IMG/VR virus record: IMGVR_UViG_3300032335_000499
Length of the DNA stretch: 64,000 nt
Direction: 5' to 3' (one strand)
Source of the DNA: a virus
Lineage: Duplodnaviria > Heunggongvirae > Uroviricota > Caudoviricetes
The notes below the pieces were generated by a model. It was not told where the DNA came from, searched no databases, and saw only the letters and a program-made list of their open reading frames with translations. Each line of letters opens with the position of its first letter. The first letter of the stretch is position 1. The position numbers were made by a program, and so were the translations under genes. This document shows, piece by piece, positions 1-64,000 of this stretch.

Positions 1-1108
1 ATTAAACAACACTTACTTTACTGTTGCAATTAGTCCGCCCAATGAACAAGGGGACGTAACAGTTCTTGACAGTGCAGCTAAAGAAAATGCTGATTCCTCA
101 ACGGCAACAACTGACAGTGGGGCTCCAGCGGTAAAGCAAGGTGGCCAACAGACACAAGGCACTACTGAAGGCAGGGTAGGTGCTGTTAGTTCTGAAACAA
201 AGAATAGCTTCTTAACGTCACTATGGGATCCGGTTTCATATGCCGAAGCTAAGTTGACTATTTTAGGCGACCCGGATTTCATTATGTATGACTCAAGTGT
301 GGTTGTAGCTGGGGGCAAAACACAATCAGTTAACGAATCACAAATATATAATAAATTCTACGGTTCTGATGGATACACAGTAAATCCAAATGGTGGACAG
401 GTCTTTATCGAAATTGATTTTAAGGAAGCAGTCGATTATGGGTCTGAAGGAATCGACACCGGTTCTATAACAGGACAACCCGGAACACTTTCTATTAACG
501 AAAGCATTTTGTTTTGGGAATATCCAGAAGATATCGCAAAATTGGTCAAGGGCGTTAGTTATATGGTTGTTGCTGTAACCAGCACATTTTCTGGCGGCTC
601 ATTTAAACAAACAATGGAGTGTGCGATCAACACGTTTAATAAAAAGCCTAAAACTGACAGCGCCGGCGGCAGAGAACCAAACAGTAGTCAGACCGGACAA
701 GCTGCTGGAACAAATCCTGCATCTGGTACAAATGTGGCGTCGGGATCACCAGCCGGCGGTCCTAACACAACAGTGGCCGACTCAGGTTTAAAACCGGACA
801 GTCCTGCTAAATTACCAGTGATGACAGTTACCGATCCCGGACCACTAGTAGTTTCAGCCAACTCCGATGCATTGATAGCAGAAATACTTGCTAGTACGCC
901 GTCTGGGTTAGTAGTAGATGATGACGCTAGTAGCACTGCCAGCGCCGCACCGGTAAGTAGACAAGCTGATATTAACGCTGCACAACAAAGAGAGCTAGCA
1001 CCTGCGTTTTCATTGAATAATACGCAGCTTGGTCAGCCAGGACGATTTAATTCAGGGTTTGGTCCGCCACCGTTTGACCCATTCCCAACTGATTTCCCAT
1101 TAACGTAA
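1..1108 (+). CDS. 5'-truncated baseplate hub / tail protein (C-terminal part)
   Basis: The frame of ORF 254..1108 is open back to base 2. LTILGDP and YMVVAVTSTFSGGSFKQTM motifs resemble hub-protein C-termini, and the gene lies just upstream of the gp5-like spike. Confidence 0.55.
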   Translation, partial: LNNTYFTVAISPPNEQGDVTVLDSAAKENADSSTATTDSGAPAVKQGGQQTQGTTEGRVGAVSSETKNSFLTSLWDPVSYAEAKLTILGDPDFIMYDSSVVVAGGKTQSVNESQIYNKFYGSDGYTVNPNGGQVFIEIDFKEAVDYGSEGIDTGSITGQPGTLSINESILFWEYPEDIAKLVKGVSYMVVAVTSTFSGGSFKQTMECAINTFNKKPKTDSAGGREPNSSQTGQAAGTNPASGTNVASGSPAGGPNTTVADSGLKPDSPAKLPVMTVTDPGPLVVSANSDALIAEILASTPSGLVVDDDASSTASAAPVSRQADINAAQQRELAPAFSLNNTQLGQPGRFNSGFGPPPFDPFPTDFPLT

Positions 1109-1118
1109 GAGAGATAAT

Positions 1119-4100
1119 ATGCCAACTGAGGTAATTAAAACAACAGGTAGTACTAAAGAAAGTAAACCAGGCGCCAATGGCGGTAATAACAAAACTGTTC
1201 CATTAATTGGGATAGTTAAAGATAATATTGACCCTACTCGCTCTGGAAGAATCAAAGTATTACTCGCAGATAAAGGTATTCCTACAGATAGTGATAGTTC
1301 AGGAAATTGGGTGTCTGTTAGCTATCTCAGTAACTTTTTTGGTATGGTTAAACCCACAGCGGGACAAACTGGCTTAGGTGACTATGTTGCAAACCCAAGC
1401 AGTTACGGTGAATGGCATGCTCCTCCCGATATCGGTACAAAGGTAATTTGTATATTTGTCAACGGCGACCCCAACTATGGTTTCTACATTGGTTGTATTC
1501 CAGAAGCAGATGCCCTACAGATGGTGCCAGCAATTGGTTCAAGTGACAATATTGTTACTAATGCAGGTGAAGCAAATAGTTACGGCGGTGCAACTAGATT
1601 GCCTGTCACGAATATCAATACCAATGATAAAAGTGTATCGGACAGCAACAAATATCTAGACACTGCAAGACCAGTTCATAGCTACACAGCAAGTATCATG
1701 AGCCAACAAGGAATCATTCGTGACCCTATTCGCGGCCCTATTAGTTCAAGTGCAAGTCGTGAAACAGCTAGCCGAGTGGGCTGGGGTGTATCTACTCCCG
1801 GTAGACCTATCTACGAGGGCGGCTTTGATGATTCTTCTCTTGCGTCAAATTTGGAGCCTGCGGGCGGGCTTGAAACTGCAACAAGGCTAAAAGTTATTGC
1901 TCGTAGAGGCGGACACAGCTTCGTTATGGATGACGGTGACGTTATCGGGCGTGACCAGTTAATTCGTATTCGTACAGCATTAGGTCATCAAATCTTAATG
2001 AGCGATGATGGTCAAACGTTAATGATTCTTCACTCAAACGGACAATCATATATTGAGTTGGGTAAGGAGGGTACGATTGATATGTACTCTACCAACTCAG
2101 TAAACATTAGAACACAGGGAGATTTAAATCTTCACGCTGACCAAAATGTTAACATTCATGCTATGGAGAATCTAAATCTTCAGGGTAAAAACATCCAAAC
2201 TAACTCAGAAGAAGATACTAAGATTCGATCCGGTAAAGATATTCAGGCATTTTCTATTGGTAATTATTTAGGAAAAGCGGGCGGCGCCGTTGCATTTCAA
2301 GCGGGCGGCGAAGCTTCGTTAGTTGCTGGTGGTATTGCATATGTTAATGGTAGCAAAGTAAATCTTAACTCAGGTGGCCCAGGTACTAGTCCACAAGATG
2401 TTGCTGTCATTCCAATCATCGCACAGACTGATACATTGTTTGATGAAGAAAAAGGGTTCATCGCTGCACCTGCAAAACTATTAACTATTGCGACTCGTGC
2501 CCCGGCACACGCACCATGGTCAAACGCAGGTCAAGGGGTTGATGTCAAGACTACTCTTAACGCAAGTGATTCACTTCCGGCAGCACCTTCTGCGGCTGTA
2601 GAACAAACAACTACGGCAGCAGCAACTAACGCTACTCCCCCTGCTATTGCGACAGCAGCGTCAGTGCCAGCTACTACTCCATCAGTTTCGAAAGCAATGG
2701 GTCCTGGACCAACTAATGCAGCGATTGCAGGTGTTGCCACTACGGCTGCGCAAGGACCTGCTGCGGCAGCAACTACCCAAGGTGCTGCGGTTGTTTCAGC
2801 ATCCGGGGTGACTACTTCAGTAACATCTTCTTCATCAACCACTACTACCACAGCTAACGGAGTAACGACAACAACTAAAACATCGTCTTCCGAATCTGCA
2901 ACGGTAGCAGTAGGTTCATTTGCGATGACACCAAAACAGATGGAACAAGCCGGAGTACTCAAGCCCGGTGCATCTACGTTGATTAATGGTATCGCTACAC
3001 AAGCAAACGATATCATTAAGGTGACTGCAACCGGCCTAAATGCTGCTACATCTATCATTGATAAAGCATTGCCTTCAACATTGTTCACTGCTATACCGGG
3101 CGCCGAAAATCTTACATCATTCGTAAAAAATACTTCTGCACAAGCGCAAGGAATGGCGACTACAATGCAGAAAGCACAAACAGCTCTCACGAACAGCGGA
3201 GTACTGACCGGAAATGAATCTGCGGGCACAACTGCTGGTTTAGTCACAGCCGCTGCTACAGTAGGACCAAAAGAAACTATTGCTGCAATCTCTCAGGTTG
3301 CCGGAAAAGCAAGTAGCACATTGAGCAGCGTATCAGGCGCAGTCAGTGGACTAGTGGGTTCAGCCGCAGGTCAAGCATTGAATCAAGTATCAGGTGCATT
3401 GAATCAAGTGTCTGGAGCTATCAATACTGCTAACAAAATAGCTGGTGCTGTAGGCGGCGCAACAAATGCACTTAAAGCAATTGGCGCTGGAACAGCAGCA
3501 GCAGGACTCGCTGATAAGTTAGGTGGTTTGGGAGGACTCTCAAGTGCGTTGAACGCCATGAAGAATGCAGGCGGACCTGCTGGTCTAACTGGAATTCAAG
3601 ACGCAGCAAAGGGCATTGCTACTAATGCGTTCAACTCAATTAAGGATTCATTCAAGGCATTCAAGCCCGGCGTACCGCAGAATCTTACTGCGATTGCCAA
3701 AGAAGCAGCAGCCAAAGCACAGGCAGAAGCTGGTCAACTTTCACAACTTAGTGCAACATTGACTACAGCTTCTAAGGGACTTACTGAGGGGCTATCAAAC
3801 GTTGGTAAAGCGGCTGGGCAGCTAACCAATGCTATTGGCGGCGTAACCGGTGCACTTAGTGGCGCATCAGCCGCTCTGAAAAATGTCGGTGGTTCATTAA
3901 GTACTCTAGCTGATAATGCGAAAAGTATATCCAACACTGTAAACACTGCGACCGCATCTGTATCCGGTGCATTAGGCGCAGTATCGTCATTAACCGGTTC
4001 AATCAAGTCAACTACATCTTCGTTAAGTTCGATTACAAGTTCAATGCAAAATACTGTTGCTGGCGTCAGTGGAGCCGTCTCAGCAGTTAACGGTTCACTT

Positions 4101-5405
4101 GGACAATTAACTAATAAAATTAGTGGATCAGTTGGATCATTTGCTAATACCCTAAACTCCGTATCTACTGCCGCAACATCTATTACTAGCACTGCTAATA
4201 AGATTACTGGGGCAATTGATAATGTAAGTAGTCTTGCTGGCGCGGGTCCAGCTCTAGCAGCAGGCGGCACGGCTGCATTATCTACTGCCGCATCAACTGT
4301 TGCTAAAGGTGCGACTGCCGCAGTGTCATCTCAAGTAGCATCTGGTATTAGTAATTTAGCAGGTGGCATTAAGTCGGTATCCTCGGTACTCGACAAAGCA
4401 ACCGGGGCAGTAAACAGCATTCCGGGTGCAGGCAGTCTTACTGGACTTATTAAGGATGCACAGACATCAGTAATGAGCGGACTACAAAGTGCGGAAAAAC
4501 TTGCAAATGATATCGGAGGGCAATTAGATAATCTAACTGCACTTGTATCTAAGGGCTTGCCAGCAGGCGCGGCAGCAGAACTAGCATCTTCAGTGTCAGC
4601 ACTAAGTGCCGGCGGTGCTGCTGCAATCAAGCTTCCTGCTGTAGGATTTAATACTACTGACAGAGGCTCAATCACCTCGCAAATTAAATCTGTTCTTGGC
4701 AATCCTAAAATCCCGACACCAAATCTACTGGGTGAAATTACTCAGGATGTTAAGGATCAAGCACAGAAACTACTTGATGTTGGTAAAAAATATCAGCAGC
4801 TTCAAGATAAACTTGCTGAATTTGATAAAAAGATTTTTGAAAAATCAAAAGCATATAATGAAGCAGAACTAAATCTCCCTGCAGGAGATCCTGCAATTGA
4901 AAAAGCACTTGCTGAATTTGATAAGGCAACAACTGATCCTGAATACGCTAAACTGTTAGATGACATCATTAATTTAGATAATATTAATAATGTTGCTGGA
5001 GATATTCTTGCTGGTGCCGGAGAGACTGCTAGTGGAATCGCTAACGCAGCATCAAGCTTAACGTCTGGACTATCTGAGTTAACAGGGTCATTGACCGGCG
5101 CGGTAGGAGGGATATCTAGAGGAGCATCTTCACTTAGTGGTTCACTGACTTCTTTAACTAAAGCAGCAACATCGGTATCATCTACCGCTTCCTCAGTAAA
5201 TTCAACTATCAAATCAGTTACGAACTCAATTACTACAGTAACCTCTAGTGCTACGCAAATAACGGCTACTGCTAAAACAGCATTGTCCTCAGTTACTGGA
5301 TCTGGTGCAACTGCAATTGAAGGTATACAAACAAAAATAAATACAAGTAAAGCAGAGTTGAATAATACAATTGCGGGTATTATAGGACCTTCAGGAAATG
5401 GATAA
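1119..5405 (+). CDS. gp5/VgrG-like baseplate central spike with long Ala/Gly/Ser/Thr-rich extension
   Basis: N-terminal gp5 OB-fold motifs (GIVKDNIDPTRSGRIKV, PPDIGTKVICIF), beta-helix segment (GGHSFVMDDG, IRIRTALGHQILMSD), RAPAHAPW tip-like motif; directly upstream of a gp25-like gene. Confidence 0.8.
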   Translation: MPTEVIKTTGSTKESKPGANGGNNKTVPLIGIVKDNIDPTRSGRIKVLLADKGIPTDSDSSGNWVSVSYLSNFFGMVKPTAGQTGLGDYVANPSSYGEWHAPPDIGTKVICIFVNGDPNYGFYIGCIPEADALQMVPAIGSSDNIVTNAGEANSYGGATRLPVTNINTNDKSVSDSNKYLDTARPVHSYTASIMSQQGIIRDPIRGPISSSASRETASRVGWGVSTPGRPIYEGGFDDSSLASNLEPAGGLETATRLKVIARRGGHSFVMDDGDVIGRDQLIRIRTALGHQILMSDDGQTLMILHSNGQSYIELGKEGTIDMYSTNSVNIRTQGDLNLHADQNVNIHAMENLNLQGKNIQTNSEEDTKIRSGKDIQAFSIGNYLGKAGGAVAFQAGGEASLVAGGIAYVNGSKVNLNSGGPGTSPQDVAVIPIIAQTDTLFDEEKGFIAAPAKLLTIATRAPAHAPWSNAGQGVDVKTTLNASDSLPAAPSAAVEQTTTAAATNATPPAIATAASVPATTPSVSKAMGPGPTNAAIAGVATTAAQGPAAAATTQGAAVVSASGVTTSVTSSSSTTTTTANGVTTTTKTSSSESATVAVGSFAMTPKQMEQAGVLKPGASTLINGIATQANDIIKVTATGLNAATSIIDKALPSTLFTAIPGAENLTSFVKNTSAQAQGMATTMQKAQTALTNSGVLTGNESAGTTAGLVTAAATVGPKETIAAISQVAGKASSTLSSVSGAVSGLVGSAAGQALNQVSGALNQVSGAINTANKIAGAVGGATNALKAIGAGTAAAGLADKLGGLGGLSSALNAMKNAGGPAGLTGIQDAAKGIATNAFNSIKDSFKAFKPGVPQNLTAIAKEAAAKAQAEAGQLSQLSATLTTASKGLTEGLSNVGKAAGQLTNAIGGVTGALSGASAALKNVGGSLSTLADNAKSISNTVNTATASVSGALGAVSSLTGSIKSTTSSLSSITSSMQNTVAGVSGAVSAVNGSLGQLTNKISGSVGSFANTLNSVSTAATSITSTANKITGAIDNVSSLAGAGPALAAGGTAALSTAASTVAKGATAAVSSQVASGISNLAGGIKSVSSVLDKATGAVNSIPGAGSLTGLIKDAQTSVMSGLQSAEKLANDIGGQLDNLTALVSKGLPAGAAAELASSVSALSAGGAAAIKLPAVGFNTTDRGSITSQIKSVLGNPKIPTPNLLGEITQDVKDQAQKLLDVGKKYQQLQDKLAEFDKKIFEKSKAYNEAELNLPAGDPAIEKALAEFDKATTDPEYAKLLDDIINLDNINNVAGDILAGAGETASGIANAASSLTSGLSELTGSLTGAVGGISRGASSLSGSLTSLTKAATSVSSTASSVNSTIKSVTNSITTVTSSATQITATAKTALSSVTGSGATAIEGIQTKINTSKAELNNTIAGIIGPSGNG

Positions 5406-5415
5406 GGAATAATTA

Positions 5416-5865
5416 ATGGCACAGTATGTAGGGTTTAGTACCAAAGACGCTTGTAAGCCAAAAACTACTAATGCAGTAGGCGGAATCGACAATGGCGCAG
5501 GCGGCATTCGGCAACCTATTATTTGGGGAAAGAAGTATAGATTGACTGATACCCAATTAGTGATGCAAGATTTCTTAAATGCCCTTAATATTCCTTTAGG
5601 TAGTAAAGTAGGACAACCGGGATATGGAACTAAAGTTTGGAGCTTTATATTTGAACCAAACACCGCAGATGTGCAGTTCCAACTAGAAAATGAGATCTTT
5701 AGAGTTGCAGCAACAGACCCCAGAATTATTCTTAATTCAGTTAAAGCATTTCCTAAAGAAAACGGTATCTTATTAGAAGTTGAGCTTGCAATTAACCCGT
5801 TCAATCAAGCAGAACTTGTTAGTGTATTCTTTAACAGAGCAACTACTACCGCTACATTCATTTAA
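5416..5865 (+). CDS. gp25-like baseplate wedge subunit
   Basis: LVMQDFLNALNIPLGSKVGQPGYGTKVWSFIFEP...DPRI pattern of the GPW/gp25 family; size and synteny fit. Confidence 0.85.
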   Translation: MAQYVGFSTKDACKPKTTNAVGGIDNGAGGIRQPIIWGKKYRLTDTQLVMQDFLNALNIPLGSKVGQPGYGTKVWSFIFEPNTADVQFQLENEIFRVAATDPRIILNSVKAFPKENGILLEVELAINPFNQAELVSVFFNRATTTATFI

Positions 5866-5887
5866 CAAAACCTGCTCTTTTCCTAAT

Positions 5888-5895
5888 GATAAATA
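5888..5895 (+). promoter_or_regulatory. late-promoter-like motif GATAAATA
   Basis: Intergenic variant of the T4 late consensus TATAAATA; same octamer at 29155 and 32752. Confidence 0.55.
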
Positions 5896-5915
5896 CATGA
5901 AAAGAGTATTAATCT

Positions 5916-8900
5916 ATGGCAACAAGTTCAAGACAATCTGCGTTGTTTGGCCTCAACGACTGGAAAACTATATACCAGACGTTCCGTGAAGCCGACTTTA
6001 GAAGTTATGATTATGAAACCCTACGCAAGAGTTTCATCGATTACCTTCGTGTATATTATCCTGAAACTTTCAATGACTATACTGAGTCAAGTGAATTCAT
6101 TGCGTTGCTTGATGTTATTGCATTTATGGGTCAGGGTCTTGCATTCCGCGGCGACTTGAATGCTCGTGAGAACTTTATTGATACTGCTGAGCGTAGAGAC
6201 AGTGTTATTAAGCTTGCCAATCTTGTCAGCTATATTCCAAAAAGAAACATTGCTGGACAGGGCTACCTAAAAATATCTAGCATCAGCACTACACAGAACA
6301 TCACTGACATCAATGGATTAAATCTTAGCAACCAAACTATTCTTTGGAATGACCCTGCTAATCCGAACTGGCTGGAACAATTCAATACTATTGTAAATGC
6401 TACGCTAGTTAATACTCAACGAATCGGTCGCCCCGCTAATATTTCTGAGTTAGCAGGTGTTAGTACTAGCGAATACACCATGCAGATTCCACCTAATGCA
6501 TTGCCTATTGTTCCGTTTAATAGCACCATCGATGGTCAGACTATGAATTTTGAACTATGCAGTGTTTCAACTGTAGATTCAACTAGTGTATATGAAATTC
6601 CACCAGCACCAACTGGCAGATTCAATATGGTGTATCGCAATGACCAATTGGGCTTCGGCTCTGCTGAGACTGGATTCTTCTTCTACTTCAAACAGGGTAG
6701 TCTTCAGAATTACGATTTCACCTTGCAACAACAAATCAGTAATCAGAATATTCCTATTGATGTTCAGGGCGTAAACAACAGTGACACATGGTTATTCCAA
6801 CTCAATGAAGATGGTACTAGAACACCTTGGAAGCAAGTAGAAAATGTATATGCAGACGCATATTTGCAAACTGAATTCTCAGACAGAAAGATTTTCTCAG
6901 TAGGTTCTCGCTTCAACGATCAAGTAACTTATACCTTTGGTGACGGAGTGTTCAGCCAGATTCCGGTCGGCAATTTCCGTGCATATGTAAGAGCGGGTAA
7001 TGCGCTGACTTATGCAATTAGCCCTAGTGAGATGCAAGGCATCTCAGTCACCTTCACTTATATCAGCCGCGTAGGTAGAGCAGAACAAATTACATTTGGT
7101 CTTGAATTACCATTAACAGTTAACACTGCCCAAGCTCGTGAAACTCTTGCTAATATCAAGCAACGTGCTCCTACTCGTTACTACACACAAAATCGTATGG
7201 TCAATGGCGAAGACTACAATAACTTCCCATACACTTTATATAGCTCTATCGTTAAGAGTAAAGCAATCAATCGTTCAAGCGTAGGCACTTCTAAGAATCT
7301 AGATTTACTTGACCCTACTGGTAAGTATTCCAGCACAAATAGTTTTGGTAGCGATGGCGCGCTATATCAAGACAACGCGGATGGCTTCTTGAATCTAACT
7401 ATTAATAATACTAGTGACATTATTGCTTTCTTCACTGATACACTGTCAAATATATTGTCATTGAACAGAGCGACCCAGTATTATATTCAAAATTATACAA
7501 GATATCCTGTCAATGCAGCATCAGGTGACGGGACTGTTTATTGGAGAACAAGTACAGTAGACACCGGCACTGAATCAGGTTACTTCTATACAGTTACCGG
7601 TAGTTTAGAGCAACCACTAAGTGTTGGCATCTTCAACAGCCAAAACATGAAGTATGTAACAACCGGCGCTATCTGTAAGTTTATTGCACCTACTGGATTC
7701 TATTTCGATCTTGCTACTAACAGATTAGTTCAGGGTATTCCTCCTAGCCCCGAACAAACTTATATTTGGTCAACTATTCTTAATGTTGCAGGTGACGGTA
7801 GCAATAATGGCAACGGTAGTTTTGCTAATGGTGTTGGTCCTATTAAATTAAATGGGTATGTTCCCACCGATATACAGATTGCAGAGATAATTCCTGTATT
7901 CGGCAATGCGTTCCCGACAACGCTGATTCAAGAATGTTTATTCAGAATGGAATTGCAACAAGACTTTACATTAGTGTTTAATAATTCATTGATGATTAAT
8001 CAAGATCGGTGGTCTATTTCCGGCTTTACTGATCCGAATTATTTTGTAAAGTTCACTAGCACTGGCGCAAATACATATAGCATTACTTACCGTTCATTGA
8101 CATATTACTTTGGAAGTGTCGCTGATACTAGATTTACTTTTGCTAAAGATGAACTAGTATACGACCCCTTTAGTGGAAAAATCATTCAAGATTTTGTCAA
8201 TATACTTTCTGTAAATACTCAGTTCGGAACAAATATTCCCTTAGGTCAAGACTTACAGGTAAATATTGTAGGACAGACAGTAGAGAGCGACGGGTACATT
8301 AACGATTTCCAAGTTGAAGTAGCTGCGACCGATGTTAACAATCGCCAATTAATTTTAAATCCAGACTTTTTTACTGAGGTTACTGGTTATAGCACAGGCT
8401 CATCTAATATTGGAAAATATGTATTTTTTAGAACGATACAAGATGCTATTAATTTATCTAGGCAGTATATTATTCCTAGTGCGGATGTAAATTATGCTTA
8501 TGCAACAACATCTCAGATTGAAGTTGTAAAATATGATTATCCAGTAGGAACATTATTCTATGCATATGGTGAGAACAAGTTTTATAAAACTGTTCAAGAC
8601 CAAACCATCATTACCCCGTTCTATTTGTTAGTAGAGCAAGACTCATATTCAGTTGAGACAGGTAGACAAGGGTTGTCATACCAATATAGACATAACAGTA
8701 ATAACACTACTAGAATTGATCCGGTAACAACTAATATTATTGACTTGTATTTGGTTACTCAAGCGTACTACACTGAATATACTAATTGGCTTGTGGATAC
8801 AACTAATACTATTCCAGAACCGATACGCCCTTCTATCACTGAATTAAGCACTGAATACAGCGGTGTAAATAACTATAAGATGATGAGCGATGCAGTAATC

Positions 8901-9287
8901 ATGAATAGTGTAGTCTTTAAACCATTGTTTGGACCTAAAGCAGTTCCTGCATTACGAGCAACAATTAAGGTAATCAAGAGTTCAAGTACAAATGCAAGTG
9001 ATAGTGAAATTCGCAGCACAGTACTTGCAGCAATGAACAATTACTTCAATATCAATAATTGGAACTTTGGAGATACATTCTACTTTTCAGAACTTAGTGC
9101 ATTTTTACACACAACTTGCGGAGAGTTGATTAGTTCTGCTGTTCTTGTTCCTAATGACCCAACTATGAGCTTCGGAGATTTATATGAGATAAAATGTATG
9201 CCGTATGAGATTTTCGTAAATGCTGCAACTGCAAATGATGTAGTGGTAGTACCGGCCCTCACACCCGCTGAATTACAGGTAAGATAA
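5916..9287 (+). CDS. gp6-like baseplate wedge protein
   Basis: YDYETLRKSFIDYL...FNDYTESSEF...ARENFIDTAERRDSVIKLA, FGDGVF and ETLANIKQRAP...QNRMVNGEDY are T4 gp6 / baseplate J-like motifs. Confidence 0.85.
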   Translation: MATSSRQSALFGLNDWKTIYQTFREADFRSYDYETLRKSFIDYLRVYYPETFNDYTESSEFIALLDVIAFMGQGLAFRGDLNARENFIDTAERRDSVIKLANLVSYIPKRNIAGQGYLKISSISTTQNITDINGLNLSNQTILWNDPANPNWLEQFNTIVNATLVNTQRIGRPANISELAGVSTSEYTMQIPPNALPIVPFNSTIDGQTMNFELCSVSTVDSTSVYEIPPAPTGRFNMVYRNDQLGFGSAETGFFFYFKQGSLQNYDFTLQQQISNQNIPIDVQGVNNSDTWLFQLNEDGTRTPWKQVENVYADAYLQTEFSDRKIFSVGSRFNDQVTYTFGDGVFSQIPVGNFRAYVRAGNALTYAISPSEMQGISVTFTYISRVGRAEQITFGLELPLTVNTAQARETLANIKQRAPTRYYTQNRMVNGEDYNNFPYTLYSSIVKSKAINRSSVGTSKNLDLLDPTGKYSSTNSFGSDGALYQDNADGFLNLTINNTSDIIAFFTDTLSNILSLNRATQYYIQNYTRYPVNAASGDGTVYWRTSTVDTGTESGYFYTVTGSLEQPLSVGIFNSQNMKYVTTGAICKFIAPTGFYFDLATNRLVQGIPPSPEQTYIWSTILNVAGDGSNNGNGSFANGVGPIKLNGYVPTDIQIAEIIPVFGNAFPTTLIQECLFRMELQQDFTLVFNNSLMINQDRWSISGFTDPNYFVKFTSTGANTYSITYRSLTYYFGSVADTRFTFAKDELVYDPFSGKIIQDFVNILSVNTQFGTNIPLGQDLQVNIVGQTVESDGYINDFQVEVAATDVNNRQLILNPDFFTEVTGYSTGSSNIGKYVFFRTIQDAINLSRQYIIPSADVNYAYATTSQIEVVKYDYPVGTLFYAYGENKFYKTVQDQTIITPFYLLVEQDSYSVETGRQGLSYQYRHNSNNTTRIDPVTTNIIDLYLVTQAYYTEYTNWLVDTTNTIPEPIRPSITELSTEYSGVNNYKMMSDAVIMNSVVFKPLFGPKAVPALRATIKVIKSSSTNASDSEIRSTVLAAMNNYFNINNWNFGDTFYFSELSAFLHTTCGELISSAVLVPNDPTMSFGDLYEIKCMPYEIFVNAATANDVVVVPALTPAELQVR

Positions 9288-9290
9288 GTA
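9283..9290 (+). promoter_or_regulatory. late-promoter-like motif GATAAGTA, 5 nt before ATG
   Basis: One-mismatch variant with the same spacing to the start codon as other copies. Confidence 0.4.
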
Positions 9291-9295
9291 TATAC

Positions 9296-12200
9296 ATGGC
9301 TAGAGTAAGAACATTAGATTTCCTTCCGGAAGTATTTCAAACACCAACCAACGCTGAATTTTTAGCAGCTACCCTTGACCAAATCGTCAATCCACCGAAT
9401 ACTACTCGTATCCAAGGATATGTTGGTAGTAGGTTTGGTTATGGAATAAACGCTACAGATAGGTATGTTTTAGAACCAACGAAGGTCCGTACAGATTACC
9501 AACTTGATCCAGGTGTTGTCTTTACGAAAACTAATGAACCAGTTGCAAAAGACTTCATTTCATATCCTGGCATCATTGATGCGTTAAAATTAGCGGGCGG
9601 AGCTACTGATAACAACAGCAGAATGTTTGAATCTGAGTTTTATTCATGGGATTCATTTATTGAACTTGATAAGCTAATCAACTTCAACGAATACTACTGG
9701 TTGCCATATGGTCCTCCCGCAGTAACAGTAGCGCAATCATTAATATACTCCAGAGCCGATTACAGAGTAACAGATAATCCTAACTCGTACAGCATTGTAG
9801 AGCTTGGTGCATCGGGTACTAATGCTAATCCAACTCTTACGCTATTACGCGGCGGCATCTATACTTTTCTCGTAGATCAAGATACTCAGTTTTGGATTCA
9901 ATCAGAGCCTGGCGTTAGTGGGTTTTCTGCAAACTTCCCCAACATTCCTGTTCGTGACGTTTATGGCGTAGAAAACAACGGTTCTAATTTAGGTGTCGTA
10001 ACATTTAATGTTCCGCAAAAAGATGCACAGAATGAGTATATTCTTCCTGGTAGAAACCCAGTAGACTTGATTTCTACTACACCGTTTAGCGAAGTTAACG
10101 GTGTACAACTCAGTGAGTTGGGCAACATCGACGGTGTTACTGGATTAGAAGGATTACGTGTAGCATTTTATAATACTGGTGTCCCTAATGAAATAGGTTT
10201 TGTCTCACAATATTATAGTGAAGATAATTTTGATGTCAACAATAATCAGTATGTCCCGCCGCTAACTGTTACCATCACTAGCTGCAACACAACTACTCTT
10301 ACTATCGCAACCGGTGACACATCAACCTTTACTGCTGGGCAGAGCATCACATTTGATACCCCTACAATTGGTGGATTAACTGACGGCCAAGTTTACTATG
10401 TTCGTGATATTGTAAGTCCAACACAATTTACTATCAGCGATTACATTGACGGTCCAGTATATACTCTTACTGCTGGTACAGGCACAATGACTGCAAACAT
10501 CAATCAGGGCTTACTTGAAGAAGGCTTCTACACTAACGTTTCAGAAACTTACTATCGTATCACATATGTTGGTAATCCAGACTCACCTGTACTTAGATTA
10601 ATTCCAGATGGCGTTATCCCAATCGGTGAAAACATCATCCCCATCTACGGTGAACTTTGGTCTAATCGTCCCTTTTATCGTGACGTAACTGGTGTACTTA
10701 ATCTACTCCCACAAATTACTGCCCCATCAGATATTCTTTATTATCAGGATAGTACAAACCCGAACAAGGTTGGTATTATTAGAATTGTTGAAAGTAATAA
10801 TACTAACACATTAAATGTAGATGCTGACATTTTAACTCAAGCAAACTTTACCGCAACTAATGGTGTAGTATTTACTAATGGGCTTAAAGTAAGATTTAAC
10901 GGTGATGTAATCCCTGCCAGTTACCTTGAGGGTGAATACTATGTTGAGGGTGTAGGCACTAGAATAGAACTAGTTCCAGTTGACTCATTAGTGTGTCCAG
11001 AAGCATTTACACAAGGCGGATTCATTCCGTGGGACACTGCTCCGTATGATATTGGCAATTTCGACATTGAACTTTTCATTCCAGTTGAACCAGACTACAT
11101 CACTATTGCTAGAAATAGCATAAGCAAAAATGCATGGTCAAGAAGCAATCGCTGGTTCCACGTTAGTGTTATTAATGCAACAGCCGGTTATAATAATAAT
11201 CCAAATATCTTAACTGAATATGCTAACAGTGATAACAAAGCTAGAAGACCTATCATTGAGTTTTATCCAAATCTTAAGTTATTCAACTCTGGATCACAAG
11301 GTAAAGCTGCGGTAGATTTTGTTGATACTCGTGCGACTGATGCACTATCAGATGTTGCCGGACTTAATGCTTACTACCCAGACGTAGAAGTATACACTTC
11401 TAATGGTGCAACTATCGATGCAGTCTCTATTACACCAGTAAGTGTCACTTCAACGATTGTTGGTCAGACTTACAAAATTGAAACTTTAGGCAACACCAAC
11501 TGGAATACTTTTGCTGGCACAACCGGCGTTGACTATGTTGACGGAAACATTGTACGCTGTGCAGTTACAGGGACTGGCACAGGTACTGTCGTTAAATACT
11601 CAACTGATATTACTGTTGCAGAATCAGATATAACAGGCGCATTTCAAATCGGTATGTATTTGGGAGATACTGATGCAGTCCTCCCCGTAAACTCACAAGT
11701 TACAAACCTAACAGGCGCCGGTACAGGCACACTCACAATTACTGCTGCTTGGTTAACTGCAAACACAGTAAGTGCTGTTGTTAATGCATCTATTGTAGGA
11801 ACCGATACTACTGTAAACAATTACGGACTGTTTACGGGTGCAAGAATTGTATTTGCGGCTGATACCGACGCTAATACTTTAAATAAAATTTATGTTGCTG
11901 AACTATCAACTATTACCCCGGGCGCAAAGCCAACCATTACTCTGTCATTAGCAGAAGACGGTGAAGTATTAGTTAATGAGCAAGTAGCAATATTGCGCGG
12001 CTACAACTATCAGGGTGCGTCTTTCTACTATGATGGTTTTGAATGGTTAGAAGCGCAACTAAAGAGCAACGTAAACGAGCCGCCACTGTTTGATGTTTTT
12101 GATGACAATGGTATATCTTTTGGTAATTCTGATATCTACGGAAGTACAACGTTTAAAGGTTGTAAGCTTTTTGCGTATGGTATTAATGACACCACAATTG

Positions 12201-15200
12201 ATGACCCAATCTTAGGTTTCCCGGTCCGCTACTCAGCTATCGATAACGTAGGTGACATCAGTTTCGATGTATCATTAAACTTAGACACCTTTAATTATGT
12301 TGCAGGTGGTGCTCCAATTACTCAAAAAGTCAATACCGGATATGTCTACAACTTTGCTAACCTAGTAACATTTACTAGAGAGTTAGGATGGCAAACTGCT
12401 GTTGCACCTAGTACCCAGTATCAAGCGTTTGACTTTCCCTATACTGCTGGCGCTACACCAAATTACTTTACATGCGACATCGCTAAGTTACCAGATTTAG
12501 CATTGGATGAACTTGGCTGGCCAAGAATTCAAGTATTCATTAATAACAGGTATCTGACTGAGGACGAGTATCAGGTCTATGGAACTAGCACCTCAACAGT
12601 AGTTATTTTGAATCAAGCGCCAGTAGTTGACACTGCAATACAAATTCTATTACTAAGTGACCAGGTAAGTAAAACTGCTTACTACACTATTCCTATCAAC
12701 TTGAACAACAACCCGTTCAACACTGATTTGGAAACTGCGGATATCGGCGACATCAGATCACATTATCGTGACATCTTTATCAACGCACCTAATACAAGCG
12801 GTGAGATTTTTGGAAATAATAACTTTAGAGACTGCGGAGACTTGATATCTTACGGTACTAAAATTATTCAAAACAGTGCAAGTCTCGTTCTTCCGGGAAC
12901 GTTCCTTCGCAAACAGAATCATGATTTATTCTCTGCACTAATGTTTAACAGCCGCGAGTATATCAAATATAAACAATTACTAGTTGATACTGTACAAAAC
13001 AGCGAGTTCACACAACGTTATACTCCATCCGAAATGCTTGATGATGCACTAGATCAAATCACTGCTGCTAAAAGTCAAGGCAATGCATTCTTTTGGTCAG
13101 ACATGCTGCCAGGTAAGGCAGCATTCCGAACCAACACATATACTTTCGCAAATAGTCTAGACACCTCAATTTACCCATTGACTCGTGTATACAATTTTGA
13201 AACTGCAAATTATAATGGTGTATTAGTATATCTTTCTAGAACCGTTGACAACAACACTGTTCAGACACAGTTGACTAATGGCGTAGACTACACTATTAGT
13301 ACAGATTCTCCGTCGCTCACTGTTACTTTGGATTTGATTGCTAACGATAAAATCACTATCAAAGAATATAATCAGACATACGGTTCATATGTGCCTAATA
13401 CCCCAACTAAGTTGGGCCTGTATTCATCATTTCAACCTACCGTAGTACTAGATGCTGACTATAATACACCAACTTACTTTATCTTAGGGCACGATGGATC
13501 ATACACTAAGTTGTACGGGGAATATATTCCTGAAACAAATACGTTGACGAATTTTGTTGACCAAGTATTACTAGAATTTGAAAAGAGAATTTATAACAAC
13601 CTGAAGCTAGGTACTGAAGTCGTAATTAAGGATTACGAAGTTCTTCCTGGATTCTTCAGAGATTCAGATTATTCTTTGGAAGAGTGGCTGGCAATGTACA
13701 CTCCTAATTTCTTAAATTGGATTGGACAGAATCGCTTAGACTACAAGACTCAGTTCTACAACAAGAATGATTTCTTTACATATAACTATACCAATAGCCA
13801 AGAAAAATTGACCCGTGAGCCAATTAAGCAAGGCTACTGGCGCGGTCTATATGAATATTTCTACGATACAGTGACTCCAAATTCTACTCCTTGGCAGATG
13901 TTGGGCTTCGCAGATGAGCCTACTTGGTGGCAAGAACGTTATGGTCCAGCTCCGTACACAAGTGACAACTTATTACTTTGGCAAGATTTAGAAATAGGCT
14001 TTGTGTGGAACAACACTGCAAGTTATGTTGTGCCAGAACTAGCTCGTCCTGGACTCACTCAAGTACTTCCCGTAGATTCAAACGGGGACATTGTGGCTCC
14101 CTGGACTAGTATTGTAGGAAACTATAACCCAAGCACATTCCAGAAAGACTGGAAGATCGGTGACATGGGTCCCGTAGAACTTAGCTATCGTCGTAGTTCT
14201 ACTTGGCCGTTCGATCTTGTCAAGCTGTTTGCGTTAACTAAGCCTGCTGAATTCTATAATCTTGCAGTTGATTTAGACAATTACAAATACAATGTGGAAT
14301 TCAACCAATATCTAGTAAACGACCGCAGCCACTTAATTATTAGTGATGTAGAAATCTATGGTAATGGTACTGCTAAAACCTCATACATCAACTGGATTGT
14401 TGATTATGAAAAACAATTAGGTATCGATGCAACTACTAATATCACTACTCTACTAGATAATTTAGATGTAAGACTAGTGTATCGTTTAGCAGGATATTCA
14501 GACAAGAACTTACTACAGTTCTACGTAGAAAAAGGTTCGCCAAACAGTAATAACGCAAGTTTGCTAATTCCAGATGAGAGCTACTCAGTACTACTATACG
14601 ATAACCAACCATACGACAAATTAGCCTACAGTAGTGTAGTAATACAGTCTGTTGATGGCGGATACACTGTATACGGTAACTCACAAACATTTTCATATTT
14701 TACTGTAAAAGAACCTATCTATAACGGAAAGTGGGTTAACTATGATGTTACTGGAGTTACTACCCGCGTAGCAGAAGACTATGCTACTACTGATGTTTTA
14801 GTTCCATATGGAACTAAGTTCTATACTATCCAAGAAGTAGCACAGTTCTTAGCTAGTTACAGTGCCTGGACGCAGTCCAAAGGAATGATCTTCCAAGAAA
14901 TAGAAAGTGGAATCGAAATTAATTGGCGCTTGATGATTCAAGAATTTATGTATTGGACTCAGACCGGCTGGGTAGAAGGTAGTGTTCTTACCCTCAATCC
15001 TGCGGCTACTGTTTTGGAAATTGATCAAGTAAGCACTATCGTACAACCTCTCACTGTTCAGAATCAAAACTTCATTCTGAATCAAAATCTGTACCCAGTA
15101 CAGTTGAATAACATTTGCGTATTGAGAGATGGAACTAGATTTAGAGTTCACACGTTGAATCAAGGAGATGCATTCTCCTATGCTCAATTCAATTTGAGTA

Positions 15201-18200
15201 ACTTTGAACATGGTATTGTTTTTAACAACGAAACTCTATTCAATGATACCATCTATAATTTAACTACTGGCTTACGTCAAAACAGAATCTATTTACGTGG
15301 TACTAAAACTGCTGAGTGGGACGGTACAGTAGATGCATGGGGCTTTGTATTAAATCAAGACAACGTAGTTGAATGGTCACGTGAACTCAAATACACCAAA
15401 GGTTCAATTGTCCTGTACAAAAACAAGTATTGGTCTGCACTAAAGATTGTTGAACCAAGTTCAGTGTTCAATGAACTAGAGTGGAAAGAAATTGATTACG
15501 CAGATATTCAAAAGGGCTTGTTACCAAACGCAAGTACTCGTGCGTATGAAAGCACCTTGTACTACGATATCAACAATGCAAATCTAGAGAATGATGCTGA
15601 CCTATTGTCATACTCATTAATTGGATATCGTCCAAGAGACTATCTTGCACTTGCAGATTTGACCGACGTTACCCAAATCAATGTTTATCGAAACTTGATT
15701 CGTGATAAAGGTACACTGAATGCTGCTAATGCGTTTAAGGGTGCAAATCTTCCACAAGGTGGAATTGATTATACTCTGTATGAAAACTGGGCAATTTTGT
15801 CCGGTGAGTACGGTGGTCTACTAAACGATAATTTTGTAGAATTCAAGCTTGATCAGCCATCGCTGACCGGCAACCCATCAATCGTATCACTCAACAACGG
15901 AATTTATACTCCGGGCGCTCAACAAGAAGTTTCACTATACAGCCTGTTTAATTACGGAAGACTTCCTGAATCGCCAAATATCCTAAGCACCACAACAGAA
16001 ACATATCCTGTTGCGCTGTATCCTAATGCAGGCTACGTGAATTTCAATGATGTTAAAATGGCATCTTACTATTACGCTGGTTTACCCTCAGCTATCAACC
16101 GCTCAGGCACTTATATTCCAGTAAATCAGTTTTATGTGCGTGATTATCTATGGCTTGCTAACTTTAAAGAAAAGTGGGCCGTGTATTCATGGAAGCCGAT
16201 TGCAGAAGTAATTCAAGTAAGAGGCAACATTAACGATACTGCAACAATAACCTTTAGTAAGCCACATGGATTAAGCAAGCTTGATCCAATCGCAATTATT
16301 AATTTTGCTGACAATATTGACGGCTACTATATCGTGAGTGATATTGTAAATCTAACACAAATTATTATCAATCTTACTGCACCTACAGCACAGAACACTC
16401 CACTCATTGGACGAGGCTTAGGCATGAAGTTTGTCAATCAGAGAGTTGCAACTCCTGCTGACATTAAGGATCTAGATTTACTAGAAGCAGAATTCACAAA
16501 GAATACCGTTTGGGTAGATGAAAATACTGACGGTGGTTGGGCAGTATACAGAAAAAATATCAACTATCAATTACAGACTGAGCTTTCTAGACCTATCTCA
16601 GAATTTGAAACCGGCTACGGTGTAACATTTGGTTCAAGTGTTGCTTACACTTCACAAGCAGGTTATCTAATCGGTGATGCTGGTGCAGGCAAAGTATATC
16701 GTTATGCAGTCAATCTATTGTCAGGTGATTTTAATGTTGTTGAAACATTAACTAACGGTACTTCGTTTGGTGCAAAGATTGTGTATGGACAAAATGTCTA
16801 TGCTATCTCAGAACCAACAAGCGTTACTCCAGCAGTATACCTGTATATCATTAATAACTCAGTCGTTAGCGATGATATGACCGATAATACAACTCTTACT
16901 CCTGAGCCGTATCAGACAATTTTAGCTCCAGGCGGTGTAACTGATTGGGGTAGCCAACTAGCAATGTCAGATGACGCTAATTGGATTTATATCTCAGATG
17001 TTGACAACGATCAGGTTTACGTATATCGTAGACAGAACTTCTCACTAGATGCCGGATACTTTGTTCCAACAGAAACCTATATTATTACTTCTTTGGGTAA
17101 CACTGATTTCACATTGATTGGCGCAGTAGAAAACAAAGTAGGTATTACGTTTGTTGCTACTGGCGCTGGAACAGGAACTGGTACAGCAACACAATCATCA
17201 TATAAGTTTGCTACTATCATCGACGGCTCACTAGAAGTGGCTGCTGGTTCAAACTTTGGTTCTGCAATCGCAACAGACTATAAGGGCGACACTGTTATCA
17301 TCGGTGCACCTAATGTTGACTACAGCATGAGCGTAAACGACTGGGGCAAGGCACTTGTTTATCAGCGCCGAATGCAGAATGTAGAAGTTCAGTATACATC
17401 AATTCCTAATGAACCGCAAGTATATTCTTTGGGTTGGAGTCCAACTAGTTTGGATGTGACTGTAACCTCAATCAGCGGAAATGAACTAGTGTGCGTAGAC
17501 ACAACCGGAATGACCGTAAACGATCCGGTACTGTTCAGTGGTTCAGTGTTCTCAGGAAGTGATGTATCAGTAGGTGGCATCGTATATTACGTTGAGGATG
17601 TAGTTGACTCTACTCACTTCACTATAAAAACCAGCAGAAGCTCATCTACAGCAGCAACTATTAATAACTTTACCCCGAGCGTAGATGCAGCATCAGCAAT
17701 TGTTCCTGGACAGACATACATAATTGTTTCAGTAGGTACTACTGACTTTACTGCAATCGGCGCCTCTGCTAATACAGTAGGCGTAGTGTTTACTGCTACT
17801 ACTGCTGGTACTGGTACAGGAACAGCAAGTAAAGTAATGATTGCAAATGTGCAAACTAATCCGCTATATGTTTCGGTAAATGGAACATTGGTTGCAGACA
17901 ATAACTATGCTATCGTGTCTGACGATCTATATTATGTCGGTGCAGTAAACGGCGGCGATATTGTCAATATAAGTGACAGTGGATTTGATTTCGTACAGGA
18001 AGTCAATTCTCAATTTAATGATAGACCAGGCATTCAGTTCGGTTATGCATTAGATTGCGATACCCAAGGTGCTATGTTTGTAGTCGGCGCTCCTTACGAA
18101 ATCAATAGCAATAATGTTGAGGGTGCTGCATACACATATATTAATGGCGGCGCAAGATACGGTGTTGTTATTGGTACTAACGAGTGCAATATTACCACTG

Positions 18201-21200
18201 ACAGAAATCTATTACTTAACGGATATCTTGTCCCGCTAACAGCCGGTAACGCAACACTCGCTGCTCAAATCATTAATGGTACTAATATTACCAATGTTCA
18301 GGCAAGCGCAACAGCAGACAACAAGTTAATCATTCAAGTTATTAACACTGATCTATCCATATACAATGAGAAGTTACTGGTAGCTGCCGATTCTGCTACG
18401 CTAAGTGAATTGGGTATTGAGTTGTATACCAACACTCAGATTGTAACTATTCCTCATGTCTATGGTCAGTCACAGTTTGGTAAAGCAATCAAGTTTAATG
18501 ACAGAGGTTCATTATTAGTCTCAGCTCCAGTTGGCACTAGATTTGCAGCAACTACCTTTGATTTTACCGACGATGAGAACCTAGACAACGACACTATATT
18601 TGATAATAACGCTACCCGTTTCATAGATGAGTATCCAAATGCAGGCGCAGTTTATATGTTCGATTATTTAGGAACATATAATGAAAATCTATTGAATTCC
18701 GGCAAGTTTGTTTACGCTCAAGCGGTAAACTATACTCAAACCGAATATGGATTTAATCCTTATTACGGTGAAGCAATCGAATTCAATGACAATGTTGTAA
18801 TGGTCGGTGCACCTGACTTTATTCCCGCACAAAACGGCGGTCTAATTACTGTATTTGATAATGCATCTGGCATCAGTGACTGGTCAGAATTTAGACAATC
18901 TTCTCCGATAGTTGATGTCAATAAGATTCAGAATAGTCAAATCTTTAGTGCAGAGACAAACAATACTCTAGCAAATCTAGATTACATGGACCCTCTACAA
19001 GGCAAGTTGTTGGGCGTTGTTCGTGAGAACTTAGACTATGTTGCCGGTATTGACCCTGCGAAGTATAACTCAGACTTAGCAGATCAAACTGGATACAACT
19101 GGGGTTCGGAACAAGTCGGTCAACTTTGGTTCAATACTAATAATATACGATTCATGAACTACCATCAGAATGATGTAGTTTATAATTCTGAGTATTGGGG
19201 AACGCTCTTCCCTGGATCAGATATTGCAGTGTATACATGGGTAGTCAGTAATGTTCCTCCCAATCAGTATCAGGGTCCCGGTATCCCGTTCAACACCAAC
19301 CTATATTGTGTAGCAAGCACTATTAATGCTTCAGGTGTAGTTGTGCCTATCTATTATTTCTGGGCACGAAACACAAACGTAATCTCAGAGTATAGAGAAA
19401 AGACATTATCTGATTTTGTAATCGCCAATTACATTTCTAATCCTCGTGGTTCAGGCGTCGCTTACATGGCTCCTCTATTGCCTAATACGTTTGCTCTATA
19501 CAATTGTTCATCGGTTATTAATGCTAATGATTCTGTATTCCATATCGGTTATGCAAACGGAACTTCAGATGACGTTGGTCACCAAGAGTTCACTTTGATT
19601 AGACAAAACTATCCTGATGACTTCTTACCTGGATTGCCCAATTCAGTCATTATGCACGGTAACAATACGAATGTCAATCAAAATGTCTACAACACTCAAC
19701 TTCCTTCTGGGTTGTATGATAGAATGCTTGATTCATTGTCCGGATGTGATGAGGATGGTCAAGTAGTACCTAATCCATTCTTACCTAAAGCAGTTCAGTC
19801 AGGTGTGTTAGCTCGTCCAAGACAGAGCTTCTTCTTTGACAGATTTGATGCTGTAAAGAACTACTTGATTTATGCCAATGATGTTCTAGCACAGTTCCCA
19901 ATCACAGAAACTAGACCAAACGCAACATTCTTGTTTGCTTCAGGCGAATTCTATGACACTGCTGACTACTGGGAATACGTAAATTGGTGGGCAATTGGGT
20001 ACGACAACAATACTAAGTCCGTAATACAGGTAGGTATCTACTCAGACCTAGCAACTCTTAACGTGGCAGTTGGAACGTTGGTTACTGTTGAACAAAACGG
20101 GGCAGGTAAGTTTGAGGTCTATCGTTATGACGGCGATAGCATTTGGACTCGTGTAGGTCTAGAAAATGGCACGATCCAGTTCAAGACATTTTTATGGGAT
20201 TACGCTGCTGGCAAGTTCGGCTTCAGTGGTGACTTCTTCGACAATACTAGTTACGACCTATATCCAAGCGAAGAAACACGTTACATCATTCGTGCATTGA
20301 ACGAACAAATCTATCTAGATGAGCTAGTTGAATTCAGAAACAAGAGCTTGATTATTCTCTTTGAATACATTCAAAGTGAAACGATAGAATCACAGAATTA
20401 TCTTCCTTGGTTAAACAAGACCTCGCTACTTGACGTATCGCATACTATTAGAGAGTTGCGACCAGTTGAAGTATTCCAATCAGATAACCAAGATTTTCTT
20501 GAGGGCTATATCAATGAGGCTAAACCATATCACGTTGTAATTAAAGAATTCATATTCTCGTATAAGGGACAAGAAGATTACTTAGGTAATTTCACGGACT
20601 TTGATCTTCCGGCAACATATAACACTACCTATCAGAAATTTATTTCTCCGCAGTTAGTATATGGAGACCCGTCAACTGAATATCAGTATTCAGCAACTAG
20701 CGATATTTGGAATAATCCTAGCTATTCAGCATGGTTTGAAAATTACGGTATATCTATTACCGGAGAAGACAACTATCCAATAACTACTCTTGTTTCTTAT
20801 GTAAGCCTTAGCTCAAACTATATTATTGTTGACAACGCACAAGGTTTCCCTATCAACGGCGTCATCAGAATTGGTGATGAAGATATAAGTTATGCATACG
20901 TTGATAGAGCATTGAATATATTAGGTGGACTGGTCCGCGGCCTAAACAATACTACTACAGGCGATCATTTACCTAACGAGCAAGTGTACATTGATCTTCC
21001 TGCTGTAGTTGTTCTCAACGGCGGAAGCAATTACTCAGAACCTCCGCAAATCACTGCGTACATCGATTTGGCTGTATATCCTGAACCATCCGAAGCCGCC
21101 GTATTTGAAGCAGTGATGAGCAATGGTGTAGTCCAAAGCGTGACAGTAATCAACCCGGGTAGAGGATACGCAGTACTTCCTGAACTGATTGTTGCCCCTT

Positions 21201-24200
21201 CAGAAGAAATATACTTTACTAACAATGATATTAATTCTGAATTGCATACTGTTAGACTTTATGCTCCTAATCTAAGAACAGGCGATCTAGTCAAATTCCG
21301 TTCCGGCACAAATACTTCCGGCTTGTCAACTGTTTCTGTCGGTAAGCTAGTAGACGATCAATGGTACTATATCAATGTGCTTGAAGATACTCCTACTGCA
21401 ATTGTAGCTTTTTATACTAATTACGCAGATGCATTGCAGGATCACGACCGAATTGCAATTTTTGCTAACGGAGAAAGTAATAACCTCTCTATCGCTCCGG
21501 GAGCTAAGGTATCTGCTATATCTTCTTCTGCACCAATCAGAGAAAACAACATCACCTTGCGCTTTGATAGAACTACGTATGGTTCTCAAGTACAAGATTG
21601 GAGAGCAGGAGCGTATTACGGATCATTCTTTGCTGGTAGCTACTATAATAGCGAATCAGTGTCAAGTTCTAATATATTACTAGACAATGAATTTCCAGAT
21701 ATCAATACTATTCTTGCTAGTGCCCAAGGCGCAACATTCGAGATTGTTGACGTTACTAATGACCAAGAATTAGATTGGTCATCGTTCATTCGTTATATAT
21801 TGTCCACTACGGCGTCTACTGATGCAATTCGATTAGTACCTCAGACTAACTCGTTTGTTGCAACTGGTAGTATTTCTAACGGAAGCGGTGCTTCCGGTAC
21901 AACAATGACTATTTTGGAAGTAGATTCTGGAACTATTGAACTCGGCACATTCATCTACGGATCAGGCATAGATCCTGATACCTATGTAGTATCACAACTT
22001 TCAGGTACTACCGGTGGCGCTGGCACATACCAGCTATCAGTCGCCGCTTTTACTGGAAATATTCAAATCACTGGTTACGATTTGTTTAACTATCTACCTA
22101 ACACTTCTGGTACTACAGTTGGTTTCTACGAAGGTATGCCAATCAAGTTTGTTGGTGCAGTCATCGGCGGACTCGTAAACAATCAAACTTACTATGTAAA
22201 AGACATCATCAATGACCTTGATTTTACGGTGTCTGCAACTGTCGGTGGCGGAACACTAGCACTAAGCGATGCAAGTGCTAGCCTTGCTGGTCTAGAATGC
22301 TATACCGGCGAAGTAGTAAACACCGCAGTGCTTACTGTTAACTATCCTGGCATATTGGAAGTAACAGCTTCTACTAGCGGAACTAATGCTTTAACTGTTC
22401 CTACTAGTGTTATTGGCACTGGCGGAACCTACAATTTCTATACAAATCTTCCTGTATTCTTTACCGGTGATGTGTTCGGCGGAATTATTGAAAATGAGCC
22501 TTACTACATTACTACTGTAATTGACGAAGAAAACTTCACGATTTCAACAACGCAGAATCCATTAATGATTGATGTATCTGCAACTATTGGTTCTACTGAT
22601 ACAGTAGTACTAAGTTCAGTTGATGGTATTACTATCAATACTCCAATTATATTTGTAGATTTGGTCGGAGCTACAGGTGGAATCGTTCAGGGAACTACAT
22701 ATTATGTAAGTGCAATCGATACAGTAAACAACGAAATAAAGATTGCGCTTACAATTAATGGTACTCCGGTCGATTTATCTAATAGCAGCGTAACTGGAAC
22801 ATTAATTAGCCAAGCAGGAGTAGTTACCTTAACTACTGCAACCGGAACAATGACTATGAACGTTTCTCTTCCGGTCAGTCCAGGACAGATCAACGGGCAG
22901 TTGTTCACTCTGTATGGTACTTCACCTCAATTCCCTGATATTACAAGCGGTACTGTTAGTGACAAGATAATACGAACTGTTAATGCGACAGTTGACACTT
23001 CCAATGTCATCGCAATTTCATCTGTTCAAGGCGGAACCAGTTTCTTCTACAAGAACATGCCTGTTAGCTTTGATATTTCAGTAGGTGGCTTGAGTCCAGA
23101 CCCAACTTATTACTATATCGTAGAATTTTCAGGAATGGATGACCCATTAAATGTCGGTGAAGTATTCCCGAATATCCAAGTACAAGTAGTAAGCACTTCT
23201 TCTACTGGCAATTTAATCACAGTAGACGTAAGCGAAGGATTTGACACTGACTCACTGTATGTAGGTATGCCGATTGTATTCTCAGGAACTGGCTTTGGTA
23301 ACATAATCATTGACCGAGAATACTTCGTCGCATCAATTCCTTCATCAACTACCTTCACGATTAAAGAAACACTCGTTGGATCAACTTTTGTATTACAAAA
23401 TGGATCGGGTCTGATGATTGGTACAGGCGACCCTTATGTTAAGGTATCTACTGCTCCTGACGGCGCTGCTGAAACTCTGACTACTGATGTTGCGCCCGGC
23501 GCAATAATGACTCAGTATATCATTGACCCGCCAATCTTCGACATGTCATATGTCGTAGGTGGATATCGTGCTATCATTCAAGACGGCGGCGAAGGATTTG
23601 CAATCAACAATACAATCACTATCAGTGGTGTAGAAGTTGGAGGGACAACTCCTGCAAATGACATTACTCTGACAGTTAATACTGTAGATGCATCCGGTGT
23701 TATTACTAGTGTAATTTGTGCAGGAACTGCTCCAGGACAGTCTAACCAGTACTATCTAAAAGTAATATCCCCAACTCAACTTGAAGTATATTCTGATCCG
23801 TTAATGAATGTTCCGGTAAGCGGAATTGATTTTGCATATGAAGGATTCACTACTACTTCAGTTACAGAAACCCAGGCATCAACCGATACTCTAACACTAA
23901 CTGACACAACCGGATTTGAAGTAAATGATGCCATAGTGTTTACCGGAAACGTTGCTGGTAATGTAGTTGCTAACGAAACATACTACATCGTAGATGTTAC
24001 CGGAAATGATATTCAAATCAGCGAAAATCCAGGCGGATCAGTATTTGCTCTAGCTACTGTGCTTTCTGCTAACTTTACCGCAGCTAAACCAGGAAGTGTT
24101 GCTCTACTTCCGGAGCCATTCTTCTTTAACCAATCAATTGTCAAATTTAACGGTAGAGTTTATGTTTGTATAATTTCAAACGACGATTCTGAATTTGTAT

Positions 24201-27200
24201 TAGGTAAGTGGGAATTGATAGATAGCGGCGACCGTAGATTGAATGCAATGGATAGAACAATCGGATACTATAACCCGACTGTTAATATGCCTGGCGTAGA
24301 TTTAACACAGCTATTTGAAGGTGTAACTTATCCTAACTCAATCTATCAGGGTAACGCATTCCAGCCCAATCAGCAATTCGAACTAGATACTATCCTACAA
24401 GATCAACCATTCTATCCCAATGATGTTGACATGACCGGTATCGTGTATGCCGGCGACAGATATATTGCTTGCGCCAACTTACCCACTTACACCGGCATTG
24501 TTCAGAGTGAGGACGCAGAGCTTTGGGATATTGGTAAACTAACTAATGCAGGCATTGGTGCATCAGACATGGTGTACAATGACGGTCTGTATGTAATGAC
24601 TTCTACTAACCCTGCTACCCCGGTATTTAGAAGTCAGGATGGTATTGTTTGGACTACAAATGGCTACTATACACCGTTCGGATATCTTCCTTACGATGAG
24701 AGTCCATATGACTCAACCTCACTTTCTGTTTCGGCGCTGTCATTGAATTCAGTTGCTTACGGCAACGGTATTTGGGTTGCAGTAGGAGAAAACATTGTAA
24801 CAAGCCCTGACACTTATATTTGGAGCGAAGTTACTAACTTTGACCCCGTTCTGCAAATCAACCTATACGGTGTGCAGTACGTAACGTTAGTAAGTTTCAC
24901 CGGATGGATTGCAGTAGGCAAAGGCAAACGCTATGATTACTCAACTGGTCTTACCGAGCTAGTAGACACAAGTTATATCTATTACAGCGTTAATGGAATA
25001 AATTGGCTTCAGGTTCCCACGGTCACTGATAAGGCATTGTATGGTATTGCGAGTGATGGCACCGGCGCTATTGCAATAGGTGATGAGGGTGTTCGTTTCT
25101 ATTCTGAAACCGGCAGCGACTGGTTCGGAATGAACGAAGCTGCTGTTATTACATTCAGTGAAACTAATTACATTATTGAAATTGCTCCAGCAGCCTTGCA
25201 ATTAAATCAAGAAATTAAGTTTAACACTACATTCTCTGATATAGTAGCAGGAACAAGTTATTATGTCAAGCAAATTGTTTCGCCAACCTTAATTACTATC
25301 TCTGCTACTCCGGGTGGCGTAGTGAAAACACTGAGCGCGGCTGCTGTCCCCGCAAACACTATGTTGTATTCGTATGAAGTAGGGTCAGCCTCTATTCTTG
25401 ACCTATCTTACTCTAACAGCATTTGGATGGGCGTAGGTAACGAAGGTAGAGTATTAACCTCACCTGATGGAATAGTTTGGACTGACCAAGACTCCGGTAC
25501 TGAAAATGTACTTAGAGGAATCACCTATAACAATACCGCAGTTGAGTTTGTTGTAGTTGGACAGAACAATACTATTATTGCGAGTGACGATGACGGTGCA
25601 ACTTGGAATAGTACGTCATTGTTTGCAGTAACACCTTCTACGTATGATGTACAGGGTGCAGCATTTGAGTTTGGTTATGGTCCAGAAGAATTAGTTCCAG
25701 GATTAATTGCTGACAATCTTGTAATGACAGTATCTACCCGTCCCGGTACAAACTGGCCAGTAGAAGAATATGCACACACTGGATTCAATGTTGTAAGTAT
25801 TCAATTAACTCCGACTAGCGGAGAACAAACTGAATATAGTTTTGATGGAGTTGTCAATATTCCGGCTCAAATACTTGTTCAAGTATTGGACGCTACTACT
25901 GAGTTAGGAACTACTCTATCAACAAGTGATTACTCTATTGATTGGCTTACTAAGAAAATTACATTGAATGCACCGCTAGATTACTTGTCACCGTCAACAC
26001 AAAGTTTACGTATTGACGTATACGAAGTAGGTAATGGAGATCAACTAGTTAAATCGAATACTAATATTGACCCAATTCGTACTAATAGTGTTAGCGGATT
26101 TAATGAAATCTATTTGAATTGTAATTACTCAGGATTACTCTACACCGGTAGCGGAGTATTCCAATCAGGTACTTCTGCACAAACTGTACTAGTAACTGCA
26201 ACCGACGGAGTAACTAACAGACTTACATGCGAAGATGTATCTAATCTAGTAGTCAATAGCAGTATAACTTTCCAAGGTTCAGTATTTGGTAACATTGTAG
26301 AAGATACAATTTACTATGTAAAATCAATAAGTACGGCAACTAAAACTATCACAATCTCTGATTCATTTAACGGTAGTACTGGCGTAGCAGGTCCAACATT
26401 TAGTTTAAGTACTGATACCGGAACAATGTATATTAACCTACAAGTAGGAAATGGTTTGGTTTGGACTACCCCGATAATTTATCATAACGGTGTTCAAATG
26501 GTATTCGGTGTTACTGGGCTCATCAGTAAACTTACTGCTGGCACAAATGCTATTACTACAAGTTCTACATCTGGAATGAGCGTAGGAGAACCCATTGTCT
26601 TCTGTGAGGCATGTGGTTCGTTTGGTAATGTTATACAGCCAATGGTAGTTTACTACATAAATTCTATCATTGATGGTAACGAATTTACTATTTCCGCAAC
26701 TCAGGGCGGTCCTGTACTTCCACTTGATAGTTCAACTGGCGGCGCACGATTTGTAACCAATGATTATGCAATCAGCTTACAGCCTAATGACATTCAGGCT
26801 AAATTGATATTCCCGACTGACAGTTATACAACTGAGTCCGACTACATTGTATATTCTATCTTCGGTCAAACATATCCTGAGCAGTATGGATTTGCATTGC
26901 CGCAGACACAGGAGTTTGTTGGCGATGGATCACAGGCATCGTTTGCACTAAACAACTTTGTCGGAGACGATAACCCAATTAACGCAATCGTTGAGATTGA
27001 TGGGCTGAGACAAACCTTATCTAGCTACTCAATTAGCTTTGCTACCGACACTATATTGTTCTTTGCCCCACCCGCAAACGGTTCAGTAATTTCGGTTACT
27101 TCATATAACGATACTAATAGACAATACTTGACCTCACAGTATAACATCACTGGCAACCCAGAATCGTCATTAGTATCTTATACAGTAGGTTCTAGTACTA

Positions 27201-29152
27201 GATCTATCGGAACATATGACCAAGATACTCCAACTGCTCAAACATATGACCAAGATACCCCATCTATCGTATCATTTGATGAACAAATCTGTTATCTAAC
27301 TCTGTCTTCTGGAAGCACTACTACACTTAATATTAATGACCCTGTAGTATTCGATGATGACATTGGTGGAAGCGTTATCGATGACATTGAAGGTATCCTC
27401 GCTGATACCACTTATTATGTTATCGAAATTCTAAGTTCTACCGACTTCATAGTGTCTTCGACTGTGGGCGGAAGTCCAGTCGACCTAGTGAGCGAAACGA
27501 AATCAGTAGGTATGGTTGCTAATGGCTTGACTGTTGCTCCTATCGCAACAATCTCTAACGAAATTACTCCCCCGCTAGCGACAACTAATGCTACTGCATC
27601 TTCGGCAGTTAACGATAGAATAACAGTAACAAGCACTACAGGGTTTGCGTTGGACCAAACTGTCGAGTTCAAAGGAACATCGTTTGATGGTCAAATACTC
27701 ACTGATGGAACACTCTATTTTGTGCAGTCTATCGTATCTTCTACCCAGTTTACAATTTCAACAACCTCGGGCGGAAGCTTATTACCACTAGACGGTGGTA
27801 CAGGCAATATGCAAGTGGTAGTTGGTGGTAGACCGGCTGTGCGTGTAACTACAGAAATCGATCATAACTTTGAAACTAATACATTGATTAGAATTGACGG
27901 TGTACTTGGAGCAGTTCAGCTAAACGGAAATACATATTATGCACGAGTTATAGATGACATTACCTTTGATTTGTATACTGAATCTTATGACCCTAGTGTT
28001 ACCGCAGTAAATTATCCTGTAACTACTATTTCTGCCTACATTAGCGGCGGCTATGCATGGCGTGCAGGACTATTCTACTTGTCATCGGCTACAGTTACTG
28101 GAACAAGCGGTACAGCAATTACCGTAGATTCAACCGCTTCGCTCGTAATTGATACTCCTATCTACTTTAGTAAGATAGAAACTATCGCAGGAACCACATT
28201 TGCTTCAGGTCTTGAATCAGGAGTAGAATATTATGTTAAGGCTATTGACAGCTTTGCAAAAACCTTTAGCGTAAGCACTACTAGAGGCGGCGATGCATTT
28301 GCGCTGACCTCAAGTTCTGAAGTGCTAAATGCAACTCAGTGGTCTCAGGAAAATGTTGATAGACTTTGGGTTACTGTTAATGGTTATCGCATCCCTTCAT
28401 CTAAATTGAGAATTAGCCCAGCCAATGAAGTTGGTATCTTAACCGAAATTCAATCCGGAGATCAAGTAATCATCACTAGCATGATTCCTAACGCAACTCC
28501 TGATGAAGAAATCTATATCAATATCGTAGACGCTACCGAAAATGCAGCAGTCTATAGACAGAACTCATCCACTACTACTTGGATAACTCAACCGATATAT
28601 GATCTTTCAAATACGATTTATGTAAATGATGTTACGCAAATTACTGAACAGACCGTGCAAACTGAAGTTGTTCCTACTGCGGTTAATAATTATTATTACA
28701 TAGGATTGACTGCTGACAAGAATCTAATTACTAGTGTTACCGTATATAATAATTCGACACTCCAAACATTGCCGGCTAGTGCTTACTCAGTAGTACTTGA
28801 CGACTTGACTCCTACGTTAAAGATTGCATCCGGAGTGACAGCCGGGAACTCAGTAACTATTACTGTACTTCAGGGCAACATGATTTACGTCAACGGTGAG
28901 TTTATCGGATTCACTGAAGTTGATGTCGAAAATAATGCATTGATTGGATTGTACAGAGGTACTGACGGAACACCGGCTGAATTCTATATTCCTGAATATG
29001 CTAAGGTATTTGGATTACTATCCTCACAGAGACTACCCGATGTATATTATGATCAGACATGGAATTCATATGTGTGGAATACTACACTAGGAGATCCTTT
29101 ACAGATTAGTAATACTATCCCGGCAAACTTCTTAAAAGCGGACATATCTTAA
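9296..29152 (+). CDS. giant (6618 aa) modular virion structural protein (baseplate wedge / adsorption apparatus)
   Basis: Uninterrupted ORF after gp6. Contains >=14 copies of a G-x4-6-YY(V/I)-x6-8-F(T/S)(I/V)S beta module, FG-GAP-like blades (FGSSVA, FGSAIA, FGYALD, FGKAIK), SxDGxxW Asp-box repeats and CBM5/12-like motifs. Confidence 0.75.
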   Translation: MARVRTLDFLPEVFQTPTNAEFLAATLDQIVNPPNTTRIQGYVGSRFGYGINATDRYVLEPTKVRTDYQLDPGVVFTKTNEPVAKDFISYPGIIDALKLAGGATDNNSRMFESEFYSWDSFIELDKLINFNEYYWLPYGPPAVTVAQSLIYSRADYRVTDNPNSYSIVELGASGTNANPTLTLLRGGIYTFLVDQDTQFWIQSEPGVSGFSANFPNIPVRDVYGVENNGSNLGVVTFNVPQKDAQNEYILPGRNPVDLISTTPFSEVNGVQLSELGNIDGVTGLEGLRVAFYNTGVPNEIGFVSQYYSEDNFDVNNNQYVPPLTVTITSCNTTTLTIATGDTSTFTAGQSITFDTPTIGGLTDGQVYYVRDIVSPTQFTISDYIDGPVYTLTAGTGTMTANINQGLLEEGFYTNVSETYYRITYVGNPDSPVLRLIPDGVIPIGENIIPIYGELWSNRPFYRDVTGVLNLLPQITAPSDILYYQDSTNPNKVGIIRIVESNNTNTLNVDADILTQANFTATNGVVFTNGLKVRFNGDVIPASYLEGEYYVEGVGTRIELVPVDSLVCPEAFTQGGFIPWDTAPYDIGNFDIELFIPVEPDYITIARNSISKNAWSRSNRWFHVSVINATAGYNNNPNILTEYANSDNKARRPIIEFYPNLKLFNSGSQGKAAVDFVDTRATDALSDVAGLNAYYPDVEVYTSNGATIDAVSITPVSVTSTIVGQTYKIETLGNTNWNTFAGTTGVDYVDGNIVRCAVTGTGTGTVVKYSTDITVAESDITGAFQIGMYLGDTDAVLPVNSQVTNLTGAGTGTLTITAAWLTANTVSAVVNASIVGTDTTVNNYGLFTGARIVFAADTDANTLNKIYVAELSTITPGAKPTITLSLAEDGEVLVNEQVAILRGYNYQGASFYYDGFEWLEAQLKSNVNEPPLFDVFDDNGISFGNSDIYGSTTFKGCKLFAYGINDTTIDDPILGFPVRYSAIDNVGDISFDVSLNLDTFNYVAGGAPITQKVNTGYVYNFANLVTFTRELGWQTAVAPSTQYQAFDFPYTAGATPNYFTCDIAKLPDLALDELGWPRIQVFINNRYLTEDEYQVYGTSTSTVVILNQAPVVDTAIQILLLSDQVSKTAYYTIPINLNNNPFNTDLETADIGDIRSHYRDIFINAPNTSGEIFGNNNFRDCGDLISYGTKIIQNSASLVLPGTFLRKQNHDLFSALMFNSREYIKYKQLLVDTVQNSEFTQRYTPSEMLDDALDQITAAKSQGNAFFWSDMLPGKAAFRTNTYTFANSLDTSIYPLTRVYNFETANYNGVLVYLSRTVDNNTVQTQLTNGVDYTISTDSPSLTVTLDLIANDKITIKEYNQTYGSYVPNTPTKLGLYSSFQPTVVLDADYNTPTYFILGHDGSYTKLYGEYIPETNTLTNFVDQVLLEFEKRIYNNLKLGTEVVIKDYEVLPGFFRDSDYSLEEWLAMYTPNFLNWIGQNRLDYKTQFYNKNDFFTYNYTNSQEKLTREPIKQGYWRGLYEYFYDTVTPNSTPWQMLGFADEPTWWQERYGPAPYTSDNLLLWQDLEIGFVWNNTASYVVPELARPGLTQVLPVDSNGDIVAPWTSIVGNYNPSTFQKDWKIGDMGPVELSYRRSSTWPFDLVKLFALTKPAEFYNLAVDLDNYKYNVEFNQYLVNDRSHLIISDVEIYGNGTAKTSYINWIVDYEKQLGIDATTNITTLLDNLDVRLVYRLAGYSDKNLLQFYVEKGSPNSNNASLLIPDESYSVLLYDNQPYDKLAYSSVVIQSVDGGYTVYGNSQTFSYFTVKEPIYNGKWVNYDVTGVTTRVAEDYATTDVLVPYGTKFYTIQEVAQFLASYSAWTQSKGMIFQEIESGIEINWRLMIQEFMYWTQTGWVEGSVLTLNPAATVLEIDQVSTIVQPLTVQNQNFILNQNLYPVQLNNICVLRDGTRFRVHTLNQGDAFSYAQFNLSNFEHGIVFNNETLFNDTIYNLTTGLRQNRIYLRGTKTAEWDGTVDAWGFVLNQDNVVEWSRELKYTKGSIVLYKNKYWSALKIVEPSSVFNELEWKEIDYADIQKGLLPNASTRAYESTLYYDINNANLENDADLLSYSLIGYRPRDYLALADLTDVTQINVYRNLIRDKGTLNAANAFKGANLPQGGIDYTLYENWAILSGEYGGLLNDNFVEFKLDQPSLTGNPSIVSLNNGIYTPGAQQEVSLYSLFNYGRLPESPNILSTTTETYPVALYPNAGYVNFNDVKMASYYYAGLPSAINRSGTYIPVNQFYVRDYLWLANFKEKWAVYSWKPIAEVIQVRGNINDTATITFSKPHGLSKLDPIAIINFADNIDGYYIVSDIVNLTQIIINLTAPTAQNTPLIGRGLGMKFVNQRVATPADIKDLDLLEAEFTKNTVWVDENTDGGWAVYRKNINYQLQTELSRPISEFETGYGVTFGSSVAYTSQAGYLIGDAGAGKVYRYAVNLLSGDFNVVETLTNGTSFGAKIVYGQNVYAISEPTSVTPAVYLYIINNSVVSDDMTDNTTLTPEPYQTILAPGGVTDWGSQLAMSDDANWIYISDVDNDQVYVYRRQNFSLDAGYFVPTETYIITSLGNTDFTLIGAVENKVGITFVATGAGTGTGTATQSSYKFATIIDGSLEVAAGSNFGSAIATDYKGDTVIIGAPNVDYSMSVNDWGKALVYQRRMQNVEVQYTSIPNEPQVYSLGWSPTSLDVTVTSISGNELVCVDTTGMTVNDPVLFSGSVFSGSDVSVGGIVYYVEDVVDSTHFTIKTSRSSSTAATINNFTPSVDAASAIVPGQTYIIVSVGTTDFTAIGASANTVGVVFTATTAGTGTGTASKVMIANVQTNPLYVSVNGTLVADNNYAIVSDDLYYVGAVNGGDIVNISDSGFDFVQEVNSQFNDRPGIQFGYALDCDTQGAMFVVGAPYEINSNNVEGAAYTYINGGARYGVVIGTNECNITTDRNLLLNGYLVPLTAGNATLAAQIINGTNITNVQASATADNKLIIQVINTDLSIYNEKLLVAADSATLSELGIELYTNTQIVTIPHVYGQSQFGKAIKFNDRGSLLVSAPVGTRFAATTFDFTDDENLDNDTIFDNNATRFIDEYPNAGAVYMFDYLGTYNENLLNSGKFVYAQAVNYTQTEYGFNPYYGEAIEFNDNVVMVGAPDFIPAQNGGLITVFDNASGISDWSEFRQSSPIVDVNKIQNSQIFSAETNNTLANLDYMDPLQGKLLGVVRENLDYVAGIDPAKYNSDLADQTGYNWGSEQVGQLWFNTNNIRFMNYHQNDVVYNSEYWGTLFPGSDIAVYTWVVSNVPPNQYQGPGIPFNTNLYCVASTINASGVVVPIYYFWARNTNVISEYREKTLSDFVIANYISNPRGSGVAYMAPLLPNTFALYNCSSVINANDSVFHIGYANGTSDDVGHQEFTLIRQNYPDDFLPGLPNSVIMHGNNTNVNQNVYNTQLPSGLYDRMLDSLSGCDEDGQVVPNPFLPKAVQSGVLARPRQSFFFDRFDAVKNYLIYANDVLAQFPITETRPNATFLFASGEFYDTADYWEYVNWWAIGYDNNTKSVIQVGIYSDLATLNVAVGTLVTVEQNGAGKFEVYRYDGDSIWTRVGLENGTIQFKTFLWDYAAGKFGFSGDFFDNTSYDLYPSEETRYIIRALNEQIYLDELVEFRNKSLIILFEYIQSETIESQNYLPWLNKTSLLDVSHTIRELRPVEVFQSDNQDFLEGYINEAKPYHVVIKEFIFSYKGQEDYLGNFTDFDLPATYNTTYQKFISPQLVYGDPSTEYQYSATSDIWNNPSYSAWFENYGISITGEDNYPITTLVSYVSLSSNYIIVDNAQGFPINGVIRIGDEDISYAYVDRALNILGGLVRGLNNTTTGDHLPNEQVYIDLPAVVVLNGGSNYSEPPQITAYIDLAVYPEPSEAAVFEAVMSNGVVQSVTVINPGRGYAVLPELIVAPSEEIYFTNNDINSELHTVRLYAPNLRTGDLVKFRSGTNTSGLSTVSVGKLVDDQWYYINVLEDTPTAIVAFYTNYADALQDHDRIAIFANGESNNLSIAPGAKVSAISSSAPIRENNITLRFDRTTYGSQVQDWRAGAYYGSFFAGSYYNSESVSSSNILLDNEFPDINTILASAQGATFEIVDVTNDQELDWSSFIRYILSTTASTDAIRLVPQTNSFVATGSISNGSGASGTTMTILEVDSGTIELGTFIYGSGIDPDTYVVSQLSGTTGGAGTYQLSVAAFTGNIQITGYDLFNYLPNTSGTTVGFYEGMPIKFVGAVIGGLVNNQTYYVKDIINDLDFTVSATVGGGTLALSDASASLAGLECYTGEVVNTAVLTVNYPGILEVTASTSGTNALTVPTSVIGTGGTYNFYTNLPVFFTGDVFGGIIENEPYYITTVIDEENFTISTTQNPLMIDVSATIGSTDTVVLSSVDGITINTPIIFVDLVGATGGIVQGTTYYVSAIDTVNNEIKIALTINGTPVDLSNSSVTGTLISQAGVVTLTTATGTMTMNVSLPVSPGQINGQLFTLYGTSPQFPDITSGTVSDKIIRTVNATVDTSNVIAISSVQGGTSFFYKNMPVSFDISVGGLSPDPTYYYIVEFSGMDDPLNVGEVFPNIQVQVVSTSSTGNLITVDVSEGFDTDSLYVGMPIVFSGTGFGNIIIDREYFVASIPSSTTFTIKETLVGSTFVLQNGSGLMIGTGDPYVKVSTAPDGAAETLTTDVAPGAIMTQYIIDPPIFDMSYVVGGYRAIIQDGGEGFAINNTITISGVEVGGTTPANDITLTVNTVDASGVITSVICAGTAPGQSNQYYLKVISPTQLEVYSDPLMNVPVSGIDFAYEGFTTTSVTETQASTDTLTLTDTTGFEVNDAIVFTGNVAGNVVANETYYIVDVTGNDIQISENPGGSVFALATVLSANFTAAKPGSVALLPEPFFFNQSIVKFNGRVYVCIISNDDSEFVLGKWELIDSGDRRLNAMDRTIGYYNPTVNMPGVDLTQLFEGVTYPNSIYQGNAFQPNQQFELDTILQDQPFYPNDVDMTGIVYAGDRYIACANLPTYTGIVQSEDAELWDIGKLTNAGIGASDMVYNDGLYVMTSTNPATPVFRSQDGIVWTTNGYYTPFGYLPYDESPYDSTSLSVSALSLNSVAYGNGIWVAVGENIVTSPDTYIWSEVTNFDPVLQINLYGVQYVTLVSFTGWIAVGKGKRYDYSTGLTELVDTSYIYYSVNGINWLQVPTVTDKALYGIASDGTGAIAIGDEGVRFYSETGSDWFGMNEAAVITFSETNYIIEIAPAALQLNQEIKFNTTFSDIVAGTSYYVKQIVSPTLITISATPGGVVKTLSAAAVPANTMLYSYEVGSASILDLSYSNSIWMGVGNEGRVLTSPDGIVWTDQDSGTENVLRGITYNNTAVEFVVVGQNNTIIASDDDGATWNSTSLFAVTPSTYDVQGAAFEFGYGPEELVPGLIADNLVMTVSTRPGTNWPVEEYAHTGFNVVSIQLTPTSGEQTEYSFDGVVNIPAQILVQVLDATTELGTTLSTSDYSIDWLTKKITLNAPLDYLSPSTQSLRIDVYEVGNGDQLVKSNTNIDPIRTNSVSGFNEIYLNCNYSGLLYTGSGVFQSGTSAQTVLVTATDGVTNRLTCEDVSNLVVNSSITFQGSVFGNIVEDTIYYVKSISTATKTITISDSFNGSTGVAGPTFSLSTDTGTMYINLQVGNGLVWTTPIIYHNGVQMVFGVTGLISKLTAGTNAITTSSTSGMSVGEPIVFCEACGSFGNVIQPMVVYYINSIIDGNEFTISATQGGPVLPLDSSTGGARFVTNDYAISLQPNDIQAKLIFPTDSYTTESDYIVYSIFGQTYPEQYGFALPQTQEFVGDGSQASFALNNFVGDDNPINAIVEIDGLRQTLSSYSISFATDTILFFAPPANGSVISVTSYNDTNRQYLTSQYNITGNPESSLVSYTVGSSTRSIGTYDQDTPTAQTYDQDTPSIVSFDEQICYLTLSSGSTTTLNINDPVVFDDDIGGSVIDDIEGILADTTYYVIEILSSTDFIVSSTVGGSPVDLVSETKSVGMVANGLTVAPIATISNEITPPLATTNATASSAVNDRITVTSTTGFALDQTVEFKGTSFDGQILTDGTLYFVQSIVSSTQFTISTTSGGSLLPLDGGTGNMQVVVGGRPAVRVTTEIDHNFETNTLIRIDGVLGAVQLNGNTYYARVIDDITFDLYTESYDPSVTAVNYPVTTISAYISGGYAWRAGLFYLSSATVTGTSGTAITVDSTASLVIDTPIYFSKIETIAGTTFASGLESGVEYYVKAIDSFAKTFSVSTTRGGDAFALTSSSEVLNATQWSQENVDRLWVTVNGYRIPSSKLRISPANEVGILTEIQSGDQVIITSMIPNATPDEEIYINIVDATENAAVYRQNSSTTTWITQPIYDLSNTIYVNDVTQITEQTVQTEVVPTAVNNYYYIGLTADKNLITSVTVYNNSTLQTLPASAYSVVLDDLTPTLKIASGVTAGNSVTITVLQGNMIYVNGEFIGFTEVDVENNALIGLYRGTDGTPAEFYIPEYAKVFGLLSSQRLPDVYYDQTWNSYVWNTTLGDPLQISNTIPANFLKADIS
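27211..27258 (+). repeat. in-frame 30-nt-period duplication (TYDQDTP x2)
   Basis: aacatatgaccaagatac is identical at 27211-27228 and 27241-27258. Confidence 0.85.
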
Positions 29153-29154
29153 AT

Positions 29155-29162
29155 GATAAATA
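29155..29162 (+). promoter_or_regulatory. late-promoter-like motif GATAAATA, 5 nt before ATG 29168
   Basis: Intergenic, recurrent motif. Confidence 0.6.
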
Positions 29163-29167
29163 ACACT

Positions 29168-29320
29168 ATGAAAGAATCTAAGTCGCAAAATGAAGGAAAG
29201 ACGGTCAAAACCTCATCCGCTAAACCAAATGAGGTCGGCGGGTTCTACTTCTCTTCTGGTATTAAGATTTTTGATCCACAGACCCAAGAAGTATTAGTGC
29301 AGAAAAGAGGGGATAGTTAA
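29168..29320 (+). CDS. 50-aa protein (not in ORF track) resembling the N-terminus of the next gene
   Basis: MKESKSQNEGKTVKTSSAKPNEVGGFYFSSGIKIFDPQTQEVLVQKRGDS*; follows a promoter motif and its TAA overlaps the next ATG. Confidence 0.7.
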   Translation: MKESKSQNEGKTVKTSSAKPNEVGGFYFSSGIKIFDPQTQEVLVQKRGDS

Positions 29321-29940
29321 TGTCTGTTATCAATTTGTCGTATAAAGTTGAAGGTTTTTTAAAAATCTATGATCCAAACGACGGAGAAGTATTCGTAGAG
29401 AAAAAGAATGCTATCAACTATGAAAATATGTCGGAAGCAATCGCAGATACGTTGAGTAGTCGCGGCATCGGAGAAATCTATCAGATGGCATTTGGTAATG
29501 GCGGCGCAGCAGTTGATCAGACTGGTGTAATCACATATCTTCCACCCAACGTGACTGGTCAAAATGCAGCATTGTACAATCAGACCTATGCTAAAATCGT
29601 AGATGACACAAGTGTTTTCAATCTTGATCCTACTAGAAATAAGATGACTGTTTTCCACACTACTGGAAGAACCTATACAGATATTTTAGTACAGTGTTTG
29701 CTAGACTATGGTGAACCCTCAGGACAGGATGCATTTGACAATAGCACACAAACAAATAGCGCATATGTATTTGATGAACTAGGGCTTTTAGCTAACTATG
29801 GTACTGACAGCACCGGTAACGTCATTACTCGTTTGCTGACCCATGTCATTTTTCACCCAGTTCAAAAATCATTAAACCGCCAAATTCAAATCGATTATAC
29901 AGTTCGAATTCAGAGTTTGACGAACTTAGTAACAATTTAA
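29320..29940 (+). CDS. virion structural protein (baseplate / fibre attachment, putative)
   Basis: 206-aa ORF between the giant protein and the fibres; MAFGNGG, FDELGL and HPVQKSLNR..IDYTVRI motifs resemble fibre-attachment proteins. Confidence 0.6.
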   Translation: MSVINLSYKVEGFLKIYDPNDGEVFVEKKNAINYENMSEAIADTLSSRGIGEIYQMAFGNGGAAVDQTGVITYLPPNVTGQNAALYNQTYAKIVDDTSVFNLDPTRNKMTVFHTTGRTYTDILVQCLLDYGEPSGQDAFDNSTQTNSAYVFDELGLLANYGTDSTGNVITRLLTHVIFHPVQKSLNRQIQIDYTVRIQSLTNLVTI

Positions 29941-29962
29941 TATAGTTCGGGGAGTGTAGGCA

Positions 29963-32407
29963 GTGTCATTTACTATTGTAAGAACAAATGGAACAGTATT
30001 AGCAATAATCCCCGATGGGGATTTAAACACCGATAGCTCTCCTCTATTTTTGCCCGGACGTAATTATCCGGGATATGGTTCAGTAATAGATACTAACTTT
30101 GTTCGCACTCTCGAAAATTATGCATTTACTGCACCGCCTGGAAACGCACTGCAAGGGCAGCTTTGGTACGATACTAGCACTGCTAGCGGCAACATTACTG
30201 GTACTCTAAAGATTTGTCCAGTTGATGGTGAATCAAATGCAGCTAACTGGTATACTATCTTAACTAGTAGTAGTACAACAGATATAGTTGCCGGAAACGT
30301 TACTGCAACCGGTAATGTAGACGCAAACAACTTTAACGCCGGTAACATTATTACTGCTAATCTAGTATCAACTGATTATCTAACAGTAAATGTACAAGCA
30401 AATATTGCAAACGCAAATATTACTGGTAATGCTAATATTGCTAACTTATTAACTGTAAATATTACTACCGGATCTAATGTAACTTCTGGTAATATTACCG
30501 GTGCATGGTCATTAGATGGAACTGTGAACTCAAATGGCAATATTACTGCGTTAGGCTTCAAGTCAGATAACTATCGCTATGCTAATGGTCAATTAATTAC
30601 CTTTGATGCCGCAGCAGGGAACACCGGAGAGATCCAGTTCAACACTAGTGGAATTTTAGCCGCTAGTTCTGATTTTACATTTAATTCGTCAACTGGATTG
30701 GCAGTGGTCGGTAATATAACGGGTGCAAACTTTATAGCAGATTTCGGCGGCGTCTATATTGGTAATGGTTCCGGATTATCTGCTCTCCCTGCTGCAAATC
30801 TTACCGGAACTCTATCCTCAGCTATACAAAGCAACATTACTCATTTGGGTACATTAGCTAGTTTAACGGCAACTGGTAACATTAACACCGCTAATCTATT
30901 TGCTACTGCGGTCAATGCAACTAGTCTGATCGGTACATTAGAAACAGCGGCTCAACCAAACATCACTAGCGTTGGTACACTAACCTCACTTGATGTTACT
31001 GGCAACATTACATCAGGTAATGCTAGTTTAGGTAATTTAGTAACTGCTAACTTTGTGACTGGTACTCTGACAACTGCTGCTCAACCTAACCTCACAAGTG
31101 TCGGTACACTAAGTTCACTAGCAGTTACCGCAAACATCACTGCTGGTAATATCTACGCTAACTCAGGTAGAATTGGGGCTATATTACTAACTGGTACATT
31201 AACTACAGCAGCACAGGCTAATATCACTAGTGTCGGTACACTCTCTTACTTAAACGTTACTGGAGCGATAAATGCGGATACCGTAGCCGGTACGTTTTCA
31301 GGTGACGGCGCCAATATATTTAATATGTTGGGCAGCGAGATTATCGGAGAAGTTGGCTTTGCCGCAGTTGCTAATTCCGTTGATGTAGCAAATGTATCTA
31401 ATATAGGAAACGTTGCACTATTAAATCGTGACGGAAACGCAAGTAACGTTCTATACGGAAATGGGGTATTTGCCTCAGTTGCTGGCGCCGGTAGTAACTA
31501 CGGTAATGCAAATGTAGTATCTCTATTGTCTTCGTTTGGTTCTAATGTAATTTCTACGACTGGAAATGTGACCGCCGGCAATGTCTACGCTAACTCAGGT
31601 ACTTTGGGCGCTTCGCTACTTACCGGAACACTTACTACGGCAGCACAGCCCAACGTTACATCTGTAGGTACATTAACTTCAGCCGCAGTTACAGGCAATG
31701 TCACTGCTGGCAACGTTTATGCTAACTCAGGTACAGTTAGAGGTTCATTATTAACCGGCACAATAACAACTGCGGCACAGCCTAACATCACAAGTCTTGG
31801 TACATTGGTTAGCTTAATAGTGTCAGGTAACATCAATGCTTCAAATGTTTCTGCTAATCATTTCGGTAGCGGCGCCGGACTGTCTAATATTAACGGAAGC
31901 AATGTTACTGGTTTAGTAGCAAATGCAACTTTCGCAACTACCGCAGGAAATATTTCATCTATTCCTTCAGGAACAAAGATGTTATTTGCTCAGACAAGCG
32001 CACCCACTGGCTGGACTAAAGTAACATCTAATGATGATGCTGCATTGAGAGTGGTTTCGGGCGCAGCAGGCAGCGGAGGAACAGTAGGATTTACTACTGC
32101 ATTCAGTGCAACATCAGTTTCAGGAACTACAGGAAGTACCTCACTTTCAGAAGCACAACTGCCAATTCACCGACACTTTGTATCTACTAACGTAGTTAAC
32201 GGTGGCGCACCTTCTTCGGTTAACTCATTAGTTCGTCAACGAACTACTGCCGGGGATAGCGATTATTACTTAGAGGGTACTTCAGCCGAACCTTCAGTAT
32301 TGCGGTCTAGCGCAACGGGTTCAGGAGCAGGACACGATCACACATTTTCTGGTAGCCTTAACTTAGCAGTTAAATATGTAGACGTTATTATAGCGCAGAA
32401 AGTTTAA
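29963..32407 (+). CDS. tail fibre with internal repeats, collar-like domain and HxH tip
   Basis: GTG start after GGGAG; about six GTLTTAAQPNITSVGTL repeats; C-terminal IPSGTKMLFAQTSAPTGW collar-like domain with HRH and HDH motifs. Confidence 0.8.
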   Translation: MSFTIVRTNGTVLAIIPDGDLNTDSSPLFLPGRNYPGYGSVIDTNFVRTLENYAFTAPPGNALQGQLWYDTSTASGNITGTLKICPVDGESNAANWYTILTSSSTTDIVAGNVTATGNVDANNFNAGNIITANLVSTDYLTVNVQANIANANITGNANIANLLTVNITTGSNVTSGNITGAWSLDGTVNSNGNITALGFKSDNYRYANGQLITFDAAAGNTGEIQFNTSGILAASSDFTFNSSTGLAVVGNITGANFIADFGGVYIGNGSGLSALPAANLTGTLSSAIQSNITHLGTLASLTATGNINTANLFATAVNATSLIGTLETAAQPNITSVGTLTSLDVTGNITSGNASLGNLVTANFVTGTLTTAAQPNLTSVGTLSSLAVTANITAGNIYANSGRIGAILLTGTLTTAAQANITSVGTLSYLNVTGAINADTVAGTFSGDGANIFNMLGSEIIGEVGFAAVANSVDVANVSNIGNVALLNRDGNASNVLYGNGVFASVAGAGSNYGNANVVSLLSSFGSNVISTTGNVTAGNVYANSGTLGASLLTGTLTTAAQPNVTSVGTLTSAAVTGNVTAGNVYANSGTVRGSLLTGTITTAAQPNITSLGTLVSLIVSGNINASNVSANHFGSGAGLSNINGSNVTGLVANATFATTAGNISSIPSGTKMLFAQTSAPTGWTKVTSNDDAALRVVSGAAGSGGTVGFTTAFSATSVSGTTGSTSLSEAQLPIHRHFVSTNVVNGGAPSSVNSLVRQRTTAGDSDYYLEGTSAEPSVLRSSATGSGAGHDHTFSGSLNLAVKYVDVIIAQKV

Positions 32408-32414
32408 GGTTGGT

Positions 32415-32732
32415 ATGAAACTAGAGCCAGGTAAATACTGCCCGCTCATTAAAAAAGATTGCATAGGCTTACAGTGTTCTTGGTTTATGTTAGTTAGGGG
32501 TAAGAATCCCCAAACAGGGCAAGATATTGATGAATGGGGGTGTGCTGTGACATGGCTCCCTGTTCTATTAATAGAAAACAGTCAACAGCAGCGCCAAACT
32601 GGTGCAGCAGTTGAAAGTTTTAGAAACGAAGTGGTAAAAAGTGCAGAAGACGTAGCTCAGCGTATGTTACAAAGCACTGAACCAAACGTGATACAAATTT
32701 TTGGCGGTCAAAGCAACCCGCAGTTGCCTTGA
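32415..32732 (+). CDS. Cys-rich fibre-associated protein (putative assembly factor)
   Basis: CPLIKKDCIGLQCSWF...WGC followed by a coiled-coil-like segment; immediately after the fibre gene. Confidence 0.55.
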   Translation: MKLEPGKYCPLIKKDCIGLQCSWFMLVRGKNPQTGQDIDEWGCAVTWLPVLLIENSQQQRQTGAAVESFRNEVVKSAEDVAQRMLQSTEPNVIQIFGGQSNPQLP

Positions 32733-32751
32733 CGGATAATGGTATTATAAT

Positions 32752-32759
32752 GATAAATA
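32752..32759 (+). promoter_or_regulatory. late-promoter-like motif GATAAATA
   Basis: Intergenic, upstream of a GGAG RBS and ATG 32782. Confidence 0.55.
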
Positions 32760-32781
32760 AAATTAACGGAGTGATTTAGAA

Positions 32782-34011
32782 ATGGCATATACGATTGTAA
32801 AAAGTGATGGTAATGTTTTAACTACCATCCCTGATGGTACAATAAACACAACTAGTACCTCGTTAGGTCTACCCGGTCGCAACTATGCAGGATATGGTCA
32901 GGCACTTGATACTAACTTTGTCCATCTGACGGAAAATTTTGCGGATAGCACTGTTCCGCCAAATCCTCTTAGAGGTCAGCTTTGGTGTGATACTAGCGGC
33001 GGCACAGTAGTTATGAAAGTTTGCCCAGCAGACGGCACTACTAATGCTCTTGCATGGTTGACTTTAGCTGCCACTAGCTCAGGCAACGCAACTTCATTCG
33101 GCGCACTTACAGTAACCGGAAACATTACAGCTAACAACATTACAGTCACAAACGAAATTTCAGCAAACTTAGGCACTCTAAGCTTTTTAACTGTTTCAGC
33201 TAATGCTAATATTGCAAATGCTAATATTACTTCAGCAACAATAGGAACTACAACAACTACCGCAATTACTACTGGTTCGTCATCGACTGCCGGTACAATG
33301 ACCGGTGTTTGGACTCACACAGGTTCAGGTACTGCTAATAGTATTAACGGAACTTCAATGTGGGTAACTGGTGGTAACTTAGTAATCACTGGTTCAGGAA
33401 ATATTGGTATCAGAACTGATTATTATTACTACGCAAATGGTTCACCAATCTCGTTTGCAGGTACATATAGCAATACTAACGTTGCATCTTATCTAGCAAC
33501 AGCAAATATTCCAATTTTAACCACTACTACTCAGGCTACTACCCTAACAACCGGTGCTTCTGGCACTGCCGGCACTATCACTGGTAACTGGACACTATCC
33601 GCTAGCTCACGCCTCAACGCTACTTACGCTGACCTTGCAGAACGCTTTGCAGCCGATGATGTATATGATGCAGGTACTGTTGTTCAGCTTGGTGGCACAG
33701 ACGAAATCACTGCTGTTCAATATGAACTTTCAGAAGATGTATTTGGTGTTATCTCTGATACTGCTGCATATTTGATGAATGCGGGAGCAGGTAATGATAC
33801 AACTCACCCGCCGGTCGCAGTATCTGGTCGTGTGCAAGTTAAAGTTACCGGAATTGTTAAAAAAGGTGATCGCCTTGTTAGTGCAGGTAACGGCATTGCT
33901 CGTGCTGCTGGAGCCGGCGAAGCAACACATTTCAATGTCATTGGTAGAGCGTTAGAAGACAAAAATGGTGATGGCATAGGCTCTGTGGAAGCCTTCGTAT
34001 CAATTAAATAA
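32782..34011 (+). CDS. second fibre/spike with C-terminal autoprocessing chaperone-like (peptidase G2-like) domain
   Basis: N-terminus paralogous to the 29963 fibre (LPGRNYxGYG...DTNFV..ENxA); C-terminal YADLAERF...GVIS...PVAVSGRVQVKV...KGDRLVS...VIGRALE. Confidence 0.7.
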   Translation: MAYTIVKSDGNVLTTIPDGTINTTSTSLGLPGRNYAGYGQALDTNFVHLTENFADSTVPPNPLRGQLWCDTSGGTVVMKVCPADGTTNALAWLTLAATSSGNATSFGALTVTGNITANNITVTNEISANLGTLSFLTVSANANIANANITSATIGTTTTTAITTGSSSTAGTMTGVWTHTGSGTANSINGTSMWVTGGNLVITGSGNIGIRTDYYYYANGSPISFAGTYSNTNVASYLATANIPILTTTTQATTLTTGASGTAGTITGNWTLSASSRLNATYADLAERFAADDVYDAGTVVQLGGTDEITAVQYELSEDVFGVISDTAAYLMNAGAGNDTTHPPVAVSGRVQVKVTGIVKKGDRLVSAGNGIARAAGAGEATHFNVIGRALEDKNGDGIGSVEAFVSIK

Positions 34012-34024
34012 TAAGGGAATAACG

Positions 34025-34975
34025 ATGAGTTACGCACAATTTGGTACAGTACAAGCTACTGACTTCAATACACTAGTTGGAGGTAACCCCACTACCACAT
34101 CAGGCACATTGAATGCTGTATGGGCAACAGGTGGCGGCGCATTTGGTTATGGTCAGACTGCATTAGCAAACGTTACTGTTGGTCAATCAGTTGCAGCAAC
34201 CGGACAATGGGCAACGCTAGTTGCTAATACTGCAAGTGCTGCAACTCACCAAGGATCATCAATCACTGCTGTTTCCGCCCCGGTTGCAGGTGGTACTATT
34301 ACATATATTTCAGCTATTCCTACTAACTTAACGACAATCTCTACTAACAAATTGAATGCAGCTACCCAAGGTTCTACAGCTACGAACACTGCAACGTTTG
34401 GTTCAACTTGGTCATCAGCACTAACATTTACTCATACTGCAACGTTTGCTAACGGTGATGCTGCCCGGTACTTCTTTAATTCAGGTGGTCAACTTAAGTT
34501 AACATTTGCTCAACCAACCGGTACGGCAATGGCTAATGCATATAATACATTAGCCGGAGCATGCGGTACGCTAGTAGTATCAGCACCTTCTTCGGGTACA
34601 ATCACTGTTGCCGGCACTTCATATAGTGGCTTCATAAAAATCGGAGGAAGCGGTTCTCCTTCTCCGTACGCTACTAACACTGGTTATTATGCATTAACTA
34701 CATCAAACGCTAACGTGTTCCTACAAACAACCGGTACTCCAGCAGGGTACACGACATCGTTTATTAACGTACTCGTTAAATCAAATGGTACTCAAGGTTC
34801 TAATGGTGATGCCGGCTCAGTAATTACTATCTATTCTGTATGGGATGAAATTCCAAACGGACTTACTGTTACTGCAGGATCTGCTGTCACACTGACCGCT
34901 CAGGCACCCGAATCAACAAACATAGCTAATACTTGGGGCACAATCACCTTAGCCGGTACCGTATCAGGCTCTTAA
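34025..34975 (+). CDS. Thr/Ser/Ala/Gly-rich virion structural protein
   Basis: Composition, position in the tail module and ARYFFNSGGQL motif. Confidence 0.55.
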   Translation: MSYAQFGTVQATDFNTLVGGNPTTTSGTLNAVWATGGGAFGYGQTALANVTVGQSVAATGQWATLVANTASAATHQGSSITAVSAPVAGGTITYISAIPTNLTTISTNKLNAATQGSTATNTATFGSTWSSALTFTHTATFANGDAARYFFNSGGQLKLTFAQPTGTAMANAYNTLAGACGTLVVSAPSSGTITVAGTSYSGFIKIGGSGSPSPYATNTGYYALTTSNANVFLQTTGTPAGYTTSFINVLVKSNGTQGSNGDAGSVITIYSVWDEIPNGLTVTAGSAVTLTAQAPESTNIANTWGTITLAGTVSGS

Positions 34976-34999
34976 TTTTTTATAACCCTATAGTATCCA

Positions 35000-35007
35000 T
35001 CTAAATA
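35000..35007 (+). promoter_or_regulatory. late-promoter-like motif TCTAAATA heading the glycosylation island
   Basis: Intergenic TAAATA core upstream of an AGGAG RBS. Confidence 0.5.
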
Positions 35008-35020
35008 CTTCTAGGAGTAC

Positions 35021-35338
35021 ATGATGGATACTAAGACCTTAATTACCGAAGCAAAAGCTCGTTTTGCTCACAACTCAGCAAAAGATTATCTAAAAGAAAA
35101 GTACAACGCTAAACTGTTAGTAGCAGAGCAGGGCGGTCTATGGCGCGCTGATCAAGAAACTATTGCATTTTTAACAGTAATGCCGAACGGCGGGGACGAT
35201 AAACTTATTCTTATGGATACCTTTGATAACCCAGTGTTAGTAGACCGCAGTGAGCTATTAACTAAATTGAAAGATGTTTATAATAGTGTCATGGCGGAAT
35301 GGTACAATGAGTGGAAAGAGCTAGAAAGCAAAAGATGA
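35021..35338 (+). CDS. hypothetical protein
   Basis: AGGAG RBS; ATGA overlap with the next gene. Confidence 0.7.
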   Translation: MMDTKTLITEAKARFAHNSAKDYLKEKYNAKLLVAEQGGLWRADQETIAFLTVMPNGGDDKLILMDTFDNPVLVDRSELLTKLKDVYNSVMAEWYNEWKELESKR

Positions 35339-36147
35339 CCCGCGGTGTAATAATATTTGCCTTCAATAGTCACAAATATAACTATTATGAAATGGCTAAA
35401 CACGCAGCAAGTCGTGCTAAGCATTTCTTAAATCTACCAGTAACACTTGTGACAGATGAAGACTCCATGCCACCTGGAGAATATGAACACTGGGATAAAG
35501 TAGTAAAGATTAATCCAGACAAGAACAATGTGCGTGACTGGGGTCAATGGATTAATAAAGGCAGATATTTGGCTTATGATTTGAGTCCATATGATGAAAC
35601 TATTCTTATTGACGCTGACTATGTAATCAACTCAGACAAACTATTGAAGACATTTGACATTTACGATGACTTTTGTTGTCATGATAGTGTACGATTTTTT
35701 ATGCGTCAGGGTAATTTTCCCGAGCCACTCAGTCCTAATAGCTATGATGACATTCTGTGGGCAACAGTTATTACTTTTAAGAAAACTGAACGGGCAAAGC
35801 AAATCTTTGAATGTTTGGAAATGATACAGAAGAACTATGAACACTACGAACACATTCATGGGTTCTTGAATGCCGGATTTAGAAATGACTATGCATTGAC
35901 TCTTGCACTAAGAATTGTTAACGGTCATACTGATAACCCTAAAGATTTCATTCCGTGGAATCTAATGCATGTGGGAACAAATACTACAATTTATCCTAAC
36001 AACGAAGGTGAGTTCAATACTGAATACACAATCATGTTTGACAATTGGCAAAAACTCAAAATCAAAAAAGAGTATAATGTTATTAAAGACATGGACTTCC
36101 ATCTGATTAACAAGGATCTTTATGCAAGGATTATTGACAATGGATAA
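35335..36147 (+). CDS. GT-A fold glycosyltransferase-like protein (GT8-like)
   Basis: SPYDETILIDADY (DxD) and RND motifs. Start moved to ATG 35335, which overlaps the upstream TGA. Confidence 0.65.
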   Translation: MTRGVIIFAFNSHKYNYYEMAKHAASRAKHFLNLPVTLVTDEDSMPPGEYEHWDKVVKINPDKNNVRDWGQWINKGRYLAYDLSPYDETILIDADYVINSDKLLKTFDIYDDFCCHDSVRFFMRQGNFPEPLSPNSYDDILWATVITFKKTERAKQIFECLEMIQKNYEHYEHIHGFLNAGFRNDYALTLALRIVNGHTDNPKDFIPWNLMHVGTNTTIYPNNEGEFNTEYTIMFDNWQKLKIKKEYNVIKDMDFHLINKDLYARIIDNG

Positions 36148-36898
36148 GGGTTTTGTAATTATGGCGCAGGGTGATGACTATGTTACTTGTGCTAAAGCAT
36201 TAGAGCTTAGTATAAAGCGAACAATGCCAGATGCAAATGTAACTATCATTACTACTGAAATGCTTCCGCACGGGGATCAAGCTCCGGACCTCATTTGGAA
36301 ACTACAGAATGATTGGCAAGTATATGAAGCATCTCCGTATGAATATACTATCAAGCTTGAAGCAGATATGTATCTCCCTCAATCAATTGATTATTACTGG
36401 GATGTGTTGAAGGAACGGGACATAGTAGTGTCTACTAACATTCGTAACTTTAGGCAGGATATTAGTGATGTTCGTTATTATCGCAGATTTATTGATGACA
36501 ACAACCTCCCCGATACATATAACGCCATTACATATTTCAAAAAGAGCGAACTAGCTGAGAAGTTTTTCAATATTGTACGTGATGTATTTGAGAATTGGGA
36601 AGAGTATAAGCGTATCTTAAAGTGTAAAGTTGATGAACTTTGTACAACTGACTGGGCATATGCTATTGCTGCACATATATTAGGTGCCGAGAACACAACT
36701 ATGCCTCAATTTGATTCAATGACAATGGTTCATATGAAACAGTTTATCAATGGTTCTGCTACTGAAAACTGGACTGATTCGTTGATTCATGAACTGTTTC
36801 CCCATACTTTCCGTATCAATACTATCCCACAAGTGTATCCGGTACACTATCATATAAAGAATTTTGCTAACGTAATATTGGAGAAGTTCGGTGAGTGA
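36140..36898 (+). CDS. glycosyltransferase-like protein, paralog of the preceding gene
   Basis: ASPYEYTIKLEADM, YNAITYFKK and TDWAYAIA align with SPYDETILIDADY, WATVITFKK and NDYALTLA upstream; DxD reads EAD. Confidence 0.6.
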   Translation: MDKGFVIMAQGDDYVTCAKALELSIKRTMPDANVTIITTEMLPHGDQAPDLIWKLQNDWQVYEASPYEYTIKLEADMYLPQSIDYYWDVLKERDIVVSTNIRNFRQDISDVRYYRRFIDDNNLPDTYNAITYFKKSELAEKFFNIVRDVFENWEEYKRILKCKVDELCTTDWAYAIAAHILGAENTTMPQFDSMTMVHMKQFINGSATENWTDSLIHELFPHTFRINTIPQVYPVHYHIKNFANVILEKFGE

Positions 36899-37220
36899 TG
36901 AAGAAGAATATGTAATTGTTTGGGAAGCCCCAGAAATTGTTAAGCCGGAGTTTCGCCTTTACTATGATAAGCGTGGAAGCGTATTATTTTATACTTGTGA
37001 GAAGCCGGAAGGCGATTATATTGTAATTGATGCACTGACTTACGCAGAGTCTAGACCTGATATCAAGGTAGTAGACGGAAGAATTGTTAGAGGCGGTGCT
37101 AGTACACTAAGTTCTAGGCTACATAAAAGCACTGAAGGCACTCTATGCGAAGCTGAAGATGTTAGTATTATTACTGAAGCTAGTGGGCAATACTGGAAGT
37201 TGAAAACGGTCAGTTTATAA
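36891..37220 (+). CDS. hypothetical protein
   Basis: GTG start overlapping the upstream gene, GGAG upstream. Confidence 0.6.
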   Translation: MSDEEEYVIVWEAPEIVKPEFRLYYDKRGSVLFYTCEKPEGDYIVIDALTYAESRPDIKVVDGRIVRGGASTLSSRLHKSTEGTLCEAEDVSIITEASGQYWKLKTVSL

Positions 37221-37250
37221 TTTATAGGGGGTAGTTTCTCCCTATAAATA
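37220..37250 (+). promoter_or_regulatory. inverted repeat containing late promoter TATAAATA (37243-37250)
   Basis: ATTTATAGGG...CCCTATAAAT is a perfect 10-bp stem; exact T4 late consensus 5 nt before ATG 37256. Confidence 0.65.
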
Positions 37251-37255
37251 TATGC

Positions 37256-38200
37256 ATGGACGACATTATTGATATTGCAGACTTGGATTGTATCTATCTA
37301 AGCTACGACGAACCTCAAAAAGAGGAATTCTGGTTAAAGATTAAGAACATGGTTCCCTGGGCTGTCAGAGTAGACGGCGTTAAGGGAAGCGATGCTGCAC
37401 ACAAAGCAGCAGGAGAAGCATCTACTACAGAACGCTTCATTCTCATTGACGGCGACAACATGCCCGATGAGAACTTCTTTAATCTACAACTAGACTTTAC
37501 AGACAAAGACCCTAATTACAAATTAGCGCAGTATCGTTGGAAAGCAGTTAATGCTATCAACGGACTACGCTATGGCAACGGAGGAATGTCGTCCTGGACA
37601 AAAACCTACGTTGCCAACATGAAGACCCATGAGACAAGTACCGGAAGCGATGCTACTGCCGTTGATTTCTGCATGGATTCTTCCGATAATCTATACTGGG
37701 CAATGCACGACTGCTACTCTACAACGTATCCTAACTACACTCCCTTCCAGGCGTGGAGAGCAGGATTCCGTGAAGGTGTCAAGATGGTACTTGATCGGGG
37801 TGCAAAGCCCAGTATAGATGACTTTAAAGAACGGGTTGCTTCACGCAATCTAAACAATCTCACTATTTGGCACAACGTCGGCGCTGATGTAGAGAACGGT
37901 CATTGGGCTATATATGGTGCTAGACTTGGCACGTATATGACTATGCTTACTGATTGGAACTATACTGATGTCATGTGGTTTGACAACTTCCCTGTATTGT
38001 GGGAAGAGCATAAAAGCGGAGATCCATTAATGGGATCAGAGATGTTGGGAGATGAATTAGCAGCTAAACTAGGGTTGCCCATGTGTATTCTTAATCCTGA
38101 ACAGTCAAAGTTCTTTAAGCGTCACTATAACGCAGACAAACATAATCAAGGTCCATTAGTTAAAGAGATGGATGTTATTCGTAAGATTGAGGGCTGGTAA
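37256..38200 (+). CDS. GT-A-like glycosyltransferase
   Basis: IYLSYDEP, RVDGVKG..AAHKAA, FILIDGDN (DxD), AWRAGFREGVKM. Confidence 0.6.
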   Translation: MDDIIDIADLDCIYLSYDEPQKEEFWLKIKNMVPWAVRVDGVKGSDAAHKAAGEASTTERFILIDGDNMPDENFFNLQLDFTDKDPNYKLAQYRWKAVNAINGLRYGNGGMSSWTKTYVANMKTHETSTGSDATAVDFCMDSSDNLYWAMHDCYSTTYPNYTPFQAWRAGFREGVKMVLDRGAKPSIDDFKERVASRNLNNLTIWHNVGADVENGHWAIYGARLGTYMTMLTDWNYTDVMWFDNFPVLWEEHKSGDPLMGSEMLGDELAAKLGLPMCILNPEQSKFFKRHYNADKHNQGPLVKEMDVIRKIEGW

Positions 38201-39598
38201 TTGTCAGAATCAGAAACAGATAGAATTAAAAGAATCCGTGACTTCATTGACGTAAACGCTACGCCAACATTTTGTTTGGCTAAATGGCAGCATGTTACAA
38301 TGTATCTACAGACAGGTGAGACGCATAGTTGCTATCACCCAAAGCCTCACAAGATTCCTTTAGCCGAGTTAAAAGATAACCCAAGCGCATTGCATAATAC
38401 AATGCACAAGAAGCTTGAGCGTAAAGAAATGCTTGAGGGTAAGAAGCCCGAAGGTTGTCAGTACTGCTGGAACATTGAAGCAATGGGCCCTGATTACATC
38501 AGTGACAGACATATTCGCAACGCAAGTATTTTTACAAAGGAACGTTATGAACAAGCCGCAAAGGGACCCTGGGACCAAAACATCAACCCAGAGTATTTGG
38601 AAATTAATTTTGGTAACGAGTGTAATTTTAAATGCGGCTATTGCCATCCGAAATATAGTACAAAGTTCTACAAAGAAATAGAACAGTTTGGTCCCGTTGA
38701 AAATGTAAAGAACCATCGCTGCGATGTTGACTGGATGAAGTTATTTCAGCGTGAAGAAGAAAACCCTTACGTTGATGCATTCTGGGAGTGGTGGCCTGAG
38801 CTACGCAAGACACTAAACATCATGCGTGTTACTGGTGGCGAACCTACACTGCATAAGAGTACATGGCAACTGTTAGACAAAATTGATGAAGAGCCTATGC
38901 CTTGGCTTGAGCTTAACATCAACAGCAACCTAGGCACTAAGAATATTCTTATTGATCGCCTTGCGGTTAAGGTTAGAAAACTACAAGACGAGGGCAAGAT
39001 TAGAACATTCAAGCTGTTTACTTCAATGGATACATGGGGCGAACGGGCTGAGTATATCCGTTCGGGTCTTGAATTAGAGCTATGGGAAAAGAACTTCCAC
39101 ACTTACGTAAGTAAATCTAATAGCCCTATCACGTTTATGATTACGTTTAACATCTTCTCAGTAACCACGTTCAAGAGCTTGTTAGAAAAATTTCTAGAGT
39201 GGCGCAGACAATACGGCTGGGACGAAGAACGTAAGCAGCATATCATTCGTTTTGATACGCCATACTTACGTGACCCAATTCAGTATGATATGAATATTCT
39301 TCCTAAAGAAGAATTCATGCCCTATATGCATGATGCATTAAAGTTTATGGAAGACAATCTTGATGACACTCGTGCAGATGCCTTCAGCACAATTGAATAC
39401 GAAAAATTCAAGAGAGTTGTTGACTATATGGCAGAAACAGTGTATAGTGATGAAAAGCTAATTGAAGGTCGTAGAGACTTTTACAACTGGTTCAATGAAC
39501 TAGACGATAGACGAGAGACAGATATGTTATCTGTCTTTCCAGAAATGATGGATTTTTATAGGTTATGTCAAGAAGTGAATTTGGTTAATCCACTATGA
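38201..39598 (+). CDS. radical SAM protein with N-terminal twitch-like Cys domain
   Basis: CNFKCGYC, TGGEP; N-terminal FC...SC...CQYC; TTG start. Confidence 0.9.
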   Translation: MSESETDRIKRIRDFIDVNATPTFCLAKWQHVTMYLQTGETHSCYHPKPHKIPLAELKDNPSALHNTMHKKLERKEMLEGKKPEGCQYCWNIEAMGPDYISDRHIRNASIFTKERYEQAAKGPWDQNINPEYLEINFGNECNFKCGYCHPKYSTKFYKEIEQFGPVENVKNHRCDVDWMKLFQREEENPYVDAFWEWWPELRKTLNIMRVTGGEPTLHKSTWQLLDKIDEEPMPWLELNINSNLGTKNILIDRLAVKVRKLQDEGKIRTFKLFTSMDTWGERAEYIRSGLELELWEKNFHTYVSKSNSPITFMITFNIFSVTTFKSLLEKFLEWRRQYGWDEERKQHIIRFDTPYLRDPIQYDMNILPKEEFMPYMHDALKFMEDNLDDTRADAFSTIEYEKFKRVVDYMAETVYSDEKLIEGRRDFYNWFNELDDRRETDMLSVFPEMMDFYRLCQEVNLVNPL

Positions 39599-40782
39599 AT
39601 AAAGATTTCTTATTGAATGATAGTGAAACATTTTGCATGTTGCCATGGATTCATATGATGATGATTCCAAATGGTAACATGTATCCTTGTTGCGTGTCCC
39701 CAATTCAATTTGAAACAGATGATGTTAATAATTATGGTACTATTAACGATGATTTTGCTGTAACGATTAACAATGAAAAGTTTAAGCAACTTAGACTTAA
39801 TATGCTCAACGAGGTAAAAACACCTACTTGCGAATTATGTTATAGAAACCCAGCTGGATATACGTTACGCGGCGAAATGAACCGAACGTTTGAACATGTA
39901 TTTGATGAAACTGTTCCTTTAACTAAAGAAGACGGTAGCATTGATAACTTCAAAATGCGTTATGTAGATTTCAGATTTAGTAATGTATGTAATTTCAAAT
40001 GCAGAATGTGTGGACCTGCGTATAGTTCATCGTGGCCTGAACTGCACACAAGCGGAAAACCTAGATTAGTTAAACCCGCTGACGATGCAAAGGCGCTCGA
40101 AAAATTGTTAGAGCATATTGACTACATCGAAGATATCTATTTTGCAGGTGGTGAACCACTGATGATGGATGAGCATTACATTGTACTAGAAGAATTGATA
40201 CGTCGAGGAAAGACACATGTTAACTTGCGATATAGTACTAACGCAAGCAAACTAACGCATCGCGGCACCAACGTTATTGATATGTGGAAACAATTTGATT
40301 CAGTACGCATAGCAGCAAGTATAGATCACTACGGAGAACGTGCTGAATACATCAGAACCGGCACTGATTGGGGAACAGTAGAAACTAACTTAAAATTCAT
40401 TCAACAATTACCAAATATATATTTTAGTATTAACAACACCGTTACTGTATATAACTATCTTACCCTTAATAAGTTCTACGAGTATATGATTAATAAGGGA
40501 TTACTGAGTAAGGAAACAATTAACAATCATATTTCTCATCATCTATGCTATGGTCCCCCGCATACTACTCCAATGATATTGCCTAAACATCTTAAGGATA
40601 TTGGTACTATTGCTAATAGTAAGTTGCCAATAGACTTATCAGACCACATTAATATAGTAAACGCAGAAGATATTTGGGAAGCTAATAAAGAAAATTTTCA
40701 GCATACTACTAGGTTGATAGACAACGCACGAGGAGAAAGCTTCGTAAAGATATTCCCAGAATTAGCGGAGATGATGGAATGA
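39595..40782 (+). CDS. N-terminal-twitch radical SAM protein
   Basis: FCMLPW..PCC..CELC, CNFKCRMC, AGGEP, YSTN. Confidence 0.9.
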   Translation: MNKDFLLNDSETFCMLPWIHMMMIPNGNMYPCCVSPIQFETDDVNNYGTINDDFAVTINNEKFKQLRLNMLNEVKTPTCELCYRNPAGYTLRGEMNRTFEHVFDETVPLTKEDGSIDNFKMRYVDFRFSNVCNFKCRMCGPAYSSSWPELHTSGKPRLVKPADDAKALEKLLEHIDYIEDIYFAGGEPLMMDEHYIVLEELIRRGKTHVNLRYSTNASKLTHRGTNVIDMWKQFDSVRIAASIDHYGERAEYIRTGTDWGTVETNLKFIQQLPNIYFSINNTVTVYNYLTLNKFYEYMINKGLLSKETINNHISHHLCYGPPHTTPMILPKHLKDIGTIANSKLPIDLSDHINIVNAEDIWEANKENFQHTTRLIDNARGESFVKIFPELAEMME

Positions 40783-41975
40783 AAAATAACTTCTGTATTT
40801 TGCCTTGGATACATATGCATATCTGGCCTAATGGGTCAGTATATCCTTGCTGTATGAGCGATACCGATCAAGCATTGGGTAACATCAATGATATGCCTAT
40901 CGATGAGGTAATCAATAGCGAAGAATTCAAAACGCTACGCAAGCAGTTTATGAATGATGAGAAGCCGGACATGTGTACACGATGCTTTGAGCTTGAAGAC
41001 ACTGCTGACACATGGACGCTACGTAAGAGCAGCTTAGAGACATTCAAACACTACCTGCCATTAGCAGAAGATACACAAGAAGACGGGACCATTGACGATT
41101 TCAAAATGCGTTACATGGACATTCGTTTTAGCAATCTATGCAACATGAAGTGCAGAACTTGCGGACCTGAATTAAGCAGCAAGTGGTATGACGATCAGAT
41201 TAAGTTGTTCCCTGGCTATGAGCGTCCTAAGTTCATTGACGTAAACAGTGCTGATGACTTTATGGGCAAACTAAAGCTACATTTAGATACAGTAGAAGAA
41301 GTTTATTTTGCTGGCGGCGAAGTATTAATTACTCCCCAGCATTATGAAGTGTTAGACTATTGGCTTGAGCGCAATCGTGATGACGTAAGACTACGTTACA
41401 CAACGAACTTTAGTAACTTGCGCCACAAGAAACGTTCAATGCTTGAATACTGGAAACTATTTAAAGATGTAAGAGTAGCAGCAAGCCTAGATACATTCGG
41501 TGAACGTGCAGAATATAGTCGTTTTGGCACAAATTGGAACGAGATTGTTGCTAATAGAAAAGAAATGATTGAATCTTGTCCCAATACTTACTTTGAATTA
41601 ACTCCTACTATTAGTATCTTTAGCGTATATAATCTATTTGAGTTTCATAAGACATGGGTAGAAGAAGGCTTATTAGACATTAACCATATTCGCATTAATA
41701 TATTGACACACCCTAGATATTTCTCTATGACTATTCTTCCGAAAGAATTAAAGGATAAAATCGCAGGGATATATAAAGAGTATGTTAAATGGTTGCGAGA
41801 AAATAATGCCTGGCGACATATTATCAAGGACGTTGAAGGGATTGTCGAACACATGTATAGTGCTGACCATTCGAATTTGATTCCAGATTTTATCAAGCAT
41901 GTTGAAGCTATTGACAATGTTCGCAATGAGAAATTTACAGAGATTTACCCGGAGTATAAAGACTTATGGACCTAA
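40779..41975 (+). CDS. N-terminal-twitch radical SAM protein
   Basis: FCILPW..PCC..CTRC, CNMKCRTC, AGGE, YTTN. Confidence 0.9.
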   Translation: MKNNFCILPWIHMHIWPNGSVYPCCMSDTDQALGNINDMPIDEVINSEEFKTLRKQFMNDEKPDMCTRCFELEDTADTWTLRKSSLETFKHYLPLAEDTQEDGTIDDFKMRYMDIRFSNLCNMKCRTCGPELSSKWYDDQIKLFPGYERPKFIDVNSADDFMGKLKLHLDTVEEVYFAGGEVLITPQHYEVLDYWLERNRDDVRLRYTTNFSNLRHKKRSMLEYWKLFKDVRVAASLDTFGERAEYSRFGTNWNEIVANRKEMIESCPNTYFELTPTISIFSVYNLFEFHKTWVEEGLLDINHIRINILTHPRYFSMTILPKELKDKIAGIYKEYVKWLRENNAWRHIIKDVEGIVEHMYSADHSNLIPDFIKHVEAIDNVRNEKFTEIYPEYKDLWT

Positions 41976-43342
41976 CCCCAATCTCAGTTCCTGCTGAGCT
42001 TCCAAAGATTTCTAAAGTAGATTGGATGGCAAAGAACATGAACAAGTTCTGTGTCCTGCCCTGGATCAATCTACATACTGCACCTGACGGCAAAGTAAAA
42101 CTATGCTGTAGCATTCAGTACAGTAGCTTTGTTACTAACGCGGTCGATACTCCATTCAACTTTGGATATGATAGCATTGAAAGCATTTGGAACAGTGGCA
42201 ATATGCGCTACACTCGTGAAATGCATAGAGCTAACAAAGCGTTTTCGGCTTGTTACGAATGTTATAACGTAGAAAAGATTTCAGGCCATAGTCCTCGTAT
42301 GGGTCAGAATGAAGAATGGCTCAAGCGCAAAGAAAAGGATGAGTTCACTGCTGAGGTAGTAGATGATATTTCCCGTGAAGATGTTATCGATTTAGATAAT
42401 CTCCCCATCAGTCTTGAGCTACGATTAGGTAATCTGTGTAATCTACAGTGTATCACTTGCTATGGTTTAAGTAGCGCACCCATATATGATGAGAGGGCGA
42501 GACTATTAGAGCAGGGAGCAGTAGATGGTCCGGAGCATAAGTTCTTAAAGACAATGTGGAAGCACGAAAAGGATTTAGTCGATGCTACTGATGTAAAGAA
42601 TTGGTACGAGACTGACATGTTCTATGAGAACTTCCGTAAAGTTGCACCAAAGCTAAAGCGGCTTTATACTACTGGCGGAGAACCTACACTAATTAAAGCC
42701 AATTATAAGATGATGCAGATGTTATTGGATGCAGGCAATACTGACTGTGCTATTGAATTCACTAGCAACATGGTGGCTTGGAACTACGAATTCTACAGTA
42801 GACTAGAAAAGTTTAAGAACGTAGAAATTCAGATGAGTCTTGATGGAGCAGGCGATGTCGGTGCTTATGTTCGATATCCTAGTGATATGAATAGAGTCAA
42901 AGAGAATGTTATGAAGGCTGTGGAAATGGCTTCGTCTAGACCCAATTGGAAAATCAAGTGTTATACAGTGTTGCAAGCGTTGAATTATCGTCACATTGTG
43001 CCGGTTTGGGAAATGCTGAGAGAAGCAGCAGACACACATGCTAAGCACATTGATTGGTGGCCAATCACACTGTACTCTCCTCCCCAGCTTTCCTTAGCTG
43101 CAATTCCAATGGAAGCCAGACTATTATATCTTAAAGAGTTTAAGCTATTAGCAGCAGAATTTAATTCTACAGTAAGTTACTTTAGAATCAGTGAAAATAC
43201 TATGACACCTTGCATTGACTCTATTAAGAACCCAGAATATGATCCTGAGTTGCATGAAAATCTAATACGATACGTTAAGGTATTAGATAAGTCTAGAGAT
43301 ATCAGCGGGATAGAATTATTTAAAACGGAATTAGTAAAATGA
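41966..43342 (+). CDS. N-terminal-twitch radical SAM protein
   Basis: FCVLPW..LCC..CYEC, CNLQCITC, TGGEP, FTSN. Confidence 0.9.
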   Translation: MDLTPISVPAELPKISKVDWMAKNMNKFCVLPWINLHTAPDGKVKLCCSIQYSSFVTNAVDTPFNFGYDSIESIWNSGNMRYTREMHRANKAFSACYECYNVEKISGHSPRMGQNEEWLKRKEKDEFTAEVVDDISREDVIDLDNLPISLELRLGNLCNLQCITCYGLSSAPIYDERARLLEQGAVDGPEHKFLKTMWKHEKDLVDATDVKNWYETDMFYENFRKVAPKLKRLYTTGGEPTLIKANYKMMQMLLDAGNTDCAIEFTSNMVAWNYEFYSRLEKFKNVEIQMSLDGAGDVGAYVRYPSDMNRVKENVMKAVEMASSRPNWKIKCYTVLQALNYRHIVPVWEMLREAADTHAKHIDWWPITLYSPPQLSLAAIPMEARLLYLKEFKLLAAEFNSTVSYFRISENTMTPCIDSIKNPEYDPELHENLIRYVKVLDKSRDISGIELFKTELVK

Positions 43343-44328
43343 GTGAAGTAGATATTGTACAAGAAGAATTAGTTGCAATTAAGCCGATAGACCAGCCTTA
43401 TGTAAGTATTACGTGGCAAGTAAGTGACTTCTGCAACTATAAATGTTCTTACTGTAACCCTGGCAACTGGGCCGGTAAGAATAAAAGAGACGATGGCTTT
43501 GAAGAAATCATCAGTAACTTAAAGATTGTTATTGACAACTACAAAGCGCGGGGATATAAAGGATTTAAATTCTATTTCAGTGGGGGCGAACCTACAGTAT
43601 GGCCGCATTTAATTCCATTAATTAAATGGTTAAAGACTGAGATTGATGATCCGCACATCGGTATTAATACTAATCTAAGCCGTGCTACTAAATGGTGGGA
43701 AGAACATTATACACTGTTTCACGACATCGTTGCAAGCTTTCACATTGATTTCGCTGACCAAGAACGCTACATGACAAATCTATTATTCCTGCAGGATAAG
43801 GTTAACTATCTATGCTCTCGTATGATGATGCAAGAAGATAGATTCCAAGAAGTAATCGACTACGGCCAAAAGGTCAAAGAAACCTGTAAGAACTACAATG
43901 TAGAGTGGGTGCCGCTGTTTGACGATATTACAGTTAACGCAGGTCCTTGGGAATATGGCGAGAAGTGGATGACTGACTTCTTTGTGAAAAACTCATTCGA
44001 GAGTCAGCAAAGGTTACCTAAGCCTGAAGGCAGTAAGTGGAATACATCTAGTAAAGAAGTCTATATGAGCGGGCGTGAACTATCACTTAACGGTAATAGA
44101 ATCGTAGCAGAAAGACGCAACTTCTTCCGCGGATGGAAGTGCAACGTTGATGAATCATTGTTCATCGATACAATAGGAAACATCACTGCTGCTAGCTGCG
44201 GTCAAGGTCCTAAGATGGGTAACATCTACAGTGAAGTCAATCTAGTATCAGAGCCTATTATCTGCGGAAAGATACAGTGTACATGCGGTACTGATATTCT
44301 TATTACTAAGGAAAAAAATAATGGCTGA
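43339..44328 (+). CDS. radical SAM protein with C-terminal twitch/SPASM-like Cys cluster
   Basis: CNYKCSYC, SGGEP, INTN; C-terminal WKC...SC...ICGKIQCTC. Confidence 0.9.
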   Translation: MSEVDIVQEELVAIKPIDQPYVSITWQVSDFCNYKCSYCNPGNWAGKNKRDDGFEEIISNLKIVIDNYKARGYKGFKFYFSGGEPTVWPHLIPLIKWLKTEIDDPHIGINTNLSRATKWWEEHYTLFHDIVASFHIDFADQERYMTNLLFLQDKVNYLCSRMMMQEDRFQEVIDYGQKVKETCKNYNVEWVPLFDDITVNAGPWEYGEKWMTDFFVKNSFESQQRLPKPEGSKWNTSSKEVYMSGRELSLNGNRIVAERRNFFRGWKCNVDESLFIDTIGNITAASCGQGPKMGNIYSEVNLVSEPIICGKIQCTCGTDILITKEKNNG

Positions 44329-44656
44329 GCTTGCCCCGACAATATTGCCGCATGGCGAGTTGCACGAGGCGATAACCGCCGCGCTTAAGGAAATCTATGA
44401 TCCGGAAATTCCAGTAAATATATACGACCTAGGTCTGATTTACAATATTGAGATCAATGATAATAACCATGCTGTCATTTCGATGACACTGACTACGCCG
44501 AATTGCCCGGTTGCAGAATCGATGCCCGGCGACGTTGAGCAGCGGGTTAGCATAGTGCCCGGAATCAGCAGCGCCGAAGTGAACTTAGTTTGGGAGCCTG
44601 CATGGGATCCGGACAAGATTACTGATGACGCCAAACTAGAGCTTGGAATGTTATGA
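44321..44656 (+). CDS. sufT: SufT-like (DUF59) Fe-S cluster assembly protein
   Basis: ALKEIYDPEIPVNIYDLGLIY, MTLTTPNCPVA, LVWEPAWD...AKLELG. Confidence 0.9.
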   Translation: MAELAPTILPHGELHEAITAALKEIYDPEIPVNIYDLGLIYNIEINDNNHAVISMTLTTPNCPVAESMPGDVEQRVSIVPGISSAEVNLVWEPAWDPDKITDDAKLELGML

Positions 44657-45906
44657 CTAAACCACTCTATTGCGCTCTAGCATTTAACAGTATTAGCTTT
44701 GGCGCACACGGTGGCAGTAGACCTTGTTGTGCGGTCGATACATATTATTGGAGCGAGACTAAGAATAAGTTATCTGAGTATGATAATGAATTGTTGCCGT
44801 GGTTTAATAATAAAGAAATGGTTGATTTACGTCAAGATTTATTAGATGGTAAATGGAATCCTATCTGCAATCTATGTAAGATTCGTGAAGATGCCGGACA
44901 GCCTAGTACTAGAGAAATCTTTAACGAGACACTAAGCCATGTTGAAGAACGCACAGGCAGAGATTGGCACGAGACTACTGCTGAGATTGATGACTTAGAT
45001 AACATCTTTCTATTAGATATCACCGTCGGCAACAAGTGTAACAGCGCCTGTTTAATGTGTAATAGCAGCGCAAGCACATTGTGGCTGAAAGAGCAGACTG
45101 ATCTTAACGGTGGAAAACCGCCGTGGAAGCTAGACCCCATGTGGTTTGCAGATGAGCATGTACCTAATCTAGTAGACAATCTAACTAATCTAACAGACAT
45201 TCAATTTGTCGGCGGCGAACCAACAATTAACGATGACCATGTTGCGTTACTAGAAAGACTTATCGAACAAGATAGAGCTAAGGATATTAGTTTAGGGTAC
45301 GTCACTAACTTAACCAATATTAGTAAAGAGTTAACTGAACTATGGCATCACTTTGGTACAAAGCACATTACTATATCTGTTGATGGCGTAGGCAAAGTAA
45401 ATGAGTATCAGAGATATCCATTTACTTGGCAAAAGGTTGTATCACAGTTAGAGAATATTAAAAATATTACTAACACTGGTACGTTCTTTGTTGGACTTAG
45501 CTTAACTGTAACTAGTATGAACATATTAAAGCTAGATGAAGTTATTGAATGGTGGGAAGACCAAGTACTAAGCAATAGCTCGTTTCAAACATCGCTTCCG
45601 CATATTCAATGTGTAAACAATCCTTATAAGTTTGACCCACTATATATGCCTATGCAGATGAAGCTAGACTGTGAACTCACTATGCAACGCATCGAAGCAC
45701 TATGCGAACGTAGAGGATTAGGCGACAAATATGCACCTGCTATTCATAACATTAGAACTAATATTCTACAGAAGGAAGCCAGCGCAAAAGAAAGAAATCG
45801 TCATTGGGATGCAATGAAAGTATTTGTCAATAGACTTGATGTATATCGCAAGAGAAACATTTTTGATTACTTGCCGTTTATGGAAAAATACTGGGACTTA
45901 AAATGA
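44653..45906 (+). CDS. N-terminal-twitch radical SAM protein
   Basis: YCALAF..PCC..CNLC, CNSACLMC, VGGEP, YVTN. Confidence 0.9.
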   Translation: MTKPLYCALAFNSISFGAHGGSRPCCAVDTYYWSETKNKLSEYDNELLPWFNNKEMVDLRQDLLDGKWNPICNLCKIREDAGQPSTREIFNETLSHVEERTGRDWHETTAEIDDLDNIFLLDITVGNKCNSACLMCNSSASTLWLKEQTDLNGGKPPWKLDPMWFADEHVPNLVDNLTNLTDIQFVGGEPTINDDHVALLERLIEQDRAKDISLGYVTNLTNISKELTELWHHFGTKHITISVDGVGKVNEYQRYPFTWQKVVSQLENIKNITNTGTFFVGLSLTVTSMNILKLDEVIEWWEDQVLSNSSFQTSLPHIQCVNNPYKFDPLYMPMQMKLDCELTMQRIEALCERRGLGDKYAPAIHNIRTNILQKEASAKERNRHWDAMKVFVNRLDVYRKRNIFDYLPFMEKYWDLK

Positions 45907-46583
45907 AAATAGTTGGATTTGGTGATAGTTTTATTACTCCTAACGACCTACACTATTCCTATACTAACCTAATTGCTGCACATTTTAACACTACATTTGC
46001 ATCATACGCTCTTCAAGGCTCGGGTGCATGGGATGCGTACTTTCAATTAGAAAAGTATTTAAAGGATAATCCAGCTCCAGATGTTGTGTTATTTGCTTGG
46101 TCAGCTTCCGGGAGATTATATCATCCAGATATTAGAAATTTGTGCTACAGTTCTGTAGTAGTAAATTCCGTAGCACCGAAGATGCCTTCCGACAATCCAT
46201 TAATAGAAGCAGCTAAAACATACTATCGATATTTACATGATCCCATTAAAGCAGATATGGAACACCGTTGCTTGTATTACTGGATAGACACTGTATTAGT
46301 TCCAAAGTACCCAAACACTAAATTCATACATATGTGGGGCTTCCCTAATAACGCATGTGATTTCGGCAAGCCTGCTAAGATGGAATATCTACACGAGTTT
46401 ACCACTGCGGTCGAACTTAGACCTGCACTGGTACATCTTAGCTATATAGATGAGTGGCCGGGTGATTTGAGTAAAGAAACTAGGTGCCATCATATGACTC
46501 CTAAGATGCATAGAATTCTTGCTGACACTATCATTGCTGCAATTGAAGACTATAAACCCGGCTTACTAAATATCAAGCTATGA
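45903..46583 (+). CDS. SGNH/GDSL-like acyl hydrolase or acyltransferase
   Basis: N-terminal VGFGDSF, GSG block and C-terminal His motif (HHMT). Confidence 0.55.
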   Translation: MKIVGFGDSFITPNDLHYSYTNLIAAHFNTTFASYALQGSGAWDAYFQLEKYLKDNPAPDVVLFAWSASGRLYHPDIRNLCYSSVVVNSVAPKMPSDNPLIEAAKTYYRYLHDPIKADMEHRCLYYWIDTVLVPKYPNTKFIHMWGFPNNACDFGKPAKMEYLHEFTTAVELRPALVHLSYIDEWPGDLSKETRCHHMTPKMHRILADTIIAAIEDYKPGLLNIKL

Positions 46584-47797
46584 CAATTTTAAATAAAGAT
46601 GCACTATACTACTTAGGAACACCTTGGAATGGCGAACCATTCAAAGAGATTCGTAATGACGAATTCATGTGGCAATCGTATGAAGACAGTGAAGATTTAT
46701 TTTATTGCTTTGGGTTTGGTAATTCCGATGCCTTCTCTATATTTCCGCTAGATACACTATTAACAACAGAACAAATTAATCAGATTAGAACAGGAGAGGC
46801 GTCACTAGCTATATCTAATAGTCACGAGGCGTTTCATTATATTGTTCCTATACTCTATCAAACTCTAGCTATCCAATATGATATCCCACCCGAACATATC
46901 ATATTGATATCTGAATCTGCTGATATCGCTTCACATATTACGATAGTTAGCAGTGAGCTTAACATGAGTGCGTTTAGATCACGCTGGGTACGTAGATTTG
47001 AGTATGATATTAAGATTAATCGATTGATTATGGGTTTTGATGGTCCTCCCTACGTTAACGGGGAACCCGGCATTAAGCTGCCAGAAACAATTACGCTAGA
47101 GAGTAAGCACTATGACAAGAAGTTTTTGTGCTTTAATCGCAGATGGCGCGGCAATCGCACAGTACTTGTATCGTTGTTACACGCATTAGATTTATTAAAA
47201 CATGGCCATGTTAGTTTGGGTAAGTCAGGTGACGATAGAGATTGGCTTTCCGCATCTAGTCGTGGAAAATACTTTATGGACAATAATCCAAAAGCAATAT
47301 CATTACTAGATAGCGTACAAGAAGAACTGGTTACTTCTTTCCCTGATTTATATCTAGATAGTGAAGATTTACTCACTAATAAAGCAGTACTAGATGCATC
47401 CACTAATTACCTATACAACGAGACTTACTTTAGTGTAGTAACAGAAACACTCTTTTTCAGAAAAGAAAGACCGGATGATTATGGAAGATTTCTAAGCGAA
47501 AAGACATTCAAGCCCGTAGCAATGAAGCATCCTTTTATTATAGTATCTACTCCTAACTTCTTAGAGAAGTTCAAAGAGATTGGTTACAAGTCATTTAGTC
47601 CTTGGATTAATGAAGACTATGATAAAGAAGACGATGACGCCACAAGAATGATGATGATTGTGCGAGAGATTGGGAGATTAGTCAACCTATCTGCTGAGGA
47701 ACTTGAAGAATTCTTAGTAGCAATGCGTGACATTTGTGAGCATAACTATCAGTTACTCACGAATAAGCAGCTACATGAATTTTATATGGACCTTTAA
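46580..47797 (+). CDS. glycosyltransferase-like protein (GT-B, GT10/GT47-like C-terminal domain)
   Basis: KKFLCFNRR, YFSVVTET, FLSEKTFKP...HPFI, GYKSF...EDYD, EHNY. Confidence 0.55.
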   Translation: MTILNKDALYYLGTPWNGEPFKEIRNDEFMWQSYEDSEDLFYCFGFGNSDAFSIFPLDTLLTTEQINQIRTGEASLAISNSHEAFHYIVPILYQTLAIQYDIPPEHIILISESADIASHITIVSSELNMSAFRSRWVRRFEYDIKINRLIMGFDGPPYVNGEPGIKLPETITLESKHYDKKFLCFNRRWRGNRTVLVSLLHALDLLKHGHVSLGKSGDDRDWLSASSRGKYFMDNNPKAISLLDSVQEELVTSFPDLYLDSEDLLTNKAVLDASTNYLYNETYFSVVTETLFFRKERPDDYGRFLSEKTFKPVAMKHPFIIVSTPNFLEKFKEIGYKSFSPWINEDYDKEDDDATRMMMIVREIGRLVNLSAEELEEFLVAMRDICEHNYQLLTNKQLHEFYMDL

Positions 47798-47799
47798 AC

Positions 47800-48597
47800 A
47801 TGATTGAAAATATTGACCTATCAAAATACAAGAGATTATTTACTATTGGCTGTAGCTTTACTGAGTATATATACCCTACGTGGGCAAACATATTGAGTAA
47901 GTCAATGCCCGATGCAGAATTTTATAACTTAGGATTGTCCGGCGCAAGCAACCCCTTCATTGCTAACCGGCTAGTAGAAGCTAATCTTAAGTTTAAGTTA
48001 TGTGAGACAGATTTAGTAATCATCATGTGGACAACTACGTGCAGAGAAACACATTATGTGCGAGGAAGATGGTTCACTCCCGGCAACATCTTCAATCAGG
48101 ATATATATGGTAAAGATTTTGTTGATAAGTTTGCTGATCCTGACGGCTATCTAATTCGTGACTTAGCTACAATTGAAATAACCACATCATACGCTAACAA
48201 TCTATCGTGCGATTATATAGGGTTATTGTCTACACCCATGGCCTTTAAGGATCCAACCAATGGGATACCCTCATATGATTTAGCTAACGAGATTCTTGAC
48301 ACACACAAAGACTTGCTATCAACATTCCCTAAGTCAATGTTTGAGCTTGAAATGAATAATCACTGGGACACAAGCTGCTCATATCGTAGTGATACGTTTT
48401 CGGGAGTACGTGCCGATTATCATCCGACCCCAACAAGATATTGTAATTATTTAATTAAGTTAGGTCTTCCTATTACACAAGACGCTATTGACTATGCAGA
48501 AGAATGCTCTCAGTTACTAGCTACACTTACCCATCGTAGTGAATTTGCTACTTTGTTCCCACAATGTCATAATTATAAAGCTCCGGGTGTTTGGTAA
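47800..48597 (+). CDS. SGNH/GDSL-like protein
   Basis: FTIGCSFT, NLGLSGASN and DYHPT (D-x-H-P). Confidence 0.55.
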   Translation: MIENIDLSKYKRLFTIGCSFTEYIYPTWANILSKSMPDAEFYNLGLSGASNPFIANRLVEANLKFKLCETDLVIIMWTTTCRETHYVRGRWFTPGNIFNQDIYGKDFVDKFADPDGYLIRDLATIEITTSYANNLSCDYIGLLSTPMAFKDPTNGIPSYDLANEILDTHKDLLSTFPKSMFELEMNNHWDTSCSYRSDTFSGVRADYHPTPTRYCNYLIKLGLPITQDAIDYAEECSQLLATLTHRSEFATLFPQCHNYKAPGVW

Positions 48598-48620
48598 AAA
48601 TAACCGCGCATATCTAAACA

Positions 48621-48628
48621 ATTAAATA
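48621..48628 (+). promoter_or_regulatory. late-promoter-like motif ATTAAATA, 5 nt before ATG
   Basis: TAAATA core in an intergenic gap; no Shine-Dalgarno before ATG 48634. Confidence 0.45.
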
Positions 48629-48633
48629 TTGTT

Positions 48634-49821
48634 ATGACAAAAGTAGCGATGATCGGTGTCGGCAAGTTAGGACAAGACTGTGCCGAAGTAATGGCAGAGC
48701 AGTATGATGTTGTAGGGTATGACGTAGAACCTCGTAACCCAGCATTTCCTATGATGCCATCAGTACAGGAAGCAGTAACGGATAGAGATATTATCTTTAT
48801 TGCTGCTCCCACTCCGCATGACCCAATGTATGGCGGTGAAACACCTACTAGTCATCTACCTAATAAAGACTTTGACTATACAATTGTTATGGATATCCTA
48901 ACTGAAGTTAACAAGTACGTAAATCAAAATCAATTAGTAGTATTAATCAGTACAGTACTTCCTGGCACGGTGCGCAGTCAATTGCGCCCATGCATTACTA
49001 ATGCACGATTCATTTATAATCCGTATCTTATTGCAATGGGCACAACTAAGCATGACATGGTCAATCCAGAAATGCTTATTATAGGAACCGAAGATGGTTC
49101 AACTACCGGCGATGCAAAAGAATTAATTGACTTCTATGCTCCATTAATGAACAATTCCCCGCGGGTTGAATTGGGTACATGGGACGAAGCAGAAGCTATT
49201 AAGATTTTCTACAATACGTTTATCTCTACTAAAGTTGCAATCGTTAACATGATTCAGGATGTTGCTGAAAAGAACGGCAACATGAATGTTGATGTAGTTA
49301 CTAATGCATTAGCTAACAGCACATATCGTATTACTGGTCCTGCATATATGACTGCGGGTATGGGTGACGGCGGCGCTTGTCATCCTCGTGATAACATTGC
49401 ATTACGTTATATGGCAGAAGAACTAGACCTAGGATATGATTTGTTTGATGCTATCATGAGAGCAAGAGAAGTTCAAGCAGAGAACATGGCTAAGACATTA
49501 CTTAAGTATGGCAAGAACGTAACCATTATTGGCAAGGCATATAAGCCCGGCGTACATTATACAAATGGTAGCTCAAGCATGTTAGTGGGTCACTATGTTG
49601 AACAATATGGTGGCGTTGTTAACTACTATGATGAACACACTGGTGATACTGATCTTGAAGAAGGCTGGACAGAAGTATATCTGATTGGCTATTGGGATAA
49701 GTATGTTGAGAACTTAACATTCAGTGCTGAGAACATTGCAACTTTTATTGATCCATGGCGCAAGCTATCAACAGACAAAGTATCGGGACATGTAATTCAT
49801 TATGGAAACACTCGTGGATAA
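48634..49821 (+). CDS. ugd: UDP-glucose/GDP-mannose 6-dehydrogenase family protein
   Basis: GVGKLG Rossmann motif, PTP, STVLPGT, EAIKIFYN, GGACHPRD (catalytic Cys), AYKP. Confidence 0.85.
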   Translation: MTKVAMIGVGKLGQDCAEVMAEQYDVVGYDVEPRNPAFPMMPSVQEAVTDRDIIFIAAPTPHDPMYGGETPTSHLPNKDFDYTIVMDILTEVNKYVNQNQLVVLISTVLPGTVRSQLRPCITNARFIYNPYLIAMGTTKHDMVNPEMLIIGTEDGSTTGDAKELIDFYAPLMNNSPRVELGTWDEAEAIKIFYNTFISTKVAIVNMIQDVAEKNGNMNVDVVTNALANSTYRITGPAYMTAGMGDGGACHPRDNIALRYMAEELDLGYDLFDAIMRAREVQAENMAKTLLKYGKNVTIIGKAYKPGVHYTNGSSSMLVGHYVEQYGGVVNYYDEHTGDTDLEEGWTEVYLIGYWDKYVENLTFSAENIATFIDPWRKLSTDKVSGHVIHYGNTRG

Positions 49822-50938
49822 TATACCATATCATATTGCTAGATTGTGGCCTGAGTTAGTAGAAAACTCTGACTTAGTTCATATAATTTACTGTGGGAGA
49901 AATATTCCTAATAGGGGATTTTTAGCTATTAATAATGCTACTATTGCAAATGAAATTAATCAAGTATTGAATCAAGGCAAAACTATAATAGTGTTTGACA
50001 ATGTACGTGAAACCTTAGCTGAGGCAGAGATTGTAAAGGTGCATGAAATCATATCATTATCTGATATTAGTAATGATAATGTTTATTATCTAACATCAAG
50101 TAATGATGGTATAGTACACTATGAAATGCTATGTGATAAAAATAACTGGCAACCAGTAAAGTTGGTGATCCTACCAACGTTTGAATATTTGGCAGTAGAT
50201 TTATCTAGGGTTAATCACGCTGACCGTGAATATATTATTGAAAATAAATCTAAGAAATTTCTGTGCTTGAATAGACGCCCGCACCTACATCGTGTATCAT
50301 TGTTGGGTATGCTTTCACACAAAGACCTAATCAGTGAAGCACATTATTCATACTATGATGATTCTTTTTGCAAGAGTCTTTTAGCAGATACTTTGATTAA
50401 TGAAAAGTTCACCAGTGAATCTGCAAGTTGCATATTTGAGGGTATAGAAAAAATCGATGCATCTTTGCCCTTGCGTCTTACCCTAGACCAAGAAGCAAAC
50501 AACCCAGACGGCGTTACTAACGTTGATGAATATTTGTTTAGCGAAACATATTTTAGTCTCATCACTGAAACTTTCTTTTTCTCAGGCTCATATTCGAACG
50601 AACTCAACACCGTGTTCATGTCAGAAAAAACGTTTAACGCAATACTAATGAAACATCCTTTTATTATATTAGGAACTCCGCATTCATTAGACCACTTAAG
50701 ACATTTGGGGTATAGAACATTTTCCCCATACATAAATGAAGACTATGATCTTCCCGATAGTGACGAAAATAGAATGCTAAAAATTGTCACTGAGGTTGAA
50801 CGTTTATGCAATATGTCTGACATTGAATGGCTAGACTGGCAGCAGAATGTAAAAGAAATTGTTGACCACAATTATAATATTTTAGTAGAGCGAAGTTATG
50901 GCCCTATTAACAACGTACAACTAGGAAACACTAAATGA
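49802..50938 (+). CDS. glycosyltransferase-like protein, paralog of 46580..47797
   Basis: KKFLCLNRRP..HR, YFSLITET, FMSEKTF...HPFI, GYRTF...EDYD, DHNY. Confidence 0.55.
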   Translation: METLVDNIPYHIARLWPELVENSDLVHIIYCGRNIPNRGFLAINNATIANEINQVLNQGKTIIVFDNVRETLAEAEIVKVHEIISLSDISNDNVYYLTSSNDGIVHYEMLCDKNNWQPVKLVILPTFEYLAVDLSRVNHADREYIIENKSKKFLCLNRRPHLHRVSLLGMLSHKDLISEAHYSYYDDSFCKSLLADTLINEKFTSESASCIFEGIEKIDASLPLRLTLDQEANNPDGVTNVDEYLFSETYFSLITETFFFSGSYSNELNTVFMSEKTFNAILMKHPFIILGTPHSLDHLRHLGYRTFSPYINEDYDLPDSDENRMLKIVTEVERLCNMSDIEWLDWQQNVKEIVDHNYNILVERSYGPINNVQLGNTK

Positions 50939-53022
50939 GCGAACTTAATATATACGCAAAGCCAGCAGAAACAAGACCAATGGAGCCGGATGCCGATACA
51001 AAGCATCTTGCAATGCTTCAGGCTATTGCACCTTATGTTAAAAACAAAGTACAGAAAGGTGTCACTGAAGTAGAGATTGTTCCCTCTACTACTAAAAATA
51101 CTAAGTTACTATTGTTATTGTTACCAGAATGGGCAACAATGTTTCCTCCCTTTAACATGGCAAGACTATCTGCCGTAGCAAAAGGCGCAGGCTATGAAAG
51201 TAAATGCATTGACTTAAACGTTAAAGCTTTCAATTATATGAAAGAAAATAAGAACTGCGGATTAGATTATAGTCCATGGGACGGTGCTCGTGAATGGAAA
51301 TGGACAGGTCACAACTATTACGAAGACTTGCACGAAAGACTAGAGCCTCTTTTCACTTCATACATTGAACAGATTGTAGAATATGCTCCGGACGTAATTG
51401 GCTTTACAACTTATTACTGTAACTATGAGCCTACTAGCTGGATGGCAGGTGAACTTAAGAAAGTATTACCTAACTCAGTATTTGTATTAGGCGGCAGTGA
51501 TGCTCACAAAGAACTAAGAGACATTAATCCAGCGTTTGACTATATTGTTCGAGGAGAAGGTGAAGGCATCATTCTTAACATTCTAGATAATGTAGAGAAG
51601 GGTATTCGATTTGATGAAATGCAAATTCTGCAACAGCCTGAGGGCGAAAGACTTAATTTAAGCGGCTTCCCAACTCCAGATTATTCACACTTTGACTTCA
51701 ATGACTATCAGATTCCGAACGGCGTCAACAGTGAACTTAGTCGCGGCTGCGTTGCTAAGTGTACGTTCTGTGAAGAAACACACTTTTGGAAGTATCGTCA
51801 ACGCCAAGCACTTGACATTCTAACTGAGTTACGCTATCTGTATTACGAGAAGGGTACTGATGTTGTATGGTTTATTGACAGTCTTGTTAATGGTAATCTC
51901 AGTGAGTTGATGGGCTTCTGTAAGGGAGTTATCGCCGCCGGCATGAAGATTCACTGGACAGGGTATTGTCGCTGTGATGGTCGTATGGACTTAGAGTATT
52001 ATCAAATGCTAGCCGATAGTGGTTGTGCAATGCTTAACTACGGTATTGAATCGGGTAGTCAAAAAGTGCTTGATGACATGGATAAGAAGGTTACTGTTGC
52101 TGAGATGGAACAGAACTTTAGAGATGGTGCAGCAACTGGAGTAGGAGCCTTCACTAACTGGATTGTTGGCTTCCCGACTGAACAATATCAAGACTTTGCT
52201 GACACATTAACATTCTTGTGGCGCAATAGAAACATGAACATTATTAATATTAGTCCGGGCTTCGGCTTCGGCCTAGGAATGAATACTGTTGCTGGGCAAA
52301 ACCCTGCACGATTTAACATATTAGATCACAAGTATCTAGATGGTGTCATCACTAAGGACTTTAGATTAAGTAAGTTCCATATTCTAAATCGTATGAAAAG
52401 TTTCTTTATATTCGTGCAGAATTTAATTACTGATAATCCGATTACTATTCCTCAGCGCCCTAACATTCCAATGTTTCACTATAAGTTACACTTATTAGAT
52501 CCTAGTATTCAAAAAGAAATTGAATATGAGCAGTTTGATTATGACATCATTAAGCCAAACATCAGCCCGTTTGCTGATAGTCTAGTAAATGAGATGTTTG
52601 TACTGTTCAGAATGATATGGCGTACTCGTGGCGGATTCCATATGACTGTTAAGTATGATGAAGAACTTGACATGATGGAGTTCGGCGGTCGTAACGCAGG
52701 ACCCTATTGGGCAACACATAAGTTTAATATTGACCATGATGGTAATTGGACATACGATGCTACGTTTAAGTTCGTACAGCCACCCGCTATTGTCGATCCA
52801 GGTGACCCCATGCTTCCTCGCAGTCCGTTCTTTGCTCAAGACTATTCGAGAGAGAAAGTAAACGCTGCTAAGAGAGCTAGAAAGTTAGCTAAGCCAGAAG
52901 AATGGGGAGACGAAGGTAGAGATCATGAACAGTTTATGGCACTGCTAGCAGAAGAAAGAGTATTAAACGAAACTGTTGACTTCACATTTGATTATGAGTG
53001 GTCCGGTTCAGGGAAGTGGTAA
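50935..53022 (+). CDS. B12-binding-domain radical SAM protein (class B methyltransferase-like)
   Basis: N-terminal cobalamin-binding-like domain (DVIGFT, VLGGS, DYIVRGEGE), SRGCVAKCTFC, GIESGSQKVL, IVGFPTE. Confidence 0.85.
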   Translation: MSELNIYAKPAETRPMEPDADTKHLAMLQAIAPYVKNKVQKGVTEVEIVPSTTKNTKLLLLLLPEWATMFPPFNMARLSAVAKGAGYESKCIDLNVKAFNYMKENKNCGLDYSPWDGAREWKWTGHNYYEDLHERLEPLFTSYIEQIVEYAPDVIGFTTYYCNYEPTSWMAGELKKVLPNSVFVLGGSDAHKELRDINPAFDYIVRGEGEGIILNILDNVEKGIRFDEMQILQQPEGERLNLSGFPTPDYSHFDFNDYQIPNGVNSELSRGCVAKCTFCEETHFWKYRQRQALDILTELRYLYYEKGTDVVWFIDSLVNGNLSELMGFCKGVIAAGMKIHWTGYCRCDGRMDLEYYQMLADSGCAMLNYGIESGSQKVLDDMDKKVTVAEMEQNFRDGAATGVGAFTNWIVGFPTEQYQDFADTLTFLWRNRNMNIINISPGFGFGLGMNTVAGQNPARFNILDHKYLDGVITKDFRLSKFHILNRMKSFFIFVQNLITDNPITIPQRPNIPMFHYKLHLLDPSIQKEIEYEQFDYDIIKPNISPFADSLVNEMFVLFRMIWRTRGGFHMTVKYDEELDMMEFGGRNAGPYWATHKFNIDHDGNWTYDATFKFVQPPAIVDPGDPMLPRSPFFAQDYSREKVNAAKRARKLAKPEEWGDEGRDHEQFMALLAEERVLNETVDFTFDYEWSGSGKW

Positions 53023-53115
53023 TTATGGGGCACCGTATACTGTTGACAGTATCGGAGTTGATCCTAGGTATTCGTTGCAGATAACCGGCATACTGACACC
53101 ATAAAGAGAGAAACG

Positions 53116-53220
53116 ATGTTTAAATTTGTTAAGAATCTATATAATAAAGTAAAGAGAGAAATTCAGTATCGTAAGCGTATCAAGGAACTACGCAAAAGAG
53201 ATCCGTTTATCTATAAGTGA
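53116..53220 (+). CDS. 34-aa basic peptide preceding the carbamoyltransferase (not in ORF track)
   Basis: MFKFVKNLYNKVKREIQYRKRIKELRKRDPFIYK*; purine-rich RBS; stop 1 nt before the next ATG. Confidence 0.7.
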   Translation: MFKFVKNLYNKVKREIQYRKRIKELRKRDPFIYK

Positions 53221-53221
53221 T

Positions 53222-54715
53222 ATGAACTACGTAGGAATCAGTTGCGGCTTTCATGACGCTGCTTTAAGTGTCATTAGTGATGGTGGCAATATACTTTTTG
53301 CTGGGCACAGTGAGCGTTACAGTATGAAGAAGCATGACAGTGAACTATGTTTGGGTATAGTGGATGACGCTAGAGATCATATCAATGATGACTTTGAGGT
53401 TCATTATTATGAGCGTCCATATGTCAAGGCTGTTAGACAGTTCTTCGCAGGACAAGAGCTTGGTCCGTTCAATGTCAATAAGATTATCGGCAATCAGAAC
53501 CTACGTATGTTAGAGAGTATGAAGAATATTCGGCAGGGTAAAGTAAAGACTCATAATCACCACTTGTGTCACGTAGCAGCAGGATTCCAAACGAGTCCAT
53601 ATGAGGATGCCACAGTAGTTGTTATTGATGCTATCGGTGAGTTAGATACAATTAGTATATGGGATGCAAAATATGATAAAACGGGTAAGGCAACGTATAA
53701 GAAGATTTGGGGACGTAAGTATCCTGACTCGATTGGTCTTTTTTATTCTGCGATGACAGCAAGGGTAGGTCTGCGCCCACTAGATGAAGAATATATTCTA
53801 ATGGGTATGGCTGCATACGGTGAACCTCTATACAATGCAGATATGAAAAAATTGTTTAGTAACTTTGGCAGTATTGTGTTAAAGGATAACTTACATATCG
53901 GGGTTGACGCAGATTTTCTCAGAGAAGCAGATAAAATGGACATTGCAGCATCCGCGCAAGCTGTGGTTGAACAGTTAATTGAAACTGTAATCAAAAAGGC
54001 TAAGAAGTTAGGCAAGAGCGACAATCTCGTATATGGGGGCGGCGTCGCCCTCAACTGTCTTGCTAACAGATTGATTGGTAAGTACTATGAGAACATTTGG
54101 ATCATGCCTAATCCAGGTGATGCGGGCAATAGCTTAGGCGCAGCAGCGTTAGGCTATGGTAAGAAGGTCAACTGGACTGATGCATTTTTGGGCTATGATA
54201 TCAAGGGCAAGTATCCGGTTGACAACATACTAAAAGAGTTGTATACTAATAAGATGGTAGGTGTCGCTAGTGGCAAGGCAGAGTTTGGCCCTCGTGCATT
54301 AGGTAACCGAAGCCTACTAGCAGACCCTCGAGGGCCTGAGATTAAGGATATAGTAAATGACATTAAACGAAGACAGCAATTCAGACCATTTGCGCCTGTT
54401 ATTTTGGAGGAGCTGGTTACTGATTATTTTGACATGCCTAGCGGCTGGAGTGACAGTAGGTATATGCAAGTCATCGCTACTTGTAGGCATCCTGACTTAT
54501 TTCCTGCTATCGTTCACGCTGACGGGACTTCTCGTGTACAAACTGTGCCGAATGATGGATCAGGAATCAGAAAGCTCTTAGAAGCTTGGTATAAAGAAAC
54601 AGGCTGTCCAATGCTACTGAATACATCGTTAAATATTCGTGGTGAACCAATGGTTAATAGTCGCAGTGATGCCGACAGATTTGAAAAACTCTACGGAGTA
54701 AAAGTCTGCTCATAA
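53222..54715 (+). CDS. O-carbamoyltransferase (CmcH/NodU/TobZ family)
   Basis: FHDAA, HHLCH, DAIGE, GGVALNC, GDAG, EFGPRALGNRS, FRPFAP, HADGTSRVQTV, LLNTSLN. Confidence 0.92.
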   Translation: MNYVGISCGFHDAALSVISDGGNILFAGHSERYSMKKHDSELCLGIVDDARDHINDDFEVHYYERPYVKAVRQFFAGQELGPFNVNKIIGNQNLRMLESMKNIRQGKVKTHNHHLCHVAAGFQTSPYEDATVVVIDAIGELDTISIWDAKYDKTGKATYKKIWGRKYPDSIGLFYSAMTARVGLRPLDEEYILMGMAAYGEPLYNADMKKLFSNFGSIVLKDNLHIGVDADFLREADKMDIAASAQAVVEQLIETVIKKAKKLGKSDNLVYGGGVALNCLANRLIGKYYENIWIMPNPGDAGNSLGAAALGYGKKVNWTDAFLGYDIKGKYPVDNILKELYTNKMVGVASGKAEFGPRALGNRSLLADPRGPEIKDIVNDIKRRQQFRPFAPVILEELVTDYFDMPSGWSDSRYMQVIATCRHPDLFPAIVHADGTSRVQTVPNDGSGIRKLLEAWYKETGCPMLLNTSLNIRGEPMVNSRSDADRFEKLYGVKVCS

Positions 54716-54718
54716 GTA
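54711..54718 (+). promoter_or_regulatory. late-promoter-like motif CATAAGTA, 6 nt before ATG
   Basis: Same ATAAGTA variant as at 9283; no SD before ATG 54725. Confidence 0.35.
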
Positions 54719-54724
54719 GATAGT

Positions 54725-57700
54725 ATGTTGAGAGACGTTTTTTATTACGGCGATAAGCCTAATGTTCACCCTAGAGAACAGTTCGCAGAGAATCTAGCTG
54801 ATGCTAGATTCAAATCCACTACGCATGACTTTTGGATTATCAATGAGTTCTGTGATTACCAAAACTTTGATTGGGACTTTGACTTTGAGTTACTGCCCGA
54901 CGAAGATGTTTGGGCAGAAGATCACAACAACGTGTGGCCTAGCCAACATCAGAAAGACTCTGGTACATGGTTGTGTCCAAAAGAATATAGTGACATTATT
55001 ATCTATCGCGGAGACGTAGATCCTGTCAAGAGAAAGAACGAACGAACATCAAATTGGATTCTGCTAGATAATATAGATGATTCTAAGTTTGACTTTAGTT
55101 GGCATCCCGATCCCACTGCGCCTGCTTACATATACAAGTGGGGATGCAAGTTCTTTCCCGCAGAGTTAAAGCACGTACTAGAATATCACGTAGAAGGTGC
55201 TACAACCGAAAAGTATATGAATGTCATTGCAGAATTGCTACCTAATAGTGACTGCTGGACCGAACATGACTTGATTAACAAAACAAAGTTCGATATGTCA
55301 TGGCGTCCAAACCCAATGGATCCTCCCTTCATCTATGTTTGGGGTAACAAATGGGTAGACGGAAAACTAAAACCTACTCTAACGTATCATGCTCCGAATG
55401 CAGTAGACACAAAGTACATGCCGGAACATGTTCCTGTTCTTCCTGAATGGGACAAGTGGGTAGAAATACAAGCAGTAGACAAAAATAAGTTTGATTTCAC
55501 TTGGCGCCCTGACCCAAGAGAACCTTCATACATTTACACCTGGGGTAATAAGCACATTGCAGCACAAGATCGCCCAACCCTAGAATATCACTGCGATGAT
55601 GCAACTGATAGAAAGTATATGGATGAACAAGTTCCCGTTCTCCCTGAATGGGACCGCTGGAAGATAGTGCAAAAGATAGACATGAATAGCGTTGATTTCA
55701 CTTGGCGCCCTGATCCTAAAGAACCTCCTTTCACTTACGTATTCGGTAATGAGTTATACGATGCTGTAAAGATGCCTACAATTATCTACAACATGCCCGA
55801 CGGTCCGGAAGTAAAGTATATGGGCAATCTTAAAGCTAAGTTAGCTCCCAACGTTGAAAAGTTCCGAGTGCTGATTCCGATTGACAATGACAGCTTTGAT
55901 TTTGCATGGCTTCCAGATCCAGACGAACCTCCTTACATTTATACATGGGGAAATCAGTGGAATAGTGCTGAGATAGAACCCACTGTTGAATTTCATGTGG
56001 AAGGCGCTACGCAACGCAAGTTTATGGATGCTAGAGCAACAGTGCTTCCTGACATGAGCCGCTGGTTAGAGATTCAAGAAGTAGATAAGAGTAAGTTTGA
56101 TTTCAGTTGGAGACCTGATCCCACTTCGCCTCCTTACATTTATACATGGGGTAACAAATGGATTGATGCAGAATTGCGCCCCACGCTTGAGTATCATTGC
56201 GAAGGTGCAGTTGAACCTAAGTACATGAGTAATGATGTTCCTGTGACGCCGGAGTCAGATAGATGGAAAATCTTACAAAAGATTTTACCTGACAGCTTTG
56301 ACTTCACCTGGCGTCCTGACCCAAGAGAGCCACCTTATACCTATGTGTTCGGTAATGAATTGTATGATGCAATCAAGATGCCGACTATCATGTATAATAT
56401 GCCCGACGGTCCGGAAACAAAATACGTACATGATATCACTGCAAAATTAGCAGGGAATAGAAGTCTATACGAGCATTTAGAAGACGCTGAGTTAGAAGAT
56501 TATTCTTGGGTTCCGGATCCAGATAGCCCGCCCTACATATATGCATGGGGAAATCAGTGGAATAAGCCAGAAGATAAGATATCTATTCAAATCTCCGTGC
56601 CAGGTGCTACTGAATACAAATACATGGAACAACGAGCAATCCGTAAACCTAATAGAACTAATTGGGAAATACCGGATAGCCTATCTGCATTTGACTTTAG
56701 TTGGGAACCTAACCCAAATGATCCTCCCTATATCTATGAATTTGCGACAGTATGGAATAATAGAGGCGGCCCTCGCTACGTAGTACCTGGCGCTACTGAA
56801 TACAAGTATGTCGAAGATATCAAAGCTGTTTTAAAACCTGATAGAACTAACTGGGAAATTCAAGAAGGCGTCGATACCTCCGGCTTCGATTTCTCGTGGG
56901 TCCCACATCCGGACGCACCTGCATACGTCTATCAGTTTGGTACTAAAACTGACAACGACGATGGTCCTAGATACGTTACTCCAAACAATAGCGGCGAAGT
57001 TGTGTATTTGGAAAGAATAGAGTCAACTGTCATCGTAGTTGGTCAGTACCCTATCGAAACTACACTAGATGATCTAGTAGCACAACATCCTAATGAAATC
57101 TTTTGGGCTACGAGAAAGAACATTGACTACTCTAGCTTTGATTTTGACTGGCGACCAGGCATAGTTGAAGTAGCATGGGAACTAGATTATGTTCATGTAT
57201 TCGGTTCACCTGATTCAGAGCTAACACAAACATATTTTATCAGTGCCAAACACTATGCAGAAGGTAATACTAGTCTTAAGTTCGTAGAAGAATTGAAGCT
57301 AGATGAAAGTACTCTTTCTAAAATCTTTGCTAAACCCGACATGTTCTTTGTAGATAGAAGTAATCCAGAATCAGCAGCAAGATTTGAAGCACTAAGGGCA
57401 AAATTTGGCACGAGAATTCAAAAGACTCGCTATCTCAACTCATGGGTAGATACTATTAGTCGTTGTAATAATCGTGCAACTACTGAATTGCTTTGGGTGT
57501 TCAACAGTGAGCTAGACTATACCGACTTCAACTTTGATTATTATCCTAACCCTTGGCAGATGAAGATGGTGCATGTATTCGGAACTCAGTGGTCACATTG
57601 GGGTACTACATTTATGGTCAATCGTGAGACCTTTAAAGAAGATACAAAATATATCAAGGTCATCGAACACCTATCAAATCTTAACTTTGTGAAGAATATT

Positions 57701-59062
57701 AAAGCTAACGCAACTCAGTGTATTCATGATATTATAGTTATTGACCATGGCAATACAGAATTACCATCCGTGCTAAAAACTGTTAATAGCAAAGCATGTG
57801 GAAGAAACGTAACAACTATCTCATATAACACCAGTTACTTTGGTACTCTCAAAGAAATCTTAAAGAGGCAACAAGAGAAGAAAGAACATTATATTTGGAT
57901 TTGCTCTAGTGTTTGTGACTATAGCGACTTTGATTTCTCGTATATATGTGACCCATACGCTAAGGACCAGCTGCATGTCTTCCCCAGCGGTATACAGAAG
58001 TTTGGAGATACATTCTTTGTTGATGTTAATTTGGCACGTGAGTTAATTGATGAAATGGAAAAACTAGAAGACTTCCGTAAAGTTAACTTTAACCCCACTA
58101 TTAAAGCAAAGAGACTTCCAGAACCGGTAATAGTAACAACTGCTGATACACACGTTGCATCAATTAAAAATGTCACAGGGTTCCCGTACGCCACTATAAT
58201 CACCGAGGATAATGTAGACATTGAGGATACAGTTATTGAACCGATGAATTTATGGTTTCCAGAGTCAAAGAACATATTGATTACTAGCACCGGCGGAACT
58301 AGAATTGTTGTTCCGATAGAAGCTAAAGATTATGTTACGAGTGAACTGTACGAATACCCATATATCAAGCGTATGCCTAAGCTAGTGAAATCAAATCCGC
58401 TAGACATTGTATTCTTGAGCAACGGGGAAACCGGAGCAGAAGAAAACTATGAACATCTATTGAAAGTTACTGCAAACTTATCCAATAGGGTAGTGAGAGT
58501 AGACGGAGTAAATGGTAGAGTAGCAGCGTATCATGCAGCAGCAGAAGCAAGCAACACGCCATGGTTCTTTACTGTCTTTGCGAAACTAGAAGTCAGTCCT
58601 AAGTTTGATTGGAATTGGCAACCGGACAGAATGCAGATACCTAAGCATTATATCTTTCACGCAAAGAATCCTGTTAATGGTTTAATCTATGGGCACCAAG
58701 CTATGATTGCTTATAATAAGAAGTTGACATTAGGTAACGAGGGTAAGGGACTAGACTTTACGTTAGACAATCATCACGAAGTAGTGCCATTGATCTCCGG
58801 CACGGCACGTTATAACACTGATAGTTTCTCAGCATGGCGTACTGCTTTCAGAGAAGCAATTAAGTTAAAGATGGGTAACGATGATGATTCCCGTGAACGC
58901 CTTGAAGCATGGCTTACCAAAGGCGAGGGTGAGTTCGCAGAATATAGTATCAAGGGCGCTCAAGACGCTATGACCTATTATGATGAGGTCAACGGGGATT
59001 TTGACAAACTAAAACTAAGCTATGAGTGGATTTGGCTCAAAGAAAAATTTGATCAAATTTAA
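54725..59062 (+). CDS. 1445-aa Trp/Pro-rich repeat protein with degenerate GT-A domains
   Basis: Ten ~60-68-aa repeats, then degenerate GT-like modules and a C-terminal domain paralogous to 37256..38200. Confidence 0.75.
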   Translation: MLRDVFYYGDKPNVHPREQFAENLADARFKSTTHDFWIINEFCDYQNFDWDFDFELLPDEDVWAEDHNNVWPSQHQKDSGTWLCPKEYSDIIIYRGDVDPVKRKNERTSNWILLDNIDDSKFDFSWHPDPTAPAYIYKWGCKFFPAELKHVLEYHVEGATTEKYMNVIAELLPNSDCWTEHDLINKTKFDMSWRPNPMDPPFIYVWGNKWVDGKLKPTLTYHAPNAVDTKYMPEHVPVLPEWDKWVEIQAVDKNKFDFTWRPDPREPSYIYTWGNKHIAAQDRPTLEYHCDDATDRKYMDEQVPVLPEWDRWKIVQKIDMNSVDFTWRPDPKEPPFTYVFGNELYDAVKMPTIIYNMPDGPEVKYMGNLKAKLAPNVEKFRVLIPIDNDSFDFAWLPDPDEPPYIYTWGNQWNSAEIEPTVEFHVEGATQRKFMDARATVLPDMSRWLEIQEVDKSKFDFSWRPDPTSPPYIYTWGNKWIDAELRPTLEYHCEGAVEPKYMSNDVPVTPESDRWKILQKILPDSFDFTWRPDPREPPYTYVFGNELYDAIKMPTIMYNMPDGPETKYVHDITAKLAGNRSLYEHLEDAELEDYSWVPDPDSPPYIYAWGNQWNKPEDKISIQISVPGATEYKYMEQRAIRKPNRTNWEIPDSLSAFDFSWEPNPNDPPYIYEFATVWNNRGGPRYVVPGATEYKYVEDIKAVLKPDRTNWEIQEGVDTSGFDFSWVPHPDAPAYVYQFGTKTDNDDGPRYVTPNNSGEVVYLERIESTVIVVGQYPIETTLDDLVAQHPNEIFWATRKNIDYSSFDFDWRPGIVEVAWELDYVHVFGSPDSELTQTYFISAKHYAEGNTSLKFVEELKLDESTLSKIFAKPDMFFVDRSNPESAARFEALRAKFGTRIQKTRYLNSWVDTISRCNNRATTELLWVFNSELDYTDFNFDYYPNPWQMKMVHVFGTQWSHWGTTFMVNRETFKEDTKYIKVIEHLSNLNFVKNIKANATQCIHDIIVIDHGNTELPSVLKTVNSKACGRNVTTISYNTSYFGTLKEILKRQQEKKEHYIWICSSVCDYSDFDFSYICDPYAKDQLHVFPSGIQKFGDTFFVDVNLARELIDEMEKLEDFRKVNFNPTIKAKRLPEPVIVTTADTHVASIKNVTGFPYATIITEDNVDIEDTVIEPMNLWFPESKNILITSTGGTRIVVPIEAKDYVTSELYEYPYIKRMPKLVKSNPLDIVFLSNGETGAEENYEHLLKVTANLSNRVVRVDGVNGRVAAYHAAAEASNTPWFFTVFAKLEVSPKFDWNWQPDRMQIPKHYIFHAKNPVNGLIYGHQAMIAYNKKLTLGNEGKGLDFTLDNHHEVVPLISGTARYNTDSFSAWRTAFREAIKLKMGNDDDSRERLEAWLTKGEGEFAEYSIKGAQDAMTYYDEVNGDFDKLKLSYEWIWLKEKFDQI
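55050..57015 (+). repeat. ten tandem ~200-nt coding repeats (FDFxWxPDPxxPPYIYxWGN...KYM)
   Basis: Visible in the translation; DNA identity between units, e.g. atgcccgacggtccggaa near 55793 and 56399. Confidence 0.85.
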
Positions 59063-59070
59063 AATAGTGC

Positions 59071-59099
59071 TTGACATTACCAAAAAAGATAAGTATAAT
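59071..59099 (+). promoter_or_regulatory. sigma70-type promoter
   Basis: TTGACA-17 nt-TATAAT, perfect consensus, intergenic. Confidence 0.85.
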
Positions 59100-59109
59100 A
59101 GAGGATACT

Positions 59110-59229
59110 ATGAAAGAACTTATTAACACCCAAACAGCCGCAGTTGTTATGCTAGCTCCGGCTCTAGCGTATGTTACATATAAGCTAGCACTTGAAATTT
59201 GGTGTATTGCTTATGGTTTAATTTACTAA
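59110..59229 (+). CDS. 39-aa hydrophobic (membrane) peptide (not in ORF track)
   Basis: GAGGA RBS; MKELINTQTAAVVMLAPALAYVTYKLALEIWCIAYGLIY*. Confidence 0.6.
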   Translation: MKELINTQTAAVVMLAPALAYVTYKLALEIWCIAYGLIY

Positions 59230-59247
59230 CAGCCAAAGGAGGCTACT

Positions 59248-59610
59248 ATGAAGAAGATTGTTTCACTTATTACACTTGCTGCAATGCTTGCAGTTTCTAC
59301 TCCAGCTGTTGCTAACGGACGACACAATGATAATCGTTGGGGCGTAGACAGCAATCGTAATAGCCCTTATCACGGCAGACATAACCGAAACAACAACCGA
59401 ATCAACACCGGAGAAGCAGTTGCTATCGGCATCGGTGCCTTGATTTTGGGCGCTGCTATTGCAAATAATAATCGCAATCGTCAGGTTGTCGAGCGATACG
59501 AGTATCCGCAGCAGCGTCGCCAGCCGCAACAAGTGTGTCAGGATGTTATCAGATACGACACATATACCGGCGAACCTTACATAGCTGGCCGTAACTGCTG
59601 GTATCAATAA
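59248..59610 (+). CDS. secreted/periplasmic small protein with glycine-zipper-like helix
   Basis: AGGAGG RBS; Sec-type signal peptide (MKKIVSLITLAAMLAVSTPAVA); AVAIGIGALILGAAIA; C-terminal Cys pair. Confidence 0.7.
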   Translation: MKKIVSLITLAAMLAVSTPAVANGRHNDNRWGVDSNRNSPYHGRHNRNNNRINTGEAVAIGIGALILGAAIANNNRNRQVVERYEYPQQRRQPQQVCQDVIRYDTYTGEPYIAGRNCWYQ

Positions 59611-59750
59611 TGAAGCGTCCCGCTAAACATGAAATTGGAAGACTTGATCGCTGGATAAAGTATTTTCATGGTTCTGTTCTTACCCAAGAGCAGATTAAAG
59701 AACGAGCAAATCAATTGACTCGTGCAGGAAAAGACCCAGGTACAGTATAA
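59610..59750 (+). CDS. 46-aa hypothetical protein (not in ORF track)
   Basis: TAATG overlap with the upstream stop; MKRPAKHEIGRLDRWIKYFHGSVLTQEQIKERANQLTRAGKDPGTV*. Confidence 0.55.
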   Translation: MKRPAKHEIGRLDRWIKYFHGSVLTQEQIKERANQLTRAGKDPGTV

Positions 59751-59751
59751 T

Positions 59752-59904
59752 ATGGTGGTTTGTAGTTGCCGAGATATTAGAGACTCGCAGTACAACAATA
59801 AGGAAGAACTTATTGCTCGGCTGCTACAAGACGATTATTGTTGTGGTACATGCATCGAAGATTTATCACCTTGTACAAAAAAATGTCTTGACAACGTAGA
59901 CTAA
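59752..59904 (+). CDS. Bfd-like [2Fe-2S] small protein
   Basis: MVVCSCRDIRDSQ...CCGTC matches the M-x-V-C-x-C...C-G-x-C Bfd pattern. Start reassigned from 59722 to ATG 59752. Confidence 0.6.
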   Translation: MVVCSCRDIRDSQYNNKEELIARLLQDDYCCGTCIEDLSPCTKKCLDNVD

Positions 59905-59918
59905 ACCGTATATAAATA
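59888..59918 (+). promoter_or_regulatory. composite sigma70-type and late promoter for tmRNA
   Basis: TTGACA (59888)-17 nt-TATAAA, where the -10 box is also TATAAATA (59911-59918). Confidence 0.7.
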
Positions 59919-59922
59919 GATT

Positions 59923-60225
59923 ATCAGTTGATGACAATCAACAGTAAAGGCGGAAAGACCGGGGTTCGACTCCCCGCACCTCCACCATAGATACATTTGC
60001 CCTGAGTGGCTCGGATATTGCTATAGCAACCGAATAACTGAAAAGTGTATCTATGATGGGGGTGACCTGGATATCGATTTTCGTATAATAGGGCGGTTCG
60101 AGACTGATTGACTGGCAAAGTGCCGCAAAACGTAAATGCAAACGATAACAATGCATATGAAGGTCTTGCGCTAGCCGCATGATTTTTCGGGGTATGGGCA
60201 CCGCCTAGCAACAGAAAGGGCCCAC
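59923..60225 (+). ncRNA. ssrA: circularly permuted (two-piece) tmRNA, tag ANDNNAYEGLALAA
   Basis: The T-arm CGGGG-TTCGACT-CCCCG plus CACCTCC-A-CCA (ends 59987) lies upstream of the 5' strand GGGGGTG (60058-60064), giving a 7-bp acceptor stem with G3.U70. Tag frame is 60138-60182. Outer ends are approximate. Confidence 0.92.
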
Positions 60226-60240
60226 TCTACTCTCACACTG

Positions 60241-60248
60241 TATAAATA
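60241..60248 (+). promoter_or_regulatory. late promoter TATAAATA, 4 nt before ATG
   Basis: Exact T4 late consensus, intergenic, no SD. Confidence 0.65.
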
Positions 60249-60252
60249 CAAC

Positions 60253-63180
60253 ATGGACATTAATGAACTCGAATCATTTAACATGGCAGATGCGGTAGCG
60301 TTTCACGAGGAACTGAACCCAAAACTTTGGGAAAACGAAAAGCTTGACCCAGAAGTCCGTGATCAATTACTATTGATTGCAGAAGACTTTGTAGAATATT
60401 TGGGTATTAGCAATCTTAAAGTTAGAGACGTTACTCTTAGCGGAAGTAATGCTGCCTATTCATACACTCCTCATAGTGATTTAGACTTACACGTACTAGT
60501 AGACTTTAACGAACTACCAAACAACGAAGTCTACCAAGAACTATTCACTGCTAAGAAAACACTATATAATGATGCCCACGACATTACAGTTCGTGAAGTT
60601 CCGGTAGAATTATATGTACAAGATACTAACAACCCAGTGCAATCATTAGGCGAATACAGTATTGTTCACGATAAGTGGATTCGTATTCCTAAAAAGCGTA
60701 GAGCAAACTTTGATCAAACTGCTACTAAGCTAAAATATGAGAAACTAGGCGAACTTATTGAGTTAGCACTAAAGACTAAAGATCCTAAAAGAGTTAATGA
60801 TACTATTGCTTTAGTCAAGCGTTATCGCAAATCTGGCTTAGACAAAGCCGGCGAGTTCGGTCCCGAAAATCTAGCGTATAAGGCAGTTAGAAAGCAGGGT
60901 TTAGTGCAAGCCCTACACGACCTTAAAGTACAATTGCATACTGAAAAGTTAAGCATTGAAGAATCGGACGATAAGCAAGCAGCAGTGCTTAAGATTCAGA
61001 AACATTTGAATAAGAAGTATGGCGCTAACCTTGACCTTGATGGTAAGTTAGGTCCGTTGACGCTCAAATCAATCAACAAGTTTATGCCTAAAGCAAAGAC
61101 TGGATTAGCTGATGAGCCTAACAAGACAACAGCCGTGCAAGGTAAGAAGCTTAAAGAAGCACCAAGAACATTTCAGCCTCAGACAACTCCGATTCAAGAG
61201 TTGATTTCTGATTATAATTATTTCACATCCTTTGGTACTGTTCACTTAGAAAAGCAGGGCAAGACTCCAGAAGCACAAAAAGAACTATTAGCATTGGTTC
61301 AGCGATTACAAAAAGATGCTAAAGTTTTTGGTTCTGTTGTGCGTGATAAGAAAAAGATGGAAGCAAATCGTGACACCATATTGACTCACATCTATCAGAT
61401 GATGACCTATGCTATTCCTATCTTGAAGAAGAATCTTCCTGCTGATGACTGGGAGGCAAAGCGTAGTCAGATTAACTCGGTACTCACATCATACAATAAT
61501 GTTAGACAGATTAACGAAGCCTCAGATTACAATCAACATGAAAATGAAATAGAAGGTTTCGTACAGTCATTGAATCCCGACGATGTTGGTGTAGAACAGA
61601 TTGGTCCGTATCACGTTCATTTTGAAGGGTTTACGGACGAGTGCCAGCAAGACGCAGAAAGACGCTGCAATCTACCATCAGATAGTCCGCAACACTTAGC
61701 AAACTATGATGATGTTTATAAAGAAGTCATACGAGACTTTGTTAGGCGTGAAGGTGGCAAGAAGCCGCTAAAAGTTGGCTTTGCTGGATATCAAGATTAC
61801 CCTGTTGTATATGCGGTGTTCGACAATCCTGAACCATATAAGAATCCAGATGCTTGGAATCCAAAAATAGACGAAGAACAAGAGCGCCACCCGTATCCAT
61901 ACGGGTATTGGATAGATATAACCGGTGAGGTCGTTCCCGTAGAAACTTATAATGGACATGGAACGGTAGGCAGAGCCATAATGCAAAAGCACGACCGAAG
62001 AACCAAAAAAGGCACAATCGGTGACTCACTAAATCTATTCTATTCTGGTGCTATTAGGGTAGTAACATATAATTATCCTGATATGGAAGTTGAAGTATGC
62101 GAGCCTAACATTAAAGCTGCAAGAAGCCTAACTAGATTATTAAGAGATATTCAACCAAATACAGTGTATTATGAAAACAATTGTAAGATGGGTGTTGATC
62201 CGCAAAGCGGATCCTGGCAAGAAGCATCTAGATGGCTTATGCAACAAGCTGTAGAACCTGACTATTATGGTAAGATAGCGCAGGATAAGTACGGTACAAA
62301 AAATGAATTGGTTAAAGAAGCATCAGGATATATTCCATCAGCAAAAGAGAAGAACGATCCTCGATTCAAAACTGCCCTCACAGTAGATGTAAAGCCAGAC
62401 GCAATCAAGAAGAACGCTAAGGCATTTGGCTTCAAGACTTCTAGAGCAGGTATTCCTCCCCAAGCCAGAGCAGACGGAAAGATTGCAGAAGACCTAATGC
62501 GAGAGTTTAAAACTTTCTTGGGTGAGCAGCAGGAAGAAATGTTTCCGGGCTATGATGAACAGCACAGAGAAAAGCGTTTAGGCAATTGGTTAGCTAAGTC
62601 TTGGGGTGTCCAGAACGGCAAGCCACAGACATTCTATCACGCTACTACCAAAGACTTTGACACATTCAATACTAGTGGAACAGGTTTCGCTAGTGCGCTA
62701 GGTATGGCATATGAAGTAGAGCGTCACGGTTCCTTCTTCGCAGTGGACCCAAAGTTTGCTGAAGGCTTCATTGAAGATCCAAACACAGGCAGAGTCAAAG
62801 AAGGAGGCAGAATTCTTCCGGTACACCTATCGATCCAATCACCGATTGATTTGCGTGACGATGCACTATCAAGAATGCTGAGTGATGAGGAAACTGTAGA
62901 CGAATTCAAAGCTAACGGCATTGACCTCCGCTCAATCTACAATCACTTTTATGAACTTGAACGTTGGGAACTGTTTGACGGTCCCGAAGGTGCAGAGTTT
63001 ATTGATAACCTACAGAAGCTGGGCTTTGATGGGGCAATCATCAACGAAGCAATACCTAACAATAGTAACGCTAAGTCCGGTCAAGTCTGGGTCGCATTCA
63101 GTCCTAATCAAGTAAAGTCAGTTTACAATCGCGGATCATTTTCCCCTGACGATGCTAGGCTAACCAAAGAAAGCGGTTGA
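60253..63180 (+). CDS. polyvalent protein: Pol-beta-superfamily nucleotidyltransferase, PG-binding domain and C-terminal ADP-ribosyltransferase-like domain
   Basis: GSNAAYSYTPHSDLDLH and VELYVQD (GS...DxD...acidic); VLKIQKHL...LDGKLGPLT PG-binding pattern; FYHAT...GSFFA...PVHLSIQSP...GFDGAI...WVAFSPNQVKS ART-PolyVal-like pattern. Confidence 0.7.
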   Translation: MDINELESFNMADAVAFHEELNPKLWENEKLDPEVRDQLLLIAEDFVEYLGISNLKVRDVTLSGSNAAYSYTPHSDLDLHVLVDFNELPNNEVYQELFTAKKTLYNDAHDITVREVPVELYVQDTNNPVQSLGEYSIVHDKWIRIPKKRRANFDQTATKLKYEKLGELIELALKTKDPKRVNDTIALVKRYRKSGLDKAGEFGPENLAYKAVRKQGLVQALHDLKVQLHTEKLSIEESDDKQAAVLKIQKHLNKKYGANLDLDGKLGPLTLKSINKFMPKAKTGLADEPNKTTAVQGKKLKEAPRTFQPQTTPIQELISDYNYFTSFGTVHLEKQGKTPEAQKELLALVQRLQKDAKVFGSVVRDKKKMEANRDTILTHIYQMMTYAIPILKKNLPADDWEAKRSQINSVLTSYNNVRQINEASDYNQHENEIEGFVQSLNPDDVGVEQIGPYHVHFEGFTDECQQDAERRCNLPSDSPQHLANYDDVYKEVIRDFVRREGGKKPLKVGFAGYQDYPVVYAVFDNPEPYKNPDAWNPKIDEEQERHPYPYGYWIDITGEVVPVETYNGHGTVGRAIMQKHDRRTKKGTIGDSLNLFYSGAIRVVTYNYPDMEVEVCEPNIKAARSLTRLLRDIQPNTVYYENNCKMGVDPQSGSWQEASRWLMQQAVEPDYYGKIAQDKYGTKNELVKEASGYIPSAKEKNDPRFKTALTVDVKPDAIKKNAKAFGFKTSRAGIPPQARADGKIAEDLMREFKTFLGEQQEEMFPGYDEQHREKRLGNWLAKSWGVQNGKPQTFYHATTKDFDTFNTSGTGFASALGMAYEVERHGSFFAVDPKFAEGFIEDPNTGRVKEGGRILPVHLSIQSPIDLRDDALSRMLSDEETVDEFKANGIDLRSIYNHFYELERWELFDGPEGAEFIDNLQKLGFDGAIINEAIPNNSNAKSGQVWVAFSPNQVKSVYNRGSFSPDDARLTKESG

Positions 63181-63205
63181 CTTATGCCCAAAACTAATGT
63201 AGTGT
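63177..63205 (+). promoter_or_regulatory. possible sigma70-type promoter
   Basis: TTGACT-17 nt-TAGTGT, 6 nt before ATG 63212. Confidence 0.45.
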
Positions 63206-63211
63206 AAGAAT

Positions 63212-63472
63212 ATGAGCAAGACATTTAACACTGCATTAGAAGCTAGGGATATCATCATAGACCTGCGCATACAGTTGAATAGACTGCCATACAATCCTGA
63301 CCTCAGGAAACTCTGCAACAACATCGGCGAAATGAATTCTACCCTTAGCCGACTCGAAGTTGAAGCACGCCAAACTCGCAAGACCCACAAAGTTGACGCA
63401 CATAAGGAAGATATGATTAAGGCTATCAAGCACCTTGAGCATCTTATCCTTATGGCAAAACTGATGGCATAA
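63212..63472 (+). CDS. hypothetical helical protein
   Basis: 86-aa ORF on the coding strand between two promoter motifs. Confidence 0.65.
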   Translation: MSKTFNTALEARDIIIDLRIQLNRLPYNPDLRKLCNNIGEMNSTLSRLEVEARQTRKTHKVDAHKEDMIKAIKHLEHLILMAKLMA

Positions 63473-63500
63473 AAAAATATCCACTAAGGCGAAAAAGTGG

Positions 63501-63529
63501 TTGACAATACCCTCATAATATCGTATAAC
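63501..63529 (+). promoter_or_regulatory. sigma70-type promoter
   Basis: TTGACA-17 nt-TATAAC with an A-rich upstream tract. Confidence 0.75.
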
Positions 63530-63589
63530 AAGATATAGAGAGCAAGAAAGCAAACACTCTCTACGTTGTTTAATTTAGGAGCTAAAATT

Positions 63590-64000
63590 ATGTCTCAGAT
63601 TTCAGATAATCTCACTATCACTTCAATTCAAGCCCGCAAGGCGATGCTTACTGCATTTAAGGTAAAGCGTCCTGTCTTTCTTTGGGGCCCTCCCGGCATC
63701 GGTAAGTCCGAATGCGTTCAAGATATCACTGACGAACTCGGTGGTTACATGGTCGATTTGCGTATGGCGCAGATGGAACCAACTGACATTCGCGGTATCC
63801 CTTACTTCAATAAGGAAATCGGTAAGATGGATTGGGCCGAGCCTGTCGATCTTCCTAGCGAAGAACTCGCTGCACAGTACCCGATTGTTGTTCTCTTCCT
63901 TGACGAAATGAACTCCGCTCCCCCTGCTGTTCAGGCTGCTGGTTATCAGCTTATTCTGAACCGTCGTGTTGGTAAGTACAAGTTGCCTGATAACGTTGTT
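63590..64000 (+). CDS. MoxR-like AAA+ ATPase, 3'-truncated (not in ORF track)
   Basis: AGGAG RBS; Walker A WGPPGIGKS, EPTDIRGIP, Walker B VLFLDEMNSA, QLILNRRVG. Confidence 0.88.
   Translation, partial: MSQISDNLTITSIQARKAMLTAFKVKRPVFLWGPPGIGKSECVQDITDELGGYMVDLRMAQMEPTDIRGIPYFNKEIGKMDWAEPVDLPSEELAAQYPIVVLFLDEMNSAPPAVQAAGYQLILNRRVGKYKLPDNVV

Follow-up and report, generated by a model that had tools for sequence, protein, structure and literature searches.

A 24-kb island directly 3' of the tail-fibre genes of an uncultured giant phage appears to encode a late, cytoplasmic pathway, linked genetically to the tail-fibre module, that assembles and edits a sugar chain and places the resulting glycan on the phage particle. 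We give this full reading somewhat less than even odds (about 0.45). A cytoplasmic, late pathway for a uronic-acid-containing glycan is well supported, and we infer the virion, as the best reading, to be the target of the glycan. Cassettes of this kind are very widespread in uncultured phages.

Within the window, the 64-kb stretch of DNA that we analyzed, the island covers positions 35021-59062, all on the + strand (Table 1; genes are named by their start positions). The original prediction of 21 co-oriented, often overlapping genes agrees with the ORF layout: 20 ORFs of 105-1445 aa and one 34-codon ORF (53116-53220), with overlaps of 4-28 nt at 13 junctions. No membrane segment was found in any island protein, and all products are soluble. 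The cassette-head protein and the 109-aa protein 36891 had no match in Pfam, PHROG or NCBIfam, and the 34-codon ORF had none in Pfam.

Table 1. Features of the island and its flanks (positions in the window).
Feature	Position	Strand	Basis
Fibre genes, candidate acceptors	29963..34975	+	two tail-fibre genes (29963, 32782), 105-aa ORF, Ser/Thr-rich fibre-like 34025
TAAATA late-promoter-like motif	35002..35007	+	19 nt before cassette-head gene
Cassette-head protein, 105 aa	35021..35338	+	homologues head cassette in 33-40 loci
GT-A-like protein, GT8/nucleotide-diphospho-sugar transferase lead	35311..36147	+	Atlas; DxD-like IDADY motif
Presumed second GT-A-like protein	36122..36898	+	weak paralogue of 35311
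109-aa protein	36891..37220	+	12 loci, nearer relatives only
Core glycosyltransferase	37256..38200	+	N-terminal GT-A fold, DxD, helical C-terminal domain
Core N-terminal-twitch radical SAM	38201..39598	+	NF033640, 318 bits; CxxxCxxC at residue 141
N-terminal-twitch radical SAMs 39595, 40779, 41966	39595..43342	+	NF033640, 342, 394, 254 bits respectively
Short radical SAM, 329 aa	43339..44328	+	Pfam Radical_SAM, 39.9 bits
SufT/DUF59 Fe-S assembly protein, accessory	44321..44656	+	TIGR02945, 148.2 bits (cut-off 143.4)
Fifth N-terminal-twitch radical SAM	44653..45906	+	NF033640, 277 bits
226-aa protein, candidate SGNH hydrolase or acyltransferase	45903..46583	+	N-terminal GFGDSF, read by eye
GT-B-fold glycosyltransferase-like protein	46580..47797	+	AF2 model, Foldseek, VIA
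265-aa protein, SGNH-like by motif only	47800..48597	+	invariant GCS...G..N...DxH
TAAATA late-promoter-like motif	48623..48628	+	11 nt before dehydrogenase gene
NDP-sugar 6-dehydrogenase	48634..49821	+	Pfam PF03721 + PF00984 (N-terminal, central domains)
Second GT-B-like protein	49802..50938	+	paralogue of 46580
B12-binding (class B) radical SAM	50935..53022	+	Pfam B12-binding + Radical_SAM
34-codon ORF, putative coding	53116..53220	+	sequence read; C-terminal RDPFIYK; abuts carbamoyltransferase
NodU/CmcH/TobZ-type carbamoyltransferase	53222..54715	+	Carbam_trans_N 116 bits, Carbam_trans_C 162 bits
1445-aa repeat protein	54725..59062	+	~67-aa repeats, degenerate modules, then C-terminal GT-A-like domain
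Sigma-70 consensus promoter, end of island	59071..59099	+	TTGACA-17-TATAAT, 12/12

Five glycosyltransferase-like genes had been proposed. Fold evidence upholds three of them (37256, 46580 and its paralogue 49802); 35311 and 36122 are weak leads. In the AF2 model of 37256 (pLDDT 79), GT-A similarity covers residues 4-159 (VIA, Z 9.3), the top Foldseek match is the PBCV-1 capsid glycosyltransferase A64R, and the C-terminal domain has no known match. The DxD motif (LIDGDN) is invariant across the GT-A family, which clustering at 50% identity divides into 1,514 groups. Elsewhere this domain is fused to GT1 or to a second GT-A copy, a Bdellovibrionales contig of 3 Mb carries a fusion with GT2, and E-E' double GT-A proteins exist among relatives. 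For 46580 (AF2 pLDDT 92), every Foldseek and VIA match is a GT-B enzyme (top Z 10.3), and none of at least 727 relatives carries a Pfam domain. 49802 aligns with it over the full length (28.6% identity, E 7e-40). The hint that 35311 may be GT8/Nucleotid_trans-like comes from its nearest named Atlas clusters (PF03407/PF01501, score 0.96) and a DxD-like motif read by eye; it has homologues in 42-51 loci, including ORF353 of Ralstonia phage RsoM2USA. Its paralogue 36122 (22% identity, E 4e-5) is presumed GT-A-like through this relationship; it matches phrog_1903 (function unknown, E 2e-9) and has a homologue in RsoM2USA ORF352.

The predicted sugar dehydrogenase, 48634, carries two Pfam domains, a GxGxxG motif and the catalytic Cys (in GGACHPRD); it scores 154 bits on TIGR03026, under the 189.8 cut-off, and a C-terminal UDP-binding domain was not detected. 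The enzyme, with a median identity of 57% over loci, would make an NDP-uronic acid. In the close relative L004, a 776-aa ORF joins the dehydrogenase to a GT-B domain of the 49802 type (44% identical to 49802). The glycosyltransferase folds, this fusion and the GT-A fusions with GT1, GT2 or GT-A in relatives bear out the proposal of sugar assembly and tailoring with a uronic-acid step. The O-carbamoyltransferase was also recovered, with both Pfam domains matched at 53222; few related loci carry homologues. Of the two proteins proposed as SGNH-like, 45903 and 47800, the GDS and GCS...DxH motifs stand, and firm backing from Pfam, PDB or hhalign was not obtained. 45903 had no Pfam or PDB match and has homologues in five close loci only, while in the family of 47800 one of 17 members matches Lipase_GDSL_2 (E 0.01) and the Atlas gives DUF6071 only, for 13% of members.

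All seven radical SAM genes counted in the original prediction (here 38201, 39595, 40779, 41966, 43339, 44653 and 50935) have an intact CxxxCxxC motif. Five of them match NF033640 at 254-394 bits (cut-off, 170 bits), an uncharacterized NCBIfam family with an N-terminal twitch domain in which we know of no member with a known reaction. No gene of the cassette is better conserved than 38201 (median 60% identity over distant loci, up to 94%). The paralogues 39595, 40779 and 41966 share 20-39% identity, and 39595 is missing in the close relatives L003 and L004. 43339 has a C-terminal Cys cluster in place of the N-terminal twitch domain and orthologues in 24-30 loci; for 50935, the best named NCBIfam models fall far below their cut-offs. 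The twitch domain matches BtrN (E 2.7e-6), a radical SAM enzyme with an aminocyclitol substrate. The oxidation, epimerization and methylation that the original prediction drew from known enzymes are at most candidate activities for the individual radical SAM genes here. SufT was confirmed above its model's cut-off; none of the 84 related loci that we examined carries it.

This gene mix, with a BtrN-like twitch domain, a TobZ-family carbamoyltransferase, a B12-radical SAM enzyme and GT-B proteins, resembles that of aminoglycoside clusters, and a cyanophage set of radical SAM, aminotransferase and amidinotransferase genes has been taken as antibiotic genes (PMC12801897). The island might thus make a free small molecule (a pseudo-oligosaccharide, aminoglycoside-like or nucleoside-like) directed against competitors or used for host manipulation. 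We consider this quite improbable: Pfam and NCBIfam searches found no cyclitol synthase, aminotransferase, exporter or self-resistance gene in the island, the product would be released at lysis only, and the tight linkage to fibre genes is left unexplained.

The last gene of the island had been called a pseudo-glycosyltransferase repeat protein, and both halves of that description hold. The repeats of 54725 follow the pattern FDFxWxPDP..PPYIY over ~67 aa; the FDFxWxPD core occurs in at least eight, and more degenerate copies keep the ~67-aa spacing. The C-terminal domain belongs to the short E' GT-A subfamily and, aligned with active E' domains, has lost the DxD and YGNGG motifs. Homologues occur in 56 loci. 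Characterized SPASM/twitch enzymes mostly modify peptides, and the radical SAM enzymes could act on protein, cross-linking or epimerizing residues of the Trp/Pro-rich 54725 or of the fibres in the style of RiPP SPASM/twitch enzymes, while the transferase folds hold the substrate. The run of near-identical aromatic motifs with a catalytically dead GT-A end would suit such a role, and the weak NCBIfam matches include SkfB, PapB, HxsB and YhhB. Moreover, the largest N-twitch radical SAM islands of Bdellovibrionales reach 14 copies with no Pfam GT2 gene, and just one E' domain was found over the three such islands examined; thus, the N-twitch family is not tied to glycosyltransferases everywhere. 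However, every RiPP-family match is far under cut-off, the best match of the auxiliary domain is BtrN, and the minimal cores of RsoM2USA and Bdellovibrionia do not include the repeat protein. Modification of protein would also leave no role for the dehydrogenase, the carbamoyltransferase, the SDR enzymes of relatives or the transferases with an active DxD. We grant it only a small chance.

Island expression is predicted to be late from a consensus motif match. Nine of the 22 TAAATA sites in the window lie within 45 nt 5' of a start codon, versus ~0.5 expected, and the T4-late-like motif is also found at baseplate and fibre genes. It is kept 5' of the cassette-head gene in 26/40 loci and 5' of the dehydrogenase in 48/65 (background, 1.8% for each). 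Four late motifs had been proposed: those at 35002, 37245 and 48623 are TAAATA, whereas that at 54711 is not. The claim that no clear sigma-70 promoter precedes 59071 also stood, with a 12/12 consensus at that position and promoter-like sites at chance level inside the island.

The upstream genes 29963 and 32782 match fibre/virion PHROGs. Their N-terminal domains are 45% identical, and 32782 ends in an intramolecular-chaperone domain (Pfam). The upstream fibre proteins contain 24-29% Ser+Thr, a richness common in fibre proteins, glycosylated or not. A synteny survey, suggested with the original prediction, showed fibre-gene homologues directly 5' of the cassette head in 23/23 testable loci; this order could reflect common descent within a single deep lineage of phages. 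Cytoplasmic decoration of the virion, as originally proposed, is favored by the solubility of all products and by the invariable fibre linkage; the virion acceptor itself is a part that we infer.

The cassette is not unique, as "candidate new system" had implied: it is widespread and already mentioned in the literature, where cassettes of glycosyltransferase, UDP-glucose dehydrogenase and radical SAM genes were described in fibre regions of pelagimyophages in 2020 (PMC7029224). Among 81 loci of the GT-B family, 65-72 carry N-twitch radical SAMs, 61 the dehydrogenase and 59 the GT-A. A minimal core of GT-A, E' and one N-twitch radical SAM is found in RsoM2USA and Bdellovibrionia, and accessory genes in relatives encode further B12-radical SAM enzymes as well as SDR sugar epimerase/dehydratases.

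Cassettes of GT8, UDP-glucose dehydrogenase and radical SAM genes in the host-recognition clusters of pelagimyophages have been interpreted as remodeling the host surface (PMC7029224). Likewise, the island could remodel a host surface polysaccharide (O-antigen or capsule) instead of the virion, making unusual nucleotide sugars and adding them to lipid-linked intermediates that the host flippase and ligase export; receptors would then change, and superinfection or re-adsorption would be blocked. Surface polysaccharides typically bear uronic acids and O-carbamoyl/O-acyl groups, which suits the chemistry of the island, and the missing membrane segments are compatible with this target because O-antigen transferases are mostly either soluble or peripheral. 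On the other hand, Pfam and the membrane-segment check revealed no initiating transferase, flippase, polymerase, ligase or any membrane protein in the island. A late-like motif shared with structural genes would be late for exclusion, the coupling to fibres is invariable, and the chromosomal copies of Bdellovibrionales adjoin dnaB/ftsK/metH, outside visible polysaccharide export loci. We therefore regard a host-surface target as unlikely.

Under the preferred reading, a virion glycan, the dehydrogenase would convert an NDP-hexose to an NDP-uronic acid, which the GT-B protein fused to it in a relative would transfer. Chain initiation or extension would fall to the conserved GT-A and its GT8-like neighbors; their acceptor would be soluble, most probably the upstream Ser/Thr-rich fibres. 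The conserved 38201 would supply an unvarying radical step, acting either on the sugar itself or on the nucleotide-activated sugar, whereas lineage-specific edits would come from the more variable radical SAMs together with the carbamoyltransferase, the B12 enzyme and the SGNH-like proteins. The particle would end up with a glycan specific to the phage.

The glycan could, in principle, sit on phage DNA, glycosylated and further modified to evade restriction. Known thymidine/cytidine hypermodification pathways include radical SAM and carbamoyl steps, and the GT-B model matches the T4 beta- and alpha-glucosyltransferases (Z 9.8 and 9.1). Yet relatives, among them one whose 360,683-bp genome is complete, encode only one thymidylate synthase, a canonical ThyA (354 bits, PFNIAS and PCH motifs), with no second member of the family as a hydroxymethylase candidate; no TGT/DpdA was found in the complete genome, and a search for Tet/JBP, run without a positive control, gave no match. 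DNA hypermodification, disfavored in the original prediction, is accordingly unlikely. Late timing and fibre linkage do not fit it either, and we assign it a very slight probability. The structural likeness between the T4 glucosyltransferases and the GT-B model of the island is that of GT-B enzymes in general.

The island holds the run of genes that the original prediction described: 20 co-oriented ORFs and a 34-codon ORF, with overlaps at 13 junctions. All seven predicted radical SAM genes matched Pfam models and carry the CxxxCxxC motif (7/7). Five of them (38201, 39595, 40779, 41966, and 44653; genes are named by their start positions) scored above the cut-off of NCBIfam NF033640, the radical SAM proteins with an N-terminal twitch domain (N-twitch), and Pfam places a SPASM-type domain ahead of their radical SAM core. 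The invariant cysteines of the family are C6, C25, C66, C69, C121, C125, and C128; the N-terminal positions and CxxxCxxC were found in all five genes. Gene 43339 scored only 37.6 bits on NF033640 and thus lies outside the family: it encodes a shorter radical SAM protein with C-terminal cysteines. Gene 50935 has a class B architecture, an N-terminal B12-binding domain (PF02310, 33 bits) followed by the radical SAM core (PF04055, 53 bits), and matched no named NCBIfam equivalog at its cut-off. A recent tandem duplication of the array was considered and rejected: the paralogues share only 20-39% identity, and distant contigs contain a separate orthologue of each.

Features of the window and of two related contigs
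Feature	Position (nt)	Strand	Observation
6618-aa uninterrupted ORF	9296-29152	+	Thr/Val/Gly/Ser/Asn-rich; between baseplate wedge gene and fibre genes
Fibre gene 29963	29963-32407	+	N-terminal ~230 aa common with 32782 (45% identical), distal parts differ
Fibre gene 32782	32782-34011	+	Intramolecular-chaperone domain
Island	35021-59062	+	20 ORFs of 105-1445 aa and a 34-codon ORF
38201	start 38201	+	NF033640 318 bits (cut-off 170)
39595	start 39595	+	NF033640 342 bits
40779	start 40779	+	NF033640 394 bits
41966	start 41966	+	NF033640 254 bits
44653	start 44653	+	NF033640 277 bits
SufT gene 44321	start 44321	+	TIGR02945 148.2 bits (cut-off 143.4)
Sole perfect sigma70 promoter	59071
Permuted tmRNA	59892-60273	+	Tag ANDNNAYEGLALAA (ARAGORN)
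Motif ahead of 975-aa ORF	60241		TATAAATA
975-aa ORF	60253-63180	+
Fused dehydrogenase/GT-B ORF of relative L004 (IMGVR_UViG_3300036944_000101)	14693-17023		NDP-sugar dehydrogenase and 49802-type GT-B in one 776-aa ORF
Second N-twitch cluster of G001 (303-kb contig behind L010)	about 284-298 kb		At least 7 N-twitch genes; fibre-linked cassette at ~175-181 kb

A PDB profile search with the N-twitch family matched the C-terminal twitch domain of BtrN (E 2.7e-6). The family core matched the uncharacterised radical SAM protein 8vpo, viperin, SkfB, and MoaA and, weakly, the sugar decarboxylase BlsE. Only the family profile succeeded; a single N-twitch protein used as the query found no PDB match. 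NF033640 members above the cut-off were absent from all 14 model genomes searched (0/14).

Gene 48634 matches the NAD-binding (PF03721, 57 bits) and central (PF00984, 65 bits) domains of NDP-sugar 6-dehydrogenases and carries IGVGKLG (GxGxxG) and GGACHPRD, with the catalytic Cys. Because its TIGR03026 score (154.2 bits) lies below the cut-off of 189.8 and Pfam reported no C-terminal UDP-binding domain (PF03720), we class it as a divergent member of the nucleotide-sugar 6-dehydrogenases. Gene 53222 encodes a NodU/CmcH/TobZ-type carbamoyltransferase, with Carbam_trans_N (115.9 bits) and Carbam_trans_C (162.4 bits) above the Pfam gathering scores; it is not NodU itself, since it reached 126 bits against an equivalog cut-off of 1000. 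For ten island ORFs, Pfam (to E 10), PHROGs, and NCBIfam together gave a single PHROG of unknown function.

We compared the unassigned ORFs all against all and found three paralogue pairs: 35311/36122 (weak), 37256 with the C terminus of 54725, and 46580/49802 (29% identity over the full length). An AlphaFold model of 46580 built with 30 homologues (pLDDT 92) has a predicted GT-B fold; all its top matches are GT-B enzymes, the best being a chlorovirus NY2A glycosyltransferase (Z 10.3), with T4 beta-glucosyltransferase and alpha-1,3-fucosyltransferases less than 1 Z unit from the top match. In the 37256 model (pLDDT 79), a GT-A domain spans residues 4-161 and aligns at Z 8-9.3 with B4GALNT1, chondroitin synthase, SpsA, STIV A197, mimivirus R699, and PBCV-1 A64R. 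The best Foldseek match of this model was PBCV-1 A64R, and VIA also returned mimivirus R699/R655 and STIV A197. The 37256 family (E family) matches no Pfam GT family and has an invariant DxDN (D65-x-D67-N68) and a YGNGG motif. PDB sequence and profile searches with the GT-B, GT-A, 35311, 47800-family, and 45903 proteins found no relatives, and for 35311 the only lead was a protein-language-model one to GT8/Nucleotid_trans clusters.

The two SGNH-like assignments fit at the level of motifs only: 45903 has GDS and DxH, and the 47800 family an invariant GCS...G..N...DxH. One of 17 members of the latter matches Lipase_GDSL_2, weakly (E 0.01), and neither PDB search nor hhalign returned an SGNH fold for 45903 or the 47800 family. 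The description of 54725 as a pseudo-GT repeat protein is a fair one. It contains a run of ~67-aa FDFxWxPDP..PPYIY repeats, 8 of them fitting the core pattern, followed by a C-terminal GT-A domain of the short E' subfamily that has lost both DxD and YGNGG; both motifs are kept in E' copies elsewhere.

Domain fusions in relatives support a role of 37256 in glycoconjugate synthesis: the dehydrogenase is joined to a GT-B, a GT2 domain is fused to the GT-A on a 3-Mb Bdellovibrionales contig, a GT1-type domain in other relatives, and many marine proteins are E-E' double GT-As with two DxD motifs each. Pfam also named DUF4197 and BBS2_CtH as partners in long E-family proteins; these names were uninformative and were set aside. 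The dehydrogenase and 49802 genes of the window are separate, with a 20-nt overlap in different frames. In L004, a close relative whose radical SAM 40779 is 92% identical, they form one ORF; because of this fusion, 49802 may use the dehydrogenase product.

We asked where the cassette lies in relatives, a synteny survey that the original prediction had proposed. A homologue of the fibre gene 32782 and/or of 34025 (29% Ser+Thr and fibre-like in appearance) lies at most 2.5 kb upstream of the cassette head, on the same strand, in all 23 loci that have at least 1.5 kb of sequence there, the Ralstonia phage RsoM2USA included. The linkage persists down to 38% GT-A identity. The motif TAAATA occurs at 22 sites on the + strand of the window, and 9 of them have a start codon no more than 45 nt downstream, against ~0.5 expected. 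These precede the wedge gene, the fibre genes, the cassette-head gene 35021, 37256, and 48634. Across relatives, TAAATA stands ahead of the cassette-head gene at 26/40 loci, of the dehydrogenase at 48/65, and of the fibre gene at 14/26, compared with a background of 1.8% and 3-11% for internal genes. Three of the proposed late-type motifs stood and the fourth, at 54711, proved not to be such a site; the sigma70 promoter was the one predicted.

No island protein has a 19-residue hydrophobic window above 1.40 (Kyte-Doolittle), and the island encodes none of the membrane-embedded flippases, transferases, or acetylases of phage O-antigen/LPS conversion cassettes (Gtr, Wzy/Oac). Host surface polysaccharide as the target, akin to the host O-chain modification proposed for a pelagimyophage gene cluster (Zaragoza-Solas et al. 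2020, PMC7029224), is unlikely. A second alternative is modification of the phage DNA. Its genes were sought in four large relatives, including one complete genome of 360,683 bp that has terminal repeats. In all four, the thymidylate-synthase family is represented by one gene only (~354 bits), which has the PFNIAS and PCH motifs of true thymidylate synthase. TGT/DpdA was absent from all four in a search whose positive control worked, and Tet/JBP gave no match in a search run without a positive control. The relatives therefore have no attachment chemistry for DNA glycosylation, with that limit on Tet/JBP, and DNA modification, already disfavoured in the original prediction, is extremely unlikely.

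Taken together, a late, cytoplasmic pathway that assembles and tailors a uronic-acid-containing glycan, as first proposed, is well supported, and the product itself is likely to be sugar-based. Linkage to fibre genes without exception, a late motif in common with them, soluble enzymes, and absent DNA-modification partners make the virion, and most likely its fibres, the best-supported target; we give this full reading a probability of roughly 45%.

The cassette is not confined to this phage: what had been called a candidate new system is one instance of a widespread one. For the GT-B family, at least 727 metagenomic relatives were found, none with a Pfam domain, and for the GT-A family at least 8000 candidates in public metagenomes (1,514 clusters at 50% identity). 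Among 50,697 phage records, nothing matched the GT-B or 34025 proteins. We gathered 79 viral loci through the GT-B family and scored them with the island proteins. Among the 81 loci holding GT-B, N-twitch radical SAMs were found in 65-72, the dehydrogenase in 61, the GT-A (37256) in 59, the repeat protein (54725) in 56, 47800 in 55, the B12 enzyme (50935) in 31, and SufT in none. Gene order is kept across contigs of 98-360 kb. Median identities range from 60% for radical SAM 38201 (maximum 94%) and 57% for the dehydrogenase to 42% for the GT-A, 32-34% for the GT-Bs, and 29% for 35311/36122. Gene content varies even among close relatives (86-92% identical): L003 and L004 are without 39595 and SufT, have an extra SDR sugar epimerase/dehydratase, and carry the dehydrogenase fused to a 49802-type GT-B. 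This uneven conservation and these differences in content divide the cassette into a fixed core, formed by 35021-39598 together with the dehydrogenase module, and swappable tailoring genes.

RsoM2USA is the only cultured phage with a version of the cassette. Its ORF353/352 are GT8-like, ORF350 is the GT-A, ORF349 a radical SAM, and ORF348 an E', and they lie downstream of baseplate, giant-protein, and sheath genes. The G001 contig, with 12 N-twitch members above the cut-off, has a second cluster far from its fibre-linked cassette. Many contigs filed under bacterial or archaeal MAGs from unrelated phyla (L085, L086 from a Haliscomenobacter MAG, L088, L093, L101, L105, L106, and others) also show the fibre and cassette synteny of this phage group; these are probably phage contigs binned into MAGs.

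Bdellovibrionales carry the GT-A family on the chromosome, in contigs of 0.4-3 Mb, either beside three GT2 genes near dnaB/ftsK or in a triad of GT-A, E', and N-twitch radical SAM. Three genomes of 3-4.5 Mb (G007-G009) have 11-20 N-twitch genes each, and ~30-kb islands (L125-L131) hold up to 14, interleaved with soluble proteins of ~250-470 aa without a known family. Pfam GT2 genes are absent from these big islands, and the three that we examined have only one E' domain among them. They are the main caution against every N-twitch enzyme editing a glycan. That the radical SAM enzymes instead cross-link protein is nevertheless improbable, given the sugar enzymes that surround them in the phage. 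A phage-fibre-like acceptor was sought near the Bdellovibrionales copies and discarded: the large ORF next to the L103 copy encodes methionine synthase, and housekeeping genes make up the rest of the annotated neighbours. A 1131-aa neighbour in L096 has no Pfam match.

The left half of the window carries myovirus baseplate genes, a hub protein (phrog_13211) and a gp25-like wedge. The 1123-aa wedge protein (866 bits on phrog_10646) is 31-34% identical to those of Sinorhizobium phage Phosso, Agrobacterium phage Atu_ph07, Serratia phage BF, and Escherichia phage 121Q, and nucleotide searches of 50,697 phage records found no DNA-level relative. The phage is thus an uncultured jumbo phage of the Rak2/121Q/Atu_ph07 type. 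In RsoM2USA, the position of the 6618-aa ORF is taken by a structural protein of 2541 aa. Fibre genes 29963 and 32782 look like alternative fibres on one anchor, as their sequences compare. ANDN-type tmRNA tags are typical of Alphaproteobacteria, and the tag of the window tmRNA hints at an alphaproteobacterial host. In L123 (G005:C1), which continues a 98%-identical relative past the right end of the window, the GT-B gene is followed after ~25 kb by a canonical thymidylate synthase; a nucleotide-metabolism region therefore probably follows the window.

These phages give 20-30 kb to the cassette and up to a dozen costly Fe-S enzymes, and the window phage brings its own Fe-S assembly factor. If it proves to be a virion glycan, the product would be without precedent among viruses as a radical-SAM-tailored glycan, and host recognition by phages would gain a chemical layer. 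We put forward, as a speculation with a small chance of holding in full, that in a large and abundant set of uncultured phages the tail fibres bear a radical-SAM-edited glycan, itself a determinant of host recognition or defence evasion, that swappable N-twitch cassettes diversify it, and that NF033640 is a new carbohydrate-editing class shared with predatory Bdellovibrionales. If the product is something else, the cassette is still a large uncharted pathway common to abundant aquatic phages and predatory bacteria. The question is experimentally tractable because RsoM2USA can be cultured and has a minimal version with one radical SAM.

How does the island compare with known systems? None of the members of its radical SAM family or of its transferase families has a known reaction. 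The five N-twitch genes share with NF033640 the family score, CxxxCxxC, and the conserved N-terminal cysteines, but NF033640 is a catalogued family only, with no reaction assigned to any member. BtrN, the archetype of twitch radical SAM enzymes and the 2-deoxy-scyllo-inosamine dehydrogenase of butirosin synthesis, has an auxiliary-cluster domain homologous to the N-twitch domain, and both plausibly act on carbohydrate-like substrates. However, the twitch domain is N-terminal in the island enzymes and C-terminal in BtrN, and the N-twitch core is no nearer to BtrN than to viperin, SkfB, or MoaA. No aminoglycoside pathway genes accompany the island enzymes. In a study of cyanophages from 2025, a trio of radical SAM, aminotransferase, and amidinotransferase genes was interpreted as a set of antibiotic genes (PMC12801897). 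A free small molecule as the island product is very improbable.

Pelagimyophages have a "host recognition cluster" of tail-fibre genes, GT8 glycosyltransferases, UDP-glucose 6-dehydrogenase, and radical SAM cassettes (PMC7029224). Cluster and island both combine fibre genes with GT8-type transferases, a sugar dehydrogenase, and radical SAM cassettes that can be swapped, and our marine loci probably overlap the pelagimyophage group. The radical SAM family, the conserved GT-A, and the promoters were analysed here and not in that study, and the island phage is a Rak2/Atu_ph07-like jumbo phage whereas pelagimyophages are T4-like. Our literature search found nothing on the N-terminal twitch architecture or on jumbo phages combining radical SAM enzymes with glycosyltransferases.

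Two-domain UDP-glucuronic-acid GT-A polymerases (K4CP, PmHS2, chondroitin synthases) are among the structural matches of the 37256 model. Together with chlorovirus hyaluronan synthase and its UDP-glucose dehydrogenase, they parallel the E-E' double GT-As and their conserved sugar 6-dehydrogenase, but there is no relationship at the sequence level, and the second GT-A domain is inactivated in the window. Another parallel in organization is virion glycosylation by PBCV-1 (A64R and partners), the mimivirus fibril clusters, and mycobacteriophages (capsid and tail tube; Freeman et al. 2023, as cited in PMC12801897), where soluble viral GT-A and GT-B enzymes are encoded with structural genes, as in the island. 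Radical SAM arrays, a B12-radical SAM enzyme, and a carbamoyltransferase, all present in the island, are absent from every one of these virion systems. The island is a variation within virus-encoded glycosylation.
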